Below, one piece after another: positions 1 through 63,196 of a DNA stretch of 63,196 bases. Both the position numbers and the translations under genes were made by a program. Source of the DNA: an uncultured Eubacteriales bacterium (GTDB taxonomy: Bacteria > Bacillota > Clostridia > Christensenellales > CAG-917); the NCBI GenBank assembly GCA_900547975.1, contig URIX01000005.1, forward strand, positions 1-63,196. The letters run 5' to 3'. Numbering within the stretch: the stretch's first letter is position 1; every line of letters starts with the position of its first letter. The notes under the pieces are model-generated. The model did no database searches. It was not told the DNA's origin and was given only the letters and a program-made list of their open reading frames with translations.

Positions 1-290
1 AGGTATCGTCCTCTCATTATGCCACTCGTTCACGGGCGAAAAAAATCCACACTCGCCCGTTCACTTGTACTAATCGTCAAGTTCGGCGCTCATAGGCTCG
101 CCGCCTTGCGGCTCGTGTTCCGTCTTCAAAAAGGCAGAGTAGTTGTATAAGAACACCTTGAACGAGTGAGCGTTAAAAAAGTCCGCGATATAATCGCGGA
201 CGGCGGTTTTATTTCGTCTTCGAACGGGCAGATTCCGTGTAAGAGTAGTCTTCGAACAAGTTTTCGTTTCGGGTGCGGGTGTCCCGCCCT
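1..290 (+). repeat. Structured intergenic repeat, copy A (subfamily 1; 5' part cut by the window edge)
   Basis: nt 1-125 are roughly 93% identical to 45637-45761 (copy B). It carries hairpin ACGGGCGA (32-39) / TCGCCCGT (53-60), the conserved GTCAAG-TCGGCGCTC...CTCGCCGCCTTGCGGCTCG core, and a 3' hairpin GCGGG (275-279) / CCCGC (283-287). An ATTATTA-type AT microsatellite follows at 291-330. Confidence 0.7.
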
Positions 291-339
291 CAATTATTAA
301 TTATTAATTATTCATTATTAATTTTTTCCTACGGAAAAA

Positions 340-1395
340 TCAAAACCCAAAGTTCCCTGGGGTGATAAACAAGCCGCTGATGAGACTCAATAGAGCGGCG
401 AGAAGAACGACGTGGACGACGTAGACAATGAGCGCGTGCTTGCCGAAGAAGCAGACCGCTTTTTCTATGCCTTTGGCAATCACGGTCGTGACTTTGCCTG
501 CGCCGAGCATAAAATTGAGGGTATTTATGGAAAAATCTCGCAGAGATTTCTTTTCGCTTTCGACGTTTGCGTAAAGTGCGTCGCAAGTCTTTTTGTAGAG
601 TGCTTTCGTAAGTTCGAAGCGAACGAGAGACAGCCGCTCATAGTAGAATAATTCGCCTATCAGCACGCCTGCGAAATAAAAGGCGGTGTAGGGTATGAGC
701 GTAAACAAATCGCCGGGTGAAAACTCGCTTTGCGAATAGAACGGCGACGGATTGCCCCAAAAGTCGTGCGGCGGAAATACGATTGCGAATATTTTGGGCG
801 TAGTCGCGGGCGGCGTATAGCAAAAATACAGACATAGCGTGACGATTATAAGCGCAATACTTGCGCCGACCATTGCCCATCTGTTGTCGCGCACCACGAA
901 CGATATGAGCGCATACAAGAGCATAGAAAAAGCGAGGAAATCGAGCACGCCGAACGCCACGAAAACGCCGTCGATGCCCATTTGATATTGCGCTATGTAC
1001 GAGCCGAGCGTGTAAATTAAAGCCACGACGAGCAGTTGCGCGCCGCGCTTTGCGTTGTTGCGCGAAAACGTGCAGGATATGCCCGAAATGGAAAAGAAAA
1101 CGAACAAAACTATCGGGTGAATTATATCTCTTACGCCGCTTGCGCATCCGCTCACCCAGTTGTAGCAAAAGGTCGTGAAAGCGTCGCCGACGCCTCTGCG
1201 AACAAAATCGCGTCCGTACCACTGCACTCCGAAATACGACCCGAGCAAAATTGCCAAATGGTCGAGAATCATAAGTAATACGCAAACACCTCGCAAAAAG
1301 TCGATTTCCCAAATGCGATTGCGTTTTCTTTTGGGAACGAGGGTGATTTGCACGTCGTCCGAGACGAGTGGATTTTTTTGTACGACCGATTGCAT
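340..1395 (-). CDS. Polytopic membrane protein, DUF1624 / heparan-alpha-glucosaminide N-acetyltransferase-like acyltransferase family
   Basis: 351-aa ORF. The N-terminal motif IWEIDFLRGVCVLLMILDH is typical of DUF1624-type acyltransferases. Multiple hydrophobic helices run through the rest of the protein. Confidence 0.65.
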   Translation of the reverse strand: MQSVVQKNPLVSDDVQITLVPKRKRNRIWEIDFLRGVCVLLMILDHLAILLGSYFGVQWYGRDFVRRGVGDAFTTFCYNWVSGCASGVRDIIHPIVLFVFFSISGISCTFSRNNAKRGAQLLVVALIYTLGSYIAQYQMGIDGVFVAFGVLDFLAFSMLLYALISFVVRDNRWAMVGASIALIIVTLCLYFCYTPPATTPKIFAIVFPPHDFWGNPSPFYSQSEFSPGDLFTLIPYTAFYFAGVLIGELFYYERLSLVRFELTKALYKKTCDALYANVESEKKSLRDFSINTLNFMLGAGKVTTVIAKGIEKAVCFFGKHALIVYVVHVVLLAALLSLISGLFITPGNFGF

Positions 1396-1806
1396 AAAAT
1401 GAATATAGCACTATTCTATATGCGCTGTCAACGAACGGCGAGGTAAGCGAGGAAAGAGAGAAAATCAGCGCGGATAGATATGCGAATTTTGCATAATAAA
1501 AGCAAAATTTCGCGAAAATCGAAAAAAGAAAAATTTGAGGCGACGAAAAATTTTTTCAATGATTCTAACCGTGCGAAAAACGCGGACAAACGACAGTAAA
1601 AATATGGAAAACAATGCGATAGAATGTCGAAAAACGCAAGATTTGTGCGTATACGGCGACGAAAACCCGAAAACGCGGCGAAACAGGAAAAATTTGCCGC
1701 AGTGACGGCGCAAAAGCGCAAAAATCGAGCAAATTCCCCTACAAGTTGTGCTTTGAGAGTCGCTCTACCACAAGGTATAGTTAACGGCATTCTAACAAGA
1801 TATGTA

Positions 1807-1835
1807 TTGACAAACGCGCGAAAAAAACGTATAAT
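1807..1835 (+). promoter_or_regulatory. Consensus sigma-A type promoter of the giant gene
   Basis: TTGACA (1807-1812), an exact 17-nt spacer, then TATAAT (1830-1835), about 65 nt upstream of the ATG at 1900. The leader contains a 7-bp hairpin CATATGC (1857-1863) / GCATATG (1879-1885) just before the SD GGAGGAG (1890-1896). Confidence 0.7.
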
Positions 1836-1899
1836 TGACCTGTATAATAATCTACACATATGCGCTACACGCGTAAAGGCATATGTTTCGGAGGAGATT

Positions 1900-1974
1900 A
1901 TGAGAATGAGAAAGTTATCGCTCGTATTGATGCTCGTGCTGATCAGCGTTATGCTGTTCGGCCTCGTGGCGTGC
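1900..1974 (+). other. Lipoprotein signal peptide and lipobox (L-V-A-C; Cys codon 1972-1974)
   Basis: Positively charged n-region (RMRK), an 18-residue hydrophobic core, then LVAC followed by NPKTGG. This matches the [LVI][ASTVI][GAS]C lipobox rule. Confidence 0.85.
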
Positions 1975-4900
1975 AATCCGAAAACCGGCGGGGACATCGA
2001 TGCTCCCGTCATTCCTACGCCGTCGCCGGACAATCCGGACATCGACAACGCCACGTATATCGGCGCGCAGGATTTCTGGAACGCTTTCAAGGCCGCCGCT
2101 CTTAACGAAGCGGGTGCGGAAAAAGACAAGCGTTACATAAGGGTTGACACGGCATTCGTGATGGGCTTTTCCAAAGATTCGTCCGATTCGCTTGTCGTTG
2201 CTCGCTTTGCAGGGAACATCGATACGCTCGATGATTCGAACAGCGAAATACTCGTTGAATTCCGCAAGTTGGCAACCGAAATAAACGGCAGAACCGTCGA
2301 TCAAGACACCATCTGTACGATGGCTAAAAACGGCGAAGGAACTCTGCTTTTCGGCGCGTATTATTACGAAGGCAAACTTGTTGCGGATATGCGCGGAATC
2401 AAGAAGGGCGACGGCGTTCACGTCGTTTACACCGACACGATCGACATGACAAAATTCGTGTCGAGATTCAAAGACGCACTCGAACAACTCGATCTTTCCT
2501 CTGTTTTGTACGACACTTTGATGGGCTATGACATCGGCGGACTCGTCAATAGCCTTATCAAAATCGATATCGCGCATTTGACGGTCGAGCAGTTGCTCGT
2601 CAACGTATTGTTCGGCGCAAGCAAGGGCACGTGCGTTGACTACGGCAACGGACATCAAGTGTTGCGTATGCCTTGCGACCTCGGACTTATCGTCAGCATA
2701 ATTCCGCTCGTTCAAGGTCTTATCCCCGAAAACATCATCGGACTCGTCAAGGACGTACTCGGTCTCGATTTGGGCAAACTCGGCGCGCTCGCCGGTATGG
2801 CTCTTTATGTGGAAGCCGACATTATGAACGGCGCGCTTCAAGGCACGACGTTCGACATCGACGTAAATCTCAACTCTTACGGCGTTGAGGGCGTCGAAGA
2901 AAAGTACGGCACGTTCCAGTCCGAATTCGGCATTAAACTCGGCTACGCGAAAGCAGACTTTGCGGGTGCCCCCGACCTCGACTTAGTCGGCAGTGAAGAA
3001 AAGCCGGGACTTCTCAAAAATCGCAACGAAAAGAACACCGCTCGTCAAGACGGTGAAAAATCCCTTTACGACGCCGTAAACGAAAGTGCGGAAAAATATT
3101 CTTTCCTCACTCTCGACGGCGCAATCACTCTCACTCTCAACTTCAACGAAAAGAAAGTGTCTATCGACAACGTGATAGGCTCTTTCGGCACTCTCATTTC
3201 AAATCTTCTCACAAAAAATCTCGACCCCGCAATGCTCGAAGCGCTCAAACCGTTGTTTGCAAAAGAAATAGATTTTGCCAGCGGCACGGTTAAACTCACA
3301 ATCAAACTTCAAGCAGACATCAACACCAGAGACGCAAAAAAGACAAGACTCGCAGCGGAAATTCTCGGCAGTAACGGCGCAAAACGCTTAACGGCTTACT
3401 ACACCGGCGAGAAAGAAGGAGTGTACATCGACGCAAGCGGCTTGCTCGGTTACAACGGAACGAAGTTCAAAATCGACGACATCAACGTCAATGAACTCTT
3501 GAACAGCCTTGTCGACAAAGTGTTTGAAACCATCAAAGGCGCAATCGACGGCCTCAAAGGCGGCGCAACCGCTCAAAACATTCAACAAGCGTTTGTAGAC
3601 AACGGCGAAATCGTCATTCAACACGGCGCGTATTCTGCGGCGGAAGGCGACGGCTCTGTCGACGTCTTGTCCCTCGTAAGTATGATTCTCGACCATATTA
3701 ACGTCAATATGGACGGAAATATCTTCAATATCAGGGACATAAGCGTAGATTTGTCGAGAGATATTCTCGACACAATCTTCTCGCTTGTGTTTACAGGCGA
3801 TAACGCAGGTGCGGACATCCCCATCACAGGCGCATTGCTCAAATACGTCAACAACGGCGCGCAACAAAACAAGAACCTCACTTTGAGTGCGGAACTCGGT
3901 GTTCGCGAATATAACGAAGCAAACACCGAATACAGCCTCGCGCCGCTCATCGGTCTTGCGCTCGGCGTTGACATTACCTTTGGTAAAATCAACAATTTGC
4001 CCGACTTCGAGGCAACGTTTGAAAAACTCGAGAGCGAACTTGACCAAAACGAAGGCGCATATCTTCCCATCCTCAAAAACGGCGCGTTGAACACGGATTT
4101 GCTTCACGTCAACGTGTCGACGGGGCTTACCCTCGACATCGAAACCCTCAAAGGCGAACTCGCAAAGATCGAAGTCAATATGCCCGAGAAAGAAATCGGC
4201 ACGATGTTCAAGGGTATTTTGCTCAAAGCGTTGATCGAACTCGGAAACATCGACGGCGGTCTTAAACTCGACATAAACGCCGACATCGACCTTACCGGCG
4301 GTCTCGATACGAGCGCGATCCTCGATTTGCTTTTGAAATCTTCCGCAAAGATTGCGATTTCAAAACAATCCGACAACGAAGAAGTGCTTGCGCTCTATTT
4401 GCAAGACGGTTGGGTGTATCTCAAAGCGGACCTTCTTTGCATAAGCGTTAAACAAATCAAACTTAATGTCAGAGAACTTATCGATATGCTCGGAAAGAGT
4501 TCGAACGATTCGTCGAGCAATCAGGCGCTCGTCGCAGATGAAAAAGAAGACGGCAAAGACGGAATGGACATCAATGCCGTTCTCGGCTTCGTGGCAGGTA
4601 TCATCGACGGATTCAAACTCGGCAATCACGCCCTCGAAGTCGTCCTTGTTTCCAACCTCTTTGAACAAGTCCTCGGACTTCTCAACATCGACGGCGTTAA
4701 GATTGAATTTGCAAGCACCGAATTCGACGGCGGAATCCGCATTGCTCTCAACGACGGACTCAATCTTCCCGAACTTCAACTCGGCGTGTTCGTGTCTTTG
4801 GGCAACAACGTCAACCTCGACTTGTCCATCAACGGTTTGTCCGCAGGTTTGAACGATAAAGCGAATGACTATTTGTTGAAAGACAATCGTCAAAGCGACG

Positions 4901-7900
4901 ATTTCACCGAAATTCTCGAATATCCCTTCCTCGGACTCGACCTCACGCTCGGTCTTAACGTCACGGCGGACCAAGGCGCGAGAGAACTCGTGTTCGGCGA
5001 AGGTAAGTACTGGCTCGATTCTAACGGACAGTACGTCGAAATCGAAAAAACGCCCGTTCCCGACGGATACACCGGCAAACTTTATTACAAGGATTCCGAC
5101 GGCATATATCAAGAAGAAAATATAACCAAAGCGACTCTCGCATTCGACGAACCGCTTAATCTCAACTACGAGTTGCGCATCGCGGGGCAACTCGACCTTT
5201 CGCCTATCGTCGAATACTTGCTCGGCGCGACCCAAATCAATACAAAGGGCAACGTCAGCGAGTTGATGATTGAACTTACGGGCAAAAAGACAAGCGACAT
5301 CGGCGGTCAAGCGACTGCCGAACGCAAAGTTTTGCTCGGACTTTATTACACGGGCGGTTCGCTCTATATCGACGCGAGCAACTTTGGTGTGGATAAGGTC
5401 AGAACGGACGTTGATCTCTATGAGATCATACTTGCATTGCTCGCAAAAGACTCGACCGTCGTTGTCAACGGCGCAAAGGGTACGGAAGCAATGACGGCGG
5501 AAGATAACGACCAAAACGACGCCGCTGCGAGAAAGGCGCTTGCGCTCGATATTATCGCAACGCTTTCTTCCGACAACGTTAAGTTGCAAATCGCAAAGGG
5601 CTTGACCGACATCCTTTATCAACTCATCGGAATCGACGCAAGCGACATCACTGCTTGGGCGCAAATCGCTTGGGCAAACGTAAAGGATAAATTCGACAAC
5701 AAACCCGTCCGTATCGCACTTGACGTCAACAACGACGCAGGTCAACAAATCGGCGGTGCGGAAATCTATATCGGCACGACCGTAAAAGGAGAAAACGGCG
5801 AAACTCTCAGCCCGCTCAAACTCGAAATCGGCGGCGACGCTGTCGAACCTATCAAAATTGTACGCGACGGACAAAAAATGCAAGAAATGGCGTCCTACGT
5901 CCAAAGCGAAGGCAACGTGTTCGGGGATATAGACTTGTTCAACGACTACGGCGACGTCACCATTCCCAGCATTTACGCCGAAATTCAAGGCACGTTCACG
6001 GTCGGCGCGCTTCAAGGCAACAAGTCTTGGACGGTCGGCGAATGGATTGCGACCTTCCTTGACGACAGCAATCCCGAACTCAATTCGTTCATAAGACAAC
6101 TTCTTCTCACCTACAAAGTGCCTGTCGAAGCGGGCGCAAACATCGGATTCCGCATTGCGCTCAACGCACATCTCAATCCCGACGTTCCCGTTGACCTCAC
6201 TCAAAACGTAGTGTTCAAGAAGTATGAAAATTCAAAACTCGCAGACCTCGCAAAATATGTCGAAGTCTACAAACTCAACGGCACGAAATACGTCCTTCTC
6301 ACCGACGAGGAACGCACGACGTTCGACGGCGACGTATACCTCAAACAATACGTTGCGGGCGGCATTGCGCTCGCCGAAGTGACAGACCTCAATTACAGAG
6401 GCGAAGGCTACGTCCTCGTTGACGGCAACTACGTCAAAATCAAAGTCACGGACGAAAATCAAGAACAATACGCAAACGACAAAATTTACACCGCGGCAAG
6501 TTTGCTCGACATCGCGTACATCGCGTCTCACAGCGACGTCGCAATCGAAATCTACAACGAGAAAATAACTCTTGTCGACAAGATGTCCAATGCGGAAAAA
6601 CTCGAACACGTTATCCTCGCGTTGCGTTTGCAAAGCACGGGTGAAAATGCGCAAGGTCAAGCGGTAAGCACGGTTTACCTCGATTTGAGCAACGACTTCC
6701 ACCTTGCTTTGACCAACATCGATCTCGGCGCATTGCTCGGCGGATTGATTAAGGGCGGCGACAAAGACGGGAAAAACGGCACGGCAACGGCGAGCGCGGA
6801 CGGCGGAATCGACCTTATGGGTATTCTCGGCAAGGTGCTCGGCGGTATCATCGGCTATATCGGCGTAGACACCGAAGGTTTGCAAATCAACTTTGCGGAA
6901 GCACTCGTCGCAACCCTCGTGCAAATGCTCGCAGGCAAGCAAGTAGACCCCGAAAAGTTCATCAAACTCAATTCGGACAGAAGTTATCTCGCATTTGCGT
7001 GGAAAAACGATTATAAACTCGAACTCAACCTTCAAATCGACCCCGTATACGTCGGATTCGAACTCAGTTCCGTCAAACTCGCACTCGGCAAAAAGGGCGG
7101 TGTTTTGCCCGAAGATTTCGACCCGAACGTATACACGACGGCTGAAAATCTCAGCACGCTTTCTCTCAATGTAGATCTCGGGCTCGACTTGCAACTCAAA
7201 GGACAAGACGAGCAAGTACGACTTGAAAAATACCTCGATTTGTTCATTGCGGATCTTGGTATAAAACTGGGAATCGATATGTTCGACGATATCGAATATA
7301 ATATCGGATTGAGCCTCGGCGCAAATCTTGCACTCAACGAGCCGAACGATAGCAATATTGTTCTTGAAGTTAAAAATAAAATAACAAATAAGAATATATT
7401 AGCGTTTTACGTCGAAGGTCAGAACATTTATTTGGACTTCGGAAGCCTTGGACGTCAACCCGTTTATCTCGAAGGAACAAACCTTTGCGACGAGATTTGC
7501 AAGTATGTTATCGGCTTGCTCGGCAACCTCGATTCAATCGTTAAAAACGGTGCGTCCGTCGCAGCGGACGAAGTCGTCGCAAACAGCGCGGACGAGCAAA
7601 TGCAACTCGTTCTCGACATCACGGACGGCAAACTCGGCGCACTCGTTATGCAAAACGTCCTCGTAGGACTTATTGCTGCACTCACGTCGAAAGACGGCAG
7701 TACGGATATTGCGAACATCATCGAAAAACTCGACCTCGACATTTCCGTCGGCGTTGACTTGCAACTCGACCCGTCTATCGCAATAGACGTTAACGTTGAC
7801 AGCAAACTCATCGCACTCGGCGTGAGCGTTGAAAACATCGACGTTGCAACCGGAACGAATAGCAACGCATATGCGGCAATCCGCGAAAAAGCGCAAAAGG

Positions 7901-10900
7901 GTATCAGAGGCGACGATAAGTTCGTCCTTCTCACAAACGACGAAAAGGCAACTTACGAGGGCAAGAGATACAACAAAGACGGCGACAAGTTCGTCGAAGC
8001 GGAAAACGGCGATTACAGAGGTTACTACACCGAGATGTCCAATGCGCACATCATCGAAGTCGACCTCAGTTTGATCGTTGATTACTATGCAAGCGCAACT
8101 TACACTCTCGTCACCGACCAAAGAGCACTCGAAACACAATCGCCGCTCGATAGATATTCGTACAGCAAGAACGAGCAAAGATTCGTGCAAGACCCCAACG
8201 GCACTTACGTCCGCGAAGGTTTTGCGTTCGACAAATTGCTCGATTTCGTGCTCAATATGGACGGTTTGCAAAGCATTCTTGCAACGATGCTTCCGCAAAT
8301 CCGTATCAACACCGACAATGAGGAAGTCAGATTCGACGTGCTAAAAGACAAGTTCAGCGTCGGCGATTTACTCAAACGTTTGGGACTCAACCTCGTGCTT
8401 TCCGACAAGATGGACGACGGCTTCAAACTCGACATAAAGGCAAGACTTAATCTCCAAAAGATAGGTATGGAAGACATGTCGAAGATTGACTGGAAGAATC
8501 TCAATCTTGACATCGACACCATTCTCAAAGGCTTGGAAGCGTACGTCGGAATCGACTTCGATTACGAACACGAAGGCACCAACGCCAAAATCGGCATATA
8601 TCTCGAAGACGGCATAGTGTTTGTCGATATGGACGGCATTGGCGGTCCGCGCGTACAAGTGGGCCTTATCGACTTGCTTGAAAAACTCGGCATTGCGCTC
8701 GGCACAAGCAGTTCGAACAGCGAAGCAAGCACGGCGGCGGATACGACAGACGGCTCCGACGCGACAGATTCGGACAAGACAAACGACAAGGTCAGCGTCG
8801 GTCAAATCCTCAATATGATCGTTTCCAAGATCGTACTTGCAGGCAAGCCGTGGATAATCGGCGGCAACACCAATAGAATTGACCAACTCGGCGTATTCGT
8901 GCGCGCAAACTTCATCAACGACTTGTTCTCGATGTTGTTAAAGACGGCAATAAATTCCGAAAACACGGTTGTGGACGAATCTCAAAGCGGTTTGTTCATT
9001 TATCCGCAAACAGACAAGTTTGCATACTGTGGCGTTGACGAAGCACTCGCTTTGCAACTCAAACTCGCTCTTGCAAACAAGAAAGACCCGATCGATCGCG
9101 AAACGGGCGAACTTTCTTCAAAATCTCAATACCTTATCGACCTCAATCTCGGACTTGACGCCAAAGTCGGACTTGTCAGCGTAGATACCAACTATCAACC
9201 GCTTCTCGACAACGACGAAAAACTCGAATTCATCTCGCTTGACGACTACATCGAAAACATCGTCAAACTCTCGGGCGGATTCCTTGGCGAAAATTATCAG
9301 AGAGAAACGAGTCTCAAAGACAATGCAATCTACTATGCCTTTGACAAAGACGACAACGGCGAATACTTGCTCAAGACGGGTATGTACCGCAAGCCCAACT
9401 TCACGGTTGACGCAAACGGCACGTACGTTCTCGGCGAAGACGGCGAATACAGACTCATAAACGACGGCGAAACTCTGCCCGAAGGCACGAAGCGTTACGC
9501 AAAAGAAGACCTCACCGGCGTTCAAATGTATTCTCGCTCTTACGCAACCGTAAAAACGGGCGAGGACGGCAAGCAATACGCATACACCGTCAAATATGAC
9601 GTCGATCCCGACGGCGTATATGTCTATGATGCCGAAAACGACGTCTACGTCAACAAGAACGACGCTTCCGCACCCGAAAGCAACACGTTCTATTCGAGAG
9701 TCGATAATCCGATTACCGTCACCGAAAAGGATGCAGACGGCAAAGAAACGACTCGCCACGCTCTTGCAAGCGAAGTCAAACTCTACAACAAGTGCGGGAA
9801 GACCGCATATCAAGATCAAAACGTTTCTTTGAGCGTAAGCGGCTTGATTTACTTCAATTCCGCAAGCGCGGAAGTCGTCAATGCGGGCGGCTTGCTTCCT
9901 AACGCGTTCCGCGATATGATCATCAACTTGCAAACGATGGCGGCATTCAACGCGGGCGTCGGTTTGAGAGTCTCCGCAAACATTGACCTTGCGGCACTCG
10001 ATTTGCAAGGACTTGCATCCGGCGGCACGTTCGGCGACTTTATCAATAACAGCGATTTGAGCAAAGTGGAACTCGCAATCGAATTCCTCGAAGTTGACGA
10101 CAAGGGCTACTTTGTAAAATACGACACGGCAAATGGCACGGACAACGGCAACGAAAAAGTGCTCGGCGGTATGTATTTGAGCGGCGGTACGTTCTATCTC
10201 GACCTCACGGGCATGGTTTCAACTGCCGAAAACTACTCCAAGATCGAAAACTTTGTTGATTTTGCAAAGAAAGTAATTGAGAAATTCAACAAGAAAGACG
10301 ACAAAGAAAACGGCGCGCAAACGGCAAGCGACGAAGCGGAAACTCGTTCGAGCCAACGCGACGCGGTTTTGTTGCTCGCATACAGCGACGCTCAATTCCA
10401 AATTCAAATCACAAAAGCGTTGATCGCTTTCGTGCTTAAAATGTTTATGCCCGATCTCGGCTCCCTCGAAGAAGTGTTTGACGTGTTCAACATCTCGTTG
10501 GGCGTTGATATCGGTCAACCCGTTTACAAGAGCGTGAAAGAATTAGCAGCGACCGATCCGGATCTGTATGCGAAATTCCAAAACGAGTATAAGGGCGACA
10601 GATATCGCAAGTACGAAACCGAAGATTTAAGCCAAAAAGCGGACACCGACACTTACTACGTCGCAGGCAACGCATACTATCTTGCAAGCACGACAAAAGT
10701 TTACGAAGTGACGGTTGATGGCGAGAATGTCACCCCCGTCGACGGCGAGAGGTTGAGATTTGCGGACGGCAACTTGGAAGCGGGCAAGACCTACGCAGTG
10801 CTCGAAAACGGCGTGTACGTAGTGATTGCAAACAAAGTTCAAGGCAAGTACGTCCATCCAAACGCAAACTACTATGCGAAAGTGGAAGGAAATACCGACC

Positions 10901-13900
10901 CCGTAAGTTTGCGCAGTTACAGAATGTACAGAAGAACGGACGGCGTTGAAAGCGTCACCGATACGTACATCGAAGGCGACACCTATATCCGCTACAACGG
11001 CGAAGAAAGACAAATCGAAGAATTGAGATCTCGTTTGTTCGGCTACGTCAAGGACGAAAACGGCGATTATTACAGAACGATCGACCTCTACAACAAAATA
11101 AGCGATTACTACATCGGACTCGACGCTGCAATCGGTTGCGTGAATATGGGTCTCAAACTCGGCGGAATCGAATTAGGTTTCGGCGCAGGCGAGGAATTGC
11201 TCCCGGCATACATCCGCGACGGCAAAGCGCACTCCTGTTTCGACAACGGCAAGGAAATCGAGTACACCGACGAAACCAAGAATTCGTACACCTTCGAAGA
11301 TATCCCGACAAATATGTTCTACGACACCATCATCACGGTGGGCTTCTCGGTTGAACTCGAACTCGGTGTTACGGAAGGCAAACTCGACTTCGGTAAGATT
11401 TTGAGCAGTATAATCGGCGACCTCACGGGCGTCGTGGTCGAAATGCCCTCAACCGCGAAGGGTTATTCTTCCGCACACTTCAGACTCGACGTGTCGCTTA
11501 TGGTTGACATCTACGACCTCACCAAGTCCGAACTCAAAATCGAACTCATCAACATGACCGAAACGGGTTACGAGAGTTTGTGGCTTGGCGCATACTACGT
11601 CAACAACACGATTTACGTCAACCTCAAAGACGCGTTCAACATTCAAAAGTTCGCAATCGGCGGTCTTAACATCGCGGAAATTCTCAAAGACTACATCATC
11701 GACTTCGATTCGGATGACGAATACTTTGTTGCGGGCGGCTCGCAAACGGCTTCCACGAGCGAAGCGTTTGTGGCAAGCGGCGCACAATCGAGCGCAGTCG
11801 ACCTCAGCGACAAAGAACTCGCTCTTTCGATACTCATCAACAGAGATTTGCTCACTTTGAAACTCGGCGACAAACTCTTTGACACCATCCTCGAATACAT
11901 CCCCGAAGATTTGCTCGGATTCGACATCAAAGACTTGTTCTATCAAGAAGTCAACGGCGGCTTGCAAGTCGAAATCAACACGTCCGACAGCATCAACCTT
12001 TCCGTTGACGTCGCGCTCGGTCTCGACGGCGACAGATACAACGCAGATTCCGAGTATGTTAAATTAACGGACGAAACAGCCAAAGCAGAACAAAACGAAA
12101 GCCTTGCAAACAAGGTCAACGGTTCTGCAAATTACTATGTCTTTAAGCAAAGCGACACAGGTCACTATGTCAAGAGCGGCAACTCTGTTCGCGCAATCAC
12201 GTCCAAAGAAGAAAACGACGTTAAAGCAGGCGACCGCTATGCCAAGTACAAAGTCCAAACGGACGAAGGCGTAAATGTTCCGTATCTTGTCGAGGTGCTC
12301 GACAACGGAAAGGGCGACGGCAGCGAAGTGCTCTCCAAGACTCATCTTCCGATGCTCGCAGTCGGCGAAGAATCGATTGTCATTTACAAGCACGTTGCGG
12401 GCGCGGTTGCAAACAAGTCCTACGTCGGCGACGGCGGCAAGTATGATATGACGCTCGAACTCGGACTTGCAATCAAGAATCTCGACGTTGCGTTCACCAA
12501 CTCTCGCACATACGTCCTCAGCGGCGACGAACTTGCAGAGTACACCAATATGGACGACGTAGACCGCTTTACGCTCAGCGAAACCATCGACATTACGACG
12601 CAATTCAAGAGCGGCACGGGCAATGACATCGATTTGAGCGCGGTGCTTCAAGCGTTCTTCCCGAGCCTCACCGCAGAGCAACTTCTCGTCATCAAGGCGC
12701 AAGCGGACGACGGCGGCGACGTAAATCGTTCCTTGCAACTTGTTTTGGACGTAGATATTCAAGTTGCGGCATTGCTTAACTTTATGCGTACCGAACTTGT
12801 CAAATACACCGACGACGACGATCAATTCGACGGTGATATGGACTTGTTCAAGGTTATCGAGTTGCTCAAAAAAGTGTTTGAAAAACTCAAAAAGAACACC
12901 GATAGTTTGACAAAACTCATCGCAGACATCGCAAGTTACGTCAACCTCAGCGTAAGACTTCAAACGAAGGGCGGCAACGATTCCGAATATCACGACATGC
13001 TCGGCATTTATATGGTGGGCGGCACGTTCGAGTTGCTCTCGGAAGAAGAAAAGACCAACGTCACGAGCGAGCATTACGTAGACCCGAGCGAGAGATTCGA
13101 CCACTACTTCGAAACGAAGAACGGCAGTTACTATCTCGACGAAACGACGGGCGAATACAACTACATAACTTCGGATGCGTTTGCGGGAACGAGATATTCC
13201 TACGATTCGAGTTATTGCTACAAGAACGAAAAGGGCAACTACAAGCGCGTAAACGGCGGCTTGTTCGTTGACCTCAGTTACTTCAACATTCCGTCCTTGC
13301 GCGTCGACGCAAACGAAATCAGAAAACTCGTGAGCGGCATCATTGCGCAAAGTTCGACGGAAGCAATGGCGGCGGCGGACGACACCCCCGATGACGGCGA
13401 GAAAGAAAAGATTTCGTTCCCGCTTGTCAAAGACGACAAGATACTCGGATATATCAGAACGTTTGCATACGGTTTGCAAATCACGTCGAGATACATCAAG
13501 GTGCTTGCAAACGCAGACTATATCAACAGCATTCTCTCTCTCGTAATGGGCGAGAACGCGATCCAATTCGACGACAGTAAGTTCGTCAACAAACCCAATG
13601 TCACGCTTTACACGGACAACACGAGATACTCTTACGAGAATGCGCAAGACGTTATCAACGAATTCAAGACCAAAGTAACGGGTCTCGACAAATCGTCGGA
13701 CGAGTACAAGAAGTACGCAAAAGAACTCGAAAGCACTCTCACCAAGTCCAAGTATTTGTTCGATATCGTTTCGTATACGGGCGAGGGCAATGAGAACAAA
13801 GGAATTTACTACAAAGACAGCGACGGCGCATACGTCCAAAAGTCCGAATTGTCCACCGTCGAGCGCAAAGCATACGACGAACAAGTCAAAGTGGGCAAAG

Positions 13901-16900
13901 CAAGTTACTATGACGTAAAGAAAGTCAACGTTTACATCAAACTTGCAGAAAAAGTATATGTTCTCTATGCAGACGCGACGCAAACGCAACTTAACAAGTG
14001 CGAAAAGGTTGCCGAACTTCAAAACAACTATTTGGTCAGAGTTCCGAAACTCTACTACTATGCGTCCGAAAATGCAGAAGAACCCGTAGCGGTCAACTTC
14101 CGATACAGTGTCGTCAAACCGCTTCAAGCGCGCAACGAATTCCTCTCGGTCAACCTCTATTTGTGGAATCACAAGTTGTCGGTTGCAATCAACGCACCGT
14201 CCGTGGGCGTAACCAAGTTCCAATACATCACAGGACAAGAAGCGATTGACGACAATTACAGGTTGGTAAAAGCGGACGAAGTACTCGAAGAAGGCACGAA
14301 ACGCTACAACAGGAATGACGACGGAACATACACCGAAGCAGAAAACGGAAAATATGTTGCGCAAGAAAAGCCTAAGTATGCAATCAAGAGCGTTGCGGCA
14401 GGCGCACGTTATATCAACACCGACGAAGACATCTACACCAGTGTGGACAAAGAATCCGACGGTTTGAGCAACTGGGAATTCGATTACTACACCGGCGGCA
14501 AATTCGATGTGCAAAAGTACTCGGATGCTGAAAACTACGCAGGTCCTCGTTACTACGAGTATAAAGGCGAACTCATAGCAATCACCAAAGACTCGTTGTT
14601 CGTCAAGAACGGCAATCAATACGTTCAAGCGGCTCTTGACAAGACTGCGGAAACACCGACTACAAGTTGGGCTTTATTCCCCGACTTCATCGCGGAAATC
14701 GAGAACAACGGTGCGGAATACTATGTCGAGAACACGGCGAAGACCGCGTATGTGCGCGTACAAAGAACATTTATCTATAAGAAGTACACATACAATACCG
14801 AAAAGAAAGTCCTTCTTCCCGCAACCGATGATTGCGCTCCCAAAGACTACTTCATCAAGGTTCAACAGAACAGTTCGGTTGAAAAACCCGACTTCTCGAA
14901 GCCCGAATATGCGAAATACGCATACAAGGAGTATGTCGACAGCGATAACCTCTACTACATCTCTCTTGCATTGAGAGGCAGTCTGTTCATTCAAGCGGGC
15001 AAGATTTACTTCGACTATGCAACGTACAAGGGAGTGTACAACTCTGTCGTCAACAAGATAACCGATGAAAATTTGTATCAAGAAGTTCCGAACAGCGTTC
15101 TTGAGAAGATTGCATACAAGAAATTCCAAGGCGACTACGTCAGAGTTACCGATACAACGGAAATCGCACAACTCAAAAACAAAGGTTTGTATGTTTTGGT
15201 CAACGGTGAACTCGACGAGAAGTACAGCGGCGCGAACGAAGTGCTCGGCGACGTTTTGGGCAACTTGCTCGGCGCAATGACCGGCAAATTCCAAATCGCG
15301 GAAGATATGACGTTCAACATCTACTTCTCGCTCAGATTGAATCTCGGCTTCAAACTCTACATTCTTCCGTCGTTCAGCATCGACATTCGCGACCTTGACG
15401 TTGCAATCGACGTTTGGGGCGAACAAAACGACTTGCTCGACGACGGCACGGGCAAAAACTACGTCACGAGCAAAGACAGAGACGAAAACAACTACAAAGT
15501 CAAGTTGCTCGACGGCACGAAGCCTCATATTCTCGGAATCTACTACGACAACGACAAAGACACCGGCAAAGCGGGTCTTTACATCGACGCGGAAGCACTG
15601 CTCGGCAAAGAAGCAAAACTCTTTGTGGATATGAGCGAGTACTCTCTCGAAGAAGTGATTACGGGGCTTGTGGCAGGCATCGGCAAAGGCTCTTCCGCAC
15701 AAGACGCGTCCGTTGCTTCCGATGATGTGACGAATCTCAATCCCGACAAACAAAGTGCAGATACGACGAGTTTGTTTGTCAACATATTCACCAACGCGCT
15801 CGCACTCAACGTGACGTCGGGCTTTGCAAAAGTTCTTATCAAAGAACTTATGCCCGACAACGCAAGCATTGCGGATATGTTGCCCAACCTCAAAGTTTAT
15901 CTCAAACAAAATCTCAGACCGTACGACATTACGATTGGCGCAATTCTCTTCAACGAGAAGGGCGATGTTCCCGTGTTCAATCTCGGGCTTAACATTCAAG
16001 GTTTGAACGGCGTAGACGGCGAGTCCTCGTCCATCGAGTTTGGCAGAAAAGAAGACATTTTGAAAACGCAACAAGGCTCCAACGCCATCTTCTACTATGC
16101 GAACTTCTACCGCGACAACGGCAACACCGATTACAGCAACTACTACGGCAAGAACTACAACGCAAAAGACTACGTCAAACTCAAACGCGACGAAGCGACA
16201 GGTTACGATTATATCGAGAACGCAGACGGCTCGAAGGGCGCTCTCTACACGGGCACAGACGCGGACGGCAAAACGTTTGCAGGCCCCGAAGACAGATATA
16301 TGAAGGCTGCGCCCGTTATGAGCGAAGTGCTCGCTTCAAGACAGATGGCGTTCAAGGGCGACCTCTACACCGACGTCGACGGCGTGTATATGCTCGTTTA
16401 CAAACGCCTCAACGACATCGCAGGCAACAACAACCTCGACGAAGACACGTACAGAGAGTACAGAAACCTTGTCAACACCAACCAATTTGCGACCTACACG
16501 GGCACGCTCTACGTTGTCGACAGCAACGGCAACTTCGTCAAGACGGACAAAGACACGCTCAAGGGCTTCACGGGCGAGGGCAATTTGCAATACGCTCTTG
16601 CAAGCAACTACACGAGCGCAACCGTAAGCGAAAAGAGCAAAGCGGTTGTCTACAACGGACAAACCTATTATCCGATTGACACCAACGGCAACGGATACAC
16701 CGATATGAGTGAAGCGGACACGTTCGCAAGGAACTATCCGAGTGCTAAGGTTTACAAGCAAGTCACCGATTTCACCAACTACACCAAAGCGTTGGCACTC
16801 AATCTCGGCGATTTGCTCGGCGGCGGCACATTTGATGTTGCAAGCGTGCTTGCGGGACTCGAAAGCGTCGAACTCGGAATGAGTCTTGACATCAAGGCGA

Positions 16901-19900
16901 CTCTCGACGATGTCATCAACTGGACATATCAATTCACGAGATTTATCGACGATCCGCAAATCAGTCAATATCTCTACTTTATAGCAACATCGCTTCAAGC
17001 CAACAAGGAATTCCAAAGCCTTATCGGTTTGAGCGTCGATCTCAAAGCGTATCTCAAACTCGCAAATCTCGTCAAGATGATTGCGGGCGACAAGAGCGTT
17101 GGCATTTTGCAAGCCCTCGAAGGCGCGAAGATTTATCTCGAATTGACCTACGAAACCAACTTCCACGGCAACCAGAAGCCGCAAGCGTTCTTGTGGGTGG
17201 AAATCAGAGGCGGCAAACTTTATCTCAATCTCGATATGAGCGAGATCGGCGACATCGTCGGTTGGGGCGACTTCTTCTCATACGGCGTTGTCGACGGACT
17301 CGATCTTTCGAGCATACTCGGCAGCAGTTCGACAACGGCAAGCGCACAAGCCTTTACGGCGGCCGATGACGAGGAAGCCAACACAGGTTTGATTCCGGCA
17401 AATATATGGAGCGTTCTCAATGTTGTTCTCGGCAGATTGCTCATCGCAAACGACTTCATCACGGTCGGACTCAACGAAACTCTTATCGCGGACCTCATCG
17501 GTATGCTCGCGGACAGCGACAGCGCAGTGCTTCAAGGCATAAGCGAGTTCTTGCCCAAACTTCACACGACCGATACGAAGGACACCAGCGGTATCACCAT
17601 CAACTTCTACGGCAACTCGCCCAGCATCGACATCAACCTCGGCTTCAAGGTTGGCACGCTCTATTACGAAACCGTAAACAACTTCAACGCGATGTACGGC
17701 AACGACGGCAAGTACTTCAAGGGAAGCAACTGGTCGGGCACAACGTTCAAGCAAGAAACGAGCGGCGAGTACACTGTAGGCAATGGCGCGGATAACGACA
17801 ACACATACGTTCTCGTATCCACCGACGATTACGCACTCGTTACGTACGCATATCCTGCTTGGGACGGCGACACTTACGACTACGACGCGACAGCGAACAA
17901 GTTCACGAAGCACACCGAAAGCGGCACGAAGGGCGCATACCTCAAACAAGGCGACTTCGCAATCGCAATTTCGCTCGGCAAACTTTATGCGAAAGTGAAC
18001 AAAGACTTCTCTGTCGACAAAGACGAGAAATTTGCCGATAGAAATGACGACAAGACAATCAAGTACGTTTATGTCGAATCCGCAAACGGCGAATACGTCA
18101 AGAATGCGGACGGAACGTATCGTCTTGCAACGGCTGCCGACATCGAAGAAGCGCATTACGCAAAACAAGCGTCATACGGCAACTATGTGAAGTTGCAAAA
18201 CGCAACGGCGCATCTTGAAATGTCGATTGAGATTTCCTTGTACGGAAGCGGCAAAGCGGCGGGCAAAGCCAACGAAATCGATTTGAGCGAAATTCTCGAT
18301 ATGATAATGGGGCTCATCAATCCCGGCAGCGCAATCAGCGGTTCTCAACTCAAACTCAACATCGTCAACGAATTCGGCAACGACCAAGGCGCGTTCCTCA
18401 CGCTCGACCTCGTTGCGAATATCGACGTTGAAACGTACAAAGTCGAACTCGGCCTCGAACTCAACAAGAAGACGGCAAGTATGACGACCGCAAAGACGTT
18501 GCTCGGCGTTTACCTCATCGAAAACGCAGTATATGTCGACCTCAGCGGTATACTCGGCGAAACGGCAAAGATTGCCGTGACCGATCTCAACCTTGACGGT
18601 TTGCTCGAAGGCGTACTCGGCAAGTTCTTGGGTCAAGAAGAATCCACCGACGCGTCGGGTGCAAGCGTTGCAAGCAAAGAAGACATCGGCACGATCGAAA
18701 AGAACAAAGATCATTTGAGAGAGTATGCATACTTCATGATCAACGTTACGCCGCAAAAACTCTTGTTGCAACTCAACGCAGACCTCGTCAACGCAATCTA
18801 CAAGAAGATTATGGCGATTCGCGGACTCGAACAAAAAGATTTGATTCCCGACATCGGCGATTTGCTTGTCAGAGTGGACGCTTCCGAGTCAGGTGCAAAG
18901 AAGTACGTCAAGATGACGGATGAAGAAAAGGCAAAACACAACGGCAAAACGTACAAGAAAGTCGGCGTAAGATACGTCGAAGTGACCGACGGAACGAAAG
19001 GCGATTATAAGCAAGACGGCAACAAGACTACAATCAGTCTCAATTTGAGATTCAGCGACGGCTTGTACTTCTGCCTCGACATTCCTGCGGGAAGCATAAC
19101 AAAAGACATAAGTCAAAGCGTTGCGAGCGTCTTTGGACTTTCGGTTGCCGAAAAGGATTTCTATAAATCTATTTCCGACAAAGAGTTGAGTTCGTATGAC
19201 GGAACAAGATATGCCAAAAAATCGGACGGAACGTACGAAACGGCTTCCGACTACGTTGACGGAGTGACATATTATGCTCCTATGGTTAAGCGTATCGACG
19301 ACAAGGAATTGTCAACGTATAGCGGCGACAAATTCGTCAAGAACGCAAACGGCAACAACGTGCTCAGTTCGCTTGCGATAAGCGAGGCAACGTACTATGC
19401 GCAATCGACGACGTACACGAAACTCGTGTTGAAGGACGGCAAACTCTATGACGGCGCAACCGAATTCCAAGGCGCGGTGTATGTCAAGCGTTACGGCGCA
19501 TATGAACTTTCTGCGGGCGCAAATTATGTTGCGACAACGAACTATTATAAACAAGACGTGACATACGTCGCACTTACCGCAAGAGACGGTATGCTCTACA
19601 ACGGAACGGAATTGTTCAAGGGCGACAAAGTGTACGTCGCAAAGACCGAAACCGCCGAAAACGGAGAAACGACGACGAGTTACGAACTCTCGACGAGATA
19701 CACTTTCTATCCGTATTATGCTCTCAAAAAAGAGCAGGTGCCGAGAGACTATATCGAAATTCTCTCTCTCGACCTCGAATCGCTTGTGAACGGTACGGGT
19801 ACGTTTGACATTTCGTCGCTCAATCTGCCCACAATCGGGCTCAAAGCGTCGCTCAACTTCACAATGACGTCGAAGAACCTCAAACCCGGACAAACCGGCT

Positions 19901-22900
19901 ATGACGAATCTCTCGCAGGCTGGACAAAGAATCTTCTTGCAAACTTGCTCAGCGGTCAGGCTATCTTCGGACAGTTCGGCACGCTCACTTGGCAAGACGA
20001 GAATACCCTTACCGACGGCGGAAAGGTCTATGACGGCAAAGTGTACGTCAAGAATGCAAAAGACGAATACGTTCTCTACACAGAAAAGACGTATGCGAAA
20101 GGCACAAAATACTTCAAGTATACTCTTGCGCCCATCAACATCACGATGGCAAACGAGATCAATCTCACCATCGATATCGCGGCGAACATTAATCTCGCGC
20201 CGATTCTCGCATACGGCATCGGCGGCATTTTGTACAGCGATATTGCGGTGGATATTATGCTCGGCAAACCCGTCGGCACAAAACTTCTCAGTCTCTACTA
20301 TCTCGGCTCTTCCAGACTTATGAAGAAAGACGGCGTAAACTGGGAACTCGGCATGGCAACAAGCGGCGCATATACGTCCAACGAAATCTATTCCGACGCC
20401 CTCTACGTTGACGCAAGCGGTTTGGGTCTTGGAAAGATCAAGTTCCAAGGCATTGCAGGCTTGCTCGGCGTAACTCCGAGTTACGGAGCCAAGACCGCGT
20501 CGGGCGCAAGCGTAAGCGCAGACGCAACGACGTCAGACGCGAACACCGTAGGTGCAAACGCGGCGGCAAGCAATGCGCTTTATTTGCAAATCGACATCCA
20601 AAACGGACGTCTCGGCGTGTCGTTTAACAATGCGTTCATCACAACGCTTATCGGAATGCTCGGACTCGACCTCGGCGACATCGAACTTCCGCCCATCAAG
20701 TCGGTCAAACTTGACGTGAACCTCGGTGCAAAGGGTCTCGATTCAATCAACCTCAATGCCTTGCTTGACAGCGTCGGCACAAGTGCGAACGTCAAGATCG
20801 ACAACGTCGAACTCGGCTTCGGCGAGAGCATGGTTGAATCCGCAAACCTCATCGAACAAGTGAAGACGGGCTACACCGGTTTGACCTTCTCGAAGACGTC
20901 GGGCATTATGAACCTCATCCAAAACGCCATTGACAGTTTGAAACCCGGTCTTTCCATCAACATCCAGAACAAAGTATGGCAGTTGACTCAAGCAAGAAAG
21001 GTCGCGACGTTGTATCAGGATTCCAGCATCACGCTCACAGGAAAGAAAATTCTTACATCAACCAAAATAGACGGTAGTAGTTCTTCACCCGAAAAATACA
21101 ATATTCATCTTGACTTAGCGAGCAACCGAACATCTATCGGACTCAAAGCGATTTTGGGAGGGAACAATATCTTTATCACCGACCTCTCGCTTCCGAGTGG
21201 TTTGGTAGGTAATATCGCCGGACTTGTTTCCGCACTCAAATGTCTCGATTTGGGCAGCATGATGGGCAAATCTCCGCTTCTTGCGCTTGTGAACGGCACG
21301 GACGGTGATGACGCAACCTACGAATATCCGTCCGCAAAGACGGCAGCCGAAACTTCAACGACTGCGGCAAGCGGGTGGAACAAAGACAAAACATCATACA
21401 CCTATCCGCTCAATCTTGAGAATCTCATCAAGAGCGTTGAAGTCAACCTGTTCAACGACAACGGATACTGGCCATATTTCGACAAAGCAACGGCGGTGTC
21501 CAACGGCGCAGGCAAGATTTCCGTCAAGGTCAAGCTCAACAAAGATTCGTACAACGAACTCATAATTATGGTCACGTCCATACTTATGGGCTTGATGAAA
21601 GACAAAATCAACAGTGACAACGGCGAGCCGTACTTCGGCGACGTACAAAAGGCGCGCGACGGCAAGACGAGCATAACCGGTAAAGGTCTGTCCTCTTATT
21701 TGATTGACGGTATCGGCGACACCAACGAAATCACCAAGTTCTACGACGGACTTGACGCGTTGGTCAAGAGAGGCGCGACTACGCAAGAGAAAGTCAACTA
21801 TGTCGAGCCGTTTGCAAGGTCATTGCCCGTAACGTTGACGAAGTGGGCGTTGTTGTTCGCACTCGACGCGGCAAACATATCGCTCGGTTACGGTACAATC
21901 CAAAATTTGGCGAGCGAGGTCATCGAGGGATTGAACTTCCTCATCGGCGGAATTCTTCCCATTCCGTTTGCAAGCGGTGAAATCGATCCTTCCGTCAATA
22001 TCTACGTCGACCTCAATCCGACGGCAAGCGAATACGGCTGCACCGGCGATCAAGTCGTAAAACCCGGTATTCAAGCCATTGAAATTATGGTCAATGCCGA
22101 GAAGAACGGCACCGGAACGGCAATGAAGTACAACAAAGCGCAAACCACCACCAAGAGCGAAATGAATCGTATGGCAAACGAAGGTGGCGCGGTTGCGGCA
22201 GGCTCGGCAGACAGCACGACAAACGAATTAAGCAACGCTTGGGACTTCTTTATGCTTCGCATAACGCCGTACAGCATAGTCGATACGTCAGCGCAGAAGT
22301 TCAACACCGGTATGCTGTACTTCGACGATGCGGAAAGCGCAGAAAAGGTGACAAACGAAGTCGCCGCACCCACCGAAATCGTAATCGACGATCCGGCAAC
22401 AAGATCGGGCAATGCAGTGAAGTCGGACGGTTCGTCGGTGCCTGTCACGCTTCGCGACAGCGCGTTCCTCGACGCAACGGTATTCCCGCAATACGCAAAC
22501 GTCAAATTCCCTGTCTATCTCAGCGGCAAGCAAATGCAGTCCTATGATTCTTCGGGCGATTACAAAGACGCAGTAGGCACACAAATCGTTTGGGATGCGG
22601 CAACCGTCGATTTGACCGCTGCAACTTCCGAAGACACAAACGGCAGACGTCTTGCAGGTTATGTGTACGGCTACGCGCTCAACGTCGTGCTTTACGCAAT
22701 CCCCGTCTACGTCACCAACGATAAGGAAGCGCAAACGCAATCCATCAAGGGATACTACAACATAAACGGCAAGTATACCGAAAAGGCACTGGGAATCGAC
22801 ATCGACACCAACAGTTCCAAGTATATGGCGGAACTTCCCGATCTCGTGAGAATCCCGTTCAGAACGGGCGGCAAGTACACGTTCGCAACCTATCTCAAGG

Positions 22901-25900
22901 ATTCTGCAGGCAATATGGCATATGCGGTCATCAATCCGATAAGCGGCGCACCGTCCGAAAACGGCTATCAAATCCTCGTCCAACCCACTCAAGAGGAAAT
23001 CGATAAAGGCGCGACGGCAAATCTCAACAAAGACGGCAACAAGTGTTTGTTGATGCCCGCATATATCGCAGGTCTTAAGACTGTCAAGGATAAAGACGGA
23101 AACGATGTTTATCAAACGGTCAAGATCAAGAACGAAGACGGCACGGAAGTCGAATACTACGTGCTTGACCGCAACAAATTGCCGAAGGGCAAACAATTCC
23201 CCGCAGGCACGATCGACTGGAATACGGACGACTTCAAGTACGATTGGCAAGGTTCGACAGAGTGGACGACGGGTGCGGGCAGCAACGTAGTCAAAGTCGG
23301 ATTCACCTATCAATGGGGTCTCGGCAAAGCGGTTACGGACACGATTTCGTTGACTGCGAAGAACTACAAGATTTCAAGACTCACGTCAATGTCCAACAAC
23401 GAGAGCGGCACGGTAACGCAAAACTTCAAGAGCGAGCGCGACAGTAATGGCAACTACACGACGATTCTCGAACTCAAAGCGATGGATATCGACGCAAGTA
23501 TGCAAAACCTCGTGACCTACCTCGGCGGATTCCGCTTAGTCAACGGCAAGTTCATCAACGAAAGTTCGATGACGGGCTTCGACGTCGAGTGGGATACGAC
23601 GGAACTCGCAAAAGCGCTTAACGCAATCACCACCAAAGATTCGAGCGGCAACGACGTCGTAAACTATTACAAGGGTCTTGACGTAACGGTAAAAGCAAAG
23701 GTCGGCGGCAAGAGATTCAGCATCTTCACGTCGGTCACGAAGAATCTCGTTTCGACGGACAAGAGCGGCTTTGTGGGCAAGAGCGAGAGTTTCGCAGGCA
23801 AGTTCGCGCAAGAAGTCAATGTCAGAATCGTAGTCAAACCGTATGTGTTCGCTTCTATGGCAAACGCGCTCGTATTCGATCAGTATCGTTATGAAACGAT
23901 AACCGCAGCCTCGTTCGGCAACTCATTCCGAATCAACGTCAAAGACGCAAGCGGAAACACGCGAGTCGAAAACTTGACGGTCGGCAACGGACTCAGCGTC
24001 GAAGCGCCGTTCATCAAAGCGGGCGAAACCTATCTCAACGCATACAATAATGCGGTGCACAAACTCACGTCCGACGAAATCACATACGAGGGATACAGCA
24101 ATCAAAGAGCATATCCGCTCTATGCGAAACTCGTCATCGGCACTGAATACAGCGGCAAGCAAGAGGTTTACGTTCCCATCGAAGTGAACGCGGTCAAACC
24201 CTCTGCGGTGACGATAAGCGTCGAACACGGCAACACTCTCAATCCGAAGTGGTACGAGAGATACGACGAGTTCAACGTTTCCGTCGGCAAGAACACGTAC
24301 ACGATGTTCCCCGACTGGACGACGGTGCAGTATTACACCAACGCCGCTTGCACGAAACTCAAATCGCAACAAAACATCTTTGACGGCGGTACGATTTACG
24401 CGCAAGTAGAAGCGTACGCAACTGCGGACGGCACGAAAGACGGCACGAAACTCGCTCTTGTCAACACAGGCAAGAAGGACGAGAGTGGCAAGCCTGTCTA
24501 TTCGGCGCAAAAGATAACGCTCAGACTCAACGTCGAGCAACAAACCATACAATCCGTAAACTTCTTCTACGACGAAACGATTGGCGACGTCGCGGCATAT
24601 TTGAGAAAATATGCAAGCGACGAAGCGAAACTCGCCGAACTCGAAGCAAAACTTGCGGACATCGACAACTACACCGGTAGCGTATATCAACAAACGCACG
24701 AAAAGGACGGCACTTGGTACGGCATTGACCCGATCAACTTTGCAACCAACCCGAGCGATTACTTCAAGACGAGTGATTGGGGCGACGCAAAGGGTGGCAC
24801 GCCTGTCAAGGTCAACTTGGTCAACGGAGAATCCTACATTGCATTCGTCAGAGCGTTTGACACTGTCGTTTCGGGCAAAGACGTCAAAGGCACGGGCAAT
24901 ACGCAAACCTGCTATATGACGATAGGCAACAACAAAGTTTCCTTCTACGTCAACATTCCGAGTTATGAATTTGTCGGCGGCGCAATGAGCGACGCGGAAA
25001 GCAAACTCACGTATGTAGACGGCAAAGTCGCAGGCACGAAAGACGATGCGAAAGACGATACGTTGAAACTCGCATACAACGTGTTCGACAAATGGAAGTT
25101 GCCGAGCACGGCGACCGTACAAACCGCACAAGGCGTCGGCGACACAACCGTTGACGTCAAGTGGGTTGATTACGCCGCGCCGAACAAGGACGAAGTGAAG
25201 TCCGACGCAGACGGCAAGTTGTACGTCGAGCGTAAGTACTTCTTCTTCGACGGACTCACGATGCGTTATCCGAGTGCGGACGCGTTCACGGCAAAGATTT
25301 ATCTTGAAAACTTCAACACGGAAGTGAAAGAAATCGTTCCCGACGGAATGAGCCTCAAATACGACGTATTCGACAAGTTCGAGTTCGCTCGCACCGCAAC
25401 CGTCTATATGAATGACGGAACGAAGCACGAAAACGTGCCTATCCGCTGGGAAAGCACGTCAATGCCGACTGCGGATGAAATCGAACAAGGCAGTTTCACT
25501 CGCAAGATTCGCATTCTCGGCGCATACGTCGAGGGTCAGGACATCTACAGCGACTACGTCGTGACCGTCAACAATGACTTCAAGATTGACACGCTCTTGA
25601 ACGAATTCAAGACGGAAATCACCGGCGACTACAAGGCAGGCAACTTTGCAATCGACGTTGCAAAAGACAACTTCTATCAAGGCTTGCCCAAGAGCGCAAA
25701 CGTCAAGGTCGGCACAAAGACGATCCCCGTCACGCTTGCGTGGAGCGACAACTACACCGCAGAGAGCGGCTTCAACGGCAATATGACTCTCACGATAACT
25801 TCCAAGGACGGCGACAACGTCGTGCTCGAAAGTGACGTGAACGTCGCCGTAAAAGTCGAATCCGCAGGTATCACGGGTCTTGCGAAGGGACAAAAGTACG

Positions 25901-28900
25901 ATCTCGACCCGTATGCGATGAGCAGCACGCTCTTTGAATCGGGCAGTTTGCAAGAAGTCAAAGTCAGCGGCAGCGACAACACGCAATACGTTGCGGTCGA
26001 ATACGACTTCGACAATCAAGCGTTCTATGACAACGTTGCTTCCCGCTTCGGCAAGAAGTACAAAGTGGCGGTGACGTACAAGTACAACGCAGGCAAGAAC
26101 GACAACGTCGAAACGGGCGAAATCGAAGTGTACGTCGTGGGCAGAAGCATTATGTTTATGTCCGACTACGCCGACCGCTCGATTGTGGTGGATACGTTCC
26201 TTAACAAAGACGCTTCCTATCTTGCCAACAAGATGAGAATCACGACGACGGGCGGCGACGTGTTCGACGCGTACTTCGACTGGTCCGACGTTGACAAACT
26301 CATCAAGAGCGGAAAGAGCAACACGGCATATATGGCAACCGCGATCGTGGGCGTCGAGAAAGCAAACGGCGGCTACGTACTTGCCGATATCACCGACGAC
26401 GACAAGGTCAACCCGACTTACGTCGCAATCGAAGACTACGTCGAGTACAAGCAAAAGACCAACCCGAACTTCGCTCTTACGAACGAAAAGAGATATATGC
26501 TCGCAAAACAACGCGTCAACATACCTGTTACGGTGCTTGACCGTACGATTGCGGACGCAGAACTCTTGCTCGGCAACACCGACCTCGAATATTTGTATTC
26601 CGATTCGAGCAAGTATTCCACCATCACCGACACGCTCGTCGGCAAGACGAACGGCGCGTATGACGGCAGATACATCGACATCGTGTACAACAAAGCGACC
26701 GGTATGCCCGAACAATACGTTTACAACAATCACTTTGCATACGTCGGCGCAAGCAAACTGCCCGACACGATGCAACTCACGTTTGTAAACGGCGACGTCG
26801 GCAAATACTACATCACTTACGAAAACGCACCTACGGCAAGTGACCTTGCAGGTCTCACGACAACTCTCGACAGAAAGATGACCGTTCACGTATATGATAT
26901 GGAAACCAAAAAGATCGAGGTTATGGACGCGTTTGAAATGTCGATCAAGATTCGCGTGTCCAAGGTTACGCTCACAAACAGCGACCTTGCGTACAACGAT
27001 ATGTCGGTCGGCTCGTACAAGTACAACAAAGACGTATATGCAGACAGAGCGAACACCGTCTACGACACGAGCAAGTATGCTTCAACCGCAACGTTCTACG
27101 TCGGCGCACAGTTTATGCTTGCGCAAACGTGGTGGACTGACGGCAGATCCGCAAACGGCAGCAAGTACGACTACAACAGCACGTACACCAAACGTCACGG
27201 ATTCACCGACACCGACGGCGAAGTATATCCCGGCATTTACAGTGTGTACTCGGTCGGCAGCAAGTTCAAAGCGGAAGGTGAGGAAGGCAACTACGAAGGC
27301 GTCAAGTTCTATATCTACAACGCTGACACCAAGAATTATGCTTTGTATAACGGCACCGTAAAATACGATTCCGCAAACACGACCTACAAGAGCGAGAGCG
27401 GTCAAGACCTCTACATCCTCGTTTACGTGACGACGCAAACCCTCAACGCAAGTTGGAATGCTGACGGCGTAAACTACACGTACAGAGGCGGCAACGTTGC
27501 AGTCGAGGCAACTCTCACAAGCCGCGTTAAAGGCAACGGCGCAACGGCAAAGGTAGACGTCACGGTACACGTCAACAACAGCAGAGTAAACGGCGAAGCA
27601 ACGCTTGTAAGCGGCGACACTTGCAGCTTGTTGTCAGGCGGCAAATTCGTAATCGACCCGTACGAAAACGGCAACGTCTTTGCAAGAAAGACGGGTTACA
27701 GCGGCGACCGTTACGAGAAATCCTCCGCTGCAACTTCCGGTTACGTCAAGAACAACCTCGACGGCACGTACAAACTCGTTGACGGACAATACGTCGAATT
27801 GACTGAGGAAGAACTCAACAGAGATTACGCAAACTTCCCGACAAGGCTCACCGTCACGCTTGCAAACGGCACTAATGTCGATGTGCCCGTAACGTGGGAC
27901 TTCAGCGGCGTTAACGTGACGTATGCGGGCGGCGAATACTACGCATATGCAATCGTCAACTACGACGGCGCGTACAACTACAAGGCAACGGATTCGTCAT
28001 CTGCAAACGAAGTCGGCACGCAACGTATCAGATTCAACGTCAAAGTGCTTGACAGAAGAATACGCGCGGGCAAAGACGGTATCGCAAACGAAACCGAACT
28101 CAAGAAACTCGCAGGTTACGCATACGGCGTTTCGAGCGGCGTTGCGGCTTTCGTCAATCCGTACGAGTATATCAAGCCCACAATGCCCACCGAACTCTCT
28201 CTCAACGAGCGTCAAGCGGACGGCAATTACAAGGCAATGACGTACTCGACGAGAAGCAACGAGAGGAAACTCGTATGGTCGTTCGACGAGTTCAGACCTT
28301 CCTACAACGGCGGCGTGATTTACGTCACTGCAAAACTGATCGGCATCGACGGAAACGTCCAAACCTACAAGATTCCGTTTCTCGTCCAGAAGATGGAAGC
28401 AACGGCAATCAAAGAGGCTCAAACCACGGTTGGCTCGAACGGCGTGACCAAACTTGCGCCGAAGTCGGGCGGTTACAGTTCAACTATCAATTCGGGCGTT
28501 GCCACCGAGTCGTTCAGCATCGATCCCAACGATCCGAACAGATTGTCCATGCCGTTCATGTACATCGCGACGTTCAAGGTTTCTACGCCCAATTACGATG
28601 CGGCAAACGACAAAGTCACAGGATTCACCGTTGTTACGGAACCGAAGGACCTCGATTTCTTCTACGCAATCGTTTCTATGCCTGCGGACGAGCAATACAC
28701 CGTCACGTCAAGCGGAATCACGACGAGCGCAAGCGGCAACACCGCAACGATTCAACTCGGCGACCAAGAGCGTATCTCGGTGAAGGTCGTTCAAACCAAC
28801 GCGAACCTTGCCCCGACGATAGAGAGCGCAAGCGGATTGCACAGCGGCACGACGCTTCAAACGACGACGACCGTAAACGGCAGCAGAGTCAACGTAGTTT

Positions 28901-29199
28901 GGTTCGGCACGGCGGAAGTTTATTCCGCGTCCGACAACTCGTTGGTTGCAAGTTACGCGGTTATGTTCTCGTCGGCAGGCACGAGCCTCACGCTTCCCAC
29001 GTCCGCAGACCGCAAGATAGTCTACAAACTCTATGCGGCGGTAGGTACGGTTGTGGACAGCAACGGCACGGTCGTTACCACCGAAAAGGCAACGCAAGAC
29101 TTTGCAAACTCGCACAGCGCAGTTGAAGTCGGACAAACCATACCTGTTGCCCAAGCAATCAGCAACCTTGAAAAGATAGAGTGGAATCCGAGAGGATAA
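1900..29199 (+). CDS. Giant (~9,099 aa) N-terminally lipid-anchored surface protein: cryptic large-module array plus C-terminal Ig-like array; no recognised family for most of its length
   Basis: A single open frame runs 1624-29199 (9,191 codons). The first ATGs behind the strong SD GGAGGAG are at 1900 and 1906. The N-terminus MRMRKLSLVLMLVLISVMLFGLVA-C is a lipobox signal peptide. The stop is TAA at 29197-29199, followed by a terminator. Codon usage matches the neighbouring genes. Confidence 0.93.
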   Translation: MRMRKLSLVLMLVLISVMLFGLVACNPKTGGDIDAPVIPTPSPDNPDIDNATYIGAQDFWNAFKAAALNEAGAEKDKRYIRVDTAFVMGFSKDSSDSLVVARFAGNIDTLDDSNSEILVEFRKLATEINGRTVDQDTICTMAKNGEGTLLFGAYYYEGKLVADMRGIKKGDGVHVVYTDTIDMTKFVSRFKDALEQLDLSSVLYDTLMGYDIGGLVNSLIKIDIAHLTVEQLLVNVLFGASKGTCVDYGNGHQVLRMPCDLGLIVSIIPLVQGLIPENIIGLVKDVLGLDLGKLGALAGMALYVEADIMNGALQGTTFDIDVNLNSYGVEGVEEKYGTFQSEFGIKLGYAKADFAGAPDLDLVGSEEKPGLLKNRNEKNTARQDGEKSLYDAVNESAEKYSFLTLDGAITLTLNFNEKKVSIDNVIGSFGTLISNLLTKNLDPAMLEALKPLFAKEIDFASGTVKLTIKLQADINTRDAKKTRLAAEILGSNGAKRLTAYYTGEKEGVYIDASGLLGYNGTKFKIDDINVNELLNSLVDKVFETIKGAIDGLKGGATAQNIQQAFVDNGEIVIQHGAYSAAEGDGSVDVLSLVSMILDHINVNMDGNIFNIRDISVDLSRDILDTIFSLVFTGDNAGADIPITGALLKYVNNGAQQNKNLTLSAELGVREYNEANTEYSLAPLIGLALGVDITFGKINNLPDFEATFEKLESELDQNEGAYLPILKNGALNTDLLHVNVSTGLTLDIETLKGELAKIEVNMPEKEIGTMFKGILLKALIELGNIDGGLKLDINADIDLTGGLDTSAILDLLLKSSAKIAISKQSDNEEVLALYLQDGWVYLKADLLCISVKQIKLNVRELIDMLGKSSNDSSSNQALVADEKEDGKDGMDINAVLGFVAGIIDGFKLGNHALEVVLVSNLFEQVLGLLNIDGVKIEFASTEFDGGIRIALNDGLNLPELQLGVFVSLGNNVNLDLSINGLSAGLNDKANDYLLKDNRQSDDFTEILEYPFLGLDLTLGLNVTADQGARELVFGEGKYWLDSNGQYVEIEKTPVPDGYTGKLYYKDSDGIYQEENITKATLAFDEPLNLNYELRIAGQLDLSPIVEYLLGATQINTKGNVSELMIELTGKKTSDIGGQATAERKVLLGLYYTGGSLYIDASNFGVDKVRTDVDLYEIILALLAKDSTVVVNGAKGTEAMTAEDNDQNDAAARKALALDIIATLSSDNVKLQIAKGLTDILYQLIGIDASDITAWAQIAWANVKDKFDNKPVRIALDVNNDAGQQIGGAEIYIGTTVKGENGETLSPLKLEIGGDAVEPIKIVRDGQKMQEMASYVQSEGNVFGDIDLFNDYGDVTIPSIYAEIQGTFTVGALQGNKSWTVGEWIATFLDDSNPELNSFIRQLLLTYKVPVEAGANIGFRIALNAHLNPDVPVDLTQNVVFKKYENSKLADLAKYVEVYKLNGTKYVLLTDEERTTFDGDVYLKQYVAGGIALAEVTDLNYRGEGYVLVDGNYVKIKVTDENQEQYANDKIYTAASLLDIAYIASHSDVAIEIYNEKITLVDKMSNAEKLEHVILALRLQSTGENAQGQAVSTVYLDLSNDFHLALTNIDLGALLGGLIKGGDKDGKNGTATASADGGIDLMGILGKVLGGIIGYIGVDTEGLQINFAEALVATLVQMLAGKQVDPEKFIKLNSDRSYLAFAWKNDYKLELNLQIDPVYVGFELSSVKLALGKKGGVLPEDFDPNVYTTAENLSTLSLNVDLGLDLQLKGQDEQVRLEKYLDLFIADLGIKLGIDMFDDIEYNIGLSLGANLALNEPNDSNIVLEVKNKITNKNILAFYVEGQNIYLDFGSLGRQPVYLEGTNLCDEICKYVIGLLGNLDSIVKNGASVAADEVVANSADEQMQLVLDITDGKLGALVMQNVLVGLIAALTSKDGSTDIANIIEKLDLDISVGVDLQLDPSIAIDVNVDSKLIALGVSVENIDVATGTNSNAYAAIREKAQKGIRGDDKFVLLTNDEKATYEGKRYNKDGDKFVEAENGDYRGYYTEMSNAHIIEVDLSLIVDYYASATYTLVTDQRALETQSPLDRYSYSKNEQRFVQDPNGTYVREGFAFDKLLDFVLNMDGLQSILATMLPQIRINTDNEEVRFDVLKDKFSVGDLLKRLGLNLVLSDKMDDGFKLDIKARLNLQKIGMEDMSKIDWKNLNLDIDTILKGLEAYVGIDFDYEHEGTNAKIGIYLEDGIVFVDMDGIGGPRVQVGLIDLLEKLGIALGTSSSNSEASTAADTTDGSDATDSDKTNDKVSVGQILNMIVSKIVLAGKPWIIGGNTNRIDQLGVFVRANFINDLFSMLLKTAINSENTVVDESQSGLFIYPQTDKFAYCGVDEALALQLKLALANKKDPIDRETGELSSKSQYLIDLNLGLDAKVGLVSVDTNYQPLLDNDEKLEFISLDDYIENIVKLSGGFLGENYQRETSLKDNAIYYAFDKDDNGEYLLKTGMYRKPNFTVDANGTYVLGEDGEYRLINDGETLPEGTKRYAKEDLTGVQMYSRSYATVKTGEDGKQYAYTVKYDVDPDGVYVYDAENDVYVNKNDASAPESNTFYSRVDNPITVTEKDADGKETTRHALASEVKLYNKCGKTAYQDQNVSLSVSGLIYFNSASAEVVNAGGLLPNAFRDMIINLQTMAAFNAGVGLRVSANIDLAALDLQGLASGGTFGDFINNSDLSKVELAIEFLEVDDKGYFVKYDTANGTDNGNEKVLGGMYLSGGTFYLDLTGMVSTAENYSKIENFVDFAKKVIEKFNKKDDKENGAQTASDEAETRSSQRDAVLLLAYSDAQFQIQITKALIAFVLKMFMPDLGSLEEVFDVFNISLGVDIGQPVYKSVKELAATDPDLYAKFQNEYKGDRYRKYETEDLSQKADTDTYYVAGNAYYLASTTKVYEVTVDGENVTPVDGERLRFADGNLEAGKTYAVLENGVYVVIANKVQGKYVHPNANYYAKVEGNTDPVSLRSYRMYRRTDGVESVTDTYIEGDTYIRYNGEERQIEELRSRLFGYVKDENGDYYRTIDLYNKISDYYIGLDAAIGCVNMGLKLGGIELGFGAGEELLPAYIRDGKAHSCFDNGKEIEYTDETKNSYTFEDIPTNMFYDTIITVGFSVELELGVTEGKLDFGKILSSIIGDLTGVVVEMPSTAKGYSSAHFRLDVSLMVDIYDLTKSELKIELINMTETGYESLWLGAYYVNNTIYVNLKDAFNIQKFAIGGLNIAEILKDYIIDFDSDDEYFVAGGSQTASTSEAFVASGAQSSAVDLSDKELALSILINRDLLTLKLGDKLFDTILEYIPEDLLGFDIKDLFYQEVNGGLQVEINTSDSINLSVDVALGLDGDRYNADSEYVKLTDETAKAEQNESLANKVNGSANYYVFKQSDTGHYVKSGNSVRAITSKEENDVKAGDRYAKYKVQTDEGVNVPYLVEVLDNGKGDGSEVLSKTHLPMLAVGEESIVIYKHVAGAVANKSYVGDGGKYDMTLELGLAIKNLDVAFTNSRTYVLSGDELAEYTNMDDVDRFTLSETIDITTQFKSGTGNDIDLSAVLQAFFPSLTAEQLLVIKAQADDGGDVNRSLQLVLDVDIQVAALLNFMRTELVKYTDDDDQFDGDMDLFKVIELLKKVFEKLKKNTDSLTKLIADIASYVNLSVRLQTKGGNDSEYHDMLGIYMVGGTFELLSEEEKTNVTSEHYVDPSERFDHYFETKNGSYYLDETTGEYNYITSDAFAGTRYSYDSSYCYKNEKGNYKRVNGGLFVDLSYFNIPSLRVDANEIRKLVSGIIAQSSTEAMAAADDTPDDGEKEKISFPLVKDDKILGYIRTFAYGLQITSRYIKVLANADYINSILSLVMGENAIQFDDSKFVNKPNVTLYTDNTRYSYENAQDVINEFKTKVTGLDKSSDEYKKYAKELESTLTKSKYLFDIVSYTGEGNENKGIYYKDSDGAYVQKSELSTVERKAYDEQVKVGKASYYDVKKVNVYIKLAEKVYVLYADATQTQLNKCEKVAELQNNYLVRVPKLYYYASENAEEPVAVNFRYSVVKPLQARNEFLSVNLYLWNHKLSVAINAPSVGVTKFQYITGQEAIDDNYRLVKADEVLEEGTKRYNRNDDGTYTEAENGKYVAQEKPKYAIKSVAAGARYINTDEDIYTSVDKESDGLSNWEFDYYTGGKFDVQKYSDAENYAGPRYYEYKGELIAITKDSLFVKNGNQYVQAALDKTAETPTTSWALFPDFIAEIENNGAEYYVENTAKTAYVRVQRTFIYKKYTYNTEKKVLLPATDDCAPKDYFIKVQQNSSVEKPDFSKPEYAKYAYKEYVDSDNLYYISLALRGSLFIQAGKIYFDYATYKGVYNSVVNKITDENLYQEVPNSVLEKIAYKKFQGDYVRVTDTTEIAQLKNKGLYVLVNGELDEKYSGANEVLGDVLGNLLGAMTGKFQIAEDMTFNIYFSLRLNLGFKLYILPSFSIDIRDLDVAIDVWGEQNDLLDDGTGKNYVTSKDRDENNYKVKLLDGTKPHILGIYYDNDKDTGKAGLYIDAEALLGKEAKLFVDMSEYSLEEVITGLVAGIGKGSSAQDASVASDDVTNLNPDKQSADTTSLFVNIFTNALALNVTSGFAKVLIKELMPDNASIADMLPNLKVYLKQNLRPYDITIGAILFNEKGDVPVFNLGLNIQGLNGVDGESSSIEFGRKEDILKTQQGSNAIFYYANFYRDNGNTDYSNYYGKNYNAKDYVKLKRDEATGYDYIENADGSKGALYTGTDADGKTFAGPEDRYMKAAPVMSEVLASRQMAFKGDLYTDVDGVYMLVYKRLNDIAGNNNLDEDTYREYRNLVNTNQFATYTGTLYVVDSNGNFVKTDKDTLKGFTGEGNLQYALASNYTSATVSEKSKAVVYNGQTYYPIDTNGNGYTDMSEADTFARNYPSAKVYKQVTDFTNYTKALALNLGDLLGGGTFDVASVLAGLESVELGMSLDIKATLDDVINWTYQFTRFIDDPQISQYLYFIATSLQANKEFQSLIGLSVDLKAYLKLANLVKMIAGDKSVGILQALEGAKIYLELTYETNFHGNQKPQAFLWVEIRGGKLYLNLDMSEIGDIVGWGDFFSYGVVDGLDLSSILGSSSTTASAQAFTAADDEEANTGLIPANIWSVLNVVLGRLLIANDFITVGLNETLIADLIGMLADSDSAVLQGISEFLPKLHTTDTKDTSGITINFYGNSPSIDINLGFKVGTLYYETVNNFNAMYGNDGKYFKGSNWSGTTFKQETSGEYTVGNGADNDNTYVLVSTDDYALVTYAYPAWDGDTYDYDATANKFTKHTESGTKGAYLKQGDFAIAISLGKLYAKVNKDFSVDKDEKFADRNDDKTIKYVYVESANGEYVKNADGTYRLATAADIEEAHYAKQASYGNYVKLQNATAHLEMSIEISLYGSGKAAGKANEIDLSEILDMIMGLINPGSAISGSQLKLNIVNEFGNDQGAFLTLDLVANIDVETYKVELGLELNKKTASMTTAKTLLGVYLIENAVYVDLSGILGETAKIAVTDLNLDGLLEGVLGKFLGQEESTDASGASVASKEDIGTIEKNKDHLREYAYFMINVTPQKLLLQLNADLVNAIYKKIMAIRGLEQKDLIPDIGDLLVRVDASESGAKKYVKMTDEEKAKHNGKTYKKVGVRYVEVTDGTKGDYKQDGNKTTISLNLRFSDGLYFCLDIPAGSITKDISQSVASVFGLSVAEKDFYKSISDKELSSYDGTRYAKKSDGTYETASDYVDGVTYYAPMVKRIDDKELSTYSGDKFVKNANGNNVLSSLAISEATYYAQSTTYTKLVLKDGKLYDGATEFQGAVYVKRYGAYELSAGANYVATTNYYKQDVTYVALTARDGMLYNGTELFKGDKVYVAKTETAENGETTTSYELSTRYTFYPYYALKKEQVPRDYIEILSLDLESLVNGTGTFDISSLNLPTIGLKASLNFTMTSKNLKPGQTGYDESLAGWTKNLLANLLSGQAIFGQFGTLTWQDENTLTDGGKVYDGKVYVKNAKDEYVLYTEKTYAKGTKYFKYTLAPINITMANEINLTIDIAANINLAPILAYGIGGILYSDIAVDIMLGKPVGTKLLSLYYLGSSRLMKKDGVNWELGMATSGAYTSNEIYSDALYVDASGLGLGKIKFQGIAGLLGVTPSYGAKTASGASVSADATTSDANTVGANAAASNALYLQIDIQNGRLGVSFNNAFITTLIGMLGLDLGDIELPPIKSVKLDVNLGAKGLDSINLNALLDSVGTSANVKIDNVELGFGESMVESANLIEQVKTGYTGLTFSKTSGIMNLIQNAIDSLKPGLSINIQNKVWQLTQARKVATLYQDSSITLTGKKILTSTKIDGSSSSPEKYNIHLDLASNRTSIGLKAILGGNNIFITDLSLPSGLVGNIAGLVSALKCLDLGSMMGKSPLLALVNGTDGDDATYEYPSAKTAAETSTTAASGWNKDKTSYTYPLNLENLIKSVEVNLFNDNGYWPYFDKATAVSNGAGKISVKVKLNKDSYNELIIMVTSILMGLMKDKINSDNGEPYFGDVQKARDGKTSITGKGLSSYLIDGIGDTNEITKFYDGLDALVKRGATTQEKVNYVEPFARSLPVTLTKWALLFALDAANISLGYGTIQNLASEVIEGLNFLIGGILPIPFASGEIDPSVNIYVDLNPTASEYGCTGDQVVKPGIQAIEIMVNAEKNGTGTAMKYNKAQTTTKSEMNRMANEGGAVAAGSADSTTNELSNAWDFFMLRITPYSIVDTSAQKFNTGMLYFDDAESAEKVTNEVAAPTEIVIDDPATRSGNAVKSDGSSVPVTLRDSAFLDATVFPQYANVKFPVYLSGKQMQSYDSSGDYKDAVGTQIVWDAATVDLTAATSEDTNGRRLAGYVYGYALNVVLYAIPVYVTNDKEAQTQSIKGYYNINGKYTEKALGIDIDTNSSKYMAELPDLVRIPFRTGGKYTFATYLKDSAGNMAYAVINPISGAPSENGYQILVQPTQEEIDKGATANLNKDGNKCLLMPAYIAGLKTVKDKDGNDVYQTVKIKNEDGTEVEYYVLDRNKLPKGKQFPAGTIDWNTDDFKYDWQGSTEWTTGAGSNVVKVGFTYQWGLGKAVTDTISLTAKNYKISRLTSMSNNESGTVTQNFKSERDSNGNYTTILELKAMDIDASMQNLVTYLGGFRLVNGKFINESSMTGFDVEWDTTELAKALNAITTKDSSGNDVVNYYKGLDVTVKAKVGGKRFSIFTSVTKNLVSTDKSGFVGKSESFAGKFAQEVNVRIVVKPYVFASMANALVFDQYRYETITAASFGNSFRINVKDASGNTRVENLTVGNGLSVEAPFIKAGETYLNAYNNAVHKLTSDEITYEGYSNQRAYPLYAKLVIGTEYSGKQEVYVPIEVNAVKPSAVTISVEHGNTLNPKWYERYDEFNVSVGKNTYTMFPDWTTVQYYTNAACTKLKSQQNIFDGGTIYAQVEAYATADGTKDGTKLALVNTGKKDESGKPVYSAQKITLRLNVEQQTIQSVNFFYDETIGDVAAYLRKYASDEAKLAELEAKLADIDNYTGSVYQQTHEKDGTWYGIDPINFATNPSDYFKTSDWGDAKGGTPVKVNLVNGESYIAFVRAFDTVVSGKDVKGTGNTQTCYMTIGNNKVSFYVNIPSYEFVGGAMSDAESKLTYVDGKVAGTKDDAKDDTLKLAYNVFDKWKLPSTATVQTAQGVGDTTVDVKWVDYAAPNKDEVKSDADGKLYVERKYFFFDGLTMRYPSADAFTAKIYLENFNTEVKEIVPDGMSLKYDVFDKFEFARTATVYMNDGTKHENVPIRWESTSMPTADEIEQGSFTRKIRILGAYVEGQDIYSDYVVTVNNDFKIDTLLNEFKTEITGDYKAGNFAIDVAKDNFYQGLPKSANVKVGTKTIPVTLAWSDNYTAESGFNGNMTLTITSKDGDNVVLESDVNVAVKVESAGITGLAKGQKYDLDPYAMSSTLFESGSLQEVKVSGSDNTQYVAVEYDFDNQAFYDNVASRFGKKYKVAVTYKYNAGKNDNVETGEIEVYVVGRSIMFMSDYADRSIVVDTFLNKDASYLANKMRITTTGGDVFDAYFDWSDVDKLIKSGKSNTAYMATAIVGVEKANGGYVLADITDDDKVNPTYVAIEDYVEYKQKTNPNFALTNEKRYMLAKQRVNIPVTVLDRTIADAELLLGNTDLEYLYSDSSKYSTITDTLVGKTNGAYDGRYIDIVYNKATGMPEQYVYNNHFAYVGASKLPDTMQLTFVNGDVGKYYITYENAPTASDLAGLTTTLDRKMTVHVYDMETKKIEVMDAFEMSIKIRVSKVTLTNSDLAYNDMSVGSYKYNKDVYADRANTVYDTSKYASTATFYVGAQFMLAQTWWTDGRSANGSKYDYNSTYTKRHGFTDTDGEVYPGIYSVYSVGSKFKAEGEEGNYEGVKFYIYNADTKNYALYNGTVKYDSANTTYKSESGQDLYILVYVTTQTLNASWNADGVNYTYRGGNVAVEATLTSRVKGNGATAKVDVTVHVNNSRVNGEATLVSGDTCSLLSGGKFVIDPYENGNVFARKTGYSGDRYEKSSAATSGYVKNNLDGTYKLVDGQYVELTEEELNRDYANFPTRLTVTLANGTNVDVPVTWDFSGVNVTYAGGEYYAYAIVNYDGAYNYKATDSSSANEVGTQRIRFNVKVLDRRIRAGKDGIANETELKKLAGYAYGVSSGVAAFVNPYEYIKPTMPTELSLNERQADGNYKAMTYSTRSNERKLVWSFDEFRPSYNGGVIYVTAKLIGIDGNVQTYKIPFLVQKMEATAIKEAQTTVGSNGVTKLAPKSGGYSSTINSGVATESFSIDPNDPNRLSMPFMYIATFKVSTPNYDAANDKVTGFTVVTEPKDLDFFYAIVSMPADEQYTVTSSGITTSASGNTATIQLGDQERISVKVVQTNANLAPTIESASGLHSGTTLQTTTTVNGSRVNVVWFGTAEVYSASDNSLVASYAVMFSSAGTSLTLPTSADRKIVYKLYAAVGTVVDSNGTVVTTEKATQDFANSHSAVEVGQTIPVAQAISNLEKIEWNPRG
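2341..20680 (+). repeat. Protein-level array of ~14 highly degenerate large modules inside the giant CDS
   Basis: A recurrent Tyr-rich motif (LG-x-YY-x-GG-x-hYhDhS-x-hG) lies at 2341, 3385, 4381, 5326, 6661 (weak), 7390, 8581, 10153, 11575, 12991/13246 (split), 15520, 17182, 18490 and 20281. Twelve of these (from 4381 onward) are followed within ~110-190 nt by a clear acidic S/T/A/D/G linker and a hydrophobic L/I/V-rich motif; the first two (2341, 3385) lack a clear-cut linker. Coordinates are in the findings. Confidence 0.6.
22491..29196 (+). other. C-terminal array of Ig-like beta-sandwich modules (Big_4-like signature)
   Basis: Repeated pattern (L/F)P-x-x-h-x-V-x-h-x-x-G-x-x-x-x-V-x-V-x-W. 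Examples: LPSTATVQTAQGVGDTTVDVKW (25099-25197), FARTATVYMNDGTKHENVPIRW (25381-25467), LPKSANVKVGTKTIPVTLAW (25684-25755), FPTRLTVTLANGTNVDVPVTWD (27832-27940). Confidence 0.55.
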
Positions 29200-29237
29200 C
29201 GCCTTATCGAAACCGCATTAATGCAAAACGATACGCA

Positions 29238-29270
29238 AAAGCCTCGCATTCAGCGAGGCTTTTCGTTTCT
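29238..29270 (+). terminator. Rho-independent terminator of the giant gene
   Basis: AAAGCCTCGC (29238-29247), loop ATTCA, GCGAGGCTTT (29253-29262), then a T-rich tail TCGTTTCTT. It starts 39 nt after the stop codon. Confidence 0.8.
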
Positions 29271-29449
29271 TGCAAAGGGTTTTTTGAAAAATTCGAATGC
29301 GGCATATAGGCATAATAATAAGGCGTATCGTCATAATCGAGCGGTAATAAAATAAACGAAAAACGAGCAGAAAATCAACAAAATATGCCGATTTTTTGTC
29401 AAGTTCGGTTTGCGTTTTGCAAACATAGCGGCGCAAGTACAAATTTTTA

Positions 29450-29477
29450 TTGAAAATATCGCCGCTTGTGATATAAT
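29450..29477 (+). promoter_or_regulatory. Extended -10 promoter for the SPFH/zinc-ribbon pair
   Basis: TTGAAA (29450-29455), 16-nt spacer, TG-A-TATAAT (TG 29469-29470, TATAAT 29472-29477). It lies 29 nt upstream of the ATG at 29506. Confidence 0.6.
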
Positions 29478-29505
29478 ACATATAATAAAAGCAACGGAGG
29501 CACTT

Positions 29506-30621
29506 ATGGGACTCATCAAAAGACAACTTCTCAAAGTTATAAGTTGGGAAGACAGTTCTCAAAATACATTAGTTCACAAATTCGAATATGACGACAGATA
29601 TGCGATTATGAAAGGTTCGGAACTCATCGTTCGCCCCTCGCAAGCCGCCATATTCGTGTATCGCGGAAGCGTATGCGACGTTTTCACCGAAGGCAGTTGG
29701 AAACTCGACGAAGGTTCGACGCCCGTACTCACCGCGCTCGCAAACTGGAAATACGCGTTTGAAAACCCCAAACAAATCGACGTTTATTACGTCAGTTTGA
29801 AAAGATTCACTCAAATGAAGTGGGGCACGCCCAATCCCGTTATGATGCGCGACAAGGACTTCGGAATGATTCGTATCGCAGGTCACGGCGAGTATTCCTT
29901 CCACGTTATGAATCCCGAGCTCTTTATGAAAGAGATTTTCGGCGCAACGCATTCCTACAAGACCGAGGACATCGAGGAGCATCTCAAATCTTTGGTGCTT
30001 GCACAACTTACGGATATGCTCGGCGAATGCGAGATTCCCGCGCTCGAACTTGCAGCAAACTATCTCGAAATCGGCGACACCGTATGCAAGGAAGTGAAGC
30101 CCAGATTCAACGAGCTCGGACTTGACATCGATTCAGTCATAGTGCGCAACTTCAAGTTGCCCGAAGCCGTCGAAAAGGCGATGGACCAACGCACCACTCT
30201 CGGCGTCTTCGACGGCAAGATGGGCGAGTACGCCCAATACGAATCCGTGCAAGCAATGCGCGACGCGGCAAAAAATCCCGGAATGGGCGGTATGTTCGGC
30301 GCGGCAGGCATCGGTCTCGGAATGGGCGCAAGAGTGGGCAATCAATTCGCGCAAAACCTCGACGAAGCGCAAACTCAAAAAGTCAAATGCGCAAAATGCG
30401 GCGCGTCCGTCAAAGCGGGTGCGAAATTCTGCCCCGAGTGTGGCGCAAAGGTCGGCGCAGAAGAAACCGTAAAATGCTCTAAATGCGGCGCAAGCGTTCC
30501 GCAAGGCGCAAAATTCTGCTCCGAATGCGGTCAACCGATGAACGTCGTATGCCCCAAGTGCGGTGCAAAAGTTAAGTCGGGTATGAAATTCTGCCCGGAA
30601 TGCGGCGCAAAAATCGGCTGA
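29506..30621 (+). CDS. SPFH/Band-7 domain protein (B. subtilis YdjI-like) with a C-terminal triple zinc-ribbon tail
   Basis: ATG at 29506 behind GGAGG (29496-29500). The N-terminus MGLIKRQLLKVISWED...IVRPSQAAIFVYRG is typical of the YdjI-type SPFH family. The C-terminus has three CxxC-x10-CxxC units (KCAKCGASVKAGAKFCPECG, KCSKCGASVPQGAKFCSECG, VCPKCGAKVKSGMKFCPECG; nt 30376-30618). Confidence 0.8.
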   Translation: MGLIKRQLLKVISWEDSSQNTLVHKFEYDDRYAIMKGSELIVRPSQAAIFVYRGSVCDVFTEGSWKLDEGSTPVLTALANWKYAFENPKQIDVYYVSLKRFTQMKWGTPNPVMMRDKDFGMIRIAGHGEYSFHVMNPELFMKEIFGATHSYKTEDIEEHLKSLVLAQLTDMLGECEIPALELAANYLEIGDTVCKEVKPRFNELGLDIDSVIVRNFKLPEAVEKAMDQRTTLGVFDGKMGEYAQYESVQAMRDAAKNPGMGGMFGAAGIGLGMGARVGNQFAQNLDEAQTQKVKCAKCGASVKAGAKFCPECGAKVGAEETVKCSKCGASVPQGAKFCSECGQPMNVVCPKCGAKVKSGMKFCPECGAKIG

Positions 30622-30644
30622 TAAAGGATAAATAGACTTTCACA

Positions 30645-31718
30645 ATGGCAAACGATTTCGATTACAATGTTTCGGCTGTCGTAAAGTGTCAAAACTGCGG
30701 CGCAGATATGGTTTATGACCCCGAAAAAGGCGCGCTTCATTGCTCGTATTGCGATGCAACTCGCACAATCGACAGAAGAGTGTGCTACAAGCGCGATTAT
30801 CTTTCGGCACTCGACGAGGGCGAGGTCAAATTCGACAATTCGACATACAAATGTCCCAACTGCGGCGCGGACGTCAAACTCGCGCCTTTCGACACTGCAA
30901 TAAAATGTCCTTATTGCGGCGGTACGAACGTTGTCGAACTCGAAGATATGAAAGGGCTTAAACCCGACAGTATTCTCCCGTTTGCACTTTCTCAAAATCA
31001 GGCTTCGGATGCGGGCAAAAAGTGGATAAAAAAGAGGATTTTTGCACCTATTAAACTAAAAAAGAGTTTCACGGTGGATAAATTTAAGGGCGTTTATATT
31101 CCGTCCTACGCATTCACTACAAACGCCGATTCCACTTACGACGGACGACTTGGCGAACGCCGCACGAGAACCGTCGGAAGCGGCAAGGATCGACATACCG
31201 AAACCTACATTGAATGGTACACGGTAAACGGATCGACAAACAACTTCTTCGAGAACGTGGCGGTTGAGGCAAGCACGCAACTCAATCAAAAAGAGTTGAA
31301 CAAAATCTTGCCCTACGACACCGACAATCTCGAAGCGTACAACAAGGACTATATCGCAGGCTTTTCGGCAGAGAAATACGACACCTCGCTCAAAGACGGA
31401 TTTGACGTTGCAAAAGGTCAGATGGACGACACCATTCGCAAGCGCATAATCGACGGCTACGGCGCGGACGTCGTGGATTATCTCAACGTGCACACCTCGT
31501 ACAAGGGAACTGCGTTCCACTATATGATGTTGCCGCTTTGGGTTTGTGCGTACGTGTACCGCAAAAAAGGATATCGTTTCATCATCAACGGCAGAACGGG
31601 TAAGTCCACGGGCAAATCGCCCGTATCGCCTCTCAAAGTCGCAATCGCGGTGCTTTTGGCGGTCGGTATAGTCGCGTTCATCGCGTGGTTAGTGCTGACG
31701 GGACAGACCGAAACCTAA
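30645..31718 (+). CDS. Zinc-ribbon protein with C-terminal transmembrane anchor (B. subtilis YdjG-like)
   Basis: The N-terminus has CQNCGA...CSYCDA and CPNCGA...CPYCGG zinc ribbons. The C-terminus has a hydrophobic helix VAIAVLLAVGIVAFIAWLVL. It lies 24 nt after the SPFH gene on the same strand. Confidence 0.7.
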   Translation: MANDFDYNVSAVVKCQNCGADMVYDPEKGALHCSYCDATRTIDRRVCYKRDYLSALDEGEVKFDNSTYKCPNCGADVKLAPFDTAIKCPYCGGTNVVELEDMKGLKPDSILPFALSQNQASDAGKKWIKKRIFAPIKLKKSFTVDKFKGVYIPSYAFTTNADSTYDGRLGERRTRTVGSGKDRHTETYIEWYTVNGSTNNFFENVAVEASTQLNQKELNKILPYDTDNLEAYNKDYIAGFSAEKYDTSLKDGFDVAKGQMDDTIRKRIIDGYGADVVDYLNVHTSYKGTAFHYMMLPLWVCAYVYRKKGYRFIINGRTGKSTGKSPVSPLKVAIAVLLAVGIVAFIAWLVLTGQTET

Positions 31719-31927
31719 GCCGCAGACAAAAGCGTTAAATCGTAAAACGAAAAACGAAAACGTCAAATAGTAGACGATAAGACGAAAAGTGCGACGAAGA
31801 CCACACCAAAGCGATTGTCGCATAACGGCAATACAACAAAACGAAAGCAGGAACGAAACAAGTCGCAAAACTACTTGAAACTAACGAAAACAATTAAAAT
31901 TTATATATCTTTACGGAGGTAAAAACA

Positions 31928-32128
31928 ATGGTAACAAAAGATATGCTCATTATCGACGTACTCGCACAAGGCGACCCCGACAAACTTGCCGAAGTGTTGC
32001 AAGATAGCGGAATGCACTGCTTGCATTGTATGCTCGCACACGGCGAAACTCTCGAAGAAGCGGCGGCAGTACACGGAATCAATGTGGACGAACTCGTTGA
32101 AAAACTCAATGCGGTTATCGAAAAATAA
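31928..32128 (+). CDS. DUF1858 / hybrid-cluster-protein-associated redox disulfide domain protein (66 aa)
   Basis: GGAGG SD 7 nt upstream. The CLHC motif in a helical 66-aa protein (MHCLHCMLAHGETLEEAA..HGI) is typical of DUF1858. Confidence 0.7.
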   Translation: MVTKDMLIIDVLAQGDPDKLAEVLQDSGMHCLHCMLAHGETLEEAAAVHGINVDELVEKLNAVIEK

Positions 32129-32164
32129 CGGTATAAACGCATAGAAAAACGTCAAAAAACATAG

Positions 32165-32196
32165 AAAAAAACGCCGTTTTTTCGGCGTTTTTTTAT
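32165..32196. terminator. Bidirectional terminator between convergent genes
   Basis: AAAAAACGCCG-TTTTTT-CGGCGTTTTTTT: an A-run and a T-run flank a GC stem, located between the DUF1858 gene (+) and spmB (-). Confidence 0.7.
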
Positions 32197-32248
32197 GCCG
32201 TTTGCTTGGTTTTTTTGTGTTTTACGTTTTAGTTTTCCGTGTTGTTTT

Positions 32249-32761
32249 TCACATAAAGCGGCAGAGTGCGCACGCAATGAGCGCGCCCAAAAGTGTGCAG
32301 AAAAGCGATACGGGGATTGCGTAGCGCAACTTCTTGACCTTGCACGCAGAGAAGTAAACTGCGGATATATAAAATATGGTTTCGCTGCCGCCCGCTATTA
32401 CCGAAGCGCACCGCGCTATATACGAATCTGCGCCGTATTTTGTTATTATGTCTTCGAGTATCGCAATCGTTCCGTTGCCCGAAAGCGGTACGAGCAAGAG
32501 AACTTCGGCAACTTCACTCGGTATGCCGATATACGCAAGAGGCTTTGCAAGCCAACCCGAAACTATGCTCGAAAGTCCGCTTGCTTTGAACATTTCTATG
32601 CACACGAATATGGACGCGATATAGGGGAAGATGTCTGTTACGAGGTCGAGTCCGTCCTTTGCGCCGAGCAAAAAACAGTCGTATACTTTCACCTTTTTGA
32701 CAATGCAAACTACGATGAGAAGTATGAGAAGAGAGGGTAGTATATACATACTTACGCTCAT
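32249..32761 (-). CDS. spmB: Spore maturation protein B-like (nucleoside-recognition domain membrane protein)
   Basis: 170-aa hydrophobic protein with the SpmB-like segment PLSGNGTIAILEDIITKYG.DS. Its start overlaps the stop of the upstream spmA-like gene by 4 nt. Confidence 0.75.
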   Translation of the reverse strand: MSVSMYILPSLLILLIVVCIVKKVKVYDCFLLGAKDGLDLVTDIFPYIASIFVCIEMFKASGLSSIVSGWLAKPLAYIGIPSEVAEVLLLVPLSGNGTIAILEDIITKYGADSYIARCASVIAGGSETIFYISAVYFSACKVKKLRYAIPVSLFCTLLGALIACALCRFM

Positions 32762-33453
32762 AACTCACCTCTTTGCGATTTTGCACAGAATTTACGAAAC
32801 GAGGGCTTTATTTTGCGGTTTACGCTAAATAAAGTGCTTGTTGTGCCGTTTGAATCGTTTTTATTCTTTTTTAGCGAAAGCACTTTGCAAAGAATCGTTC
32901 CGCACAAAGTGGCTATGCCGCTGGATATTAAAGTGGGCAAAATCACGTCGGACGGACTTTGCGAATTTGCGCTTGCTCTAAGCGCAATCACTGTTGCGGG
33001 AATAAGTTGAATGGACGTTGCGTTTATCACGAGCAGCATAATCATATTGTCGGTTGCTCTGTCGCTTCCGTCGCTCATCGCGCTCATAGCCTTTATGCCT
33101 GCAGGGGTTGCCACGCCGCCCATTCCGAACATATTTGCGGCAAGGTTGACGCATATTTTGTCGTACACCTCGTCCGATTCGTTTTTGAAAATCTTGCATA
33201 CCACGGGGCGCAGAATCTTCGACAGTTTTTTGTCGAGGGCGGTTGCTTCCACCATTTTCAGAACGGACAGCCACACGGCGTATATCGCGCAAAGTTTGAA
33301 GGAAAGTTCGATTGCGCCGCGCACGCCTTCTATCATCGTGGGAAAGGCGGATTCGGGGGACGTTATGATCATCAGCACCAAAGATATTGCCGTTATCGAC
33401 ACAAATGCAACGTTCATACGATATTGTATTTTTCGCCTCGCGCGCATATGCAC
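32758..33453 (-). CDS. spmA: Spore maturation protein A-like (nucleoside-recognition domain membrane protein)
   Basis: Gate-domain style membrane protein (GVRGAIELSFKLCAIYAVWLSVLKMVE, ANMFGMGGVATPAGIKAM). The start is uncertain: 33453, or the internal ATG at 33417 (MNVAFVS...). Neither has a strong SD. Confidence 0.7.
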   Translation of the reverse strand: MHMRARRKIQYRMNVAFVSITAISLVLMIITSPESAFPTMIEGVRGAIELSFKLCAIYAVWLSVLKMVEATALDKKLSKILRPVVCKIFKNESDEVYDKICVNLAANMFGMGGVATPAGIKAMSAMSDGSDRATDNMIMLLVINATSIQLIPATVIALRASANSQSPSDVILPTLISSGIATLCGTILCKVLSLKKNKNDSNGTTSTLFSVNRKIKPSFRKFCAKSQRGEL

Positions 33454-33539
33454 TTATGATTTACTTTTATAAATAAAAGATGTATAATGTATAAATCAAT
33501 CCAAAAGGCGGGCATCATTAGTCTGCCGACGAGGTGAAT

Positions 33540-35558
33540 ATGCAAGACAAAAAGAAATTTTATATGACCACGGCAATCGCCTACGCTTCGGGGAAACCTC
33601 ACATCGGAAACACCTACGAAATCGTGTTTTCCGACCTCGTTGCAAGAGCAAAGCGTATGGAAGGTTTCGACGTGTTTTTTCAAACGGGCACGGACGAGCA
33701 CGGTGAAAAAATCGAACTCAAAGCGCAAGCGGCGGGAATGACTCCCAAGGAATTTGTGGACCAAAGAGCCGCAGATATCAAGCGCATATGGGATTTGATG
33801 GACACCACCTACGACAAATTTATCCGCACCACCGACAAAGAGCACGAGCAGCAGGTGCAAAAGATATTTGAAAAATTTTATAAACAAGGCGACATCTACA
33901 AAGGCTCGTACAAGGGCTGGTACTGCACGCCTTGCGAGTCGTTCTGGACGGAAAGCCAACTCGTTGACGGCAAATGCCCCGACTGCGGCGGCAAAGTCGA
34001 GATGGCGGAAGAAGAAGCGTATTTCTTCAAGATGAGCAAATACGCCGACCGCCTTTTGAAATACTACGACGAACATCCCGATTTCATCGTTCCCGTATCC
34101 CGCAAAAACGAGATGGTAAACAACTTTTTGAAACCCGGACTTCAAGACCTTTGCGTGTCGAGAACCTCGTTCACGTGGGGTATTCCCGTAACTTTCGACA
34201 AACGCCACGTCGTTTACGTCTGGCTCGACGCGCTCACCAACTACATCACCGGTATCGGATTCGATGCGGACGGCAATTCGAGCGACTTGTACAAAAAGGA
34301 ATGGCCGGCAGACGTGCATATCATCGGCAAAGACATCGTGCGCTTCCACTCGATTTACTGGCCCATTTTCCTTATGGCACTCGGCGAGCCGCTTCCCAAA
34401 CAGATTTTCGGACACCCGTGGTTGTTGCAAGACGGCGGAAAGATGTCGAAGTCCAAGGGCAACGTCATTTACGCAGACGACCTCGTGGACTATTTCGGCG
34501 TGGACAGCGTGAGATATTTCCTTCTTTCGCAAATGCCTTTTGACAACGACGGTGTGATAAGTTGGGACTTGGTTATGGAAACAATAAACAGCGAACTCGT
34601 CAACGTGTACGGCAACCTCGTACAACGCACGATTGCTATGACAAACAAATATTTCGGCGGAATCGTTTGCGATAAGGGCGTGAGCGAACCCGTTGACGAC
34701 GAACTTAAATCCGTCGCAAAAGCGGCGCGCGACAAAGTGTTTGCCAACATAGACGCGTATCGTTCGGCGGACGCATTGAGCGAGATATTCACGGTTTTGC
34801 GTAGAGCAAACAAGTATATCGACGAAACTATGCCGTGGGTGCTTGCAAAGGATGAAAGCCAAAAAGGCAGGCTTTCAACCGTGCTTTACAACCTCACCGA
34901 AACGATTGTGATTTGCGCGAGTTTGCTTGCGCCGTTTATGCCGTCCACCTCTCAAAAAGCAGCCGAGCAATGCGGAACGACTTTGAGAGAGTACGCCGAT
35001 CTCGACAAATTCGGACTTTTGCAAAGCGGAACGAAAGTTGCGGAAAATCCCGCGCACCTCTTTGCGAGAATCGACGTTGACAAGGTGAAAAAAGACTTGC
35101 TCGCAAAGGGTATCGTCAAAGAGGACAAAATAGAAGAAACGCCCGAAAAACCCGAAAAGAAAGAGAACGTAAAAGAGGAAAAGAAAGAAGATAAAAAGGC
35201 GGAAAACGTCGTCGATTTGAGCGAAATCACAATCGAGGATTTTGCAAAAATTCAACTGCGCGTCGGAAAAATTCTCACCGCCGAAAAGGTTGAAAAAGCC
35301 GACAAACTTCTCAAATTTTCCGTTCGGATAGGCGACGATACTCGCACGATAGTGAGCGGAATCGCAAAATACTATACGCCCGAAGAAATGTTGGGCAAAA
35401 ACGTCGTTGTGGTGTACAACCTCAAACCTGCAAAACTTCGCGGAATAGAGAGCCAAGGTATGCTTCTTTGCGCTTGCTTTAAGAAAGAAGACGGCAGTGA
35501 AGAAGTGGTGCTCGTATCCCCCGAAAAGCCCGTCGAAAGCGGCAGCGTGGTGAGATAA
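33540..35558 (+). CDS. metG: Methionine--tRNA ligase with C-terminal EMAP/Trbp111-type tRNA-binding domain
   Basis: HIGN (class I HIGH) and KMSKS motifs are present, plus a CPxC...CPDCG zinc knuckle. The C-terminal domain reads IEDFAKIQLRVGKIL...SQGMLLCA. ATG at 33540 sits 5 nt after GAGG. Confidence 0.97.
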   Translation: MQDKKKFYMTTAIAYASGKPHIGNTYEIVFSDLVARAKRMEGFDVFFQTGTDEHGEKIELKAQAAGMTPKEFVDQRAADIKRIWDLMDTTYDKFIRTTDKEHEQQVQKIFEKFYKQGDIYKGSYKGWYCTPCESFWTESQLVDGKCPDCGGKVEMAEEEAYFFKMSKYADRLLKYYDEHPDFIVPVSRKNEMVNNFLKPGLQDLCVSRTSFTWGIPVTFDKRHVVYVWLDALTNYITGIGFDADGNSSDLYKKEWPADVHIIGKDIVRFHSIYWPIFLMALGEPLPKQIFGHPWLLQDGGKMSKSKGNVIYADDLVDYFGVDSVRYFLLSQMPFDNDGVISWDLVMETINSELVNVYGNLVQRTIAMTNKYFGGIVCDKGVSEPVDDELKSVAKAARDKVFANIDAYRSADALSEIFTVLRRANKYIDETMPWVLAKDESQKGRLSTVLYNLTETIVICASLLAPFMPSTSQKAAEQCGTTLREYADLDKFGLLQSGTKVAENPAHLFARIDVDKVKKDLLAKGIVKEDKIEETPEKPEKKENVKEEKKEDKKAENVVDLSEITIEDFAKIQLRVGKILTAEKVEKADKLLKFSVRIGDDTRTIVSGIAKYYTPEEMLGKNVVVVYNLKPAKLRGIESQGMLLCACFKKEDGSEEVVLVSPEKPVESGSVVR

Positions 35559-35565
35559 GGCGGCT

Positions 35566-36339
35566 ATGTTGATTGACACTCATTGCCACTTAAACGACGA
35601 GAAATTGCTTTGCGACGTCGACAGAATCGTCGATGATTTTGAAAAGGACAATCTCGAAAGCGCGATATGCGTCGGCTACGATATGCCGTCGAGCGAACTT
35701 GCGGTTACGCTTGCAAACAAGTATGACAAAGTGTATGCGGCTGTCGGGGTGCATCCTCACGACGTCGATACTCTCGACGACGACGCGTGTCAAAGATTGC
35801 TCGAACTCGCAAATGACGGCAAAGTCGTAGGATTCGGCGAAATCGGACTCGATTACTATTATGATTTGAGCGAAAGGGAAGTGCAAAAGAGCGCGTTTGC
35901 AAAGCAAATCGAACTTGCAAATCAAGCGAATTTGCCCGTGATTTTGCACGTTCGCGACGCATACGAAGACACGAGAAAAATCCTTTTCGATATGCGCAAT
36001 TACATTCAAAACGGATTGCTTTTGCATTGCTATTCGGGGTCGAGCGAGTACGTGAAAATCTTTGACAAACTCGACGCGTACTACGCGTTCGGCGGCGCGA
36101 TAACATTCAAAAACGCAAAGCATAATCTCGAATCGCTGGCGGTCGTTCCCAAAGACAGATTGCTGTTGGAAACCGATTGTCCGTATATGACGCCCGTGCC
36201 GTTTAGAGGCAAAGCCAACGAACCGAAGTACGTCGCGCTCGTAGCGCAAAAGGCTGCCGATGTGCTCGGCGTGAGCGTGGAAGAAATCGAGAATATCACC
36301 ACTAAAAACGCAAAACGACTGTTTACACGCTTGAAATGA
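35566..36339 (+). CDS. tatD: TatD family metal-dependent hydrolase/DNase
   Basis: MLIDTHCHL start, then GEIGLDYYY and the LPVILHVRDA motif. 257 aa, immediately after metG as in many Firmicutes. Confidence 0.92.
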   Translation: MLIDTHCHLNDEKLLCDVDRIVDDFEKDNLESAICVGYDMPSSELAVTLANKYDKVYAAVGVHPHDVDTLDDDACQRLLELANDGKVVGFGEIGLDYYYDLSEREVQKSAFAKQIELANQANLPVILHVRDAYEDTRKILFDMRNYIQNGLLLHCYSGSSEYVKIFDKLDAYYAFGGAITFKNAKHNLESLAVVPKDRLLLETDCPYMTPVPFRGKANEPKYVALVAQKAADVLGVSVEEIENITTKNAKRLFTRLK

Positions 36340-36410
36340 GTGTATAAAACCTCGATTTTGTCAAAACTGCAAAATCGAAAACCGTAAAAACAAAATTCAG
36401 AGAGTATATA

Positions 36411-37028
36411 ATGAACAACAATTACGTTTATGAATTCGGCGACAGTTTGTATCTCAACATCACCAACCGTTGCCCGAACAACTGCGAATTTTGCATTCGC
36501 AACATCAAGGACGGCGTGAGCGGAAACGACCTTTGGCTTCTGAAAGAACCCACTTTCGAGGAACTCGTGGACGACATCTCTATGTACGATTTGTCAAAGT
36601 ACAAAGAAATCGTTTTTTGCGGATTCGGCGAGCCGATGTGCAATCTGTCTATGATTTCGCAAATCGCGCCCTACCTCAAAAAGAAAGGTTGCAAAATCCG
36701 TATCAACACGAACGGACTGGGCAATCTCATCAACAAGCGCGACGACGTTGCAAAACTCATTGCGCCGTACGTTGACAGCGTGTCCGTGTCGCTCAACGCT
36801 TCCACGCCCGAAGCGTATCAGGAAATTTGCAGAAGCAAGTACGGCGAGGCGGCGTTTGACGCTATGCTCAAATTCACCAAAGACTGCGTTGACGCCGGCA
36901 TAGACACGACTATGTCGGTGGTCGATTTTATCGGCGAGGACGAAGTCAAGGCTTGCGGCGAACTCGCAAAGAGCGTCGGCGCGCATTACAAAGTGCGCGA
37001 AACGATAAGAGAAGACACCGAGTATTAA
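36411..37028 (+). CDS. Radical SAM protein (TatD-associated type)
   Basis: CPNNCEFC (CxxxCxxC) radical-SAM cluster motif near the N-terminus. 205 aa, adjacent to tatD. Confidence 0.8.
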   Translation: MNNNYVYEFGDSLYLNITNRCPNNCEFCIRNIKDGVSGNDLWLLKEPTFEELVDDISMYDLSKYKEIVFCGFGEPMCNLSMISQIAPYLKKKGCKIRINTNGLGNLINKRDDVAKLIAPYVDSVSVSLNASTPEAYQEICRSKYGEAAFDAMLKFTKDCVDAGIDTTMSVVDFIGEDEVKACGELAKSVGAHYKVRETIREDTEY

Positions 37029-37173
37029 GAAAAAACAGCAGACAACTCGTGACCACTGTTTTTTATCTTTTGTACTTCGATTGTTCGTCCGATGTGATTT
37101 GACGTTTTATCTTCGGTACGATAGTAGTATGAGTCAAACTTGTCGGCGCATACGCGCTTTTGAAAGGAAATAA

Positions 37174-38016
37174 ATGGAAAATAACGGCATAAAAGACATA
37201 ATACGCGGCGTAAACTTCCGCTTCAACAAGGCTCTGGGGCAAAACTTCATCACCGACTCGAACCTTCTCGACGCAATCGTTGCGGACGGCGGAATAACGG
37301 GCGACGACGTCGTCGTCGAGATAGGCACGGGTGCGGGTACGCTCACTCGCGCCATTGCCAAAGTCGCAAAAAAGGTGTACTCGTTCGAGGTGGACCGAAA
37401 TTTAGAGCCGGTGCTTGCGCTCTCGCTTCAAGGCGTCGAAAACGCCGAAGTCGTGTTCCGTGACGTCCTCAAAATGAAAGACGCCGACCTTGCCGCAATC
37501 GTTGGAAGCAAATTCAAAGTGGTTGCGAATTTGCCTTATTACATCACCACACCGCTTGCTATGCGCTTTATCGAAAGCACGCTCGATGTGGAATCCATAA
37601 CTATTATGGTGCAGAAAGAAGTCGCGCTTCGCTTCGTTGCAAAGCCGAACACGCCCGACTATTCTGCGATTACGCTTGCAATCGAGATGGCGGGCGACGC
37701 GCAGATTACGAGAAACGTGTCGAGAAATATGTTCTATCCCGCGCCGAACGTGGATAGCGCAGTCGTGCGAATAGATATAAATCGTCACAAACTCGACGGC
37801 GAAAACAAGGCGCTTCTTCACAAACTCGCGCGCTCGTCTTTCGCTATGAGAAGAAAGACGCTTGCAAACAACCTTTCCGTTGCGTTCTCGCTCGAAAAGA
37901 AAGAGGCGACTCAAATCGTCGAAGAAGCGGGTTTCTCGCCGCTCGTAAGAGGGGAGGCGTTATCCCTCGAAGACTACAAAACTTTGTCAAAAGCGCTTGA
38001 AAAGCACATAAAATAA
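37174..38016 (+). CDS. rsmA: 16S rRNA (adenine1518-N6/adenine1519-N6)-dimethyltransferase
   Basis: FNKALGQNFI start motif, VVEIGTGAGTLT SAM-binding motif, NLPYYITTP motif. 280 aa. Confidence 0.95.
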   Translation: MENNGIKDIIRGVNFRFNKALGQNFITDSNLLDAIVADGGITGDDVVVEIGTGAGTLTRAIAKVAKKVYSFEVDRNLEPVLALSLQGVENAEVVFRDVLKMKDADLAAIVGSKFKVVANLPYYITTPLAMRFIESTLDVESITIMVQKEVALRFVAKPNTPDYSAITLAIEMAGDAQITRNVSRNMFYPAPNVDSAVVRIDINRHKLDGENKALLHKLARSSFAMRRKTLANNLSVAFSLEKKEATQIVEEAGFSPLVRGEALSLEDYKTLSKALEKHIK

Positions 38017-38024
38017 AAGACCGT

Positions 38025-38957
38025 ATGATCAAACAAAAATCTCACAACTTAACCGGAATCCTATTTTGTTCGCTGTGTGCTTTTGTGTGGGGCTTCGCAT
38101 TTATTGCTCAACAAAAAGCGTCGTCCGACGTGCCGACTTTCACGTTTAACGCTTTGAGATTTTCTCTTGCGGTCGGAGTTATAGGCATATTCGTTTTGAT
38201 AAATATGCTCGTTGACAAAAAGAAAGGCACGAATCGCACGGGGTGGAACAAATCCACTTTTATAGGCGGCGCACTATGCGGTTTGAGTTTGTTTATCGCA
38301 AACAATCTGCAACAGTACGGTATCGCGCATACCACCGTCGGCAAAACGGGATTCATAACGGCACTCTATATTGTGATTGTTCCTCTTTTGAATCTTCTTT
38401 TGAGAAGACGTATTCCGACGAACGGCATATTCGCAATCGTTTTTGCGGTGCTCGGGTTTTACATTATGTGCATAAACGGCGACAGCGGACTCACCTATGC
38501 GGACGCAATGTTGCTGCTTTGCGCGATTATGTTTTCCCTTCAAATTATGTTCATAGACGTGTACGTCGACGAGTGCGACCCGATAAAGCTTACGTTCGTG
38601 CAGTTCGTCGTGGCAAGTCTTTTAAGTTTGCCGGCAATGGCAATCGAGGGCTTTCCGCCGGCAAGTGCGGTGGGGCAAAACATAATACCCATTCTCTACG
38701 TCGGCATAATGTCGGCAGGCGTGGGATTCACTTTCCAATCCATAGGGCAGAAGTATGCGCCGCCGGAACTTGCAACGCTCATTATGTCTCTTGAATCCGT
38801 CATAGCGTTTATCGGCGGCGTTGCGTTTTTGCACGAGAGTTATTCGGCAAAAGAGTTTGCGGGTTGCATAATAGTGTTGCTTTCGGTGTTCCTTGCGCAA
38901 CTGAGCGTGCCGCACACTATGCTCAAAGCAAACCACAGTAAGTTCTTTATAGACTGA
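38025..38957 (+). CDS. DMT superfamily (EamA-like) transporter
   Basis: 310-aa protein with about ten hydrophobic helices in two EamA-like halves. Confidence 0.8.
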   Translation: MIKQKSHNLTGILFCSLCAFVWGFAFIAQQKASSDVPTFTFNALRFSLAVGVIGIFVLINMLVDKKKGTNRTGWNKSTFIGGALCGLSLFIANNLQQYGIAHTTVGKTGFITALYIVIVPLLNLLLRRRIPTNGIFAIVFAVLGFYIMCINGDSGLTYADAMLLLCAIMFSLQIMFIDVYVDECDPIKLTFVQFVVASLLSLPAMAIEGFPPASAVGQNIIPILYVGIMSAGVGFTFQSIGQKYAPPELATLIMSLESVIAFIGGVAFLHESYSAKEFAGCIIVLLSVFLAQLSVPHTMLKANHSKFFID

Positions 38958-38991
38958 CGGAATCGATTTGTACTAAATGATACGAAAACAC

Positions 38992-39018
38992 AAAACACGC
39001 ACTTTAAGTGCGTGTTTT
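38992..39018. terminator. Bidirectional terminator between convergent genes
   Basis: AAAACACGCAC (38992-39002), loop TTTAA, GTGCGTGTTTT (39008-39018), between the EamA gene (+) and tsaA (-). Confidence 0.8.
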
Positions 39019-39057
39019 GCTTGCTAAAACGCTTGTTTTGTGCGTTTGTCGCAAAAT

Positions 39058-39723
39058 TCAATCTTCCGACCTTCGATAATCGAGGATAATCGCAACGCCG
39101 TCTTTAACCGTGAATCTGACGTTGTAACAATCGAATATCATACCGTAGATTCTGTCGTCGTCCTGATAGGACGGGCGAGGGTCTTGCGCTATGCAAGATA
39201 CGATTTCTTGCTTTTTATCCTCTTGTAAATCGTCAAGAATGTCGACGTTTTCCACTTTCAAAAGGTGTGTTATATCCTCTGCGAATCCGCAAATCGCGCT
39301 CGGCACGCAATCGGTTTTGAGATAGGGTTTTATGTCGTAAATCGGCGTTCCGTCCAAAATGTCCGCGCCTTCCACAATCAATGCTTTGCCTTGCTTTGTG
39401 TCCTCTACGCCGACGAGTTTTACCAAACTCAATCCCAGCGAGTTGGGACGGAAAGGCGAGCGCGTGGCAAAAACGCCCATTTTCGTGTTGCCGCCGAGAC
39501 GGGGCGGACGTACCGTCGCGCAAAACTCGTCGCGGTGCGCTTTTGAAAAATCGAATATCAGCCACAAGTGCGAAAAGCCCTCGATTCCTCTCAAAGAGTC
39601 GGGGTTGCGGTATTCCTTTTCAAACACGACGGTGCTTTTGGTTGCGACTTTGCCGCTTTGGCGCGGTATGCCGAACTTTTCCTTGAACGGCGTGTGAATG
39701 ATTGCAATCGGTTTTATTTCCAT
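39058..39723 (-). CDS. tsaA: tRNA (N6-threonylcarbamoyladenosine37-N6)-methyltransferase TrmO/TsaA family
   Basis: MEIKPIAIIHTPFKEKFGIPRQSG...GFSHLWLIFDF is the TsaA/YaeB signature. ATG at 39723 lies behind GAGG; the ORF extension up to 39804 has no RBS. Confidence 0.85.
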   Translation of the reverse strand: MEIKPIAIIHTPFKEKFGIPRQSGKVATKSTVVFEKEYRNPDSLRGIEGFSHLWLIFDFSKAHRDEFCATVRPPRLGGNTKMGVFATRSPFRPNSLGLSLVKLVGVEDTKQGKALIVEGADILDGTPIYDIKPYLKTDCVPSAICGFAEDITHLLKVENVDILDDLQEDKKQEIVSCIAQDPRPSYQDDDRIYGMIFDCYNVRFTVKDGVAIILDYRRSED

Positions 39724-40056
39724 ATCTGCCTCTAAGAGTTGTTGACACAAAAATAATAACACGATTTTTCCGTTTTTCATAGACTTTTCTCTGCGAGTTT
39801 TCAACGTGACTTTTTATCGTTGTTTTGACGATATATACGGACTTTCGATATGCGTTTTCGTTACGTATTTCGATATATATTTTGAAAAGCGAGCGCAAAC
39901 GTCGTTTAGCCTTGTGCCGCGTTTTGCCGTTCGGTCAAAGTTATCGTACTTTTGTAAAAAATCGCTCTTGAAATGACGGCATTTTTGTTTTATACTTTTC
40001 GTATAATCTTTTATATCTTATTGATATAAAATTTTTGATATAGGACGGAGGAAATT

Positions 40057-41166
40057 ATGAAAAGAACTTATCCGAGTTGGTTAGAGGGTCAACTCAACAG
40101 CAAGCAAACCGAGTATACGAAGCCTACAAGGTTGCTCGGTGACGACGGCAAATTGCTCGCCCCCGGTTGGGCAAGACACAACGTATTCGAATACGACCGC
40201 GAAAAAGCAAAACCCGCAAACCGTAAAAAAGAATGGGATTTCTATCAAATCTCTAACGGCGAATTTATGGTGCAAATCAGTTTTGCAAACATCTCTATCG
40301 GCGGCTACGCGCAAGCGTCCATAACCGACCTTCGCCACGCGCATAAAAAGAGCAAAATCCATTCGGGTACGATTCTCGAATGTACCGCGCTGTTTTTGGG
40401 CGGCAAAAAATATATGCTTCCCCCAAAGGGCGACGAGCCGAACGTTCTCGACCACACCGTCGGCAAAACGCATATGAAAGTCGTCACCGAAACCAACGTC
40501 AGAACAATGTATTTCAAGGGTAAGTTCAAAGGCAAAGAGGTCGAGGCAAACTTCACTATGGACATTATGGACGGACTTGAAAACATCACCACCGTGCTTC
40601 CGTTCAAAGACAATCCCACGAGATACTTTATGACCACCAAACAAAACTGTATGCCCTGCGAAGGCACTTTCCGCTGGGGCGAGAAGGTTTGGAAATTCGA
40701 TAAAAAGGACACGTTTGCTTTTCTCGACTGGGGCAGAGTCAACACCCCCTACAAAATGGTTTGGTACTGGGGCAACGGCTCGAAGGTTGTTCAAGGTCCC
40801 GACGGAAAAGACCATATGTTCGGCTTTGAAATCACTTGGGGTATCGGCGACGAGTCAAACGCCACCGAAACCGCAATCTTCTGGGACGGCAAAGCCCACA
40901 AATTCGGCCCCGTCGACGTCGAAGTTTTCCCCAAACCCGACAAATTTACCGAGCCTTGGCACTTCGTTTCGCAAGACGGTCGTTTCGATTTCACGATGAC
41001 TCCGTTCTACGACCATCACGGCGACCTCAATGTCCTCAATCTTCTTCGTATGCATTGCCATCAAGTTCACGGTATTTGGAACGGAACGGCAATCCTCGAT
41101 GACGGCACGAAAGTCGAGGTGAGGGATATGTATGCGTTTTGCGAATATTGCGAGAACAAGTGGTAA
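40057..41166 (+). CDS. DUF2804 domain protein
   Basis: 369 aa with SD GGAGG. The segment KEWDFYQI...FMVQISFANISIGGY is typical of DUF2804. Confidence 0.7.
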   Translation: MKRTYPSWLEGQLNSKQTEYTKPTRLLGDDGKLLAPGWARHNVFEYDREKAKPANRKKEWDFYQISNGEFMVQISFANISIGGYAQASITDLRHAHKKSKIHSGTILECTALFLGGKKYMLPPKGDEPNVLDHTVGKTHMKVVTETNVRTMYFKGKFKGKEVEANFTMDIMDGLENITTVLPFKDNPTRYFMTTKQNCMPCEGTFRWGEKVWKFDKKDTFAFLDWGRVNTPYKMVWYWGNGSKVVQGPDGKDHMFGFEITWGIGDESNATETAIFWDGKAHKFGPVDVEVFPKPDKFTEPWHFVSQDGRFDFTMTPFYDHHGDLNVLNLLRMHCHQVHGIWNGTAILDDGTKVEVRDMYAFCEYCENKW

Positions 41167-41350
41167 AAACGCGCTATTTGGCGTGATACGTCGTCAGCGA
41201 ACCTCGACCGTCAATTCACGTACTATTTGTACGTTAGGATTGCCGTTCGAGGGACGCTTCCTTGTCTGACGCTCAAATATCGCGTTTTTAACAAGTACTA
41301 AGCTGAGCGAGCGCTGCTTCCTTGTTCTTCATCGAAATATTGTATTTTTG
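41167..41350 (+). repeat. Gene-3'-end hairpin-plus-tail repeat, locus R1 (tail present twice)
   Basis: Apex ACGTAC-TATTT-GTACGT (41219-41235) with imperfect outer arms 41206-41218 / 41236-41250. Tail copies CGCTTCCTTGTCTGACGCTCAAATATCGCGTTTTT (41256-41290) and CTGCTTCCTTGTTCTTCATCGAAATATTGTATTTTT (41315-41350). The 5' box AAAACGCGCTATTTGGCG matches 50262-50280. Confidence 0.65.
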
Positions 41351-41397
41351 AAAAATCAACAACACATATCTTCTAAAAAACAAATATCTACATTTCT

Positions 41398-42630
41398 ATG
41401 GAATACGTTATCAACAATCAAAATCACGTTATAAGAGGCATCGACAGGGGCGATACGGCGGCGTTTTTGGGAATCAGATTCGCAAAGGGCGAAAGATTCC
41501 AAAAGCCCGTTCTGCAACCGCTCGAAAAAGAAGTAAACGCTATGCGCAGAGGGGACGGATGTCCTCAGTTCAGACAGTTTTTCGACGAAAGCAAGTCTAA
41601 ATCCAAACAAGATCTTTTCTACTATAAAGAGTTTAGGCAAGGTTTGACGTTTCGGCACTCGGAAGACTGCTTGAATCTCAATATCTATGCGCCGAAAAAC
41701 GCGCAAAATCTGCCCGTTTTGCTGTATATTCACGGCGGCGCGTTTGTGATATGTTCGAGCGACGAACGTCCTTTCGACGGCGCGGAAATCGCAAATGAGG
41801 GCGTGGTTTGCGTATGCGCGAATTACAGGCTCAACGTATTCGGCTACAACGCCGACGAGGGCGCGCAAAATCTTGCGTTTTACGATATGATTTGCGCAAT
41901 CGAGTGGGTGAAAGAGAATATATCCGTTTTTGGCGGCGACCCGTCGAGCATAACGCTTATGGGGCAGAGTGCAGGCGCGATTTCCTTGCAGAATCTCATT
42001 TTGTTGCCAAAAGTCAAAGAGATGGTCAAAGGCGCGATTATGCTTTCGGGCGGCGCGAGCGTGCGCGGTATATTCGCCCCGAAATCGCTCAAACGCGCAA
42101 AACGCTTTTTCGCAAGAGTGCGCAAGGATTTGCAAAAGAGAGGTCTCGACCCAAAAACTTGCAACTCGCAAGACCTCTATCTTGCTTGGTACAGACAAAA
42201 CAAGAAGAATCTTGCGCTGTCTATGCTGTCCACGATGCCCGTTTTCGACGGCGAAATAGTGCGGAAAGACCTCTATAAAAATGCGTATAAGGACGAGCAA
42301 ATTCCGTGTATTCTCGGCGTTACGAAAAACGACTTACTTGCGCCGTATCTCGAACGCATAGCGAAAACGATGATGAAAAAAGGCAACGGCAAAGTTTGGC
42401 TGTCGCATTTCTATCACCCGCTTCCTTGCGACGACAAGGGCGCGTGGCACAGCGCGGACTTGTGGTATATATTCGGCTTGAATCAACACCCGTGGCGCAA
42501 GTTCGGCGAGGAAGACTACAAACTTGCCGACGAACTTCGCAAGAGATATTGCGAGTTTGTCAAAACGCAATCGCCGAATCCGCAAGGCTATTCCGAATGG
42601 AAACCCAACACATCGAAAGAGTTTTATTGA
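41398..42630 (+). CDS. Carboxylesterase type B family (short form)
   Basis: LNLNIYAP...PVLLYIHGGAF oxyanion region and the GQSAG nucleophile elbow (ITLMGQSAGAISL). 410 aa. No obvious SD. Confidence 0.8.
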   Translation: MEYVINNQNHVIRGIDRGDTAAFLGIRFAKGERFQKPVLQPLEKEVNAMRRGDGCPQFRQFFDESKSKSKQDLFYYKEFRQGLTFRHSEDCLNLNIYAPKNAQNLPVLLYIHGGAFVICSSDERPFDGAEIANEGVVCVCANYRLNVFGYNADEGAQNLAFYDMICAIEWVKENISVFGGDPSSITLMGQSAGAISLQNLILLPKVKEMVKGAIMLSGGASVRGIFAPKSLKRAKRFFARVRKDLQKRGLDPKTCNSQDLYLAWYRQNKKNLALSMLSTMPVFDGEIVRKDLYKNAYKDEQIPCILGVTKNDLLAPYLERIAKTMMKKGNGKVWLSHFYHPLPCDDKGAWHSADLWYIFGLNQHPWRKFGEEDYKLADELRKRYCEFVKTQSPNPQGYSEWKPNTSKEFY

Positions 42631-42650
42631 TTATGCCTTTTGAAAAAAGA

Positions 42651-42680
42651 AAAAGCCGAAAGATTTTCTTTCGGCTTTTT
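42651..42680. terminator. Bidirectional terminator between convergent genes
   Basis: AAAAGCCGAAAG (42651-42662), loop ATTTT, CTTTCGGCTTTT (42668-42679), between the esterase (+) and the ATPase (-). Confidence 0.85.
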
Positions 42681-42698
42681 GTATGCGCTTTTTAGGTT

Positions 42699-45416
42699 TT
42701 ATGCGGAAAGGACTACGCCTTTCTTTTTGCGCACCAAACGTGCGATTGCTTTTGCAATTTCAACCATAGGAATAATCGAGATTGCAAGCGCGATTGCAAT
42801 GCCGTATTCCTCTATGTTGAGTTCTGCAAGTTCAAACGCTTTTGCAAGGAACGGCACTTCCACGACGAGAGTCGTTAGCAACAGCGAAAGTGCTCCTGCG
42901 CCCCAAAGCCACCAGTTTTGTTTCTTGATTTTGAAAATCGAGCCGTGCAAGGAACGCATATTGAATGCGTGGAAGATTTCCGCCATAGAGAGGGTCAAAA
43001 ACGCCATAGACGAGCCGAGCGTTTCCGCGCTGTACAAGCCGTTTGCGATTGCTTCGGCGTGGTGCATTTTTGCAAGCACTTCCGCGCCGATAAAGTAGGA
43101 CGCTATGGTTATGAGGGTGATAAGCACGCCCTGATAGCCTATTGCAAAGCCCATACCGTTTGCGAAAATTCCGTCTTTGCTGTTCCTCGGCGGACGGTTC
43201 ATAATGTCGCGCTCGGGCGATTCCATACCCAGCGAGAGAGCGGGGAAGCAGTCGGTTATGAGGTTTATCCAAAGCAAATGCGCAGGCTTGAATATCGTGA
43301 AGTTCGCAAGCGTTGCGATAAATATCGAGAGCACTTCCGAGAGGTTGGACGCAAGCAAGAATTGAATGGATTTGCGGATATTGTCGTAGATGCGTCTGCC
43401 TTCGCCGACCGCCGATACGATGGTTGCGAAGTTGTCGTCGGTGAGAATCATATCTGCAACGTTTTTGGTGACGTCCGTACCCGTTATGCCCATACCCACG
43501 CCGATGTCCGCATTTTTGATGGACGGTGCGTCGTTCACGCCGTCGCCGGTCATTGCAGTGATGTATCCTTTTGCGCGCCACGCGTTGACGATTCTCGTCT
43601 TATGTTCGGGTTGAACGCGCGCGTATACCGAGTATTTTTCGACGTCGTTTGCAAAATCTTCGTCGCTTATATTGTCGAGTTCCGCGCCCGTAATAGCTTC
43701 GGACGGGTCTGTGATTATGCCCAGTTGCATTGCGATTGCGACGGCGGTGTCCTTGTGGTCGCCCGTTATCATTATGGGGCGGATGCCTGCCTTTCTGCAC
43801 TCGTCGATTGCGGGTTTAACTTCCGGACGTACGGGGTCTATCATACCCACGAGACCAACGAAGCACATATCTGTTTCGTCTTGTTCGGTGGTGTATTCGC
43901 TCTTTTGCTCGTCAAGGCGTTTTTTTGCAACCGCAAGCACGCGCAACGCTCTGTCCGCCATTTCCTTGTTTGCGGAAAGAATTTCCTCGCGCTTGTCGTC
44001 GGTCATAGGCGTTTCTTGTCCGTCTTCGAGATAGAAAGCGCAGCGTTTTACGATTTCGTCGGGCGCACCTTTGGTGAATTGCAACACTTCGCCGTTATTA
44101 TCGGTGTGTACCGTGGTCATCATCTTACGCATAGAGTCGAAAGGTATTTCGCCCACGCGCGGATAAAGTTTCTTTTGCTCGTTCTTGTCAAAAGACAGGG
44201 ATTTTGCGTAATTTACGAGCGCGCACTCTGTCGGCTCGCCCGTTGCCTCGCCTTTTTCTTCGTCGTATTCTGCGTCCGAGCAGAGCGACATAGCGTTTGC
44301 AAGCAAGTTTTCGTCGCTGCCGTAGTGGTCTACTACGGTCATTTTGTTTTGGGTGAGAGTGCCCGTTTTGTCCGAGCATATGATTTGCGTGCAACCGAGA
44401 GTTTCGACGGCGGTGAGTTTGCGTATGATAGCGTTGCGCTTTGACATATTCGTTACGCCAATCGAAAGAACTATCGTGACGACGGTGGCAAGCCCTTCGG
44501 GAATCGCCGCAACCGCCAACGATACCGCAATCATAAACGTGTTGAGTATTGTTGTCGCCGTGTCCGCTTTGAGAGTTCCGTCAACGCCCGAGCGAATGAG
44601 ACTGACCGCAAATATCACCACGCAAATGCCTATGACGAGGTAGGTGAGGACTTTGCTTAATTGCGACAACTTTTGTTGCAAGGGAGTTTTGCCTTCTTTT
44701 GCTTGGGTGAGGGCGTTTGCGATTTTGCCCATTTCGGTGTCCATACCCGTTGCCACGACGACCGCTTTTCCTCTGCCGTACACGACGGTGCTTCCCATAA
44801 ACGCCATATTTTTTCTGTCGCCGAGAGGCACTTCGCCGCTCGGTGCGTCTATGACGTCGCAGGTTTTAAGCACGGGCACGGATTCGCCCGTGAGCGCGGC
44901 TTCTTCGATTTTCATACTCGCGCACTCTATTATTCTTGCGTCCGCAGGCACCGCGTCTCCCGCTTCGAGTACGATTACGTCGCCGACAACCAAGTCTTCG
45001 CTCTTGACGACAACCAAGTGTCCGTCGCGTATGACTTTCGACGTGGCGGCGGCTATCTTTTGAAGCGCGTCGATGGCTTTTTCGGCTTTGCTTTCTTGCG
45101 CCACGCCGAGAATGGCGTTGATTATGACGACCGCCATAATGATGATGACGTCGGACGGGAACTCTTTTGTTGCGCTCGACGCGTTGTTGACCGCGGTCAA
45201 TACGCCCGAAATTATCGCCGCAACGATGAGAATCAGCGTCATAGGCTCGATAAATTGCTTCAGAAATCGCAAAATAATCGGCTCTTTTTTGCCTTCGGCA
45301 AGTTTGTTTTTGCCGTTCTTTTCAAGACGAGCGGTCGCCTCTTGCGAGGATATGCCGTCCTGAGTCGTTTCGACGTTCGTGCATACGTCTTCGACGGATT
45401 CGAGATAGTGTTTCAT
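42699..45416 (-). CDS. P-type cation-transporting ATPase (Ca2+/PMCA-SERCA-like, P2 type)
   Basis: DKTGTLT phosphorylation motif, TGES, MITGDH, GDGVNDAPS and ten TM segments. ATG at 45416 lies behind AGGTG; the extension to 45500 has no RBS. Confidence 0.95.
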   Translation of the reverse strand: MKHYLESVEDVCTNVETTQDGISSQEATARLEKNGKNKLAEGKKEPIILRFLKQFIEPMTLILIVAAIISGVLTAVNNASSATKEFPSDVIIIMAVVIINAILGVAQESKAEKAIDALQKIAAATSKVIRDGHLVVVKSEDLVVGDVIVLEAGDAVPADARIIECASMKIEEAALTGESVPVLKTCDVIDAPSGEVPLGDRKNMAFMGSTVVYGRGKAVVVATGMDTEMGKIANALTQAKEGKTPLQQKLSQLSKVLTYLVIGICVVIFAVSLIRSGVDGTLKADTATTILNTFMIAVSLAVAAIPEGLATVVTIVLSIGVTNMSKRNAIIRKLTAVETLGCTQIICSDKTGTLTQNKMTVVDHYGSDENLLANAMSLCSDAEYDEEKGEATGEPTECALVNYAKSLSFDKNEQKKLYPRVGEIPFDSMRKMMTTVHTDNNGEVLQFTKGAPDEIVKRCAFYLEDGQETPMTDDKREEILSANKEMADRALRVLAVAKKRLDEQKSEYTTEQDETDMCFVGLVGMIDPVRPEVKPAIDECRKAGIRPIMITGDHKDTAVAIAMQLGIITDPSEAITGAELDNISDEDFANDVEKYSVYARVQPEHKTRIVNAWRAKGYITAMTGDGVNDAPSIKNADIGVGMGITGTDVTKNVADMILTDDNFATIVSAVGEGRRIYDNIRKSIQFLLASNLSEVLSIFIATLANFTIFKPAHLLWINLITDCFPALSLGMESPERDIMNRPPRNSKDGIFANGMGFAIGYQGVLITLITIASYFIGAEVLAKMHHAEAIANGLYSAETLGSSMAFLTLSMAEIFHAFNMRSLHGSIFKIKKQNWWLWGAGALSLLLTTLVVEVPFLAKAFELAELNIEEYGIAIALAISIIPMVEIAKAIARLVRKKKGVVLSA

Positions 45417-45497
45417 AGATTCACCTTTATTTATAATAAGAGTATTTTTTATATAATTATTCCATAACTGCACGCAGTGCAATTTATTATTCCTCTG

Positions 45498-45905
45498 CAA
45501 GGGTGTAGGGGTGTACTCTAAATGAAGCTTCCCCTTTCCTCACGTGTTTTCCCTATCTGCGTTCCCCCTCTGCACAAGTTTGAGGGAACCCACGCCGACC
45601 GCGTAGCGGGGGACAACACTCGGCTCTCGCATAGAAAAGTATCGTCCTCTTGTTATTCCACTCGTTCACGGGCGAAAAAGCCACACTCGCCCGTTCACTT
45701 GTACTAATCGTCAAGCTCGGCGCTCATAGGCTCGCCGCCTTGCGGCTCGTGTTCCGTCTGCGAAAGAGTGCAGATGGATAGCGCAAACAAAAAAGACCTA
45801 TCCTGACGGATAAGTCTCATCATTTCAAATAAAACCGGAGACAATGCTCGTGTTAGCGGCTTTATTGCACTTTAGGGAAAAGTGCCGATTACTCCCTTAT
45901 TTACT
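45498..45905 (+). repeat. Structured intergenic repeat, copy B (subfamily 1)
   Basis: Starts with CAAGGGTGTAGGGG. The 5' half is alignable to copy C (CTTCCCC..CCTCACGTGTTT..GTTCCCCCTCTGCA...TTTGAGGGAACCCACG..). The core 45637-45761 is near-identical to copy A. It contains hairpin ACGGGCGA (45668-45675) / TCGCCCGT (45687-45694). Confidence 0.7.
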
Positions 45906-46120
45906 GCGATTGTATCATAACTTGTTTTGCTCGTCAAACGATTTGTTTGTCCGACACAACGAGTTTGTATACAATTTTTGCCTTATTTGTTTATTAATAC
46001 TTGCTTGATAATCGTTTGGCGCCCGTTTGACGATTGCTTAAAATTTGTTTTGCGATTCACGTTCGATTGACGATTATTTTTTTGCTTTTAGTCGGTTTGC
46101 CTTTTGCGTTTTTGCGTTGC

Positions 46121-46849
46121 TTACTTATTTGCAAATTCCGCTTCGAGTTCGAAACAAGGGCGTTTGCGCACGAAACCTATCATCGTGAGGTTGTTGCCGT
46201 CGAGGGTATATTCGAGCCGCACGCTCGCGCCGAGTTTTATTTCGGACTTAAATTCGATTTCAAGCGTTTTTAGCGTGTGCGCGGCAAGGTAGTCTTTGCC
46301 CAAAACGTCTTCCATACAATCGAGGTATTTGGCGTTGTTCATATGCCCGTTTATATCCACCTGACTGTATGCGACTTTGAAGCGTTTTACGTTTTGTTGC
46401 TTTCCGAGAGATACGCCGAAAGACAAGGGTATTTCGTTGCCCGTTTTTATTCCCGGGACGACCACGCCGTAGTTTTCGGGGAACACCATTTTGCGCTTTT
46501 TTGAGTCCATCAAAAGCCAGACTGCACTTGCTTTGAGCAAGGTGTTTCCGTCCTTGTCGAGCATTTGATAGTATCTCGGAAACAGCACGCGCATAGTGTC
46601 GCCCGCCCAACTCGAAAGGGTGACTTCGTCGTCGTAGCAGGGCAGTTTTTCTATTTCCAGACGCACTCTGCAAACCACCCACAACGCGCCTTTGTCAAGA
46701 GTTTTCTCTCTGCCCGCGCCGAGTGCCTCGGTGTGCGCGATGGATATTTCCTGAAGGTTGCGCATAAGCACCGACGGGCGCAAGTTGCGATACATCGTCA
46801 CATCGTCGGCAAGAAGTTTGTGGTGGGTTGTATATACCAAATCAGCCAT
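46121..46849 (-). CDS. Acyl-ACP thioesterase family protein
   Basis: 242 aa with a double hot-dog pattern typical of bacterial FatA/B-like thioesterases (LWVVCRVRLEIEKLP...DINGHMNNAKYL). Confidence 0.85.
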   Translation of the reverse strand: MADLVYTTHHKLLADDVTMYRNLRPSVLMRNLQEISIAHTEALGAGREKTLDKGALWVVCRVRLEIEKLPCYDDEVTLSSWAGDTMRVLFPRYYQMLDKDGNTLLKASAVWLLMDSKKRKMVFPENYGVVVPGIKTGNEIPLSFGVSLGKQQNVKRFKVAYSQVDINGHMNNAKYLDCMEDVLGKDYLAAHTLKTLEIEFKSEIKLGASVRLEYTLDGNNLTMIGFVRKRPCFELEAEFANK

Positions 46850-46894
46850 TTATATCACCGTTTTGTATTGTTAAACGTCACGTTGCGACAAAAA

Positions 46895-47149
46895 TCACTT
46901 CGTAGCCGCATTGTATACGACGTCCACGACCTCGCCTACCGTGCGCAGTTTCATCCACGTTTTATCGGGGATTTTAACGCCATAGTCGCTTTCGAGCGTG
47001 CAGATGATATAGATGTAGTTGAGCGATTCGTAACCTTTTGAATTGATTGCGGTTTCGCTTGTGATTTCTTCGTTTTGCAAAGAGGGAATATATTGCTTGA
47101 TAAGTCCAGCCAGTTTGTTTTGAATCTCTTGTTTGTTTACTTGTGCCAT
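46895..47149 (-). CDS. Acyl/peptidyl carrier protein (phosphopantetheine attachment)
   Basis: 84 aa with SD AAGGAG. It has a carrier-protein helix-2 motif with the candidate Ser in GYESLNYIYIICTLE (DltC/ACP-like). Confidence 0.7.
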   Translation of the reverse strand: MAQVNKQEIQNKLAGLIKQYIPSLQNEEITSETAINSKGYESLNYIYIICTLESDYGVKIPDKTWMKLRTVGEVVDVVYNAATK

Positions 47150-47218
47150 ATTTGCTCCTTTTTTGTAGTTTACGTATTTTTTCGAGAATGACTTTGTGCC
47201 GAATCACCTTTTACGTCT

Positions 47219-48574
47219 TTACAGTTCGTATCTTTTCACTTTGCCCGTTGCCGTTCTCGGCAATTTGTGTGGCAAAACTTCGAGGCGGGTTATCTGCATA
47301 TTGAACGGCTTGTTTTTGTTGAACGCCGCAAGTTTATCTTTGAGCAAACTCACGTTCAAAAAGCCGTCGCCGTTGCCCACGAACAAGGTTATCGCGTCGT
47401 CTTTTATTGCAAGTGCGGCGTCTTCGAGTTCGAGTTGTTCGGCGATTTGATTTTCCCATTCGGGCAAGAAAATTTTGTTGCCGTTTTCAAGCACGATTAT
47501 GTCTTTTTTGCGCCCGGTGATATAAAGGCGCCCGTCCTCGTCGAATCTGCCGAGGTCTCCCGTGTGCAACACGCCGTCGACAAGCACTTCGTCAGTTGCC
47601 TCTTTGTTTTTGTAGTAGCCTTGCATAATACATTCGGGGCAGCGTATGAGGATTTCGCCGTCCTCGCCGAGCGTTATGTCGTCGTCGGGGCATACCGACA
47701 TCGCAAACGGATTTTCGCCGCAACTTATCGCAACGCCGCTCGACGTTTCGGTGAGCCCGTATCCGAAACGCACTTCGATCCCTTTCGCTTTTGCCGCCGT
47801 AAGCATTTGCTCGGTTGCGGGTCCTGCGCCTACGAGTATCATTCTCAATCCGTCGTTGAGTGCGTTGAAACCTATGAGGAATTTGAGAATAGACGGCACG
47901 ACGGATATAATCGTGGGCTTAAAGTAGTCGCAGTCTTTGGCGATGTAGCGCATACCTCTCGTCATCGACACGCACGCGCCTTGCGACATAGGCCACAGCA
48001 TTGCGCATACAAAACCGAAAACGTGGGTGAGGGGTAGCAAGCAAAGCAGATTGTCGCTTGCGCGGCAAGGGCATTTTGCCTGTCCGTTCCACGCGCTCGC
48101 GCACAGCGATTTCGACGTAAGAACGACCGCTTTCGAGGAATGAGTCGTACCCGACGTGAAAAACAGAATATTTCCCTCGCCGTCCGCAAGACTTACTTTT
48201 TCGGACGGGGCGATTTTTAGTTTCGAAGCGTACGGGGCGGTCAAACCGTCTGTTAAGAGCGTTTCTACGTCGGTGGCAAGCACTTGAGCCTGAATTACCG
48301 CCGCCTCGCTCATCGGATCGAGCAAAACGGTTTGTTTGCGCGCGAGCACGCACGCGTACATATCTATAATCCATTTTATCGACGGGGCTTGCAAAATGCC
48401 GACGCAATTTGCGTCCAAATGTTCTATTTGCGTCTTGCGCGCTTGAATTTCCTCGTACAACGTCGCGTACGTCAAACGCTTGATTTGTCCGTCTTCGTCG
48501 TATGCGAGGGCGGTGTCGTCGGCATGATTTTTCGCATTGTGCAAGAGCATTTCGTCAAATGATTTGAATTTCAT
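47219..48574 (-). CDS. AMP-dependent synthetase/ligase (acyl-CoA or acyl-carrier-protein ligase), short form
   Basis: ILFFTSGTTHSSKAVVLT (AMP-binding core), YGLTETS, and a C-terminal TATGKVKR motif. ATG at 48574 lies behind GGAGGTG. Confidence 0.85.
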   Translation of the reverse strand: MKFKSFDEMLLHNAKNHADDTALAYDEDGQIKRLTYATLYEEIQARKTQIEHLDANCVGILQAPSIKWIIDMYACVLARKQTVLLDPMSEAAVIQAQVLATDVETLLTDGLTAPYASKLKIAPSEKVSLADGEGNILFFTSGTTHSSKAVVLTSKSLCASAWNGQAKCPCRASDNLLCLLPLTHVFGFVCAMLWPMSQGACVSMTRGMRYIAKDCDYFKPTIISVVPSILKFLIGFNALNDGLRMILVGAGPATEQMLTAAKAKGIEVRFGYGLTETSSGVAISCGENPFAMSVCPDDDITLGEDGEILIRCPECIMQGYYKNKEATDEVLVDGVLHTGDLGRFDEDGRLYITGRKKDIIVLENGNKIFLPEWENQIAEQLELEDAALAIKDDAITLFVGNGDGFLNVSLLKDKLAAFNKNKPFNMQITRLEVLPHKLPRTATGKVKRYEL

Positions 48575-48675
48575 ACTCACCTCCGAATCATCGTATATTA
48601 TAACACGCATATTCTTTCTTGTGAATACCAAATTTGAGAATAAATAAAAATATATCGATATTTTTTGAAAACTTA

Positions 48676-48703
48676 TTTACAATTTAAAAATAGATGGTAT
48701 AAT
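48676..48703 (+). promoter_or_regulatory. Extended -10 promoter of the flavoenzyme gene
   Basis: TTTACA (48676-48681), 16-nt spacer, TGG-TATAAT (TG 48695-48696, TATAAT 48698-48703). An inverted repeat ATAGTTT-GAAT-AAACTAT (48719-48736) lies between the -10 and the SD. Confidence 0.6.
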
Positions 48704-48758
48704 TTTATTATCAAACAAATAGTTTGAATAAACTATATTTTCAAACAAGGAGAAACTT

Positions 48759-50114
48759 ATGGCTAAAAACGACAAGATTTGTATCATCGGCGCAGGTCCT
48801 GCGGGATTGAGCGCGGCTGTACACCTTGAGAAGAACGGATACACCGACTACGCTATCCTCGAAAGAGAAGATCACGTTGGCGGCAAGTGCCATTCTCCGT
48901 ATCACGACGGAAAACGATTTGAAATGGGCGCAATTATGGGCTGCCCGACCTACTATGCAGTGCACGAACTCGAATTGTTCGGCGGCGTAGATCACGACGG
49001 ACCGAAGCTCGAGCGTGCTTACCGCAGACAAAACGGCAAACCCTACGATCCGTTCAACCCCAAGAAAAATCCGCTTCTCATTCCGCACCTTTTGAGAATG
49101 AAATCTCAAGTCAAGAAACTCGGCACTTTGCTTGCAACTAAGTATAAGGGCTATCAATACACCGGTCACAAGGGTATTTCCCAAGGCAAGTACGACGGAT
49201 ACGATCCCGTCACCGGCGAACACGTGGTCGGTGAAAACCCCAACCTCAAAGATCTCAGCATGAACTTCAAAGACTTCTGCAAGATGAACGGCGTTTCTCT
49301 TGCGCAAGAAATTTGGATCGGACCGTACACCGCTTTCGGATACGGATTCTTTGACGAGATTCCTGCGGCATACGTTCTCAAATATTTGGATTTTGCAACC
49401 GCGATGTACTTTGTCAACAAAGATTTGTGGACATGGAAAGACGGCACTCAATCCATCTATGAAGCGGTCAATGCAAAATTGCAACATCCCGCGCGCCTCA
49501 ACGTCAACATCACCAAAGTTACGCGTGAAAACGGCAAAGTGCAAGTTTACGTCGGCGACGAGATGGAAGAATTTGACAAGATCATCGTCACTGCGCCGCT
49601 TCAATATTTGCCGAACTATTTCGACGCAACCGAAGACGAGAAGAAACTTTTTGCAAAGATCGACTACGAGCGTTACGACGTCACCGCAATCACTTGCAAG
49701 AAAGGCACGTATTATCCCGATATGTCCGGTTATCTGTTCGACAATATGGTTCCCGAACGCCTCGGTCACCTCATGGTCTTCTACCACAGATGGGCAAACG
49801 AACCCAACCAGGTTCTTACCACCTATGTCTTGCGCAACTACAAGGGCAAGGAACTCAAAACCTATGAAGAAGCAAAGAAGATGGCTTGGGACGATATGAA
49901 ACTTTGCAACATCGATATCGACAAGTGCGTCTACGAGCGCAAGTGGTACTATTTCCCGCACGTCTTTGAAAAGGACTATGCAGACGGTTGGTATGAGAAA
50001 GTCGAAGCAATGCAAGGCAACCTCAACACCTACTATGCAGGCGAAATTATGAGTTTCGGCGATATGGAAGAGACTGCGCAGTATTCCAAAGACCTCGTCG
50101 CCCGCTTCTTCTAA
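48759..50114 (+). CDS. FAD-dependent oxidoreductase, amine-oxidase/protoporphyrinogen-oxidase fold (possible fatty-acid-modifying flavoenzyme)
   Basis: N-terminal dinucleotide fold ICIIGAGPAGLSAAVHLEKNG...ILEREDHVGGK. 451 aa with SD AAGGAG. Confidence 0.8.
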   Translation: MAKNDKICIIGAGPAGLSAAVHLEKNGYTDYAILEREDHVGGKCHSPYHDGKRFEMGAIMGCPTYYAVHELELFGGVDHDGPKLERAYRRQNGKPYDPFNPKKNPLLIPHLLRMKSQVKKLGTLLATKYKGYQYTGHKGISQGKYDGYDPVTGEHVVGENPNLKDLSMNFKDFCKMNGVSLAQEIWIGPYTAFGYGFFDEIPAAYVLKYLDFATAMYFVNKDLWTWKDGTQSIYEAVNAKLQHPARLNVNITKVTRENGKVQVYVGDEMEEFDKIIVTAPLQYLPNYFDATEDEKKLFAKIDYERYDVTAITCKKGTYYPDMSGYLFDNMVPERLGHLMVFYHRWANEPNQVLTTYVLRNYKGKELKTYEEAKKMAWDDMKLCNIDIDKCVYERKWYYFPHVFEKDYADGWYEKVEAMQGNLNTYYAGEIMSFGDMEETAQYSKDLVARFF

Positions 50115-50143
50115 AACCGCACCAAACAGCGACTAGCTTTGTC

Positions 50144-50205
50144 AAAGCCCTTCGGTCACTCGTCGTGTACGCCAAGTACACTAGGCGAGAGCCCGAAGGG
50201 CTTTT
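50144..50205 (+). terminator. Long hairpin terminator with GTAC-N5-GTAC apex
   Basis: AAAGCCCTTCGG (50144-50155) pairs with CCGAAGGGCTTT (within 50191-50204). An inner stem CTCGTC/GGCGAG carries one G-U. The apex is GTGTAC-GCCAA-GTACAC (50165-50181), followed by a T-run. It starts 30 nt after the stop codon. Confidence 0.65.
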
Positions 50206-50261
50206 TCGCGCCATTCATCTGTTTGGCACACTTAGAGGAAAGTGGGCGCAAGATTCTTCTA

Positions 50262-50445
50262 AAAATGCGCTATTGAGCGAATAACTTTGGACGCGATTGA
50301 CGCAAGCGTAGCAATCGCTATTCCGTCACTTCGTTCCTTACAAAACCGTTCACGCAAATAGTCACGTACGCCAAGTACGCTCCTATCTGTGTGAGCGGTT
50401 TTTCCTTGCTCTTCATCTCAATATCGCGGTTTTAGTTAAATATTT
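50262..50445 (+). repeat. Gene-3'-end hairpin-plus-tail repeat, locus R2
   Basis: 5' box AAAAATGCGCTATTGAGCG. A long imperfect hairpin spans 50342-50369 / 50375-50403 with apex ACGTAC-GCCAA-GTACG. The tail is TTCCTTGCTCTTCATCTCAATATCGCGGTTTT (50402-50433). Confidence 0.65.
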
Positions 50446-50539
50446 TTTTTGGTAAATAGTTTTTGTGTCAAAGCCGAAGAACGAAGAAGATATGTAAGAT
50501 TATATAATTTATATATTGATAAATAAAATACTATATAAA

Positions 50540-50910
50540 CGGGGTGACGTTTAGAACTCTAAATACAACTTCCCCCTTCCTCACGTGTTTCCCCTACCGC
50601 CGTTCCCCCTCTGCATACTTTGAGGGAACCCACGGCGTCCGCTTCGCGTGGGGCAACACTCGGCACTCGCATAGATAGGGACATTTCTCTATTTATGCCA
50701 CTGCGCTTTGTGCGCCAGCTACGCATCCAAACGGCGCAGTCGCTTGTACTGTCCGTCAAGCTCGGCGCTCCATTTTCTCGCCGCCTTGCGGCTCGCACCC
50801 TGAATTGGCACATTCCGCGTATAAGAACGCACTGAATAAGTGTTCGTTCGAGTTTGGGTGTCCCACCCGAACGAGCAAAACACGTGAGGAAGGGGGGAGT
50901 TCTATTAAAT
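50540..50910 (+). repeat. Structured intergenic repeat, copy C (subfamily 2; the only complete copy with a closing stem)
   Basis: A 24-bp closing stem pairs 50567-50590 with 50878-50901 (23 Watson-Crick pairs plus one U-G that works only on the + strand). Internal hairpins: GTTCCC..GGGAAC, CCCACG..CGTGGG, CATAGATAG..CTATTTATG, CTGCGC (50701-50706) / GCGCAG (50734-50739), GGGTG (50856-50860) / CACCC (50864-50868). Confidence 0.75.
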
Positions 50911-51337
50911 TGTTAGTTTGTTTTACAAAACAATTCCCCAAAACAAGTTTGCAAAAAGTTACAAATTTGGCAAATAAAGTTGAGAATGTTTGCGAGTTTT
51001 GTCAAAAACATCTGATTTTTTGAAAAATCGCTTATACAAAATTTTTTATTTTTATGCAAAAATTGAGGGTTTTTGCATAAAATCAACCGATATTCGCATC
51101 AAAATTGTGTCAACCGATGGTTGCGACAAATGGGCGCACAAAAGAAAAAAAACGGGAAATCGTGGCATATTTTGTCGATTATATATACTATTTATTACAT
51201 ATGTAATACAAATATCCTTAAATATAAAGAAAAGGACGGGAGGTTGCGCTCGGCTAAAGCGCGACAAAATTTGTAAAATCGAGGCGGTGAAAAAATTTGT
51301 ATAAAAATTAAATTTTTCAAAAAAACAAAAAAAGTTG

Positions 51338-51366
51338 TTTACATATCGGAAAACTGCACTTATAAT
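51338..51366 (+). promoter_or_regulatory. Promoter of the opp operon
   Basis: TTTACA (51338-51343), exact 17-nt spacer, TATAAT (51361-51366). It predicts a ~220-nt 5' UTR before the oppA ATG at 51592. Confidence 0.6.
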
Positions 51367-51591
51367 GTGAACATCAAAAAACATTAAAGAAAAATGAAAA
51401 TCTTGATACTATACAACAAACGCTTGAACAAAAGCAAGCGAAATTGCAAAAAAGTCGAAACAATTTTGCTGTCGCAAGAGTGTAGAGCGTGCGCCTGACG
51501 GTCGGGATTCAACGCGAGTGAAGGGCGCAAGGCAAAAGCCTTAAATCAACAAACAAACCAAATATAAATATAACAATGGAGGTAACAAACA

Positions 51592-53766
51592 ATGAAGCAA
51601 AGAAAGATATTTGCGATTTTGGCAATGGTCCTGGTTCTCGTGCTTTCGGTTGGCGTGTTTGCAGCGTGCAACCCGAAAGAAGACGGTAATAAAGATCAAA
51701 CCGATCCCGATGCGGAAAGACTCGAACAATATCTTGCTGAGTCTGCGAAAATCTACGGAGAGCAACTCGGTGATTTCAAAGCAGCATATGAAAAAGCGGT
51801 TGCAGAAACAAAAAACACCAGCAAGAGATATGCTCTTATGGCACTCGCAGAGGCAAAGTTGATGGAATCCGCAGTTTTCATTCCCGGTAGTGCAAATGGC
51901 GGTACCTATGCAATCAGCAAAGTCGCTCCCAACACCATTTCTTCTGTTTTGTGGGGCAACGACAGTGATCGTTTCCACAACGCAATCCTTGCCGACAAAC
52001 TCATCACGGCAGCAGACAGAACGGCATTGAAAGCAAAATGGTCAACGATGAGAGAAGAAGGCAAAACCGCAAAAGATTATGAAACGGCTGTCAGAACTTA
52101 TTTCTCAGAGCATGGTTATAGCGTGAAAACAACCTACAACATGGGTTATGCTTCCGATCCTCAAACTTGGGACGCTCAAGCAACTTCTCGTGCGGCAGAC
52201 TCCGAGGCAATCGTCAACACATATGATTCCTTGATGGAATACGATGCATTCAACGTATTGCAATACGCTCTTGCAGAAAACCACACCGTGTCCGATGACG
52301 GACTCACCTATACTTTCACTCTCCGCAAAGGCGTTAAATGGGTGAACTCAAAGGGACAAGAAATTGCCGAATTGAAGGCAGACGACTTCGTGGCAGGTTT
52401 CCAACACATGCTCGACGCAAAGGGCGGTCTTGAATATCTTGTCGAGGGCGTTATCGTAAATGCGGCAGAGTACAATGCCAAAGCAGTTACGTTTGACAAA
52501 GTAGGCGTCAAAGCAGACGGCGATTATAAAGTGGTGTACACTCTTACCGAGCCAAAATCCTACTTCCTTACAATGCTCGGTTACAACGTATTTGCTCCTC
52601 TGTGCAGAAGCTTCTATGAATCTCAAGGCGGCAAATTCGGTTCGGAATTCGATGCGGCCGACACAGCTTATAAGTATGGCAAGACGCAAGACAACATTGC
52701 TTATTGCGGACCTTATGTTGTTACAACCAACACCGCAAAATCCGAAATCGTGTTCACCAAGAACGAAAGCTATTGGAACAAAGCCAACATCAATCTTGAT
52801 AAGATCACTTGGAAGTACAATGACGGCAAAGACAATTTGAAAGCGTACAATGATACAAAATCAGGTACTCTTGACGGTGCAGGTCTCAATGCGACTTCTG
52901 CTGCGCAAGCAAAAAAAGATACAGTCGACGGAAAGACCTACTTTGATGAATATCACTATGTGACTGCAACCGACGCAACCGCATTCGGTACATTCTTCAA
53001 CATCAATCGTACTGCATATGCAAACGCACAAGACGGCAAGCTCCAAACTGCAAAAGACAGCGCAGAGCAAGCAAGAACGAAAGCGGCATTGAGCAACGTT
53101 CACTTCCGCAGAGCGCTTGCAATGGCACTTGACAGAACTTCATACAATGCACAAACGGTCGGCGCAGACCTCGCATCCGTTTCGCTCATCAACAGCTTCA
53201 CACCGGGCAACTTCGTTTCTTTGACGGAAGATGTCACCGTTTCAATCAACGGCAAAGACACAACGTTCAAGAAAGGTACGTACTATGGTGCAATCATGCA
53301 AGCACAAATCGACGCTGACGAAGTGAAGATCAAAGTCTGGGATCCGACTGCAGATGAGGGCGCAGGCAGCAGCGCAGGTTTCGATGGTTGGTACAATGCC
53401 GAAAATGCTATGGCAGAACTTAAGATTGCTATGGCAGAACTCAAAGCGCAAGGCGTTGACCTTGAAGAAGGTCCTATCCACCTCGATTTGCCGGCATTTA
53501 TTTCAAGCCAAATCTACTACAACAGAGCGTTCTCTTACAAGAAATCACTTTCAGACGCTCTTGGCGGTTACGTGACGGTTGACCTTGCCGGCGCAACAAC
53601 AAGCGGCGACTGGTACAATGCAGGTTACTACACAGATTTTGGCTATCAAGCAAACTATGATCTCTATGACGTTTCCGGTTGGGGTCCTGACTACGGCGAT
53701 CCGTCGTCCTACCTTGACACACTCACAGAGGGTGGCTACATGGCAAAGTGCCTCGGCATTTTCTAA
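51592..53766 (+). CDS. oppA: Oligopeptide ABC transporter substrate-binding lipoprotein (family 5 SBP, long form)
   Basis: Lipoprotein signal MKQRKIFAILAMVLVLVLSVGVFAA-C and SD GGAGG. SBP_bac_5-like body. 724 aa, larger than the usual ~540. Confidence 0.85.
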   Translation: MKQRKIFAILAMVLVLVLSVGVFAACNPKEDGNKDQTDPDAERLEQYLAESAKIYGEQLGDFKAAYEKAVAETKNTSKRYALMALAEAKLMESAVFIPGSANGGTYAISKVAPNTISSVLWGNDSDRFHNAILADKLITAADRTALKAKWSTMREEGKTAKDYETAVRTYFSEHGYSVKTTYNMGYASDPQTWDAQATSRAADSEAIVNTYDSLMEYDAFNVLQYALAENHTVSDDGLTYTFTLRKGVKWVNSKGQEIAELKADDFVAGFQHMLDAKGGLEYLVEGVIVNAAEYNAKAVTFDKVGVKADGDYKVVYTLTEPKSYFLTMLGYNVFAPLCRSFYESQGGKFGSEFDAADTAYKYGKTQDNIAYCGPYVVTTNTAKSEIVFTKNESYWNKANINLDKITWKYNDGKDNLKAYNDTKSGTLDGAGLNATSAAQAKKDTVDGKTYFDEYHYVTATDATAFGTFFNINRTAYANAQDGKLQTAKDSAEQARTKAALSNVHFRRALAMALDRTSYNAQTVGADLASVSLINSFTPGNFVSLTEDVTVSINGKDTTFKKGTYYGAIMQAQIDADEVKIKVWDPTADEGAGSSAGFDGWYNAENAMAELKIAMAELKAQGVDLEEGPIHLDLPAFISSQIYYNRAFSYKKSLSDALGGYVTVDLAGATTSGDWYNAGYYTDFGYQANYDLYDVSGWGPDYGDPSSYLDTLTEGGYMAKCLGIF

Positions 53767-53782
53767 TGACTGAATTGCGTTG

Positions 53783-53845
53783 ATGACGCTTGCGCGTCAT
53801 GGACGGGATTTATTCGGCAAGGGATGAGTGTGACTCATCCCTTGC
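53783..53845 (+). terminator. Intercistronic hairpin pair (attenuator/mRNA stabiliser) between oppA and oppB
   Basis: ATGACGC-TTGC-GCGTCAT (53783-53800), and a perfect 13-bp stem GCAAGGGATGAGT-GTG-ACTCATCCCTTGC (53817-53845). There is no strong T-run, so termination is probably partial or the hairpins have a processing role. Confidence 0.5.
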
Positions 53846-53870
53846 TGTAATAAAAACCATGGAGTAAACA

Positions 53871-55424
53871 ATGGCAAAATATCTTATAAAAAGAATAATA
53901 CGAGGAATCATCTCCGTCATAATCGTGGTGGGGATTGTTATGCTGCTCATCTACTCGTTGATGAACAGGGATCTCGTATTGGCTGCCGATCCAAACTATA
54001 CGCGACTGGGTACAAATGACAAAACGATGTACAAGTATAGTTTGTGGGAGCAGTATGGATACCTCGATTACGTTCCGTACGGGGATTATCTTGTTGAACT
54101 TGCAAAAAACGGTGAGATAGACGATGACACCAGATCATCGGCGGCACTCCTTGCAAACAATGCAAAAGACGACAATGCGATTGCAAAGGAATATACGCAG
54201 AAATTCACCGATTATTATAAATCTCAAGGATATACGGTTTCCCGCCTTAAAGGCATAAATGTCAAAGGCGGAAATCCGGGGCTTTTTGCATACAAAGACA
54301 TCCACCTTCTCAAACGTTTGTGGAACTACTTTGCAAATTTCATTGAAGTCGATTCCATACATTATGCGGAAGAAATAAACGGTGAGAGAGGTCTTTCTTT
54401 CACTTGGTACGATCCCGCATACGGCGGAAAGAAGTTTTCTCCCGCCATTATCGGCAACGGCACAAAACACAAATATTTGTTGTATTTTGACAATAAGTTC
54501 CCGTTTATTCATCAGAATATCGTCAGAATCAACCTTGGCGTTTCATATTCGATAAATCAGGGTACGGACATCTCGCAAACCATGACAAGCGAACAAGGTT
54601 CTCAAAAAGCAGGCCTTGTCCATTATCCCACGGGCATTGCCGAGGTTTCTCCCGACAATTTGCATTCGGCAACATACATAAAGGGATCGCTTGCGATAAG
54701 CGAACTTAATCAAAAGTATTTTGTTGACGATTATACGCAAGTCGTATTGAACAGAAACGCATTTTCAAAACTCGGATTCTCGTTTGTTATCGGTATTTTG
54801 TCGGTTATCATGGCGTATGTTCTCGGAGTGCCTCTCGGCATTATGATGGCGCGCAACAAAGACAAACTGTTTGACAAACTCGGCACTTTGTACATAATTT
54901 TCATTATGGCTGTGCCGTCGCTTGCATATATCTTTATTTTTGCCGCAATAGGCAGATCCGCAGGTTTGCCCACAACGTTCAGCGTGTCCGCACCTACAAA
55001 AGCGATGTATGTCCTGCCTATCATATCTCTTGCGCTTCCTTCGGTCGCAAACCTTATGAAGTGGCTAAGACGATATATGATCGACCAGCAAAACTCCGAC
55101 TATGTCAAGTTTGCAAGATCGGGTGGTTTGAGCGAGCGAGAGATTTTCAACAAACACATTCTCAAAAACGCAATTATTCCGCTTGTACACGGAATCCCGG
55201 GCAGTGTACTCGGTGCGCTCACCGGCGCGATTATAACCGAGCGTGTGTACACCGTCCCCGGCGCAGGCGGATTGCTTGTCGACGCAATCGGAAAATACGA
55301 CAACGCCGTTATTGTCGGCGTAACGCTGTTCTATGCGGTATTGTCTGTCATTTCGATTATACTCGGCGATATATTGATGGCAATGGTAGATCCGAGAATT
55401 TCATTCTCAGATAAGGCGAGGTGA
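53871..55424 (+). CDS. oppB: Oligopeptide ABC transporter permease (OppB-type) with a large extracytoplasmic insertion
   Basis: N-terminus MAKYLIKRIIRGIISVIIVVGIVMLL (OppB TM1) and BPD_transp_1 core (LGVPLGIMMARNKDKLFD). 517 aa versus about 310 usual. Confidence 0.88.
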   Translation: MAKYLIKRIIRGIISVIIVVGIVMLLIYSLMNRDLVLAADPNYTRLGTNDKTMYKYSLWEQYGYLDYVPYGDYLVELAKNGEIDDDTRSSAALLANNAKDDNAIAKEYTQKFTDYYKSQGYTVSRLKGINVKGGNPGLFAYKDIHLLKRLWNYFANFIEVDSIHYAEEINGERGLSFTWYDPAYGGKKFSPAIIGNGTKHKYLLYFDNKFPFIHQNIVRINLGVSYSINQGTDISQTMTSEQGSQKAGLVHYPTGIAEVSPDNLHSATYIKGSLAISELNQKYFVDDYTQVVLNRNAFSKLGFSFVIGILSVIMAYVLGVPLGIMMARNKDKLFDKLGTLYIIFIMAVPSLAYIFIFAAIGRSAGLPTTFSVSAPTKAMYVLPIISLALPSVANLMKWLRRYMIDQQNSDYVKFARSGGLSEREIFNKHILKNAIIPLVHGIPGSVLGALTGAIITERVYTVPGAGGLLVDAIGKYDNAVIVGVTLFYAVLSVISIILGDILMAMVDPRISFSDKAR

Positions 55425-55428
55425 CGAT

Positions 55429-56406
55429 ATGGAAAATAAAGTTATAGACCTTCAAGAATTCAACATGTCGGATGAAGAGTTGTTCTCTCATGTCGACAAC
55501 AACAAACTTGAATCCGAAAAAATCACCGCGCCCAGATATTCCTATTGGAAGTCTGTGTTCAGAGTGTTTTTCAGAAACAAACTCAACATTGTTCTTTTGG
55601 CACTGTTGTTTTTGGTTGTTGTGTTTGCGTATATCTATCCTATGTGTATCGAATACGATAGGTTTGCAAACATAAACGATCTTTCATCCCAACACTTGAC
55701 GCCGTCGCAGGCAATTGACAAGTACGGATTCAGCATCCACTATATTCTCGGTACGGGCGGCTCCGGTGAGCCTATGTTCGACTCCATTTGGTTCGGTGCG
55801 CGAATATCTATAAGCCTTGCTCTCATTTGCGCGGCAATCAACATGACGGTAGGTATCGTCATAGGCGCAATCTGGGGCTTCTCCAAGAAAGTCGACAAGT
55901 TTATGACCGAAGTGTACAACATCATCGGAAATGTCCCGACAATATTGTTTATTTCGGTTATGGTCATGATTATGTCGGCAAGTTTCTGGACGCTTGTGTT
56001 TGCAATGACGATAACGGGGTGGCTGTTCATAGCCTACTTTATCCGTACGCAAGTCATCATCATTCGCGACAGGGAATACAACCTTGCGTCAAAGTGCTTA
56101 GGCACGCCGATTTTCCGTATCGCAATGAGAAATATTTTGCCGTTTATGACGTCGATCATCGTTACGCTCGCGGCAACCGAAATCCCGAGTTACATTTCGT
56201 CGGAAGTTTTCCTTTCCTACATCGGAATCGGTATGTCGGACATGTCACTCGGAAAAATAATCGAAATGACCAACGCTTCGATGTTTGTTACCGGCAGAGA
56301 ACTTGAATTCTGGGCACCCGTTACGGTGACGGCAATCATAACCATCGTCCTCTATGTGGTCGGTCAAAAACTCGGTGACGCTTCCGATCCGAGAACGCAT
56401 ATGTGA
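55429..56406 (+). CDS. oppC: Oligopeptide ABC transporter permease (OppC-type)
   Basis: YWKSVFRVFFRNKLNIVLL N-terminal OppC motif and permease core. 325 aa. Confidence 0.9.
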   Translation: MENKVIDLQEFNMSDEELFSHVDNNKLESEKITAPRYSYWKSVFRVFFRNKLNIVLLALLFLVVVFAYIYPMCIEYDRFANINDLSSQHLTPSQAIDKYGFSIHYILGTGGSGEPMFDSIWFGARISISLALICAAINMTVGIVIGAIWGFSKKVDKFMTEVYNIIGNVPTILFISVMVMIMSASFWTLVFAMTITGWLFIAYFIRTQVIIIRDREYNLASKCLGTPIFRIAMRNILPFMTSIIVTLAATEIPSYISSEVFLSYIGIGMSDMSLGKIIEMTNASMFVTGRELEFWAPVTVTAIITIVLYVVGQKLGDASDPRTHM

Positions 56407-56414
56407 GGTGACGT

Positions 56415-58178
56415 ATGGAAAATAAAAAGGTTTTGTTATCCGTCAAAGATCTCGAAGTCAAATTCCGCGTCAGAGGCAGAATCCTCACCGCAATCCGCGG
56501 GATCTCGCTCGATATCTATGAAAACGAATCCATTGCAATCGTCGGTGAATCCGGCTCGGGCAAATCCGTCTTTACAAAGACTTTTGCCGGTATGCTCGAC
56601 TCAAACGGCTTCATTTCGCAAGGCGAACTCATCTTCAACGACGACGAGCTTGCGGATACCGTTGCAACTCCGACAAAATTCGACAAATTTCTTCTCGACG
56701 TCGTTTTGAAGCGGCTCAATAAAGCCTCAAAACTCGAACTCGGTGCGGATATCTATCAAAAAATCCTCGCGCTCAAGGCGGAAAAGAAGGAAAAATACAC
56801 ACTCAGCGAGCAAGAGCATGAGAAAATGCAGGACGAGATCGACGATCTCAAGTTCAGACGCACCGAGGCGTACAACCTCAAACTCACGCTCAATACGCGC
56901 AAGGAAAGAGACAAAGTTAAAGAAACAAACGCGATTATATCCGATTGCGACAAACACATCAAAGCACTCGAAAAGAAAATCGCTCAGACCGTGCGCGCTC
57001 ACAAACAAGCAGCAAAAGCCGACCTCGAATTTGCAAAGTATTATGCCGAGAATATGGCAAAGCTCAAAGAGGAATATAAACTCGCTTTGCAAGGCGAAAT
57101 CACCGAGGATACCGTGCATCGCAACGAGATTTTAGGCAAGGAAATTTATCTTTCCGTCGGAAGATACGGCGCACTCGAAAGATTTAAGCTTATTGTCAAA
57201 CTCATTCTCGCACTGCGTAAGGCTATGCGTCTTGGCGTCGACCTCACAAACGACGAGCAACGCAATCAGATTTTCGATCCGATTGCGTTCAGAGTCAAGT
57301 TCCTCGACGGCACCACCGAAACGCAACTCCACGGCGTGTGCGTGCTGAACCTCGCAAAAATCAAGTACACAAAGGACTGGCAAAAGATCCGCGGTACGCG
57401 CATCGCAACCGTCTTCCAGGATCCGATGACGTCGCTCAACCCGATCATAACAATCGGCAAGCAAATCTCCTCAATCATCATCAAGCACCAACACTGCTCG
57501 GAGGCAGAGGCGAGAAGAAAAGCCGTCGAACTTATGAAGAAGGTGGGCATTCCCAATGCGGAAAACCGCTATGACGACTATCCATTCCAATATTCGGGCG
57601 GCATGCGTCAGCGTATCGTCATCGCAATCGCGCTTTCGTGTCAACCGAAGATTCTCATCTGCGATGAGCCTACAACTGCTCTTGACGTCACCATTCAGGC
57701 ACAAATCCTCAAACTCATCAAGGATTTGCAAAAAGAGTTCGATTATACCATCGTGTTCATCACTCACGACCTCGGCGTTGTCGCAAACATTGCGGACAGA
57801 GTCGCCGTGCTTTATGCGGGGCAAATCGTCGAACTGGGAACGGTAGACGAGGTGTTTTACGATCCTCGCCACCCGTATACGTGGGCGTTGTTGTCCTCAC
57901 TTCCGCAACTTGCAGAGAAAAACACCGAGCTTTATTCGATCTCCGGTACGCCGCCGTCGCTTTACAACAAGATCATCGGCGATCCGTTTGCACCGAGAAA
58001 TCCATATTGTCTGAAGGTGGATACGCTCAAAGAAGCACCTATGTTCCAAGTGAGCGAAACCCATTTCGCAAAAACATGGCTTCTCGACCCCAGAGCACCA
58101 AAAATCGAAAAACCCGAGATCATCAAAGATATTCACGGCAGATTGCTCAAAGCATTCAATATCGAGGAGGTGGAATGA
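56415..58178 (+). CDS. oppD: Oligopeptide ABC transporter ATP-binding protein (OppD-type) with a ~245-aa charged coiled-coil insertion
   Basis: Walker [19 protein letters not shown], signature YSGGMRQR, Walker [12 protein letters not shown], and the oligopeptide C-terminal domain. The insertion spans 56650-57385. Confidence 0.9.
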
Positions 58179-59794
58179 TGAACAAAGACAAAATAATCGA
58201 CGATATCCAAACCTCCGCATTGGATAACTCCACGCCCGTCGAACAAGAACTCGCAGTGGAGCAGCAAGAGCATATCGAAAATACCGCCACTCGGCAAGAA
58301 CCCGTTTGCGAACAAAGCGCGCCTTCTTTCGGGGATTCCTCCGATGAAGAAACTTCTGTTGCCGACAATTCGGTTGAAAGCGACGAGAAGCCTTCAAAAA
58401 AATCCGCAGGGAAGGTTATAAGCGACTGGTTTAAGGGCGTAGGCGGAAAAATTCAAAGACACTTCAAACGTGTTGGCGACAGCTGGAAAACGCGAATCGA
58501 TCAATACAAAAATCGAGTATATACTCTCCCGGAACAAGGTCCACTCGACGAAAACGGCAGAGAAATTCTGTTGTCCGTCAAGAACGTCGACATCACGTTC
58601 GGCAAGGGCGACAAGGCTGTCAAGGCGGTAAAAAACGCGTCTTTCGACATCTATAAGGGCGAAACATTCTCTCTTGTCGGCGAGTCCGGCTCGGGGAAAA
58701 CCACTATTGGTCGTGCAGTCATCAGAGTAAATCCGTGCGCAAAAGGCGAGATTCAGTACAAAGGCGTGCGCATTTCGGGCAATATTCCGCATAAACTCGA
58801 CAGACAGGTCATAAGAAACATCCAAATGGTGTTTCAGGATCCTGCCGCATCTCTCAACGAGCGCGCGACTGTCGATTATATCGTGTCCGAAGGTCTTTAC
58901 AACTTCCACCTCTTCAAAGACGAAGCGGACAGAGTTGCAAAAGTCGAGCAAATGATCAAAGAAGTCGGTTTGCTTCCCGAACACCTTACGCGTTATCCTC
59001 ACGAGTTTTCGGGCGGACAACGCCAACGTATCGGTCTTGCAAGAGCGATGATTATGGAACCGTCCCTTGTCGTCGCAGACGAGCCTATTTCGGCTTTGGA
59101 CGTGTCAATCCGTGCGCAAGTGCTCAATCTTCTCAATAAGTTCCAAAGAGAGAGAGGCACAACATATCTGTTCATCGCTCACGATTTGTCGATTGTCCGC
59201 TTTATTTCGGATAGAATCGGCGTCATCTATAAGGGCGAGATTGTGGAGATTGCGGACGCGGAAGAACTGTTTGCATATCCGCTTCATCCGTATACGAGAT
59301 CGCTTATATCGGCAATTCCTATTCCCGATCCGAAGCTTGAAAAGAAGAAAAAACTTTTCGTGTACGATCCGTCGCAACACGATTACAGCGAAGACAAGCC
59401 CGAAATGGTTTGCATCGGTCACAACCATTATATCTATGGCAACAAGAAAGAAATCGAAGAGTACAAACGTATAAGGGAAGAGGGTGTTCCGCTCAAATCT
59501 TCGTCATTCATGACCGAGCAAGAAGCTCTCGAATATGCCGAAAAAGAAGCCGAAGAACCGACTGTTTCAAACGAACCTATCCTTGAAACTCCCGTACACG
59601 ACACGGGAAGCACATGGTTTAAGGTGTTGTCGTTCTTCTTACCGATTCCCGGTATAATTGCGGCATACATCTTCAAAAAGTTCAATTATATAAAGAACTT
59701 CAAAGCATTCAAAAAAGGCTCGATTGCAGGATTTATATTCTTGGGAGCGGTAATATTATTGTTCCTGTTCTTCCTGCTTTTGACGCTCAGATAA
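58175..59794 (+). CDS. oppF: Oligopeptide ABC transporter ATP-binding protein (OppF-type) with an acidic N-terminal extension and a C-terminal two-helix membrane anchor
   Basis: ATG at 58175 overlaps the oppD stop (ATGA) behind GAGGAGG. Walker A GESGSGKT, signature FSGGQRQR, Walker [12 protein letters not shown]. The C-terminus reads [20 protein letters not shown]...[22 protein letters not shown]. Confidence 0.88.
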
Positions 59795-59801
59795 AAAACG
59801 T

Positions 59802-59830
59802 AAGGTTTAGCGATGAGCTAAACCTTTTTA
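59802..59830 (+). terminator. Rho-independent terminator after oppF
   Basis: AAGGTTTAGC (59802-59811), loop GATGA, GCTAAACCTT (59817-59826), then TTTT. Confidence 0.7.
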
Positions 59831-59843
59831 ATCAAAGGTGATT

Positions 59844-61097
59844 ATGAAAAGATATGCAAAGGATAAAAACCTCCTTACGCCTCCGCCTGTTGAACAGGTC
59901 GAGGTGTCAAACAAAAACGTCAAGCTGAGAGTTGTGCTTTTTGTGCTGTTTTTGGTGCTTGCGATTGTTTGTTTTGCCGTTGTTATGGTTGTTTTGTTGA
60001 GAGTCGAGGCCGGGTGGTTTGCGATAACCCCCGATACATCCTCAACAAAAAACTGCGGAGGGGAGTTCGTCTTTAATTATTATTTTGATAAAAATCAAGA
60101 CAAAAAGTATCGTCAAAGCGTGGCGTCGAAATATACCGAAGCAAGCGAATACGCATACAAAGTGCTTTATTCAACCGAACAAGTCGACGGCATAAACAAT
60201 TTGTACTATCTCAATACGCATCCAAACGAAGAAGTGAAGGTTCATTCGCTGCTGTATCGCTCGCTCAAAGCGTTTGAGGATGCGAATAACAGATTCTTGT
60301 ATTATGCGCCTATTTATGCGTACTACAAGGAAATGTTTACATGCATTCATGACAACGATGCCGAGCGTTTCGACCCGACAAAAAGCGCGGATGTCAGAGC
60401 CTATTTCGACAAAATGATTGCGTTTGCTGCCGACGATGCGCACGTCCATATTGAGTTTTCGGACGGAAATATCGTCAAACTTGTGGTGTCCGATGAGTAT
60501 AAAAATGCGTTCGGATCGCAAACTGCAACCTATCTTGACTTTTTCTGGACAAGAAACGCTTTTGCGATAGACTATATTGCAAGCACAATGGCTGACGCCG
60601 GCTACGACAAGGGCGTTATATCCAGTTATGACGGATTCACGCGCAATTTAAGCGAAGCTCACGACGAACTGCAAGCAAATGTGTTTGACAAAACCGCGGA
60701 CGGCGCAATCGTCGCAGGAAGGATGTCTTACAAACAGCCAATGTCGGTCGTTATGCTCAAAGACTATGCCGTCTCAAAGAACGAGGACGGGTATTATACA
60801 TATAAAGACGGGACGGTGCGCACGCACTTTATAAACGCTTCGACAGGCGAGAATATAAGTGCAATAAACACATATACGGCGTATTCGGTGACAAAAACAT
60901 GTTCCCAAATCGTGATAGATATCCTTCCGCTTTATCTTGCCGATTCGTTTGACGATGCAAAAGTTGCCGCTGCAAAAGCGAACGGAATACTATCCGTTTT
61001 CTGCAAAGACGGGAAAATTGTTACGAATGACGAAAATTTGACCATAAATCCGATTGAAAGAGAAAGCGGAACATATCTTGTCGAACGTATAGCGTAA
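59844..61097 (+). CDS. Membrane-anchored extracytoplasmic protein, possibly a divergent ApbE/FMN-transferase-like fold
   Basis: N-terminal TM VVLFVLFLVLAIVCFAVVMVVLL. The body loosely follows the ApbE template (LDFFWTRNAFAIDYIASTMADAGYDKGVISSYDGF; THFINASTGENI), but the usual catalytic residues look diverged. The start is ATG 59844 or GTG 59838. Confidence 0.35.
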   Translation: MKRYAKDKNLLTPPPVEQVEVSNKNVKLRVVLFVLFLVLAIVCFAVVMVVLLRVEAGWFAITPDTSSTKNCGGEFVFNYYFDKNQDKKYRQSVASKYTEASEYAYKVLYSTEQVDGINNLYYLNTHPNEEVKVHSLLYRSLKAFEDANNRFLYYAPIYAYYKEMFTCIHDNDAERFDPTKSADVRAYFDKMIAFAADDAHVHIEFSDGNIVKLVVSDEYKNAFGSQTATYLDFFWTRNAFAIDYIASTMADAGYDKGVISSYDGFTRNLSEAHDELQANVFDKTADGAIVAGRMSYKQPMSVVMLKDYAVSKNEDGYYTYKDGTVRTHFINASTGENISAINTYTAYSVTKTCSQIVIDILPLYLADSFDDAKVAAAKANGILSVFCKDGKIVTNDENLTINPIERESGTYLVERIA

Positions 61098-61126
61098 CGA
61101 AATTCGAACGTATAGCGTAACGAAAT
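61081..61126 (+). repeat. Perfect 23-nt tandem duplication spanning a stop codon
   Basis: TCGAACGTATAGCGTAACGAAAT occurs twice, at 61081-61103 and 61104-61126. The first copy contains the TAA stop (61095-61097) of the 59844-61097 CDS. Confidence 0.9.
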
Positions 61127-61145
61127 TAAAGAACAAAAACACAAG

Positions 61146-61169
61146 AAAACGCCGATGATTCGGCGTTTT
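61146..61169 (+). terminator. Rho-independent terminator
   Basis: AAAACGCCG-ATGATT-CGGCGTTTT followed by TCTGTT. Confidence 0.7.
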
Positions 61170-61335
61170 TCTGTTGAAAACACACAAACAGCGTTGCAGC
61201 TTGCCGCTCATTCGATTCTCTGCTCGTCGCGCAGTAAGATTAAAAGTTGAATGTAACCGATTATATGGACAAAAAGCGCGCAAAGTGTTACCATATACAT
61301 TGTTTTGAGGCAACCTATGCCGCAAAGGAGGAATT

Positions 61336-62100
61336 ATGGCAAAAGCAACGATAATAGCAGTTGCCGGAAAGGGTGGCGTCGGCAAAACTTCGCTTGCCGC
61401 AACCATCGTGCGTACGTTGGTTGAAAACTATCCCGACAAGCGTATTTTGGCAATAGACGCAGACCCTGCGGTAGGTCTTTCCACCGCGCTCGGCGTTGAA
61501 GTGAAATCCACCATAGACGATATAAGAAAAAGCATAATCGAAAACGTCGAGGACGGCAACGCAAAGGGCGCAATCGAACTTCTCAACGAGGCACGTTTCC
61601 GCATTTTCGACGCAATGGTGGAAAAAGACGGTTATGTGTTCATCGCGGTCGGACGTCCCGAAAGCGCGGGTTGCTATTGCAAAATCAACGCGTATCTGAA
61701 AGACGTCATCGGCATTTTGTCAGAAGATTTCGACTACGTCGTCATCGACGGCGAAGCGGGCATAGAGCAAATCAACCGCCGCGTTATGGAAAAGGTTACG
61801 CACCTGATTCTCGTCACCGACCAGTCGAAAAAGGGTAGAGACGTTTGCAAGACCATAAAGAAAGTTGCCGACGAACTCGTGATGTACGACAAGATAGGAA
61901 TCGTCGTAAACCGCGTTTCCGACGAGGTTGCCGTCCGCTCTCTCGACTACGACGGCGTGCAACTTCTTGCCACGATAGGCGACGACAAAAACCTTGCTTC
62001 GTTTGATCTCAAAGGCGAAAACGTGTTTGAACTTCCCGCCGACTCGAAAGTCGTGCTTGGCGTGAAAGAAGCACTTAAAGGACTCGAAATAATCAAATAA
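61336..62100 (+). CDS. cooC: CooC/AcsF-type P-loop ATPase (Ni-insertion accessory protein family; MinD/ParA superfamily)
   Basis: MAKATIIAVAGKGGVGKTSLAAT deviant Walker A, the CYCK motif (ESAGCYCKINAY) typical of CooC, and Walker B VVIDGEAG. SD AAAGGAGG. Confidence 0.85.
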   Translation: MAKATIIAVAGKGGVGKTSLAATIVRTLVENYPDKRILAIDADPAVGLSTALGVEVKSTIDDIRKSIIENVEDGNAKGAIELLNEARFRIFDAMVEKDGYVFIAVGRPESAGCYCKINAYLKDVIGILSEDFDYVVIDGEAGIEQINRRVMEKVTHLILVTDQSKKGRDVCKTIKKVADELVMYDKIGIVVNRVSDEVAVRSLDYDGVQLLATIGDDKNLASFDLKGENVFELPADSKVVLGVKEALKGLEIIK

Positions 62101-62154
62101 AGTGCCGTTTCGTGCAAAACGAAACGAATTGAATAAAGACAACACAGCAAGAAA

Positions 62155-62865
62155 ATGATAAGTATTTTTGACAGCGACATAAACGAATTGACGGCATACG
62201 TTGCGAAAAACGCGACCAAAGTTTACGCTTACGACGAGAGTAAAGCATTACCTGTCAGCGAGCATAGCGAACTGATTTTGACCAAGGACAGCGCATACGA
62301 ACTCGGCGGAAGCGATATGCCTTGCGCCGCCGCAACCGTCATTACCGGCAATTTGCCCATCGAAAACAAAATCGTTTTGGTCGGCAAAGAACTAAAAGAA
62401 ATCAAGAACGATTGCAATTATGCAAAAATAGTCATTCTCTCGGTCAAAGACACTGCCGAGGACGAACAGGCTATTTTCGACCTTGCCAAATCTTTGGAAT
62501 ACGCAAAGTACAAAGAGAACGTTCAAGGCTTTATGATGCGCACGTCAGTCATTAAGCAACGCGAACAAGTCAGAGTGTCAAAGACTGCCATCAAGCGCGG
62601 TTTATCTTTCGAAGCTCTCGGCGCAACCACAATCAAATCGTATTTGGCAAAAGATGTCGTCGAAGCGGTTACCGTAATTTTTGTTGCTGATGCCCGAATC
62701 GATTTCATACCGTTGCAACAGTTTTCATCTCACACTTCTCAAATTCTGTCTGCCTTCAATCACATTCTCGACAACGTACTCGTGGACTGCGCGCATTGCA
62801 ATTTGAAGGAGATTTGCGACAAAGTGGAGGGTATGAGGGAACTGCATATGCATCTGGTGCGATAA
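62155..62865 (+). CDS. Hypothetical protein (236 aa) with C-terminal Cys/His cluster, co-directional with cooC
   Basis: ORF only, with a weak RBS. The C-terminal motif is VDCAHCNLKEICDKVEG. I cannot assign a family. A CO-dehydrogenase/ACS-associated small subunit-like role is a guess from the cooC neighbourhood only. Confidence 0.45.
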   Translation: MISIFDSDINELTAYVAKNATKVYAYDESKALPVSEHSELILTKDSAYELGGSDMPCAAATVITGNLPIENKIVLVGKELKEIKNDCNYAKIVILSVKDTAEDEQAIFDLAKSLEYAKYKENVQGFMMRTSVIKQREQVRVSKTAIKRGLSFEALGATTIKSYLAKDVVEAVTVIFVADARIDFIPLQQFSSHTSQILSAFNHILDNVLVDCAHCNLKEICDKVEGMRELHMHLVR

Positions 62866-62990
62866 TTCGAGTATAATTTTGTCAGGCACGGCTTGTTCCA
62901 AAATCATGTACGCTATGTACATCGGGTTTTGTCTTAAGCCGTGCCTTTCTTGTTCTTCCTCTCAATATCGCGGTTTTGTTGTTGTACTCT
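62866..62990 (+). repeat. Gene-3'-end hairpin-plus-tail repeat, locus R3
   Basis: GGCACGGCTT (62885-62894) pairs with AAGCCGTGCC (62936-62945). The apex is ATGTAC-GCTAT-GTACAT (62906-62922). The tail is TTTCTTGTTCTTCCTCTCAATATCGCGGTTTT (62946-62977). Confidence 0.65.
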
Positions 62991-62991
62991 A

Positions 62992-63196
62992 CAAGAGTGT
63001 AGGGGAAAACCTAAAATAAAACATCACCCCTCCCCTTCGGGCTTTCCCCTATTGCTCAAACTTACGACATTTCTCTGCAAAATTGCACATCGTTCGCAAG
63101 AGGGGAAGTCGGCACTCACATAAATAGGGGCATTTCTCTACTTATGCCACTGCGCTTTGTGCGCCAGGCAGTGGCCAACGGACGGCGCAGTCGCTT
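62992..63196 (+). repeat. Structured intergenic repeat, copy D (subfamily 2; 3' part cut by the window edge)
   Basis: Starts with CAAGAGTGTAGGGG, like copy B. 63113-63196 aligns to 50668-50746 of copy C at roughly 85% (..CATTTCTCTA.TTATGCCACTGCGCTTTGTGCGCCAG...GGCGCAGTCGCTT). Confidence 0.7.

Follow-up and report, generated by a model that had tools for sequence, protein, structure and literature searches.

A giant predicted lipoprotein of uncultured gut Christensenellales as a candidate cell-surface fibre

The gene, its signals and its predicted anchor

The window, i.e., the whole stretch of 63,196 nucleotides analysed here (positions 1 to 63,196 of contig URIX01000005.1, assembly GCA_900547975.1), comes from an uncultured bacterium of the Christensenellales and carries a gene of 27.3 kb (1900 to 29199, TAA stop codon included; this and all features below lie on the forward strand unless stated) for a protein of 9,099 amino acids. 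The gene occupies a single ORF that runs from 1624 to 29199 and encodes 9,191 aa counted from its first ATG, and translation from the ATG at 1900 meets one stop only, at the end, in agreement with the open frame reported in the preliminary description of this DNA. The ATG at 1900, rather than that at 1624, is taken to be the true start because the relatives all begin with MRMRK or MRKxK followed by a lipobox, and because the promoter lies inside 1624-1899. This putative sigma-70-type promoter (TTGACA-17-TATAAT, 1807 to 1835) matches the consensus at 12 of 12 positions and is the top scorer among five promoter-like sites in a scan of 1400-2100; the raw sequence also contains the strong Shine-Dalgarno sequence GGAGGAG (1890 to 1896), located 3 nt 5' of the ATG at 1900 and 9 nt 5' of a second ATG at 1906. 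Downstream of the stop codon, an intrinsic-terminator-like hairpin with a T-rich tail (29237 to 29270) consists of an 11-bp stem (29237-29263, six G-C pairs) followed by CGTTTCTTGC, and the next gene in the 3' direction has its own promoter-like site (29450-29477). The perfect promoter, the ribosome-binding sequence and the terminator (then placed at 29238-29270) had all been proposed before, as had the self-contained unit that they delimit, and all are found in place.

The start of the protein reads MRMRKLSLVLMLVLISVMLFGLVA-C and has the elements of a lipoprotein signal peptide (1900 to 1974), i.e., a basic n-region (MRMRK), the hydrophobic core LSLVLMLVLISVMLFG and the lipobox L-V-A-C, which follows the pattern [LVI][ASTVI][GAS]-C and ends at Cys25, whose codon is 1972-1974 as first noted. 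The lipobox is kept, as (L/M/F/A)(V/A/I)AC or VGCG, in all relatives with the N-terminus present, and a signal of the same style (VFAAC-NP) occurs in the Opp substrate-binding protein encoded at 51592 in the same window. Residues 26-55 (1975 to 2064; NPKTGGDIDAPVIPTPSPDNPDIDNATY) form a Pro/Asp-rich tether that was scored as small/acidic low-complexity sequence. Beyond the signal peptide no TM-like segment is present in the 9,099 residues, the LPXTG (LP.[TSA]G), RTX (GG.G.D) and YSIRK motifs occur zero times, and no wall-anchoring or wall-binding domain was detected; the segment and motif scans thus uphold the earlier remark that the protein lacks a C-terminal TM segment and an LPXTG motif. 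Exported proteins of anaerobes tend to be acidic and Cys-poor. The giant protein, already described as acidic with about 20 Cys, contains 21 Cys and 1,256 Asp + Glu vs 855 Lys + Arg, with a net charge of about -400, and its abundant residues are L, G, D, A, V, T, K, N, S and Y. Judging from its signal, it is predicted to be exported, lipid-anchored and exposed at the surface.

A small family under purifying selection

Collinear orthologues of the gene were recovered from 35 contigs of human-gut metagenomes as well as from 32 genomes that each represent a species, and a scan of 1.84 billion representative proteins returned only 72 matches. Ten relatives are full-length (6,529-7,924 aa). Seven of these follow the window protein collinearly over the greater part of its sequence, whereas BLASTP aligns only ~900-1,300 aa of P0035, P0036 and P0047, the most distant three. 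P0062 was rejected as a relative, being an unrelated Laminin_G_3 protein that shares only a short YY-hairpin motif. The survey of phyletic distribution and length proposed in the preliminary description places the relatives exclusively in MAGs of gut or rumen Clostridia (Christensenellales, e.g., CAG-475), from human, mouse and ruminant gut lineages; no relatives were found among IMG/VR viral contigs. Literature searches found no description of a giant Christensenellales lipoprotein, and the proteins form a small, previously undescribed family.

The orthologues are collinear end to end and evolve with a dN/dS of ~0.2 (0.18-0.22), which indicates purifying selection. Divergence is nevertheless quicker in this gene than in the housekeeping genes around it, nucleotide identity to L034 being 88.9% for the former and 94.5% for the latter. 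In 28 of the 32 genome loci, the frame stays open as far as the available DNA reaches, over 3,298 aa or more, and it is open for at least 3,235 aa in at least 28 metagenome contigs, with the stop at the same relative position, where the match ends. Additionally, three samples that are independent of one another but of the same species share 98.2% identity over the last 9.8 kb. A chance open frame is excluded, since a collinear open frame recurs in dozens of independent assemblies at a dN/dS of ~0.2.

An assembly chimera, a collapsed repeat or a dead gene that happens to stay open could be argued from the interrupted frames seen in three of the 35 metagenome contigs and in the long-read MAG locus L011, which has three frameshifts within 13.5 kb. 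However, the frameshifts of L011 look like long-read indel errors because this locus shares 96-99% identity with L009, an intact locus assembled from short reads, and the interrupted frames are probably sequencing errors, although some strains could carry pseudogenes. The open frames, the agreement among independent samples, the ten full-length relatives of 6.5-7.9 kaa (seven collinear), the dN/dS value and a self-BLAST devoid of near-identical repeats able to collapse all weigh against such an artefact, which is effectively refuted; the collapse or splitting frameshifts that the preliminary description had wished to see checked have thus given way to a real, uninterrupted frame.

Diverged modules, acidic linkers and a variable C-terminal region

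The N-terminal ~70% of the protein is, according to profile-profile comparison, an array of ~14-15 very diverged alpha/beta modules with a core of ~300 aa (aa ~56-6465; 2065 to 21294), delineated with iterated HMMs, hhalign and module HMMs, the last of which detect additional copies. Matches to an iterated HMM for the hairpin region marked by 'YY.G.LY.D' fall at aa ~150, 500, 830, 1150, 1835 and 2235, and further at aa ~2750, 3230, 3790, 4560, 5540 and 6170, and comparison of family profiles by hhalign aligns module 585-870 with module 886-1195 over 238 columns (probability 97.3%, E 2e-11). Self-BLAST yields just 13 weak internal pairs, so that the earlier view of highly diverged repeats, as opposed to a trivial tandem array, is sustained by copies that hhalign reveals and BLAST almost entirely misses. 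Such strong divergence of repeats is a way in which large families escape routine annotation. Every module contains long amphipathic strands of 10-17 residues and Gly-rich hydrophobic helices, and variable Tyr-rich hairpin inserts decorate the modules; P0002 and L014 carry a 200-300-aa 'G.YWFD.AT..YV' insert. Several identities were considered for these inserts and discarded: the likeness of the Tyr-rich inserts to CW_binding_1 (choline/cell-wall-binding) is by eye only, with no Pfam match in the window tiles, P0002 or L014, no MORN model matches them, and no RHS_repeat (Rhs/YD-repeat) is found at E<=1 in ten tiles. At the nucleotide level, GCGAAAA was tried as a window-wide enriched motif and dropped, its enrichment being local only.

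Three modules (aa 395-1235; 3082 to 5604) were modelled with AlphaFold2 (mean pLDDT 76.2, pTM 0.56). The modelled modules are predicted to combine helices and long antiparallel strands in a mixed alpha/beta arrangement, and low confidence is limited to the linkers, which are predicted to be disordered. In the model, the array bears more resemblance to a string of beads than to a rigid sheet. Of the beta-rich fibre or sheet initially suggested, the beta-rich character holds for the C-terminal region (see below) but does not fully describe the N-terminal 70%, where AlphaFold2 and hhalign point to mixed alpha/beta modules with disordered linkers.

The tile-wise structure prediction and Foldseek search suggested earlier gave, for these three modules, no significant structural relative (none at E<=1e-3 against PDB and BFVD). 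The top non-significant matches, i.e., BFA1, AttH, LolB, Fsa2, hot-dog dehydratases/thioesterases and OspA, are all curved antiparallel sheets (best probability 0.44), and together with the amphipathic strands and hydrophobic helices of each module they would fit a chain of ligand-holding units. In such a chain, each module would fold as a curved, open beta-sheet packed against helices (calycin, LolB, AttH or hot-dog-like), and the protein would serve to store or scavenge lipids or other hydrophobic molecules, or to hand them on along the envelope or to a partner cell. We consider this distinctly unlikely, given the lack of a Foldseek match at E<=1e-3, TM-scores of 0.04-0.24, the absence of any AsmA, TamB, SMP or LolA-type family from both the protein and 36 segments of its orthologues, and the disordered linkers that interrupt the modules. 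The chain of ligand-holding units is a looser form of the repeating beta-groove or envelope-spanning scaffold floated in the preliminary description, which is itself not supported, for several reasons. The disordered linkers would leave no continuous groove, the anchor is a lipobox instead of a TM helix, and the host order (Bacillota) is presumably monoderm and would thus have no second membrane to bridge. Likewise, AsmA, AsmA_2, DUF490/TamB, DUF748 and DUF3971 are absent at E<=1 from ten tiles and at E<=0.05 from 36 orthologous 840-aa segments, and the model consists of helix-rich modules and low-confidence linkers, with no TamB, VPS13 or ATG2 among the 50 best Foldseek matches.

Acidic linkers lie at aa 1189, 1619, 2263, 2799, 3270, 3812, 4597, 5137, 5578 and 6192 and share a short motif, approximately [S/G/T]-[E/Q]-A-hydrophobic-[T/S/A]-A-x-[D/E/G], which is present 3-8 times per protein in six of the 11 full-length proteins (the window protein and ten relatives), compared with ~0.01 expected from shuffles, and always inside linkers. 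If this motif were a processing or modification site, the protein could be a polyprotein or precursor, cut, glycosylated or cross-linked at ~12 places to yield module-sized units or a decorated fibre. The enrichment far above shuffles and its restriction to linkers that are otherwise poorly conserved and predicted to be disordered argue for this possibility, as does a related form ('SALAS.(E/D)' or 'EA.GT.D', by eye) in P0034, P0035, P0036 and P0047, four of the five proteins that lack a strict match. Yet the motif is loose, five of the ten full-length relatives, P0016 among them, lack its strict form, it could represent mere flexible acidic linker composition or a transient strand, and the conserved neighbourhood holds no protease or glycosyltransferase partner. 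We therefore give processing at the linkers a small chance.

The array is followed by a conserved, non-repeated junction (aa ~6466-6799, approximate boundaries; 21295 to 22296), which aligns to distant full-length relatives with 25-34% identity and few gaps and has no Pfam or NCBIfam match. The remaining ~2,300 residues (aa ~6800-9099; 22297 to 29196) form a beta-rich, Ig-like region. Across ten tiles of the protein searched against Pfam and NCBIfam, the sole match over threshold is a bacterial Ig-like domain, Big_4 (PF07532; aa 8641-8686, 27820 to 27957), which is marginal (E 3e-5, 23.9 bits vs a gathering score of 22.1) and recurs in the orthologous fragments P0075 and P0077. One weak, sub-threshold Big_3_4 match accompanies it in Pfam, NCBIfam matches none of the ten tiles, and a Big_4-type pattern, 'P..v.V.l.dG....v.V.W', is seen by eye in several nearby segments; iterated HMMs seeded on the Ig-like region gave no clean domain count. 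Pfam finds nothing in the 36 orthologous 840-aa segments or in the most distant representative matches, and nothing further in C-terminal fragments and insert-bearing relatives. PDB sequence searches returned no match for either half of the protein or for a C-terminal profile, and 0 matches at E<=10 for the module profile. These results bear out the earlier impression that most of the length belongs to no recognisable family. Nor does any catalytic or nucleotide-binding family appear in the Pfam/NCBIfam tiles or the 36 orthologous segments, in line with the earlier remark that no such motif is visible in the protein; the residues invariant among these segments (Gly, Tyr, Asp, Leu, Ile, Ser, Thr and Pro) look structural rather than catalytic in character.

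Relatives differ in length only within the Tyr-rich inserts and the Ig-like region, in which aa 7301-8100 correspond to gaps in most relatives. At the strain level, two loci of the same species (L041 and L043), 98.2% identical to the window in nucleotides across gene and flanks, carry an additional 168 nt at 27662 to 27679, i.e., an in-frame Tyr-rich hairpin cassette of 56 residues. The distal part proposed earlier to be Ig-like is thus beta-rich, variable and marked by one Big_4 match, and this pattern of variation is that expected of an exposed surface protein facing ligands, or phage and immune factors.

A candidate surface fibre and its comparison with known systems

With moderate confidence, we interpret the protein as a giant cell-surface fibre, probably an adhesin, that represents a new lipoprotein family of uncultured gut Christensenellales. 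According to this interpretation, the protein would be exported by Sec and lipidated by Lgt/Lsp on Cys25, and the Pro-rich tether would hold it at the outer face of the cytoplasmic membrane, as its signal suggests. The ~14 diverged alpha/beta modules of ~300 aa, joined by flexible acidic linkers and decorated with Tyr-rich beta-hairpins, would behave as a stalk of probably over 100 nm, which is assumed to carry the remainder through and beyond the cell wall. The Ig-like region of ~2,300 aa and the hairpin cassettes may then be the variable, ligand-contacting part, for which host mucus, dietary glycans or partner cells are likely ligands.

Alternatively, many acidic and flexible copies of the protein might form a brush or matrix, i.e., an envelope scaffold or coat that substitutes for an S-layer or capsule and acts as a spacer, a cation buffer or a barrier to phage or host factors, without a specific ligand. 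The net charge of about -400 with regularly spaced acidic disordered linkers, the very strong promoter and RBS consensus and the lack of a recognised adhesin tip domain are consistent with a coat. In this regard, a divergent gene for a membrane acyltransferase (Pfam HGSNAT_cat / Acyl_transf_3; 340 to 1395, reverse strand) has counterparts upstream of the giant gene at 30 of the 32 related loci (97% down to 47% amino acid identity), and this class of enzymes usually modifies envelope glycans. However, the whole neighbourhood is syntenic throughout the clade, and the link between acyltransferase and giant gene is therefore weak; moreover, no self-assembly or SLH-type domain was found, and variability is highest in the hairpin cassettes and the distal Ig-like region, which fits target recognition better than it fits a bulk coat. 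A coat is thus rather improbable. Because the module fold matches nothing, the modules may also serve a non-adhesive role, such as hydrophobic-ligand binding, matrix or coat formation, or processing into subunits.

Few gut taxa have been linked to host genetics and leanness as often as the Christensenellales, and most of their lineages (CAG-475 and relatives) are uncultured, with a surface biology that is little known. The relative that carries L011 has a small genome of 1.65 Mb, of which a gene of this size would take ~1.7%. Purifying selection has conserved the giant gene in gut lineages from humans, mice and ruminants, and the gene therefore probably plays a central part in the contact of these cells with their environment. 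The family is a target for antibodies or probes to visualise and enrich Christensenellales and for adhesion tests on mucus, fibre and partner microbes, and the ~6,400 residues in a module with no sequence or structural relative are a target for structure determination, possibly of a new fold. A bolder and, taken together, unlikely extension is that the module is indeed a new fold, that the family constitutes a new class of giant envelope proteins with a lipid anchor, found specifically in gut Christensenellales, that the linker motifs are sites of regulated processing or modification, and that the fibre mediates physical partnering, e.g., with methanogens, other microbes or host mucus. If true, such a fibre would help explain the life of small-genome, health-associated and largely uncultured bacteria.

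Like the giants surveyed in uncultured bacteria ('Giant genes are rare...', bioRxiv 10.1101/2023.11.21.568195; 'The neglected giants', PMC11573180), the window protein is metagenome-derived, exceeds 5,000 aa, is mostly unannotated and is presumed to be at the cell surface. It comes from human-gut Christensenellales and differs in phylum and ecology from the Omnitrophota and Planctomycetota giants of these surveys; neither Christensenell* nor Clostridia nor lipoprotein occurs in the text of PMC11573180. With AsmA-like bridges (TamB, YhdP and VPS13) it shares great length, N-terminal membrane anchoring and amphipathic antiparallel strands in repeating units with loops and helices, but it differs from them in having a lipobox in place of a TM helix and acidic disordered linkers between modules, and in being found in Bacillota gut MAGs only. 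With Big_4 (PF07532) proteins it has one domain in common, the rest of its C-terminal region matching no curated family or PDB entry.

The protein also departs from the known adhesin types. One Big_4 and one sub-threshold Big_3_4 match in 9,099 aa set it apart from tandem-Ig giants of the Bap, SasG, MpIBP and Mobiluncus type; with zero GG.G.D motifs and no Pfam HemolysinCabind match, it is distinct from RTX/type-1-secreted adhesins; and, with no LP.[TSA]G motif and no hydrophobic segment outside the signal peptide, it has an N-terminal lipobox anchor, unlike LPXTG/sortase or C-terminal-TM adhesins. Its closest parallels are nevertheless giant Gram-positive surface adhesins, among them Ebh of Staphylococcus aureus. 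Another is the 7,651-aa adhesin of Mobiluncus mulieris, which has Ig-like repeats (PMC10619420). Ig-like or helical repeats can be recognised by the tens in these adhesins, whereas the repeats of the window protein are barely visible to BLAST, and 70% of it consists of a module for which Pfam, NCBIfam and PDB offer no relative. Like them, however, it is by far the largest protein of its genome, is an acidic, Cys-poor, elongated multi-domain protein with Ig-like domains and a predicted export signal, and is presumed to reach far from the cell and mediate attachment.

Gene unit, integrity and relatives

A single ORF spans 1624..29199 (+) in the ORF listing of the window, and its translation from the ATG at 1900 yields 9,099 residues with one stop only, the terminal TAA. 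The elements named in the preliminary description were all recovered from the raw sequence: the open frame, the ribosome-binding site GGAGGAG (1890-1896, +), the candidate ATG start codons at 1900 and 1906 (+), and the lipoprotein signal peptide MRMRKLSLVLMLVLISVMLFGLVA-C, whose Cys25 is encoded at 1972-1974 (+). A consensus scan likewise returned the perfect promoter described there (TTGACA-17-TATAAT, 1807-1835, +; 12/12 match) and, for the terminator placed after the TAA, an 11-bp G+C-rich hairpin (29237-29263, +) followed by a T-rich tail. The predicted true start is 1900, not 1624, because an MRMRK/MRKxK lipoprotein signal opens every relative and the promoter falls within 1624-1899. Given the 3' hairpin and T-tail, a promoter-like site of the next gene's own (29450-29477) and the divergent upstream gene, the giant gene looks monocistronic. 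The divergent intergenic region on its 5' side (1396-1899, 504 bp) shows strong strand asymmetry (A 39%, T 20%) and has eight + strand copies of CGAAAA where the window-wide density predicts 0.7; they could act as an array of regulatory sites or as a tract that bends the DNA. Taken over the whole window, GCGAAAA shows no enrichment.

The protein is acidic and poor in Cys, as had been judged by eye (21 Cys; D+E 1,256 vs K+R 855). The signal peptide is its sole TM-like segment and a motif scan found no LPXTG, RTX or YSIRK motif, in keeping with the earlier statement that a C-terminal TM segment and LPXTG are absent.

That so long a frame is an artefact is effectively excluded. With each GTDB species represented by one genome, a degenerate-pattern scan for the N-terminal 1,200 aa found 32 loci encoding this region at 93% to 30% identity, all of them in gut or rumen MAGs that bear the labels Christensenella sp., Clostridia or Firmicutes CAG:238/CAG:475, with a few bins plainly misnamed; CAG-475 belongs to the Christensenellales in GTDB (PMC8863827). 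The frame is open from the lipobox for at least 3,298 aa in 28 of these loci, mostly for ~4,400-4,800 aa, which are lower bounds set by the DNA ends. A metagenome-contig scan with a C-terminal profile matched 35 human-gut contigs, at least 28 of which keep the final 3,235 aa or more open; their stops share one relative position at the match end, and the downstream genes are those of the window. Three contigs of other samples share 98.2% nucleotide identity with the window across gene and flanks, and are thus of the same species. In three of the 35 (L035, L040 and L060) the frame is broken 994-1,805 aa upstream of the stop, which may reflect either errors or real pseudogenes; coverage of one of them is only 2.4x. 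The only complete long-read locus among the relatives, L011 (CP091723.1, 663113-686647; a 1.65-Mb MAG chromosome), shows that assembly collapse can be ruled out. Within its first 13.5 kb the giant gene of L011 carries three frameshifts, which are probably nanopore/long-read indel errors, since the short-read locus L009, 96-99% identical to it, has an intact gene; gene calls in L011 will be fragmented by them. Additionally, 1.84 billion representative proteins, scanned exhaustively with HMMER, yielded 72 matches only, including ten full-length members (6,529-7,924 aa); in seven of these, collinearity extends along most of the giant protein, with 25-31% identity. The window protein is the longest member seen, and the only member with a source name is annotated 'hypothetical protein'. 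Against four relatives, dN/dS over the first 4,500 codons is 0.18-0.22. Taken together, these comparisons show a genuine, conserved gene on which purifying selection acts.

A diverged module array with acidic linkers

The earlier finding of no recognizable family over most of the protein held when Pfam and NCBIfam were run on ten 910-aa tiles: the sole matches were Big_4 at aa 8641-8686 (23.9 bits vs 22.1) and a sub-threshold Big_3_4, and a PDB sequence search with both protein halves gave no match. The strongly diverged internal repeats suspected there are barely detectable by self-BLAST and emerge with iterated HMMs and family profiles. Matches to the iterated HMM seeded on one '...vLlGlYY.gG.LYiDas..g...v..d...l..ll' stretch recur every ~320-980 aa, up to aa ~6,180. 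With family profiles, hhalign aligns the module at aa 585-870 with that at 886-1195 over 238 columns (probability 97.3%, E 2e-11), and module 400-560 with the C-terminal half of 886-1195 (E 5e-9). On these profile-profile alignments, aa ~56-6,465 is an array of about 14-15 highly diverged copies of a ~300-aa module. When the protein is aligned over its full length with seven relatives, the module cores keep 25-47% identity to them.

AlphaFold2 gave a pLDDT of 36.7 on a 5-sequence alignment and, on a deeper alignment of 41 family sequences, a model of aa 395-1235 with mean pLDDT 76.2 and pTM 0.56 (591/841 residues at 70 or above), in which the low-confidence residues are essentially linkers alone. 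The modeled module runs helix, beta-hairpin, helix, 3-5 antiparallel strands of 10-17 residues and helix, followed by a four-strand meander including the YY-G-Y-D hairpin, then a strand, a helix and the linker. Foldseek against 350,542 PDB chains and BFVD found no match at E<=1e-3; the top PDB matches were generic curved sheets, non-significant at TM-scores of at most 0.24 (BFA1, OspA, LolB, AttH, Fsa2, hot-dog dehydratases/thioesterases and outer-membrane barrels). The module profile matched no PDB sequence at E<=10, and 36 orthologous segments matched no Pfam family at E<=0.01. The module has a fair chance of being a new fold. No catalytic-type residue set occurs among the invariant columns, which agrees with the preliminary failure to see a catalytic motif; a chain of modules holding hydrophobic ligands is a rival reading of the array.

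Every module copy ends in an acidic, small-residue linker. The motif [S/G/T][E/Q]A-hydrophobic-[T/S/A]A.[D/E/G] (e.g., TEAMTAED, SEAVTAAD) occurs 3-8 times per protein in six of the 11 full-length proteins, the window's included, against ~0.01 expected; in the window it marks linkers at aa ~1195, 2278, 3820, 5149, 5585 and 6200 (nt ~5480, 8730, 13360, 17340, 18650 and 20500). Around the conserved motif the linkers are otherwise variable and disordered. In a rival view, these motifs are where a precursor protein would be processed or modified.

Tyr-rich stretches, modeled as short beta-hairpins (residues 643-679 of the model), break up the modules; together with aa 7,301-8,100 they are the gapped, variable parts of the full-length alignment with the seven relatives and explain the window protein's surplus of 1,200-2,500 aa. 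The array gives way to a conserved junction without repeats (aa ~6,466-6,799) and then to ~2,300 beta-rich aa with Big_4-like motifs, within which same-species strains differ by a 56-aa in-frame hairpin cassette (aa ~8,588). Separately, three related loci (L007, L013, L014) and the related protein P0002 carry a 200-300-aa insertion in module 4, aligned to window aa ~930, with clear ~45-aa repeats ('NG.YWFD.AT..YVAK...NY..SGK.Y') that resemble choline-/cell-wall-binding hairpins by eye only; no Pfam model matches them.

Genomic neighborhood

The giant gene's neighbors are ordinary chromosomal genes. Upstream and divergent lies an HGSNAT_cat/Acyl_transf_3 membrane acyltransferase (340-1395, -); directly downstream are an SPFH/Band-7 protein with multiple terminal zinc ribbons and a second zinc-ribbon protein (29410-31718), then MetRS, TatD, a radical-SAM protein, KsgA and later a P-type ATPase and an Opp transporter. 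In 30 of the 32 related loci the acyltransferase lies divergent and 5' to the giant gene, weak evidence of a functional link because synteny spans the wider neighborhood on both flanks throughout the clade. One related locus (L015) has a second Acyl_transf_3 gene right upstream, and locus companions include a well-conserved 647-aa protein without a Pfam match and a bPH_2 protein (companion genes listed at L015:7180-8271 and L026:8687-9661). The SPFH/zinc-ribbon pair is kept 3' in nearly all human-gut metagenome loci that reach far enough (86-100%, 66-100% aa identity). The Opp-type ABC transporter operon (51592-59794) encodes a 724-aa substrate-binding protein and two ATPase ORFs that overlap as listed (56415-58178 and 57881-59794), the second probably starting later than listed. 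No sortase, dedicated secretion system, protease or glycosyltransferase adjoins the giant gene, and no relatives lie on viral contigs.

A probable lipid-anchored surface fiber

The best-supported reading is that the giant protein is a lipid-anchored giant cell-surface fiber. Its lipobox is textbook and conserved, and the Opp binding protein, also encoded in the window, has a matching one of nearly identical style (VFAAC-NP). The protein would be exported by Sec, lipidated by Lgt/Lsp and held by a Pro-rich tether, with the module array and its flexible acidic linkers forming a long stalk; allowing roughly 4-6 nm for each module and ~4 nm for each Ig-like domain, the fiber may exceed 100 nm. An envelope brush or coat is a rival to this surface fiber. 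Three observations fit a surface protein that is exposed and faces a target: the variability of the Ig-like distal region, the gain and loss of hairpin cassettes among relatives and strains, and the faster divergence of the giant gene than of its neighbors (88.9% vs 94.5% nucleotide identity to the related locus L034). Of the tethered beta-rich fiber originally envisaged, the predicted lipid anchor and Ig-like distal part stand, whereas the beta-rich sheet gives way to helix/strand modules and linkers. The speculative alternative of a repeating beta-groove is not supported by the sequence and structure searches: AsmA/TamB-type sequence signals and structural matches are both absent, a lipobox takes the place of a TM helix as anchor, the sheet is broken by linkers and the host order lies in Bacillota.

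Giant surface proteins are already known as a kind; a description of this giant-lipoprotein family was not found in the searchable literature. Compared with those known proteins, the family is built from a module for which Pfam, NCBIfam, PDB and BFVD show no detectable relative, is confined to gut Christensenellales-type Clostridia, and has a predicted N-terminal lipid anchor.

Follow-up and report, generated by a model that had tools for sequence, protein, structure and literature searches.

Proteins built of repeating β-grooves are known from bacteria (TamB, YhdP and AsmA) and from eukaryotes (VPS13 and ATG2), and some adhesins of Mollicutes undergo endoproteolytic processing. Clostridia giants recovered in a metagenome survey carry RCC1, Listeria-Bacteroides repeat, YG-repeat, dockerin and LRR domains (West-Roberts et al., bioRxiv 10.1101/2023.11.21.568195). 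The locus analyzed here resembles the giants of that survey in being a very large, mostly unannotated gene of an uncultivated bacterium that needs subregion analysis; however, none of the domains listed for the Clostridia giants was found in its protein. A Pfam search of the giant protein gave no match to a secA-type helicase domain, and multiple transmembrane segments were not found by hydrophobicity.

Positions 1624..29199 on the forward strand of the window (the whole stretch of 63,196 nucleotides analyzed) are one uninterrupted ORF with a mechanical translation of 9,191 aa, which carries all 14 motifs described below. The studied region is the N-terminal two-thirds of a single gene encoding a predicted lipoprotein of 9,099 aa, this length being used in place of 9,191 aa because the likely start is the ATG at nt 1900, placed there on the basis of a promoter and a ribosome-binding site. 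The promoter sits inside the mechanical ORF, upstream of the start codon that orthologues use. Features of the gene are listed below, with residue numbers of the mechanical ORF; ‘left-out’ is the score of a module against an HMM of the other 13 copies.

1807..1835 (+), sigma-A-type promoter from sequence reading: TTGACA 1807-1812, 17-nt spacer, TATAAT 1830-1835
1890..1902 (+), ribosome-binding site GGAGGAG 1890-1896 and likely true start ATG 1900-1902, from sequence reading and orthologue signal peptides
1900..1974 (+), predicted lipoprotein signal peptide MRMRKLSLVLMLVLISVMLFGLVAC, lipobox L-V-A-C with Cys at aa 117, from hydrophobicity and conservation
2164..2850 (+), module 1, aa 181-409; diverged, without acidic linker; left-out 14.5 bits; best hhalign probability 52%; the weakest supported
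3295..3933 (+), module 2, aa 558-770; motif (a) LTAYYTGEKEGVYIDAS; linker motif GAYSAAEGD; hhalign 94-97% to modules 4, 6, 9 and 13
4246..4872 (+), module 3, aa 875-1083; left-out 28.4 bits; hhalign 98% to module 7
5152..5811 (+), module 4, aa 1177-1396; left-out 42.8 bits, and hhalign
6490..7110 (+), module 5, aa 1623-1829; left-out 17.5 bits; shortest period, 247 aa to the next module
7231..7893 (+), module 6, aa 1870-2090; left-out 25.5 bits, and hhalign
8410..9057 (+), module 7, aa 2263-2478; left-out 45.1 bits, and hhalign
9979..10593 (+), module 8, aa 2786-2990; left-out 42.4 bits, and hhalign
11464..12063 (+), module 9, aa 3281-3480; left-out 30.4 bits, and hhalign
13075..13710 (+), module 10, aa 3818-4029; left-out 15.4 bits, and hhalign; motif (a) hairpin interrupted by a 75-aa Tyr-rich insert (LGIYMVGGTF ... 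GGLFVDLSYF)
15358..16017 (+), module 11, aa 4579-4798; left-out 33.2 bits, and hhalign
17026..17670 (+), module 12, aa 5135-5349; left-out 21.3 bits, and hhalign
18382..18981 (+), module 13, aa 5587-5786; left-out 45.2 bits, and hhalign; seed of the iteration
20218..20877 (+), module 14, aa 6199-6418; left-out 34.9 bits, and hhalign; motif (a) hairpin interrupted by an insert (LSLYYLGSS ... SDALYVDAS)
20878..29199 (+), module-free C-terminal 2,773 aa, rich in T, S, V and N; sub-threshold Big_4 matches and a repeat pair

The predicted lipoprotein signal at the N-terminus of the giant protein is well established. It is the sole strongly hydrophobic 19-mer of the protein (Kyte-Doolittle mean 2.86), with no second transmembrane-grade segment found anywhere in the Kyte-Doolittle scan. 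An MR/MK...C signal peptide is conserved near the start of the orthologous reading frames in 26 of 28 loci, opening P0002 and P0004 and preceded by 13 residues in P0003, and the lipobox signal is present in 28 of the 38 family members that exceed 3,000 aa, as well as in orthologous loci. No LPXTG sorting signal was found on reading the C-terminus. The protein is acidic and Cys-poor.

A preliminary description had proposed that a three-part signature, consisting of a Tyr-rich motif (a), an acidic linker and a hydrophobic motif (c), recurs about 14 times as the trace of ancient internal duplication. Each of the 16 Tyr-rich strings that it quoted (for 14 modules, two of them interrupted by inserts) is found a single time when ORF 1624..29199 is translated, beginning 3-12 nt downstream of the positions first given (e.g., 2344 vs. 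2341 and 15532 vs. 15520); its four linkers and four hydrophobic motifs are likewise present, offset by 6-15 nt. The order from (a) through the linker to (c) is kept in 13 of the 14 copies, the first (aa 241) having no linker. A linker had been reported as not delimitable in the first two copies, which is correct for the first, but the second (aa 589) has GAYSAAEGDG.

Such a signature might be no more than a chance or compositional effect of a long L/D/G/Y-rich protein with acidic patches: pairwise identity between copies is only about 15-25%, the linkers are biased in composition, and the instances were originally chosen by eye. Against this, copies left out of the HMM score 12.5-45.2 bits, while the maximum for the full 14-copy HMM among 101 decoys, made by shuffling the protein within 40-aa windows so that local composition was retained, is 5.4 bits. 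Scanned over the 9,191-aa translation, the full HMM finds these 14 places and nothing else, and an iterative search seeded with aa 5587-5786 only, made without the earlier list, retrieves 10 of the 14 copies at domain E ≤ 0.01. The six-residue core [LIVFA][YF][LIV][DN][LAFM][STGKEDLN] occurs 13 times, which is more than chance would give: 1,000 global shuffles average 1.1 occurrences and never exceed 6. Off-diagonal links between junctions already appear when 200-aa tiles are compared to the whole protein by plain BLASTP (e.g., 876-982 with 2263-2382, and 4632-4756 with 5622-5744). Module profiles also match each other by hhalign: for modules 5 and 6, the two family alignments match with a probability of 96.7% (E 4e-10, 174 columns), and all-against-all comparison of the 14 profiles gives probabilities of ≥90% in 32 of 91 pairs and ≥50% in 60. 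In the hhalign comparisons, modules 2-14 form a connected network, with module 1 weak. The module profile also retrieves the module from 158 other protein clusters. The left-out scores, seed iteration, hhalign results and family matches refute a chance or compositional origin, to which we assign a negligible probability. Homology among the modules is firm; module 1 is a weakly supported candidate copy.

In each module some 170-210 residues can be aligned as homologous, which goes beyond the three-part signature and takes in almost the entire core of the shortest one (247 aa), and the sequence between signatures is thus not ‘unalignable’, as it was initially called. Measured periods of 244-759 aa agree with the 250-800 aa first suggested, and vary because certain loops have taken up β-hairpin segments rich in Tyr, Lys, Asp and Gly. 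Orthologues are not alike in these inserts; module 3 of P0002 holds an extra block of tandem repeats of ~200 aa.

The repeat is hidden from annotation, as had been surmised: Pfam-A and NCBIfam are empty for aa 1-6400, the module has no sequence match in Pfam-A, NCBIfam or PDB, and its profile matches only 158 clusters among 1.84 billion protein cluster representatives. Judged from its sequence, the module of 200-250 residues is a previously undescribed, unnamed family. Members of 5.6-7.9 kaa have 12-16 module stretches each (mostly 13-16 in the full-length ones), the P0005 and P0016 loci also have 14 copies, and orthologous loci are present in 28 species genomes, where the frame mostly stays open to the limit of the fetched DNA. 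All 14 modules are collinear 1:1 with those of P0005, P0008, P0012 and P0015 (about 25-30% identity), except that the match for module 4 is weak in P0012. Since modules correspond 1:1 and in order across four relatives, the duplication is older than the split of those relatives. This collinearity, together with the profile comparisons, bears out the proposal that a large structural module was duplicated internally long ago and dates the 14-copy array, fixed afterwards, to before that divergence. Conservation of the chromosomal neighborhood suggests that the giant gene belongs to the vertically inherited core.

Based on the alignments and models, each module would begin with two long strands and a Tyr-rich β-hairpin (motif a, consensus lLGIYY.dG.LYIDLS), followed by one further strand and an amphipathic helix. 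The middle would be occupied by a disordered, acidic loop of S/T/A character bearing the motif G-A-[SQ]-[VT]-A-[AS]-[DE]-[DE], and a short helix, second β-hairpin, hydrophobic helix and terminal three-strand β-meander would follow; the consensus of the stretch with the second hairpin and hydrophobic helix is i.l.I.I..g.L.L.Lt.aLI..LLglL. The most conserved positions among 574 family module instances are Y46, Y53 and D55. An AlphaFold model of modules 5 and 6 (pLDDT 58.6, with 154 residues at 70-90) has the same secondary-structure order in both modules, although it gives motif (c) a different structure in each, and a low-confidence model of modules 2 and 3 (pLDDT 34) has the same element order. 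With medium confidence we infer an α/β module (hairpin, helix, disordered loop, hairpin, helix, β-meander). Its hydrophobic helices and one-sided hydrophobic strands are also compatible with a lipid-binding or membrane-interacting role.

The linker, first described as low-complexity, is compositionally biased but also carries the conserved short motif given above, which is found in 13 of the 14 modules and across the 574 instances; apart from this motif, the acidic loops are the least conserved stretches between orthologues. A conserved motif inside otherwise variable disordered loops, located behind a Leu-rich helix and with small residues in an A-x-A-like arrangement, could be a protease site, in which case the protein would be a polyprotein-like precursor whose ~14 pieces stay associated or form a surface layer, much like the processed adhesins of some Mollicutes. 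We consider this very unlikely: neither in the window nor in the three neighborhoods inspected does a protease gene adjoin the giant gene, the helices ahead of the motif are too weakly hydrophobic for signal-peptide h-regions, and the motif could as well be a docking strand or modification site.

The C-terminal ~2,770 aa look Ig-like from their sequence. The Big_4 (Ig-like) match in this region has an E-value of 1.8e-4 (Pfam), and Big_4 is also the top weak match in the relatives P0092 and P0005, giving three independent members in total, with every match under Pfam’s gathering score. Repeats of ~95 aa also occur in this region, with one pair or more (aa 7801-7900 and 7903-7977).

Together, the 14 diverged module copies and Ig-like tail would moderately favor a lipid-anchored giant surface fiber or adhesin, made by a gut lineage of Clostridia with small genomes. 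The protein would be exported as a lipoprotein, with the lipid-modified Cys followed by a Pro-rich tether and the 14 tandem modules, and this array would form an elongated stalk that holds the Ig-like C-terminal array away from the cytoplasmic membrane, through the wall. Module fold, extended shape, surface location and adhesive role are all inferred, and a Foldseek search with the two-module model returned no structural match (best TM-score ≤0.2), with no neighbor backing a stalk-like shape.

The array could alternatively be a bridge-like conduit for lipids or other hydrophobic cargo. Like AsmA-like proteins, TamB, YhdP and VPS13, the protein has a predicted N-terminal membrane anchor and a long repetitive β-rich architecture; its many long amphipathic β-strands have one hydrophobic face, a long disordered loop stands at the end or start of each repeat (repeating β-groove units are also bounded by such a loop), and a copy number fixed near 14 would suit a defined span. 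However, Pfam AsmA/TamB is unmatched, hhalign probabilities between module profiles and E. coli TamB are <0.1%, and neither TamB nor VPS13 nor any further groove protein came up in the Foldseek search. Three predicted helices per module would mask the hydrophobic sheet face, the anchor is a lipobox rather than a transmembrane helix, and the tail looks Ig-like. Hosts of family members are titled Clostridia, Christensenella or Firmicutes, Gram-positive-type names with which an outer membrane target would not be expected. A conduit thus seems very unlikely.

For the favored fiber or adhesin, the C-terminal third resembles Big_4 (PF07532) Ig-like arrays through weak matches that recur in the C-terminal regions of two relatives, although these are below the gathering score and the 14 modules have no Ig-like match. 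Like Gram-positive giant surface proteins and adhesins (Ebh- and SasG-type fibers), the protein is very long, predicted to be exported, acidic and Cys-poor, and combines tandem copies of one module with Ig-like domains in a single polypeptide encoded by a chromosomal gene. With its core of 200-250 aa, the module greatly exceeds typical adhesin repeats in size; it is also far more diverged than these, and matches no Pfam or PDB family. Unlike Ebh- and SasG-type fibers, the anchor is an N-terminal lipobox rather than a C-terminal LPXTG, and the copy number (~14) is conserved across distant relatives instead of variable.

The repeat region (2341-20680) lies inside one unbroken + strand ORF (1624..29199; 9,191 codons, from which residue numbers are counted). 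Two signals occur near its 5' end:

1807-1835, + strand: promoter (TTGACA-17 nt-TATAAT), upstream of the ATG at 1900
1890-1896, + strand: ribosome-binding site (GGAGGAG), preceding the ATG at 1900

In the orthologues the peptide MRMRKLSLVL...LVAC is likewise found at or near the start. The real start of the giant gene is almost certainly nt 1900, giving a product of 9,099 aa. Because the promoter and ribosome-binding site fall within 1624-1899 and the orthologues start at or near the equivalent of this ATG, that interval, the opening 92 codons of the mechanical ORF, is probably untranslated. Many long ORFs with TTG or GTG starts (up to 854 aa, e.g., 12064-14628) also run antisense to the giant gene (1915-26889, - strand); the simplest reading is that they are shadow ORFs arising from the codon usage of the coding strand, not genes.

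The N-terminal peptide of the predicted product, MRMRKLSLVLMLVLISVMLFGLVAC (aa 93-117), has a positive n-region, a hydrophobic h-region and a lipobox ([LVI][ASTVI][GAS]C), here L-V-A-C. This lipoprotein signal is kept in the orthologous loci and in 28 of the 38 large family members. A signal for export is in this way established family-wide at the level of sequence, with lipidation and cleavage at the cysteine predicted. The signal peptide is the sole transmembrane-grade hydrophobic segment in the giant protein, which is acidic and Cys-poor; the internal hydrophobic motifs have Kyte-Doolittle means of at most 1.8, with polar residues within the segments, and were rejected as transmembrane helices. 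No LPXTG signal (motif, hydrophobic segment and basic tail) was found at the C-terminus, where the protein ends in ...ISNLEKIEWNPRG without a hydrophobic tail. The sole LPxxx-like string within 200 aa of the C-terminus is LPTSA, which is in the last 80 residues and has nothing hydrophobic after it.

The preliminary description had proposed that a Tyr-rich motif (a), an acidic linker and a hydrophobic motif (c) recur in this order about 14 times. All of the motif strings quoted there are present, each once and starting 3-12 nt downstream of the position assigned to it, and the 14 junctions, aligned with MAFFT, share one pattern throughout: two strands, then a hairpin LGhYY..G.hYhDhS, another strand and a helix, followed by an acidic loop, a second hairpin and a hydrophobic helix. 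An HMM built from the 14 junctions and scanned over the giant protein recovers exactly these 14 sites, while the best score of the same full HMM is 5.4 bits across 101 decoys made by shuffling residues inside 40-aa windows. In leave-one-out HMMs the omitted copy scores 12.5-45.2 bits, and iteration from a single-copy seed recovered 10 of the 14 copies. The six-residue core pattern is found 13 times in the protein, whereas 1,000 shuffled versions average 1.1 occurrences and never exceed 6, and plain BLASTP of tiles already linked the junctions off-diagonal. These results place the observation far beyond chance.

Profile self-comparison gives the same picture. Modules 5 and 6, compared as family alignments, match with an hhalign probability of 96.7% (E 4e-10, 174 columns), and among the 91 pairs of the 14 module profiles the probability is at least 90% in 32 and at least 50% in 60. 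A single network connects modules 2-14; module 1, lacking the linker, is weak (best hhalign probability 52%). Together, the HMM, decoy, shuffle and hhalign results refute chance or composition as the source of the signature, and we regard the repeat and its origin by duplication, taken alone, as very nearly certain. As anticipated, the array is invisible to annotation, Pfam-A and NCBIfam being blank for aa 1-6400.

The hhalign spans and the network of modules 2-14 indicate a homologous unit of ~170-210 residues, which is nearly the whole of the shortest module period (247 aa). The modules had initially been described as 250-800 aa long and otherwise unalignable; the variable period (244-759 aa) bears out the size, but the sequence is alignable, since hhalign detects homology over ~170-210 residues per copy. 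The remainder of the period consists of Tyr/Lys/Asp/Gly-rich insertions (e.g., ...YYKDSDGIYQEE... and ...KRYNKDGDKFVEAENGDYRGYY...), and these lie in particular loops of the module. These inserts vary between orthologues. The orthologue P0002 carries in module 3 an extra ~200-aa block of tandem NGTHWFDVATGKYIAK...-type repeats just after motif (c), corresponding to about aa 1020-1025 (nt ~4690) in the window, and thus marks the module's loops as hot spots for insertion. A second repeat of ~50 aa, with the pattern (K)YV.LTDEE....G..Y.K..D..YVE...G.Y, is found within the Tyr-rich inserts between modules. Only three copies are clear by iterated HMM (75-96 bits vs. a decoy maximum of 5.1):

6283-6447 (aa 1554-1608): ~50-aa repeat copy
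7909-8067 (aa 2096-2148): ~50-aa repeat copy
18892-19047 (aa 5757-5808): ~50-aa repeat copy

No Pfam match was found for this unit, and the remaining inserts are filled with looser [DN]G.Y hairpin-like motifs. Scanned separately against Pfam (E ≤10), six inserts gave only scattered, unrelated weak matches; choline-binding/CW_binding, YG, RHS/YD and MORN repeats were each considered for the Tyr-rich inserts and rejected, there being no Pfam match. A smaller repeat inside the module, pairing the hairpin-helix unit before the linker with that after it, was likewise rejected (hhalign probability 2.4%).

The linker is the least conserved part of the module between orthologues. In composition it is acidic and of low complexity, as first described, but it also holds a conserved motif, G-A-[SQ]-[VT]-A-[AS]-[DE]-[DE], in 13 of the 14 window modules (e.g., GASVAADE, EASTAADT, DASVASDD), and this motif reappears as GA.AaAAdD in the consensus built from 574 instances across the family. 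One copy is located as follows:

7549-7572 (aa 1976-1983): linker motif GASVAADE

The motif could serve as a site of processing, modification or docking. That the protein might be cut at this kept loop motif into ~14 pieces is a reading to which we attach very little weight.

Searches for a known fold returned little. Neither aa 1-6400 nor the relatives have a match in Pfam-A or NCBIfam, and at a Pfam threshold of E ≤1 there is still no match for aa 1-6400. Among PDB chains, hmmsearch with module profile A1 gave 0 matches at E ≤10, and with A4, built from family segments of representative proteins, the best match (E 0.72) was an unrelated protein. An AlphaFold model of aa 93-1259 from a four-sequence alignment (pLDDT 34) is usable only as a rough guide to secondary structure. 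A model of modules 5-6 (aa 1600-2100) from a 23-sequence family alignment reached pLDDT 58.6 and pTM 0.47, with 154 residues at 70-90, and contains, at medium confidence, ~11 strands and 3 helices per module in the order long strands, hairpin (a), strand, helix, disordered linker, helix, hairpin (c), helix and three long strands. The element order of modules 2 and 3 in the pLDDT 34 model matches that of modules 5-6; motif (c) is predicted differently in module 5 and module 6. The modelling suggests that the module is of α/β type, with a long antiparallel sheet and helices that cover the hydrophobic side of that sheet. The two-module model had no Foldseek match in the PDB at E ≤1e-3 (TM-scores ≤0.2) and no match in BFVD; MHC-, CD1- and MR1-type platforms, the top Foldseek candidates (E ~1e-3), were rejected at TM-scores of 0.08-0.18 and rmsd ~20 Å.

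In gross anatomy the array would also suit a bridge-like lipid conduit akin to the repeating β-groove proteins, whose open, continuous groove is built from five-stranded units, each with a loop, and contains few helices. Against this, Pfam gives no match to AsmA, TamB (DUF490), YhdP or chorein-N (aa 1-6400, E ≤1), hhalign of A1 and A4 with E. coli TamB stays under 0.1% probability, and Foldseek pairs the two-module model (pLDDT 58.6) with no groove protein. The helices predicted in the model would conflict with such a conduit, as do the Gram-positive-type hosts, and we consider it highly improbable.

An exhaustive search of representative proteins and a scan of species-representative genomes revealed the wider family. 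Scanning the junction profile beyond the window, as had been proposed, returned 158 clusters at E ≤1e-3 among 1.84 billion representative proteins, and full-length members (5.6-7.9 kaa) contain 12-16 matched stretches. The genes for P0005 and P0016 encode fourteen module copies each, while P0049, a distant termite-gut-type relative, has five. Directly upstream of P0049 lies a 1,846-aa gene (L029 443-5983) with a lipobox signal and two module copies. Thus, the module occurs in other copy numbers too, and at this locus it is spread over adjacent genes. The genome scan found 28 loci with 30-93% identity over the first 1,167 aa, from human, mouse and rumen samples; their hosts are labelled Christensenella sp. 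UBA..., Firmicutes bacterium CAG:238, CAG:475 or uncultured Clostridia, and one is a complete 1.65-Mb chromosome.

Modules 1-14 of the window are collinear with modules 1-14 of P0005, P0008, P0012 and P0015, with a weak exception for module 4 in P0012; these four relatives show ~25-30% identity in A4. Module order is still partly visible in P0013 and P0016. Retention of a 1:1, in-order arrangement at such identities substantiates the proposed ancient internal duplication and implies that the 14-fold array is older than these lineages. In source records the proteins are named ‘hypothetical protein’, apart from the carboxypeptidase-regulatory-like label of P0049's cluster, and no description of the family was found in the literature. 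A metagenomic survey of giant genes covers other Clostridia giants with different domains (bioRxiv 10.1101/2023.11.21.568195).

Three neighbouring genes flank the giant gene:

340-1395, - strand: HGSNAT_cat/Acyl_transf_3 membrane acyltransferase, divergent, just upstream of the giant gene
29410-30621: SPFH (Band_7_1) protein, double zinc ribbons at its C-terminus; next gene downstream of the giant gene
30645-31718: second zinc-ribbon protein, after the SPFH gene

The gene order giant gene, SPFH-plus-zinc-ribbon protein, second zinc-ribbon protein, metG, tatD is kept, indicating vertical inheritance of the giant gene. In the distant orthologous loci L031 and L032 the SPFH/zinc-ribbon pair follows the giant gene with a Mem_trans gene in between, and in L031 an acyltransferase homologue lies within 6 kb upstream, beside GH20 and PIG-L genes. 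The pair resembles the YdjI/YdjG membrane-stress module of B. subtilis; its link to the giant gene may be functional or simply a matter of synteny.

The C-terminal ~2,770 aa have recurrent matches to the bacterial Ig-like domain Big_4 (PF07532) in three members, all below the gathering score of 22.1 bits (21.4 bits in the window, 16.6 in P0092 and 20.7 in P0005). Big_4 was not matched above the gathering score, nor at all in the 14 modules. The region includes at least one pair of repeated units, with the Big_4-like Ig-domain pattern ...P.TATV...G....V.V.W....:

25024-25554 (aa 7801-7977): two adjacent ~95-aa units, 35% identical

The recurrence of these matches in the window, P0092 and P0005 is suggestive of Ig-like domains. 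We lean, with some reserve, towards a giant surface fibre or adhesin. The protein would be anchored by its N-terminus on the outer side of the cytoplasmic membrane, the 14 modules would make up an extended stalk bearing Tyr-rich hairpin inserts and acidic loops, and the Ig-like C-terminal region would be the distal, binding end. It is unlikely that the modules are not a passive stalk but a new machine, either a Gram-positive counterpart of the bridge-like conduits for hydrophobic cargo or a polyprotein cut at the G-A-S-V-A-A-D-E loops into ~14 subunits that would form an envelope structure peculiar to this small-genome gut lineage.

The analysis resolves ~6,300 unannotated residues into 14 units of one definable domain, and the alignment of 574 module instances could seed a new Pfam family. 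The giant gene takes up ~27 kb in a lineage with one complete genome of only 1.65 Mb, and both the gene and its neighbourhood are conserved in 28 species of gut bacteria from human, mouse, rumen and other guts; given this share of the genome and this conservation, the gene probably has a central part in the interaction of these uncultured Christensenellales-like organisms with their environment. The finding is an annotation-level discovery and a structural target, with no bearing yet on a major open question. Neither the PDB nor BFVD contains a structural relative of the module, and short two-module constructs (e.g., aa 1600-2100) would suit structural work. Adhesins usually vary in repeat copy number; the fixed 14 copies with 1:1 orthology suggest that length or position-specific roles matter here. 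Giant repetitive surface proteins are of a known kind, and this one is set apart by its module, which matches no family in the searched libraries, is of unusual size and divergence, and occurs in a fixed number of 14 copies.

Follow-up and report, generated by a model that had tools for sequence, protein, structure and literature searches.

What is the structured element that recurs between genes in this DNA: a new RNA, a mobile element shorn of its ORF, or a repeat? A sequence-only reading of the whole stretch analysed (63,196 nucleotides; hereafter the window) had counted four intergenic copies in the same orientation, and had left the choice among three identities: a multi-copy structured RNA, an ORF-less derivative of the IS200/IS605 or omega-RNA kind, and a large REP- or MITE-like element. 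The count stands. Searching the window with a profile of the conserved core gives exactly four copies, intergenic and on the + strand in every case, and a covariance model likewise yields four. The answer toward which we lean, and lean only slightly, is that they are members of a clade-restricted, non-coding, modular interspersed repeat family, BIME- or BOX-like, whose + strand is probably folded once it is transcribed.

The copies and their anatomy

The core matches lie at 1-123, 45620-45757, 50660-50800 and 63109-63195, the first clipped by the start of the window and the last by its end. BLAST of the window against non-syntenic loci marks 1-327, 45493-45773, 50544-50869 and 62859-63195 as repeated DNA. 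The final limits, all on the same strand, are 1-323 (copy A), 45493-45773 (B), 50544-50875 (C) and 62987-63196 (D), or about one copy per 16 kb (four in 63 kb). Against the limits first proposed, A reaches ~323 rather than 290 (its repeat coverage falls sharply at 323-327), and B stops near 45773 rather than 45905, the intervening 45774-45905 being unique DNA with a predicted minus-strand terminator, outside the repeated part of the copy.

A unit is ~320 nt long, with a range of ~320-470 nt. It begins with an optional upstream motif, TTCTTCCTCTACAAGAGTG..GGCGTGTACTCTAAAT, and a C/U-rich 5' domain that is closed by a long-range helix and comes in three interchangeable versions (T1, T2 and T3), all C/U-rich though their sequences differ. 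The conserved core of ~140 nt follows: three hairpins (H1, H2 and H3) spaced by the invariant single-stranded blocks TCGGCACTC, TTATGCCAC, CTTGTACT and CGTCAAGYTCGGCGCTC, with the 9-nt direct repeat TCGGCRCTC occurring twice per core. On the 3' side there are one or two 3' modules and, in the long forms, a terminal hairpin succeeded by an (AATTATT)4-5 tail, so variably that the extent beyond H3 runs from ~20 nt to more than 500 nt. The conserved blocks listed by the sequence-only reading are all there. Invariant unpaired blocks in a multi-helix build exceed what a simple REP, BOX or ERIC repeat has to offer; combined with helices as elaborate as these they are what one would sooner expect of a functional RNA or RNP, and they tell against the repeat reading.

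Copy C (50544..50875, medium form) displays the parts in order, all on the + strand: the CTCTAAAT motif, a T2-type 5' domain, the core, one 3' module and the terminal hairpin. The 5' domain (50566..50659) is read from the sequence and also seen in the fold. Its long-range helix, GTGTT.CCCC / GGGG.AACAC, pairs 50585-50594 with 50650-50659 and encloses the inner hairpins GTTCCC/GGGAAC (50602-50607 with 50624-50629) and CGC-UUC-GCG (50640-50648). Copies of types T1 and T3 have another helix at this position, its changes compensating one another, and their 5' domain carries UNCG-type loops (UUCG, UCCG, UACG), a hint of selection at the RNA level that also tells against a mere repeat. In the core of copy C, H1 (CATAGATAGGG/CTCTATTTATG, 50670..50697) has a conserved base, CATAG/TTATG, that includes a conserved G-U; most other copies are mismatched in the middle of this hairpin. 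Next come the interchangeable H2 (TGCGCC/GGCGCA, 50711..50738) and the most conserved block, GTCAAGCTCGGCGCTC-loop-CTCGCCGCCTTGCGGCTCG (50756..50795), with H3 (GCCGC-CTT-GCGGC) at 50780-50792, for which CGGCG/CGCCG is a competing alternative pairing in this copy. The 3' module CACCCTGAATTGGCACATTCCGCGTATAAGAACGCACTGAATAAGTGTTCG and then the terminal hairpin TTCGTTCG..GGGTG-TCC-CACCC..CGAACGAG fill 50796..50875; terminal hairpins of other copies have different but compensated stems. Upstream of copy C, at 50115..50434 on the + strand, are accessory repeat modules: two long terminator-like hairpins with conserved tails (TTCCTTGCTCTTCATCTCAATATCGCGGTTTT) and a GACGCGATTGAC...TTCGTTCC module that at other loci sits inside the element.

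The other three copies, also on the + strand, are variations on this plan. Copy A (1..323) is a long form that has lost its 5' part to the window start and is represented by its core from H1 onward: the middle hairpin ACGGGCGA/TCGCCCGT at 33-60, the block GTCAAGTTCGGCGCTC...CTCGCCGCCTTGCGGCTCG at 77-116, a bidirectional terminator-like hairpin at 181-201 flanked by two 3' modules, the terminal hairpin GCGGG/CCCGC at 275-287 and a heptamer-repeat tail, (AATTATT)n, at 292-323. Its full counterpart, with a T1-type 5' domain, is found on the minus strand of another contig (L001:11073-11545). In copy B (45493..45773), a short form, the upstream motif CTCTGCAAGGGTGTAGGGGTGTACTCTAAAT is followed by a 5' domain of type T2 (45527-45619), the core occupies 45620-45757, and the 3' side is a short stub. 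This copy is antisense, with a predicted minus-strand promoter/terminator pair on one side and the start of a P-type ATPase gene on the other. Copy D (62987..63196) is a long form cut off on its 3' side by the window end, retaining the upstream motif CTCTACAAGAGTGTAGGGG, a T1-type 5' domain, H1 and a C-type H2. The full counterpart of D (L007:10833-11465) has an extra ~190-nt insert and the (AATTATT)n tail.

Covariation, strand and mosaicism

The three core hairpins are maintained through compensatory change, as had been proposed from the four copies of the window. H2 is the clearest case. Its stem is ACGGGCGA/TCGCCCGT or TGCGCC/GGCGCA in the window and GCAAACGA/TCGTTTGC, GCCGACAA/TTGTCGGC, GCCAACGA/TCGTTGGC or TGCGTGGC/GCCACGCA elsewhere, making at least six different stem sequences across copies. 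H3 has the variants GTCGC/GCGAC and ATCGC/GCGAT in copies outside the search-pattern selection. Covariation was scored in a covariance-model alignment, which replaced one made with MAFFT and RNAalifold in which the swapped hairpin variants were out of register. In this alignment, which is fitted to the covariance model and composed of copies related by descent, overall pairing is 87%, as against 77.5% in shuffles and 27-48% in slid controls, and both sides have changed at 20 of the 26 pairs, a figure that none of 500 shuffles reaches. H2 (helix 4) is 99.7% paired there, with both-side changes at all six of its pairs; in H1, helix 1 is 97.5% and helix 2 77% paired.

Which strand folds is a less tidy matter. 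The sequence-only reading had argued for the + strand from G-U pairs that would be A-C mismatches on the other. The argument turns on a small number of positions: in the three robust helices G-U does exceed A-C, by 80 to 9, but 66 of the 80 come from a single column of the alignment. A conserved G-U alternating with A-U can pair on the + strand only. Folding energy has been rejected as a criterion for choosing the strand. In 69 of 78 units the minus strand of the whole unit is the more stable, by ~10 kcal/mol, which is probably an effect of composition, since a C/U-rich strand has a G-rich complement, which folds better on that account; the folding Z-scores of copy C (-7.1 and -6.8) are equal on both strands.

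The four copies do not fall into two subfamilies, A with B and C with D, as they had seemed to: that impression arises because the window truncates copies, and inclusion of the full copies from L001 and L007 turns it into a mosaic. By 5' domain A and D are alike, as are B and C; by H2 type A goes with B, and C with D. The window therefore contains every combination of these two 5' domain types with the two H2 types (A = T1/i, B = T2/i, C = T2/ii, D = T1/ii). Optional inserts and variable 3' modules add to the modular variation.

The 24-bp stem that was seen to close copy C also changes its meaning. The inverted repeat is there, at 50562-50590/50878-50906 (24-29 bp, with one T-G), but it is not a feature of the family: among 38 copies with the motif, copy C is the only one with TTCCTCACGTGT in inverted form on the 3' side. 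The 3' arm, 50878..50906, matches, on the minus strand, the opening ~29 nt of a 5' domain of type T2, and the closing stem is, by its sequence, an inverted fragment of a second copy, confined to this locus (in the window and in L128 and L132). The terminal inverted repeat was consequently rejected as a family trait. None is shared across the family, as would be expected of a MITE, and the terminal hairpin and (AATTATT)n tail of the long forms have no mirror image on the 5' side.

Distribution, neighbours and turnover

Blocks of 19-30 nt are found again at 114 or more loci in other genomes, so the family is not a product of chance. The pattern-matched loci listed (at least 114) come from ~18 species-level MAGs of uncultured gut Clostridia, at no fewer than 9-14 exact-pattern copies per well-sampled genome, and the covariance model makes 128 matches in 791 kb. 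A scan of a metagenome collection added two loci, neither of them with unusual neighbours, and no match turned up in collections of viruses, phages and plasmids. Judging from these matches, the family is restricted to a small group of uncultured human-gut Clostridia. Many copies occupy orthologous sites across species whose flanks are only 80-87% identical and whose cores are 82-89% identical. The core is thus about as conserved as its mostly coding flanks, which is as compatible with selection on the host as with selfish persistence.

Adjoining genes are of the housekeeping sort (uvrA, gyrB-like, glnS, obg), and clustering of neighbour proteins brought out no recurrent partner beyond syntenic orthologues and ABC-type paralogues. 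The end of the gene that faces the element is the 3' end in 113 cases and the 5' end in 61; convergent gene pairs are preferred as sites and divergent pairs are rare (4 of 52). A TnpB-like layout, suggested by minus-strand ORFs that end 19-40 nt from the core, was rejected: these ORFs are uvrA, gyrB/parE-like, glnS, obg, RNase G and similar genes. A bias with respect to replication or gene strand was also rejected, 24 copies being opposite to the local gene strand and 23 the same; on one contig 8 of 8 copies are co-oriented over 60 kb, and other contigs are mixed. As to coding, ORFs of 30-84 aa overlap copies on both strands, but indels between copies shift every frame. The spacing of the anchors (97-105 nt) does not vary in steps of three, and the difference in loop length between B and C alone shifts all frames; the element is non-coding.

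Copies also come in tandem, in direct orientation and 320-443 nt apart. Assemblies tend to break inside them: the window itself starts in A and ends in D, and the contigs L003-L006 end in A, whose left flank differs between L001 and L002. Copy B is fixed, being present in every conspecific strain examined. The C site is not; in conspecific strains it holds a T2 copy on the + strand, a T3 copy on the minus strand at identical junctions, or unrelated filler. The junctions at this one polymorphic site, which offers no clean empty allele, fall after AAACGGGGTGA and before GAGCAAAACACG, with no clear duplication. Element ends are ragged and modular, and the loci examined showed no sign of how the element might transpose, no defined termini, no target-site duplication and no clean-edged empty site.

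Repeat family or RNA?

On the interspersed-repeat reading, copies would spread and swap modules as DNA: recombination or gene conversion would carry sequence from one copy to another, perhaps assisted by an enzyme encoded elsewhere in the genome. Copies would be transcribed passively along with neighbouring genes, and the + strand RNA, folded into a body of several hairpins, could stop exonucleases or act as a terminator or insulator of transcription. Selection may keep the hairpins because such a body would protect or insulate. The element would then not be one new RNA gene with one task in the cell.

It is possible, in our judgement rather unlikely, that each ~320-nt unit is instead a gene for an independently transcribed, trans-acting structured RNA, whose anti-Shine-Dalgarno-like 5' runs (CCUCC, UCCC and AUCACC, the last as at the 16S rRNA 3' end) pair with ribosome-binding sites, or which is part of an RNP. 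Covarying hairpins set apart by invariant unpaired blocks, the G-U/A-U alternation, the UNCG-type tetraloops of T1 and T3, the C/U-richness common to all three 5' domain types and the retention of orthologous copies across species all suit such an RNA, and the conserved upstream motif contains a promoter-like match, TCTACA-18-TAAAAT at the 5' edge of D. It is a weak one (9 of 12), however, and in most copies the sequence at the candidate -10 box (CTCTAAAT) is a poor one. No consistent terminator was found across copies, nor any between tandem units, and the 3' extent past H3 is anything but constant. A frequency of ~1 copy per 16-25 kb is far above that of any known regulatory sRNA family, module swaps and presence or absence by strain are unexpected for an essential RNA, and folding energy does not favour the + strand. 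Of the RNA option in the sequence-only reading it is the structure, with its covariation, that is borne out.

That reading had not recognised the element as any familiar RNA, and rightly so: Rfam 15 covariance models give no match across the window at gathering thresholds, and in E-value mode, with the limit at E = 10 for B and C and at E = 5 for full D, only chance-level miRNA and snoRNA matches appear. The window holds no tRNA or tmRNA genes. A literature search by sequence string and topic found no description of the element, nor did 200 of the 408 supplementary files of a human-microbiome structured-RNA survey. It is a tentative notion, and a doubtful one, that the ~140-nt core and its variable 5' domain constitute an unrecorded class of functional structured RNA with tens to ~100 copies in each genome, and so neither a relic nor a passive repeat. 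Such an RNA might work with a protein encoded elsewhere, as the RNA part of a new mobile or RNA-guided system; alternatively, it might be a massively multi-copy anti-Shine-Dalgarno 'sponge' or regulator.

Less probable again is descent from a transposon, RNA-guided or of the single-strand-DNA kind, with the ORF lost and a distant autonomous copy to mobilise the element in trans. It would then be a PATE of the IS200/IS605 type, a stand-alone omega-RNA/HEARO-like scaffold, or an IS110 bridge-RNA relic. HEARO and omega RNAs are multi-helix scaffolds with unpaired blocks, and many of their copies are ORF-less, as here; folding is strand-asymmetric at a few positions, TCGGCRCTC could be a protein-binding site, and the two different copies that occupy the C site in opposite orientations in different strains suggest a preferred target. 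Against this, the HEARO and IS605-orfB models of Rfam find nothing, even at E up to 10. The absence of an adjacent mobility gene, reported earlier for the four copies, holds throughout the window and extends to ~120 loci, beside which there is no transposase, TnpB/IscB, TnpA or reverse transcriptase; at these loci no link to IS200/IS605, IscB or TnpB was found, though such a gene may lie elsewhere in these genomes. Orientation is unbiased with respect to gene strand, the ragged ends are not two fixed subterminal hairpins, and the viral, phage and plasmid collections are without a match. The least probable alternative is a domesticated cis-acting cassette, retained by the host as a source of terminators, insulators or mRNA-stabilising ends: it would account for the preference for gene 3' ends and convergent pairs, for terminator-like hairpins at the 5' edge (45469-45481 at copy B, and upstream of D) and within long forms (181-201), for the related terminator cassettes with conserved tails that lie nearby and for orthologous copies kept across species, but the core has no terminator-like site, copies also lie upstream of genes (B in the ATPase leader region) and in tandem arrays, and the C site shows a copy to be dispensable.

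Should the repeat reading be right, a common lineage of uncultured human-gut Clostridia spends a noticeable share of a small genome on one repeat family, which fragments metagenome assemblies, marks sites of strain-level rearrangement and would serve as a ready strain-typing marker in this clade. Lying in untranslated regions of housekeeping operons, the repeats may affect termination and mRNA stability, and the family would be an unusually rich natural experiment in the compensatory evolution of nucleic-acid helices. The novel-RNA reading, if true, would add a new large RNA class together with its partner.

The family is undescribed, and the nearest systems are compared with it by description. 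ROOL, GOLLD, OLE and raiA are likewise large, multi-helix RNAs of Firmicutes without an assigned function, but a genome has one of them or a few, frequently at a fixed locus or in a prophage, whereas this family has tens of copies with reshuffled modules. The HEARO/IscB and TnpB omega-RNAs of the IS200/IS605 superfamily share a structured scaffold of several hundred nt with conserved unpaired blocks, and many mostly ORF-less copies; the present element differs in matching no covariance model, in having no associated nuclease or transposase gene at any locus examined and in its variable modular ends. Also comparable are bcr1-bcr18 of the Bacillus cereus group, ERIC/IRU, Correia/NEMIS and RUP, which are also interspersed intergenic repeats of 100-400 nt with a structure conserved through compensatory changes, some of them transcribed. 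Their MITE-type members differ in having terminal inverted repeats and target-site duplications. The REP/MITE-like option fits best of the three originally offered, though not as a strict MITE, terminal inverted repeats not being family-wide.

BOX elements (boxA-boxB(n)-boxC) of Streptococcus pneumoniae are similar in general plan: a Gram-positive host, conserved end modules around a variable middle, ~100 copies per genome, a predicted stable RNA fold and no ORF. They are smaller, however, and vary the number of one module, in contrast to the three 5' domains and interchangeable hairpins found here. REPs are imperfect palindromes of 35-40 nt with a conserved GTAG/CTAC end, served by RAYT transposases. 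The upstream motif of some copies (CTACAAGAGTGTAGGG) has a CTAC...GTAG pair, in a unit ten times the size of a REP. BIMEs, built of REP/PU units in Escherichia coli and its relatives, are likewise non-coding, intergenic, multi-copy and clustered, lie chiefly at the 3' ends of genes or between genes transcribed together, and draw on a small set of hairpin modules in varied combinations, as do the extragenic copies at the 114 or more loci of this family, all four pairings of 5' domain and H2 occurring among copies A-D. The differences are of size (~35-40 nt for the palindrome, ~320-470 nt for the unit here), of build (a multi-helix core with invariant unpaired blocks), of arrangement (tandem copies direct, not alternating in orientation) and of host (Proteobacteria there, Clostridia here), and the element has no known tie to a RAYT transposase. 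The likeness drawn here is one of plan, no similarity of sequence being expected. By that analogy, the element most resembles the modular repeats of E. coli and the pneumococcus rather than a single new RNA gene.

Copies in the window and in other genomes

The stretch at 50540-50910 (copy C) is a non-coding island, G+C-rich and strongly self-complementary, amid A+T-rich intergenic DNA. A profile search of the conserved core finds exactly four core copies along the 63 kb, every one on the + strand: A (1-123), B (45620-45757), C (50660-50800) and D (63109-63195). A covariance model recovers the same four. The single orientation and the number of copies proposed from the sequence alone are thus borne out, and every conserved block and hairpin listed in that reading is present in the window. 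BLAST comparison of the window with loci at other genomic locations marks repeated DNA at 1-327, 45493-45773, 50544-50869 and 62859-63195, with a further block, of other repeat modules, at 50115-50434. Since the window starts within A and ends within D, full A (L001:11073-11545, - strand) and full D (L007:10833-11465) were read from independent contigs (L-numbered here) that include the genes next to them. Of the six contigs with the gene adjoining A, four also terminate inside copy A, which identifies the element as a repeat that breaks short-read assemblies.

A scan for TCGGCGCTC-N4-10-TCGCCGCCTTGCGGC across prokaryotes, each species represented by a single genome, yields at least 114 loci. 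Besides three chance matches in high-G+C genomes, those listed belong to uncultured Clostridia of the human gut and fall in ~18 MAGs (with such labels as Christensenella sp. UBA6880/UBA7588/UBA767, Firmicutes bacterium CAG:238 and UMGS1170/1331; the names of a few bins are clearly wrong), with 9-14 loci per well-sampled genome among the matches listed. In 791 kb of DNA from these genomes the covariance model detects 128 copies. A second pattern adds only two loci from the JGI metagenome collection, and the family has no match in IMG/VR, the GenBank phages or the PLSDB plasmids. Rfam, full-text searches by sequence string or topic, and the part of one human-microbiome structured-RNA survey's supplements that was covered give no prior description; within that range the family is apparently undescribed so far.

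Two further repeats accompany these sequences. One is a long imperfect hairpin with a GTAC...GTAC palindrome at its centre, then a T-run and the conserved tail TTCCTTGYTCTTCMTCTCAATATCGCGGTTTT (window 41163-41350, 50115-50434 and 62873-62977); its stems vary between copies, which are sited after unrelated genes and have the look of a shared rho-independent terminator cassette. The other, a ~150-nt module starting CACCAAGCAGACAATCTTGCGAAATTGCGGC..., often lies downstream of the element (L007:11160-11330 and 11520-11700; L091:2380-2540, - strand), occurs twice within the 1.26-kb non-coding stretch from copy D to the S10 ribosomal-protein operon, and has no match in Rfam.

Modular architecture and strain variation

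Alignment of ~80 copies gives a unit of ~320 nt, its length defined by abutting direct tandem copies (junction ...GAATAAGTG followed at once by AAGATTCTTCCTCTACAAGAG...); such tandems are frequent, with spacings of 320-443 nt. An optional upstream motif ending in CTCTAAAT precedes a C/U-rich 5' domain that comes in three versions. T1 and T3 are homologous, their long-range helix being preserved by compensating changes (CCCCTATTGC/GCAAGAGGGG versus CTCCCACCAC/GCGGGGGAG), and at this position T2 forms another helix, GTGTT.CCCC/GGGG.AACAC. The core (~140 nt) runs TCGGCACTC, hairpin H1, CCAC, the interchangeable hairpin H2 (types i and ii), CTTGTACT..CGTCAAGYTCGGCGCTC, a variable loop and CTCGCCGCCTTGCGGCTCG, which holds hairpin H3. 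The ~55-nt 3' module that follows is present once or twice, and long forms go on to a terminal hairpin, whose stem occurs in at least four different, compensated versions, and then to AATTATTAATTATTCATTATTAATTATTAATT, where similarity ends sharply. A module standing free at 50289-50340 lies within the element at other loci.

The sequence-only reading had paired A with B and C with D as two subfamilies, a grouping that arose because A lacks its 5' half, and D its 3' half, within the window. The copies are instead a mosaic in which all four combinations of 5' domain and H2 occur (A, T1/i; B, T2/i; C, T2/ii; D, T1/ii), and this requires recombination between copies. The 24-bp stem said to close copy C does exist, but it is not a family feature: its 3' arm corresponds, in inverted orientation, to a fragment from the start of another T2-type 5' domain (the first ~29 nt), and outside the window the stem recurs only in strains L128 and L132, at this locus, and in no other copy. 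It is a local rearrangement product, outside the family fold.

Conspecific strains with identical flanking genes show the C site in three states. The window, L128 and L132 have a T2 copy on the + strand; L129 has a T3 copy on the - strand, bounded by the same junctions (after ...AAACGGGGTGA and before GAGCAAAACACG); and L127, L130 and L131 have unrelated A+T-rich filler. All strains compared at the C site have copy B; to the left of copy A, L001 and L002 differ in their flanking DNA. Many copies are found at orthologous positions in species with flanks only 80-87% identical, and their cores (82-89% identical) are about as conserved as these mostly coding flanks, which suggests constraint or gene conversion. 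On a low-coverage contig (L011:5283-5422) a CdhC-like gene is joined to a rubrerythrin gene via a short TTCTTGTTCTTCATCTCAATATCGCGGTT repeat, without copy D, either by a real rearrangement or as an assembly chimera through that repeat.

The core also contains a direct repeat, TCGGCACTC(R)CATAG and TCGGCGCTC(A)TAGG, ~100 nt apart (50660-50674 and 50762-50776 in C; 45620-45634 and 45716-45730 in B), which could be a duplicated protein-binding site or the trace of an internal duplication. Long forms finish with 4-5 tandem heptamers (AATTATT / CATTATT) placed immediately 3' of a G+C-rich hairpin (window 292-323; L007:11437-11465). This tail scores as promoter-like on the minus strand (TTAATA-17-AATAAT), and since a strong minus-strand terminator lies ~100 nt downstream in copy A, a short minus-strand transcript is conceivable there.

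Pairing in the core and the folded strand

The covariance model was made from the core and a hand-drawn structure, with 128 copies aligned to it. Standard pairs fill 87.0% of cells, as against 77.5% in column shuffles, both sides change at 20 of 26 pairs, and none of 500 shuffles reaches any of five measures; the alignment being fitted to the model and the copies sharing ancestry, independent events are fewer than these cell counts suggest. When the 3' partners are shifted by 1-3 columns, pairing falls to 27-48%. H2 is 99.7% paired (both-side changes at 6/6 pairs), the base of H1 97.5% and H3 99.7%, its GCCGC/GCGGC stem being swapped for GTCGC/GCGAC or ATCGC/GCGAT in copies outside the search-pattern selection. 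The compensatory hairpin changes noticed in the sequence-only reading are real. The middle of H1 pairs perfectly in copy C and is mismatched in most copies; an outer helix proposed around H2 holds in one variant only (61% paired).

The G-U pairs had been read as pointing to a folded + strand. In the three robust helices there are 80 G-U cells to 9 A-C cells, but a single column supplies 66 of the G-U cells; it can pair on the + strand only, being G-U in 66 copies and A-U in 12. Shuffle-corrected z-scores for copy C are nearly equal (-7.1 for the + strand, -6.8 for the - strand), and in 69 of 78 whole units the minus strand reaches the lower minimum free energy (mean difference 10 kcal/mol), an advantage that we attribute to composition, the complement of a C/U-rich strand being G/A-rich. 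UNCG-type loops (UUCG, UCCG, UACG) in the small hairpin of the T1 and T3 5' domains are consistent with an RNA rather than a DNA fold. Folding of the + strand is, on this sequence evidence, favoured but not established.

Coding potential, neighbours and identity

Short ORFs overlap the copies on both strands. Conserved anchors lie 97 to 105 nt apart, with every spacing in that range represented, and loop lengths vary between copies, so that no reading frame is preserved, and protein coding is rejected. A TnpB-plus-omega-RNA layout, first suggested by minus-strand ORFs ending 19-40 nt from the core, is likewise rejected: these are uvrA, a gyrB/parE-like gene, glnS, obg, an RNase G-like gene and others. 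Clustering of all ORFs of at least 150 aa from the loci returns only syntenic orthologues and common paralogues, with no recurrent partner protein; together with the identities of the neighbours, this agrees with the earlier statement that the copies lack a partner ORF. At the loci covered, the element neither codes for protein nor has a partner gene in cis. Among the loci listed, flanking genes face it with 113 3' ends and 61 5' ends, gene pairs are convergent (20) or co-directional (28) and rarely divergent (4/52), and orientation bears no relation to local gene strand (24 opposite versus 23 same).

Window proteins are housekeeping only, plus one giant: a single uninterrupted ORF of 9191 aa (1624-29199, + strand), internally repetitive at the DNA level, with no Pfam match on record and counterparts of 9097-9191 aa on conspecific contigs. 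An SPFH/Band-7 protein (29410-30621) has at its C-terminus three tandem zinc-ribbon repeats (30379-30618; 78-nt units, 63-73% identical). On the - strand at 45793-45937, a promoter-like site (TTGACG-17-TACAAT, with upstream TG) is followed ~90 nt later by an 11-bp terminator, and the segment has a sub-threshold Rfam match to the Streptococcus sRNA SSRC10 (31 bits, E = 7.7e-4). It may be a leader/attenuator or small RNA upstream of the gene for a P-type cation ATPase (42699-45428, - strand); copy B lies antisense between this site and the ATPase start codon.

We lean somewhat towards a joint mechanism. Copies would spread and swap modules at the DNA level, which is shown in part; they would be transcribed passively along with their neighbours; and their hairpins would be retained as mattering to persistence of the element or to the ends of neighbouring transcripts. 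Two alternatives are kept alive, with structure as the sole positive evidence for either. Were the family a multi-copy functional RNA, the promoter-like site at its 5' edge is weak and sequence scans find no consistent terminator. Were it derived from an RNA-guided or single-strand-DNA transposon with its protein encoded elsewhere, neither the HEARO nor the IS605 RNA models of Rfam match it, and no candidate protein is seen in cis.

The family has its nearest parallel in modular interspersed repeats of the BIME/BOX kind, which it appears to fit. Like them it is non-coding, extragenic and high in copy number, with exchangeable hairpin modules, tandem clusters, turnover between strains and no gene of its own. 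It goes beyond the known examples in the size of its unit, in a multi-helix core with invariant unpaired blocks, in three alternative 5' domains whose helix is kept by compensation and in its heptamer-repeat tail, and it is because of these features that both alternatives stay in contention.
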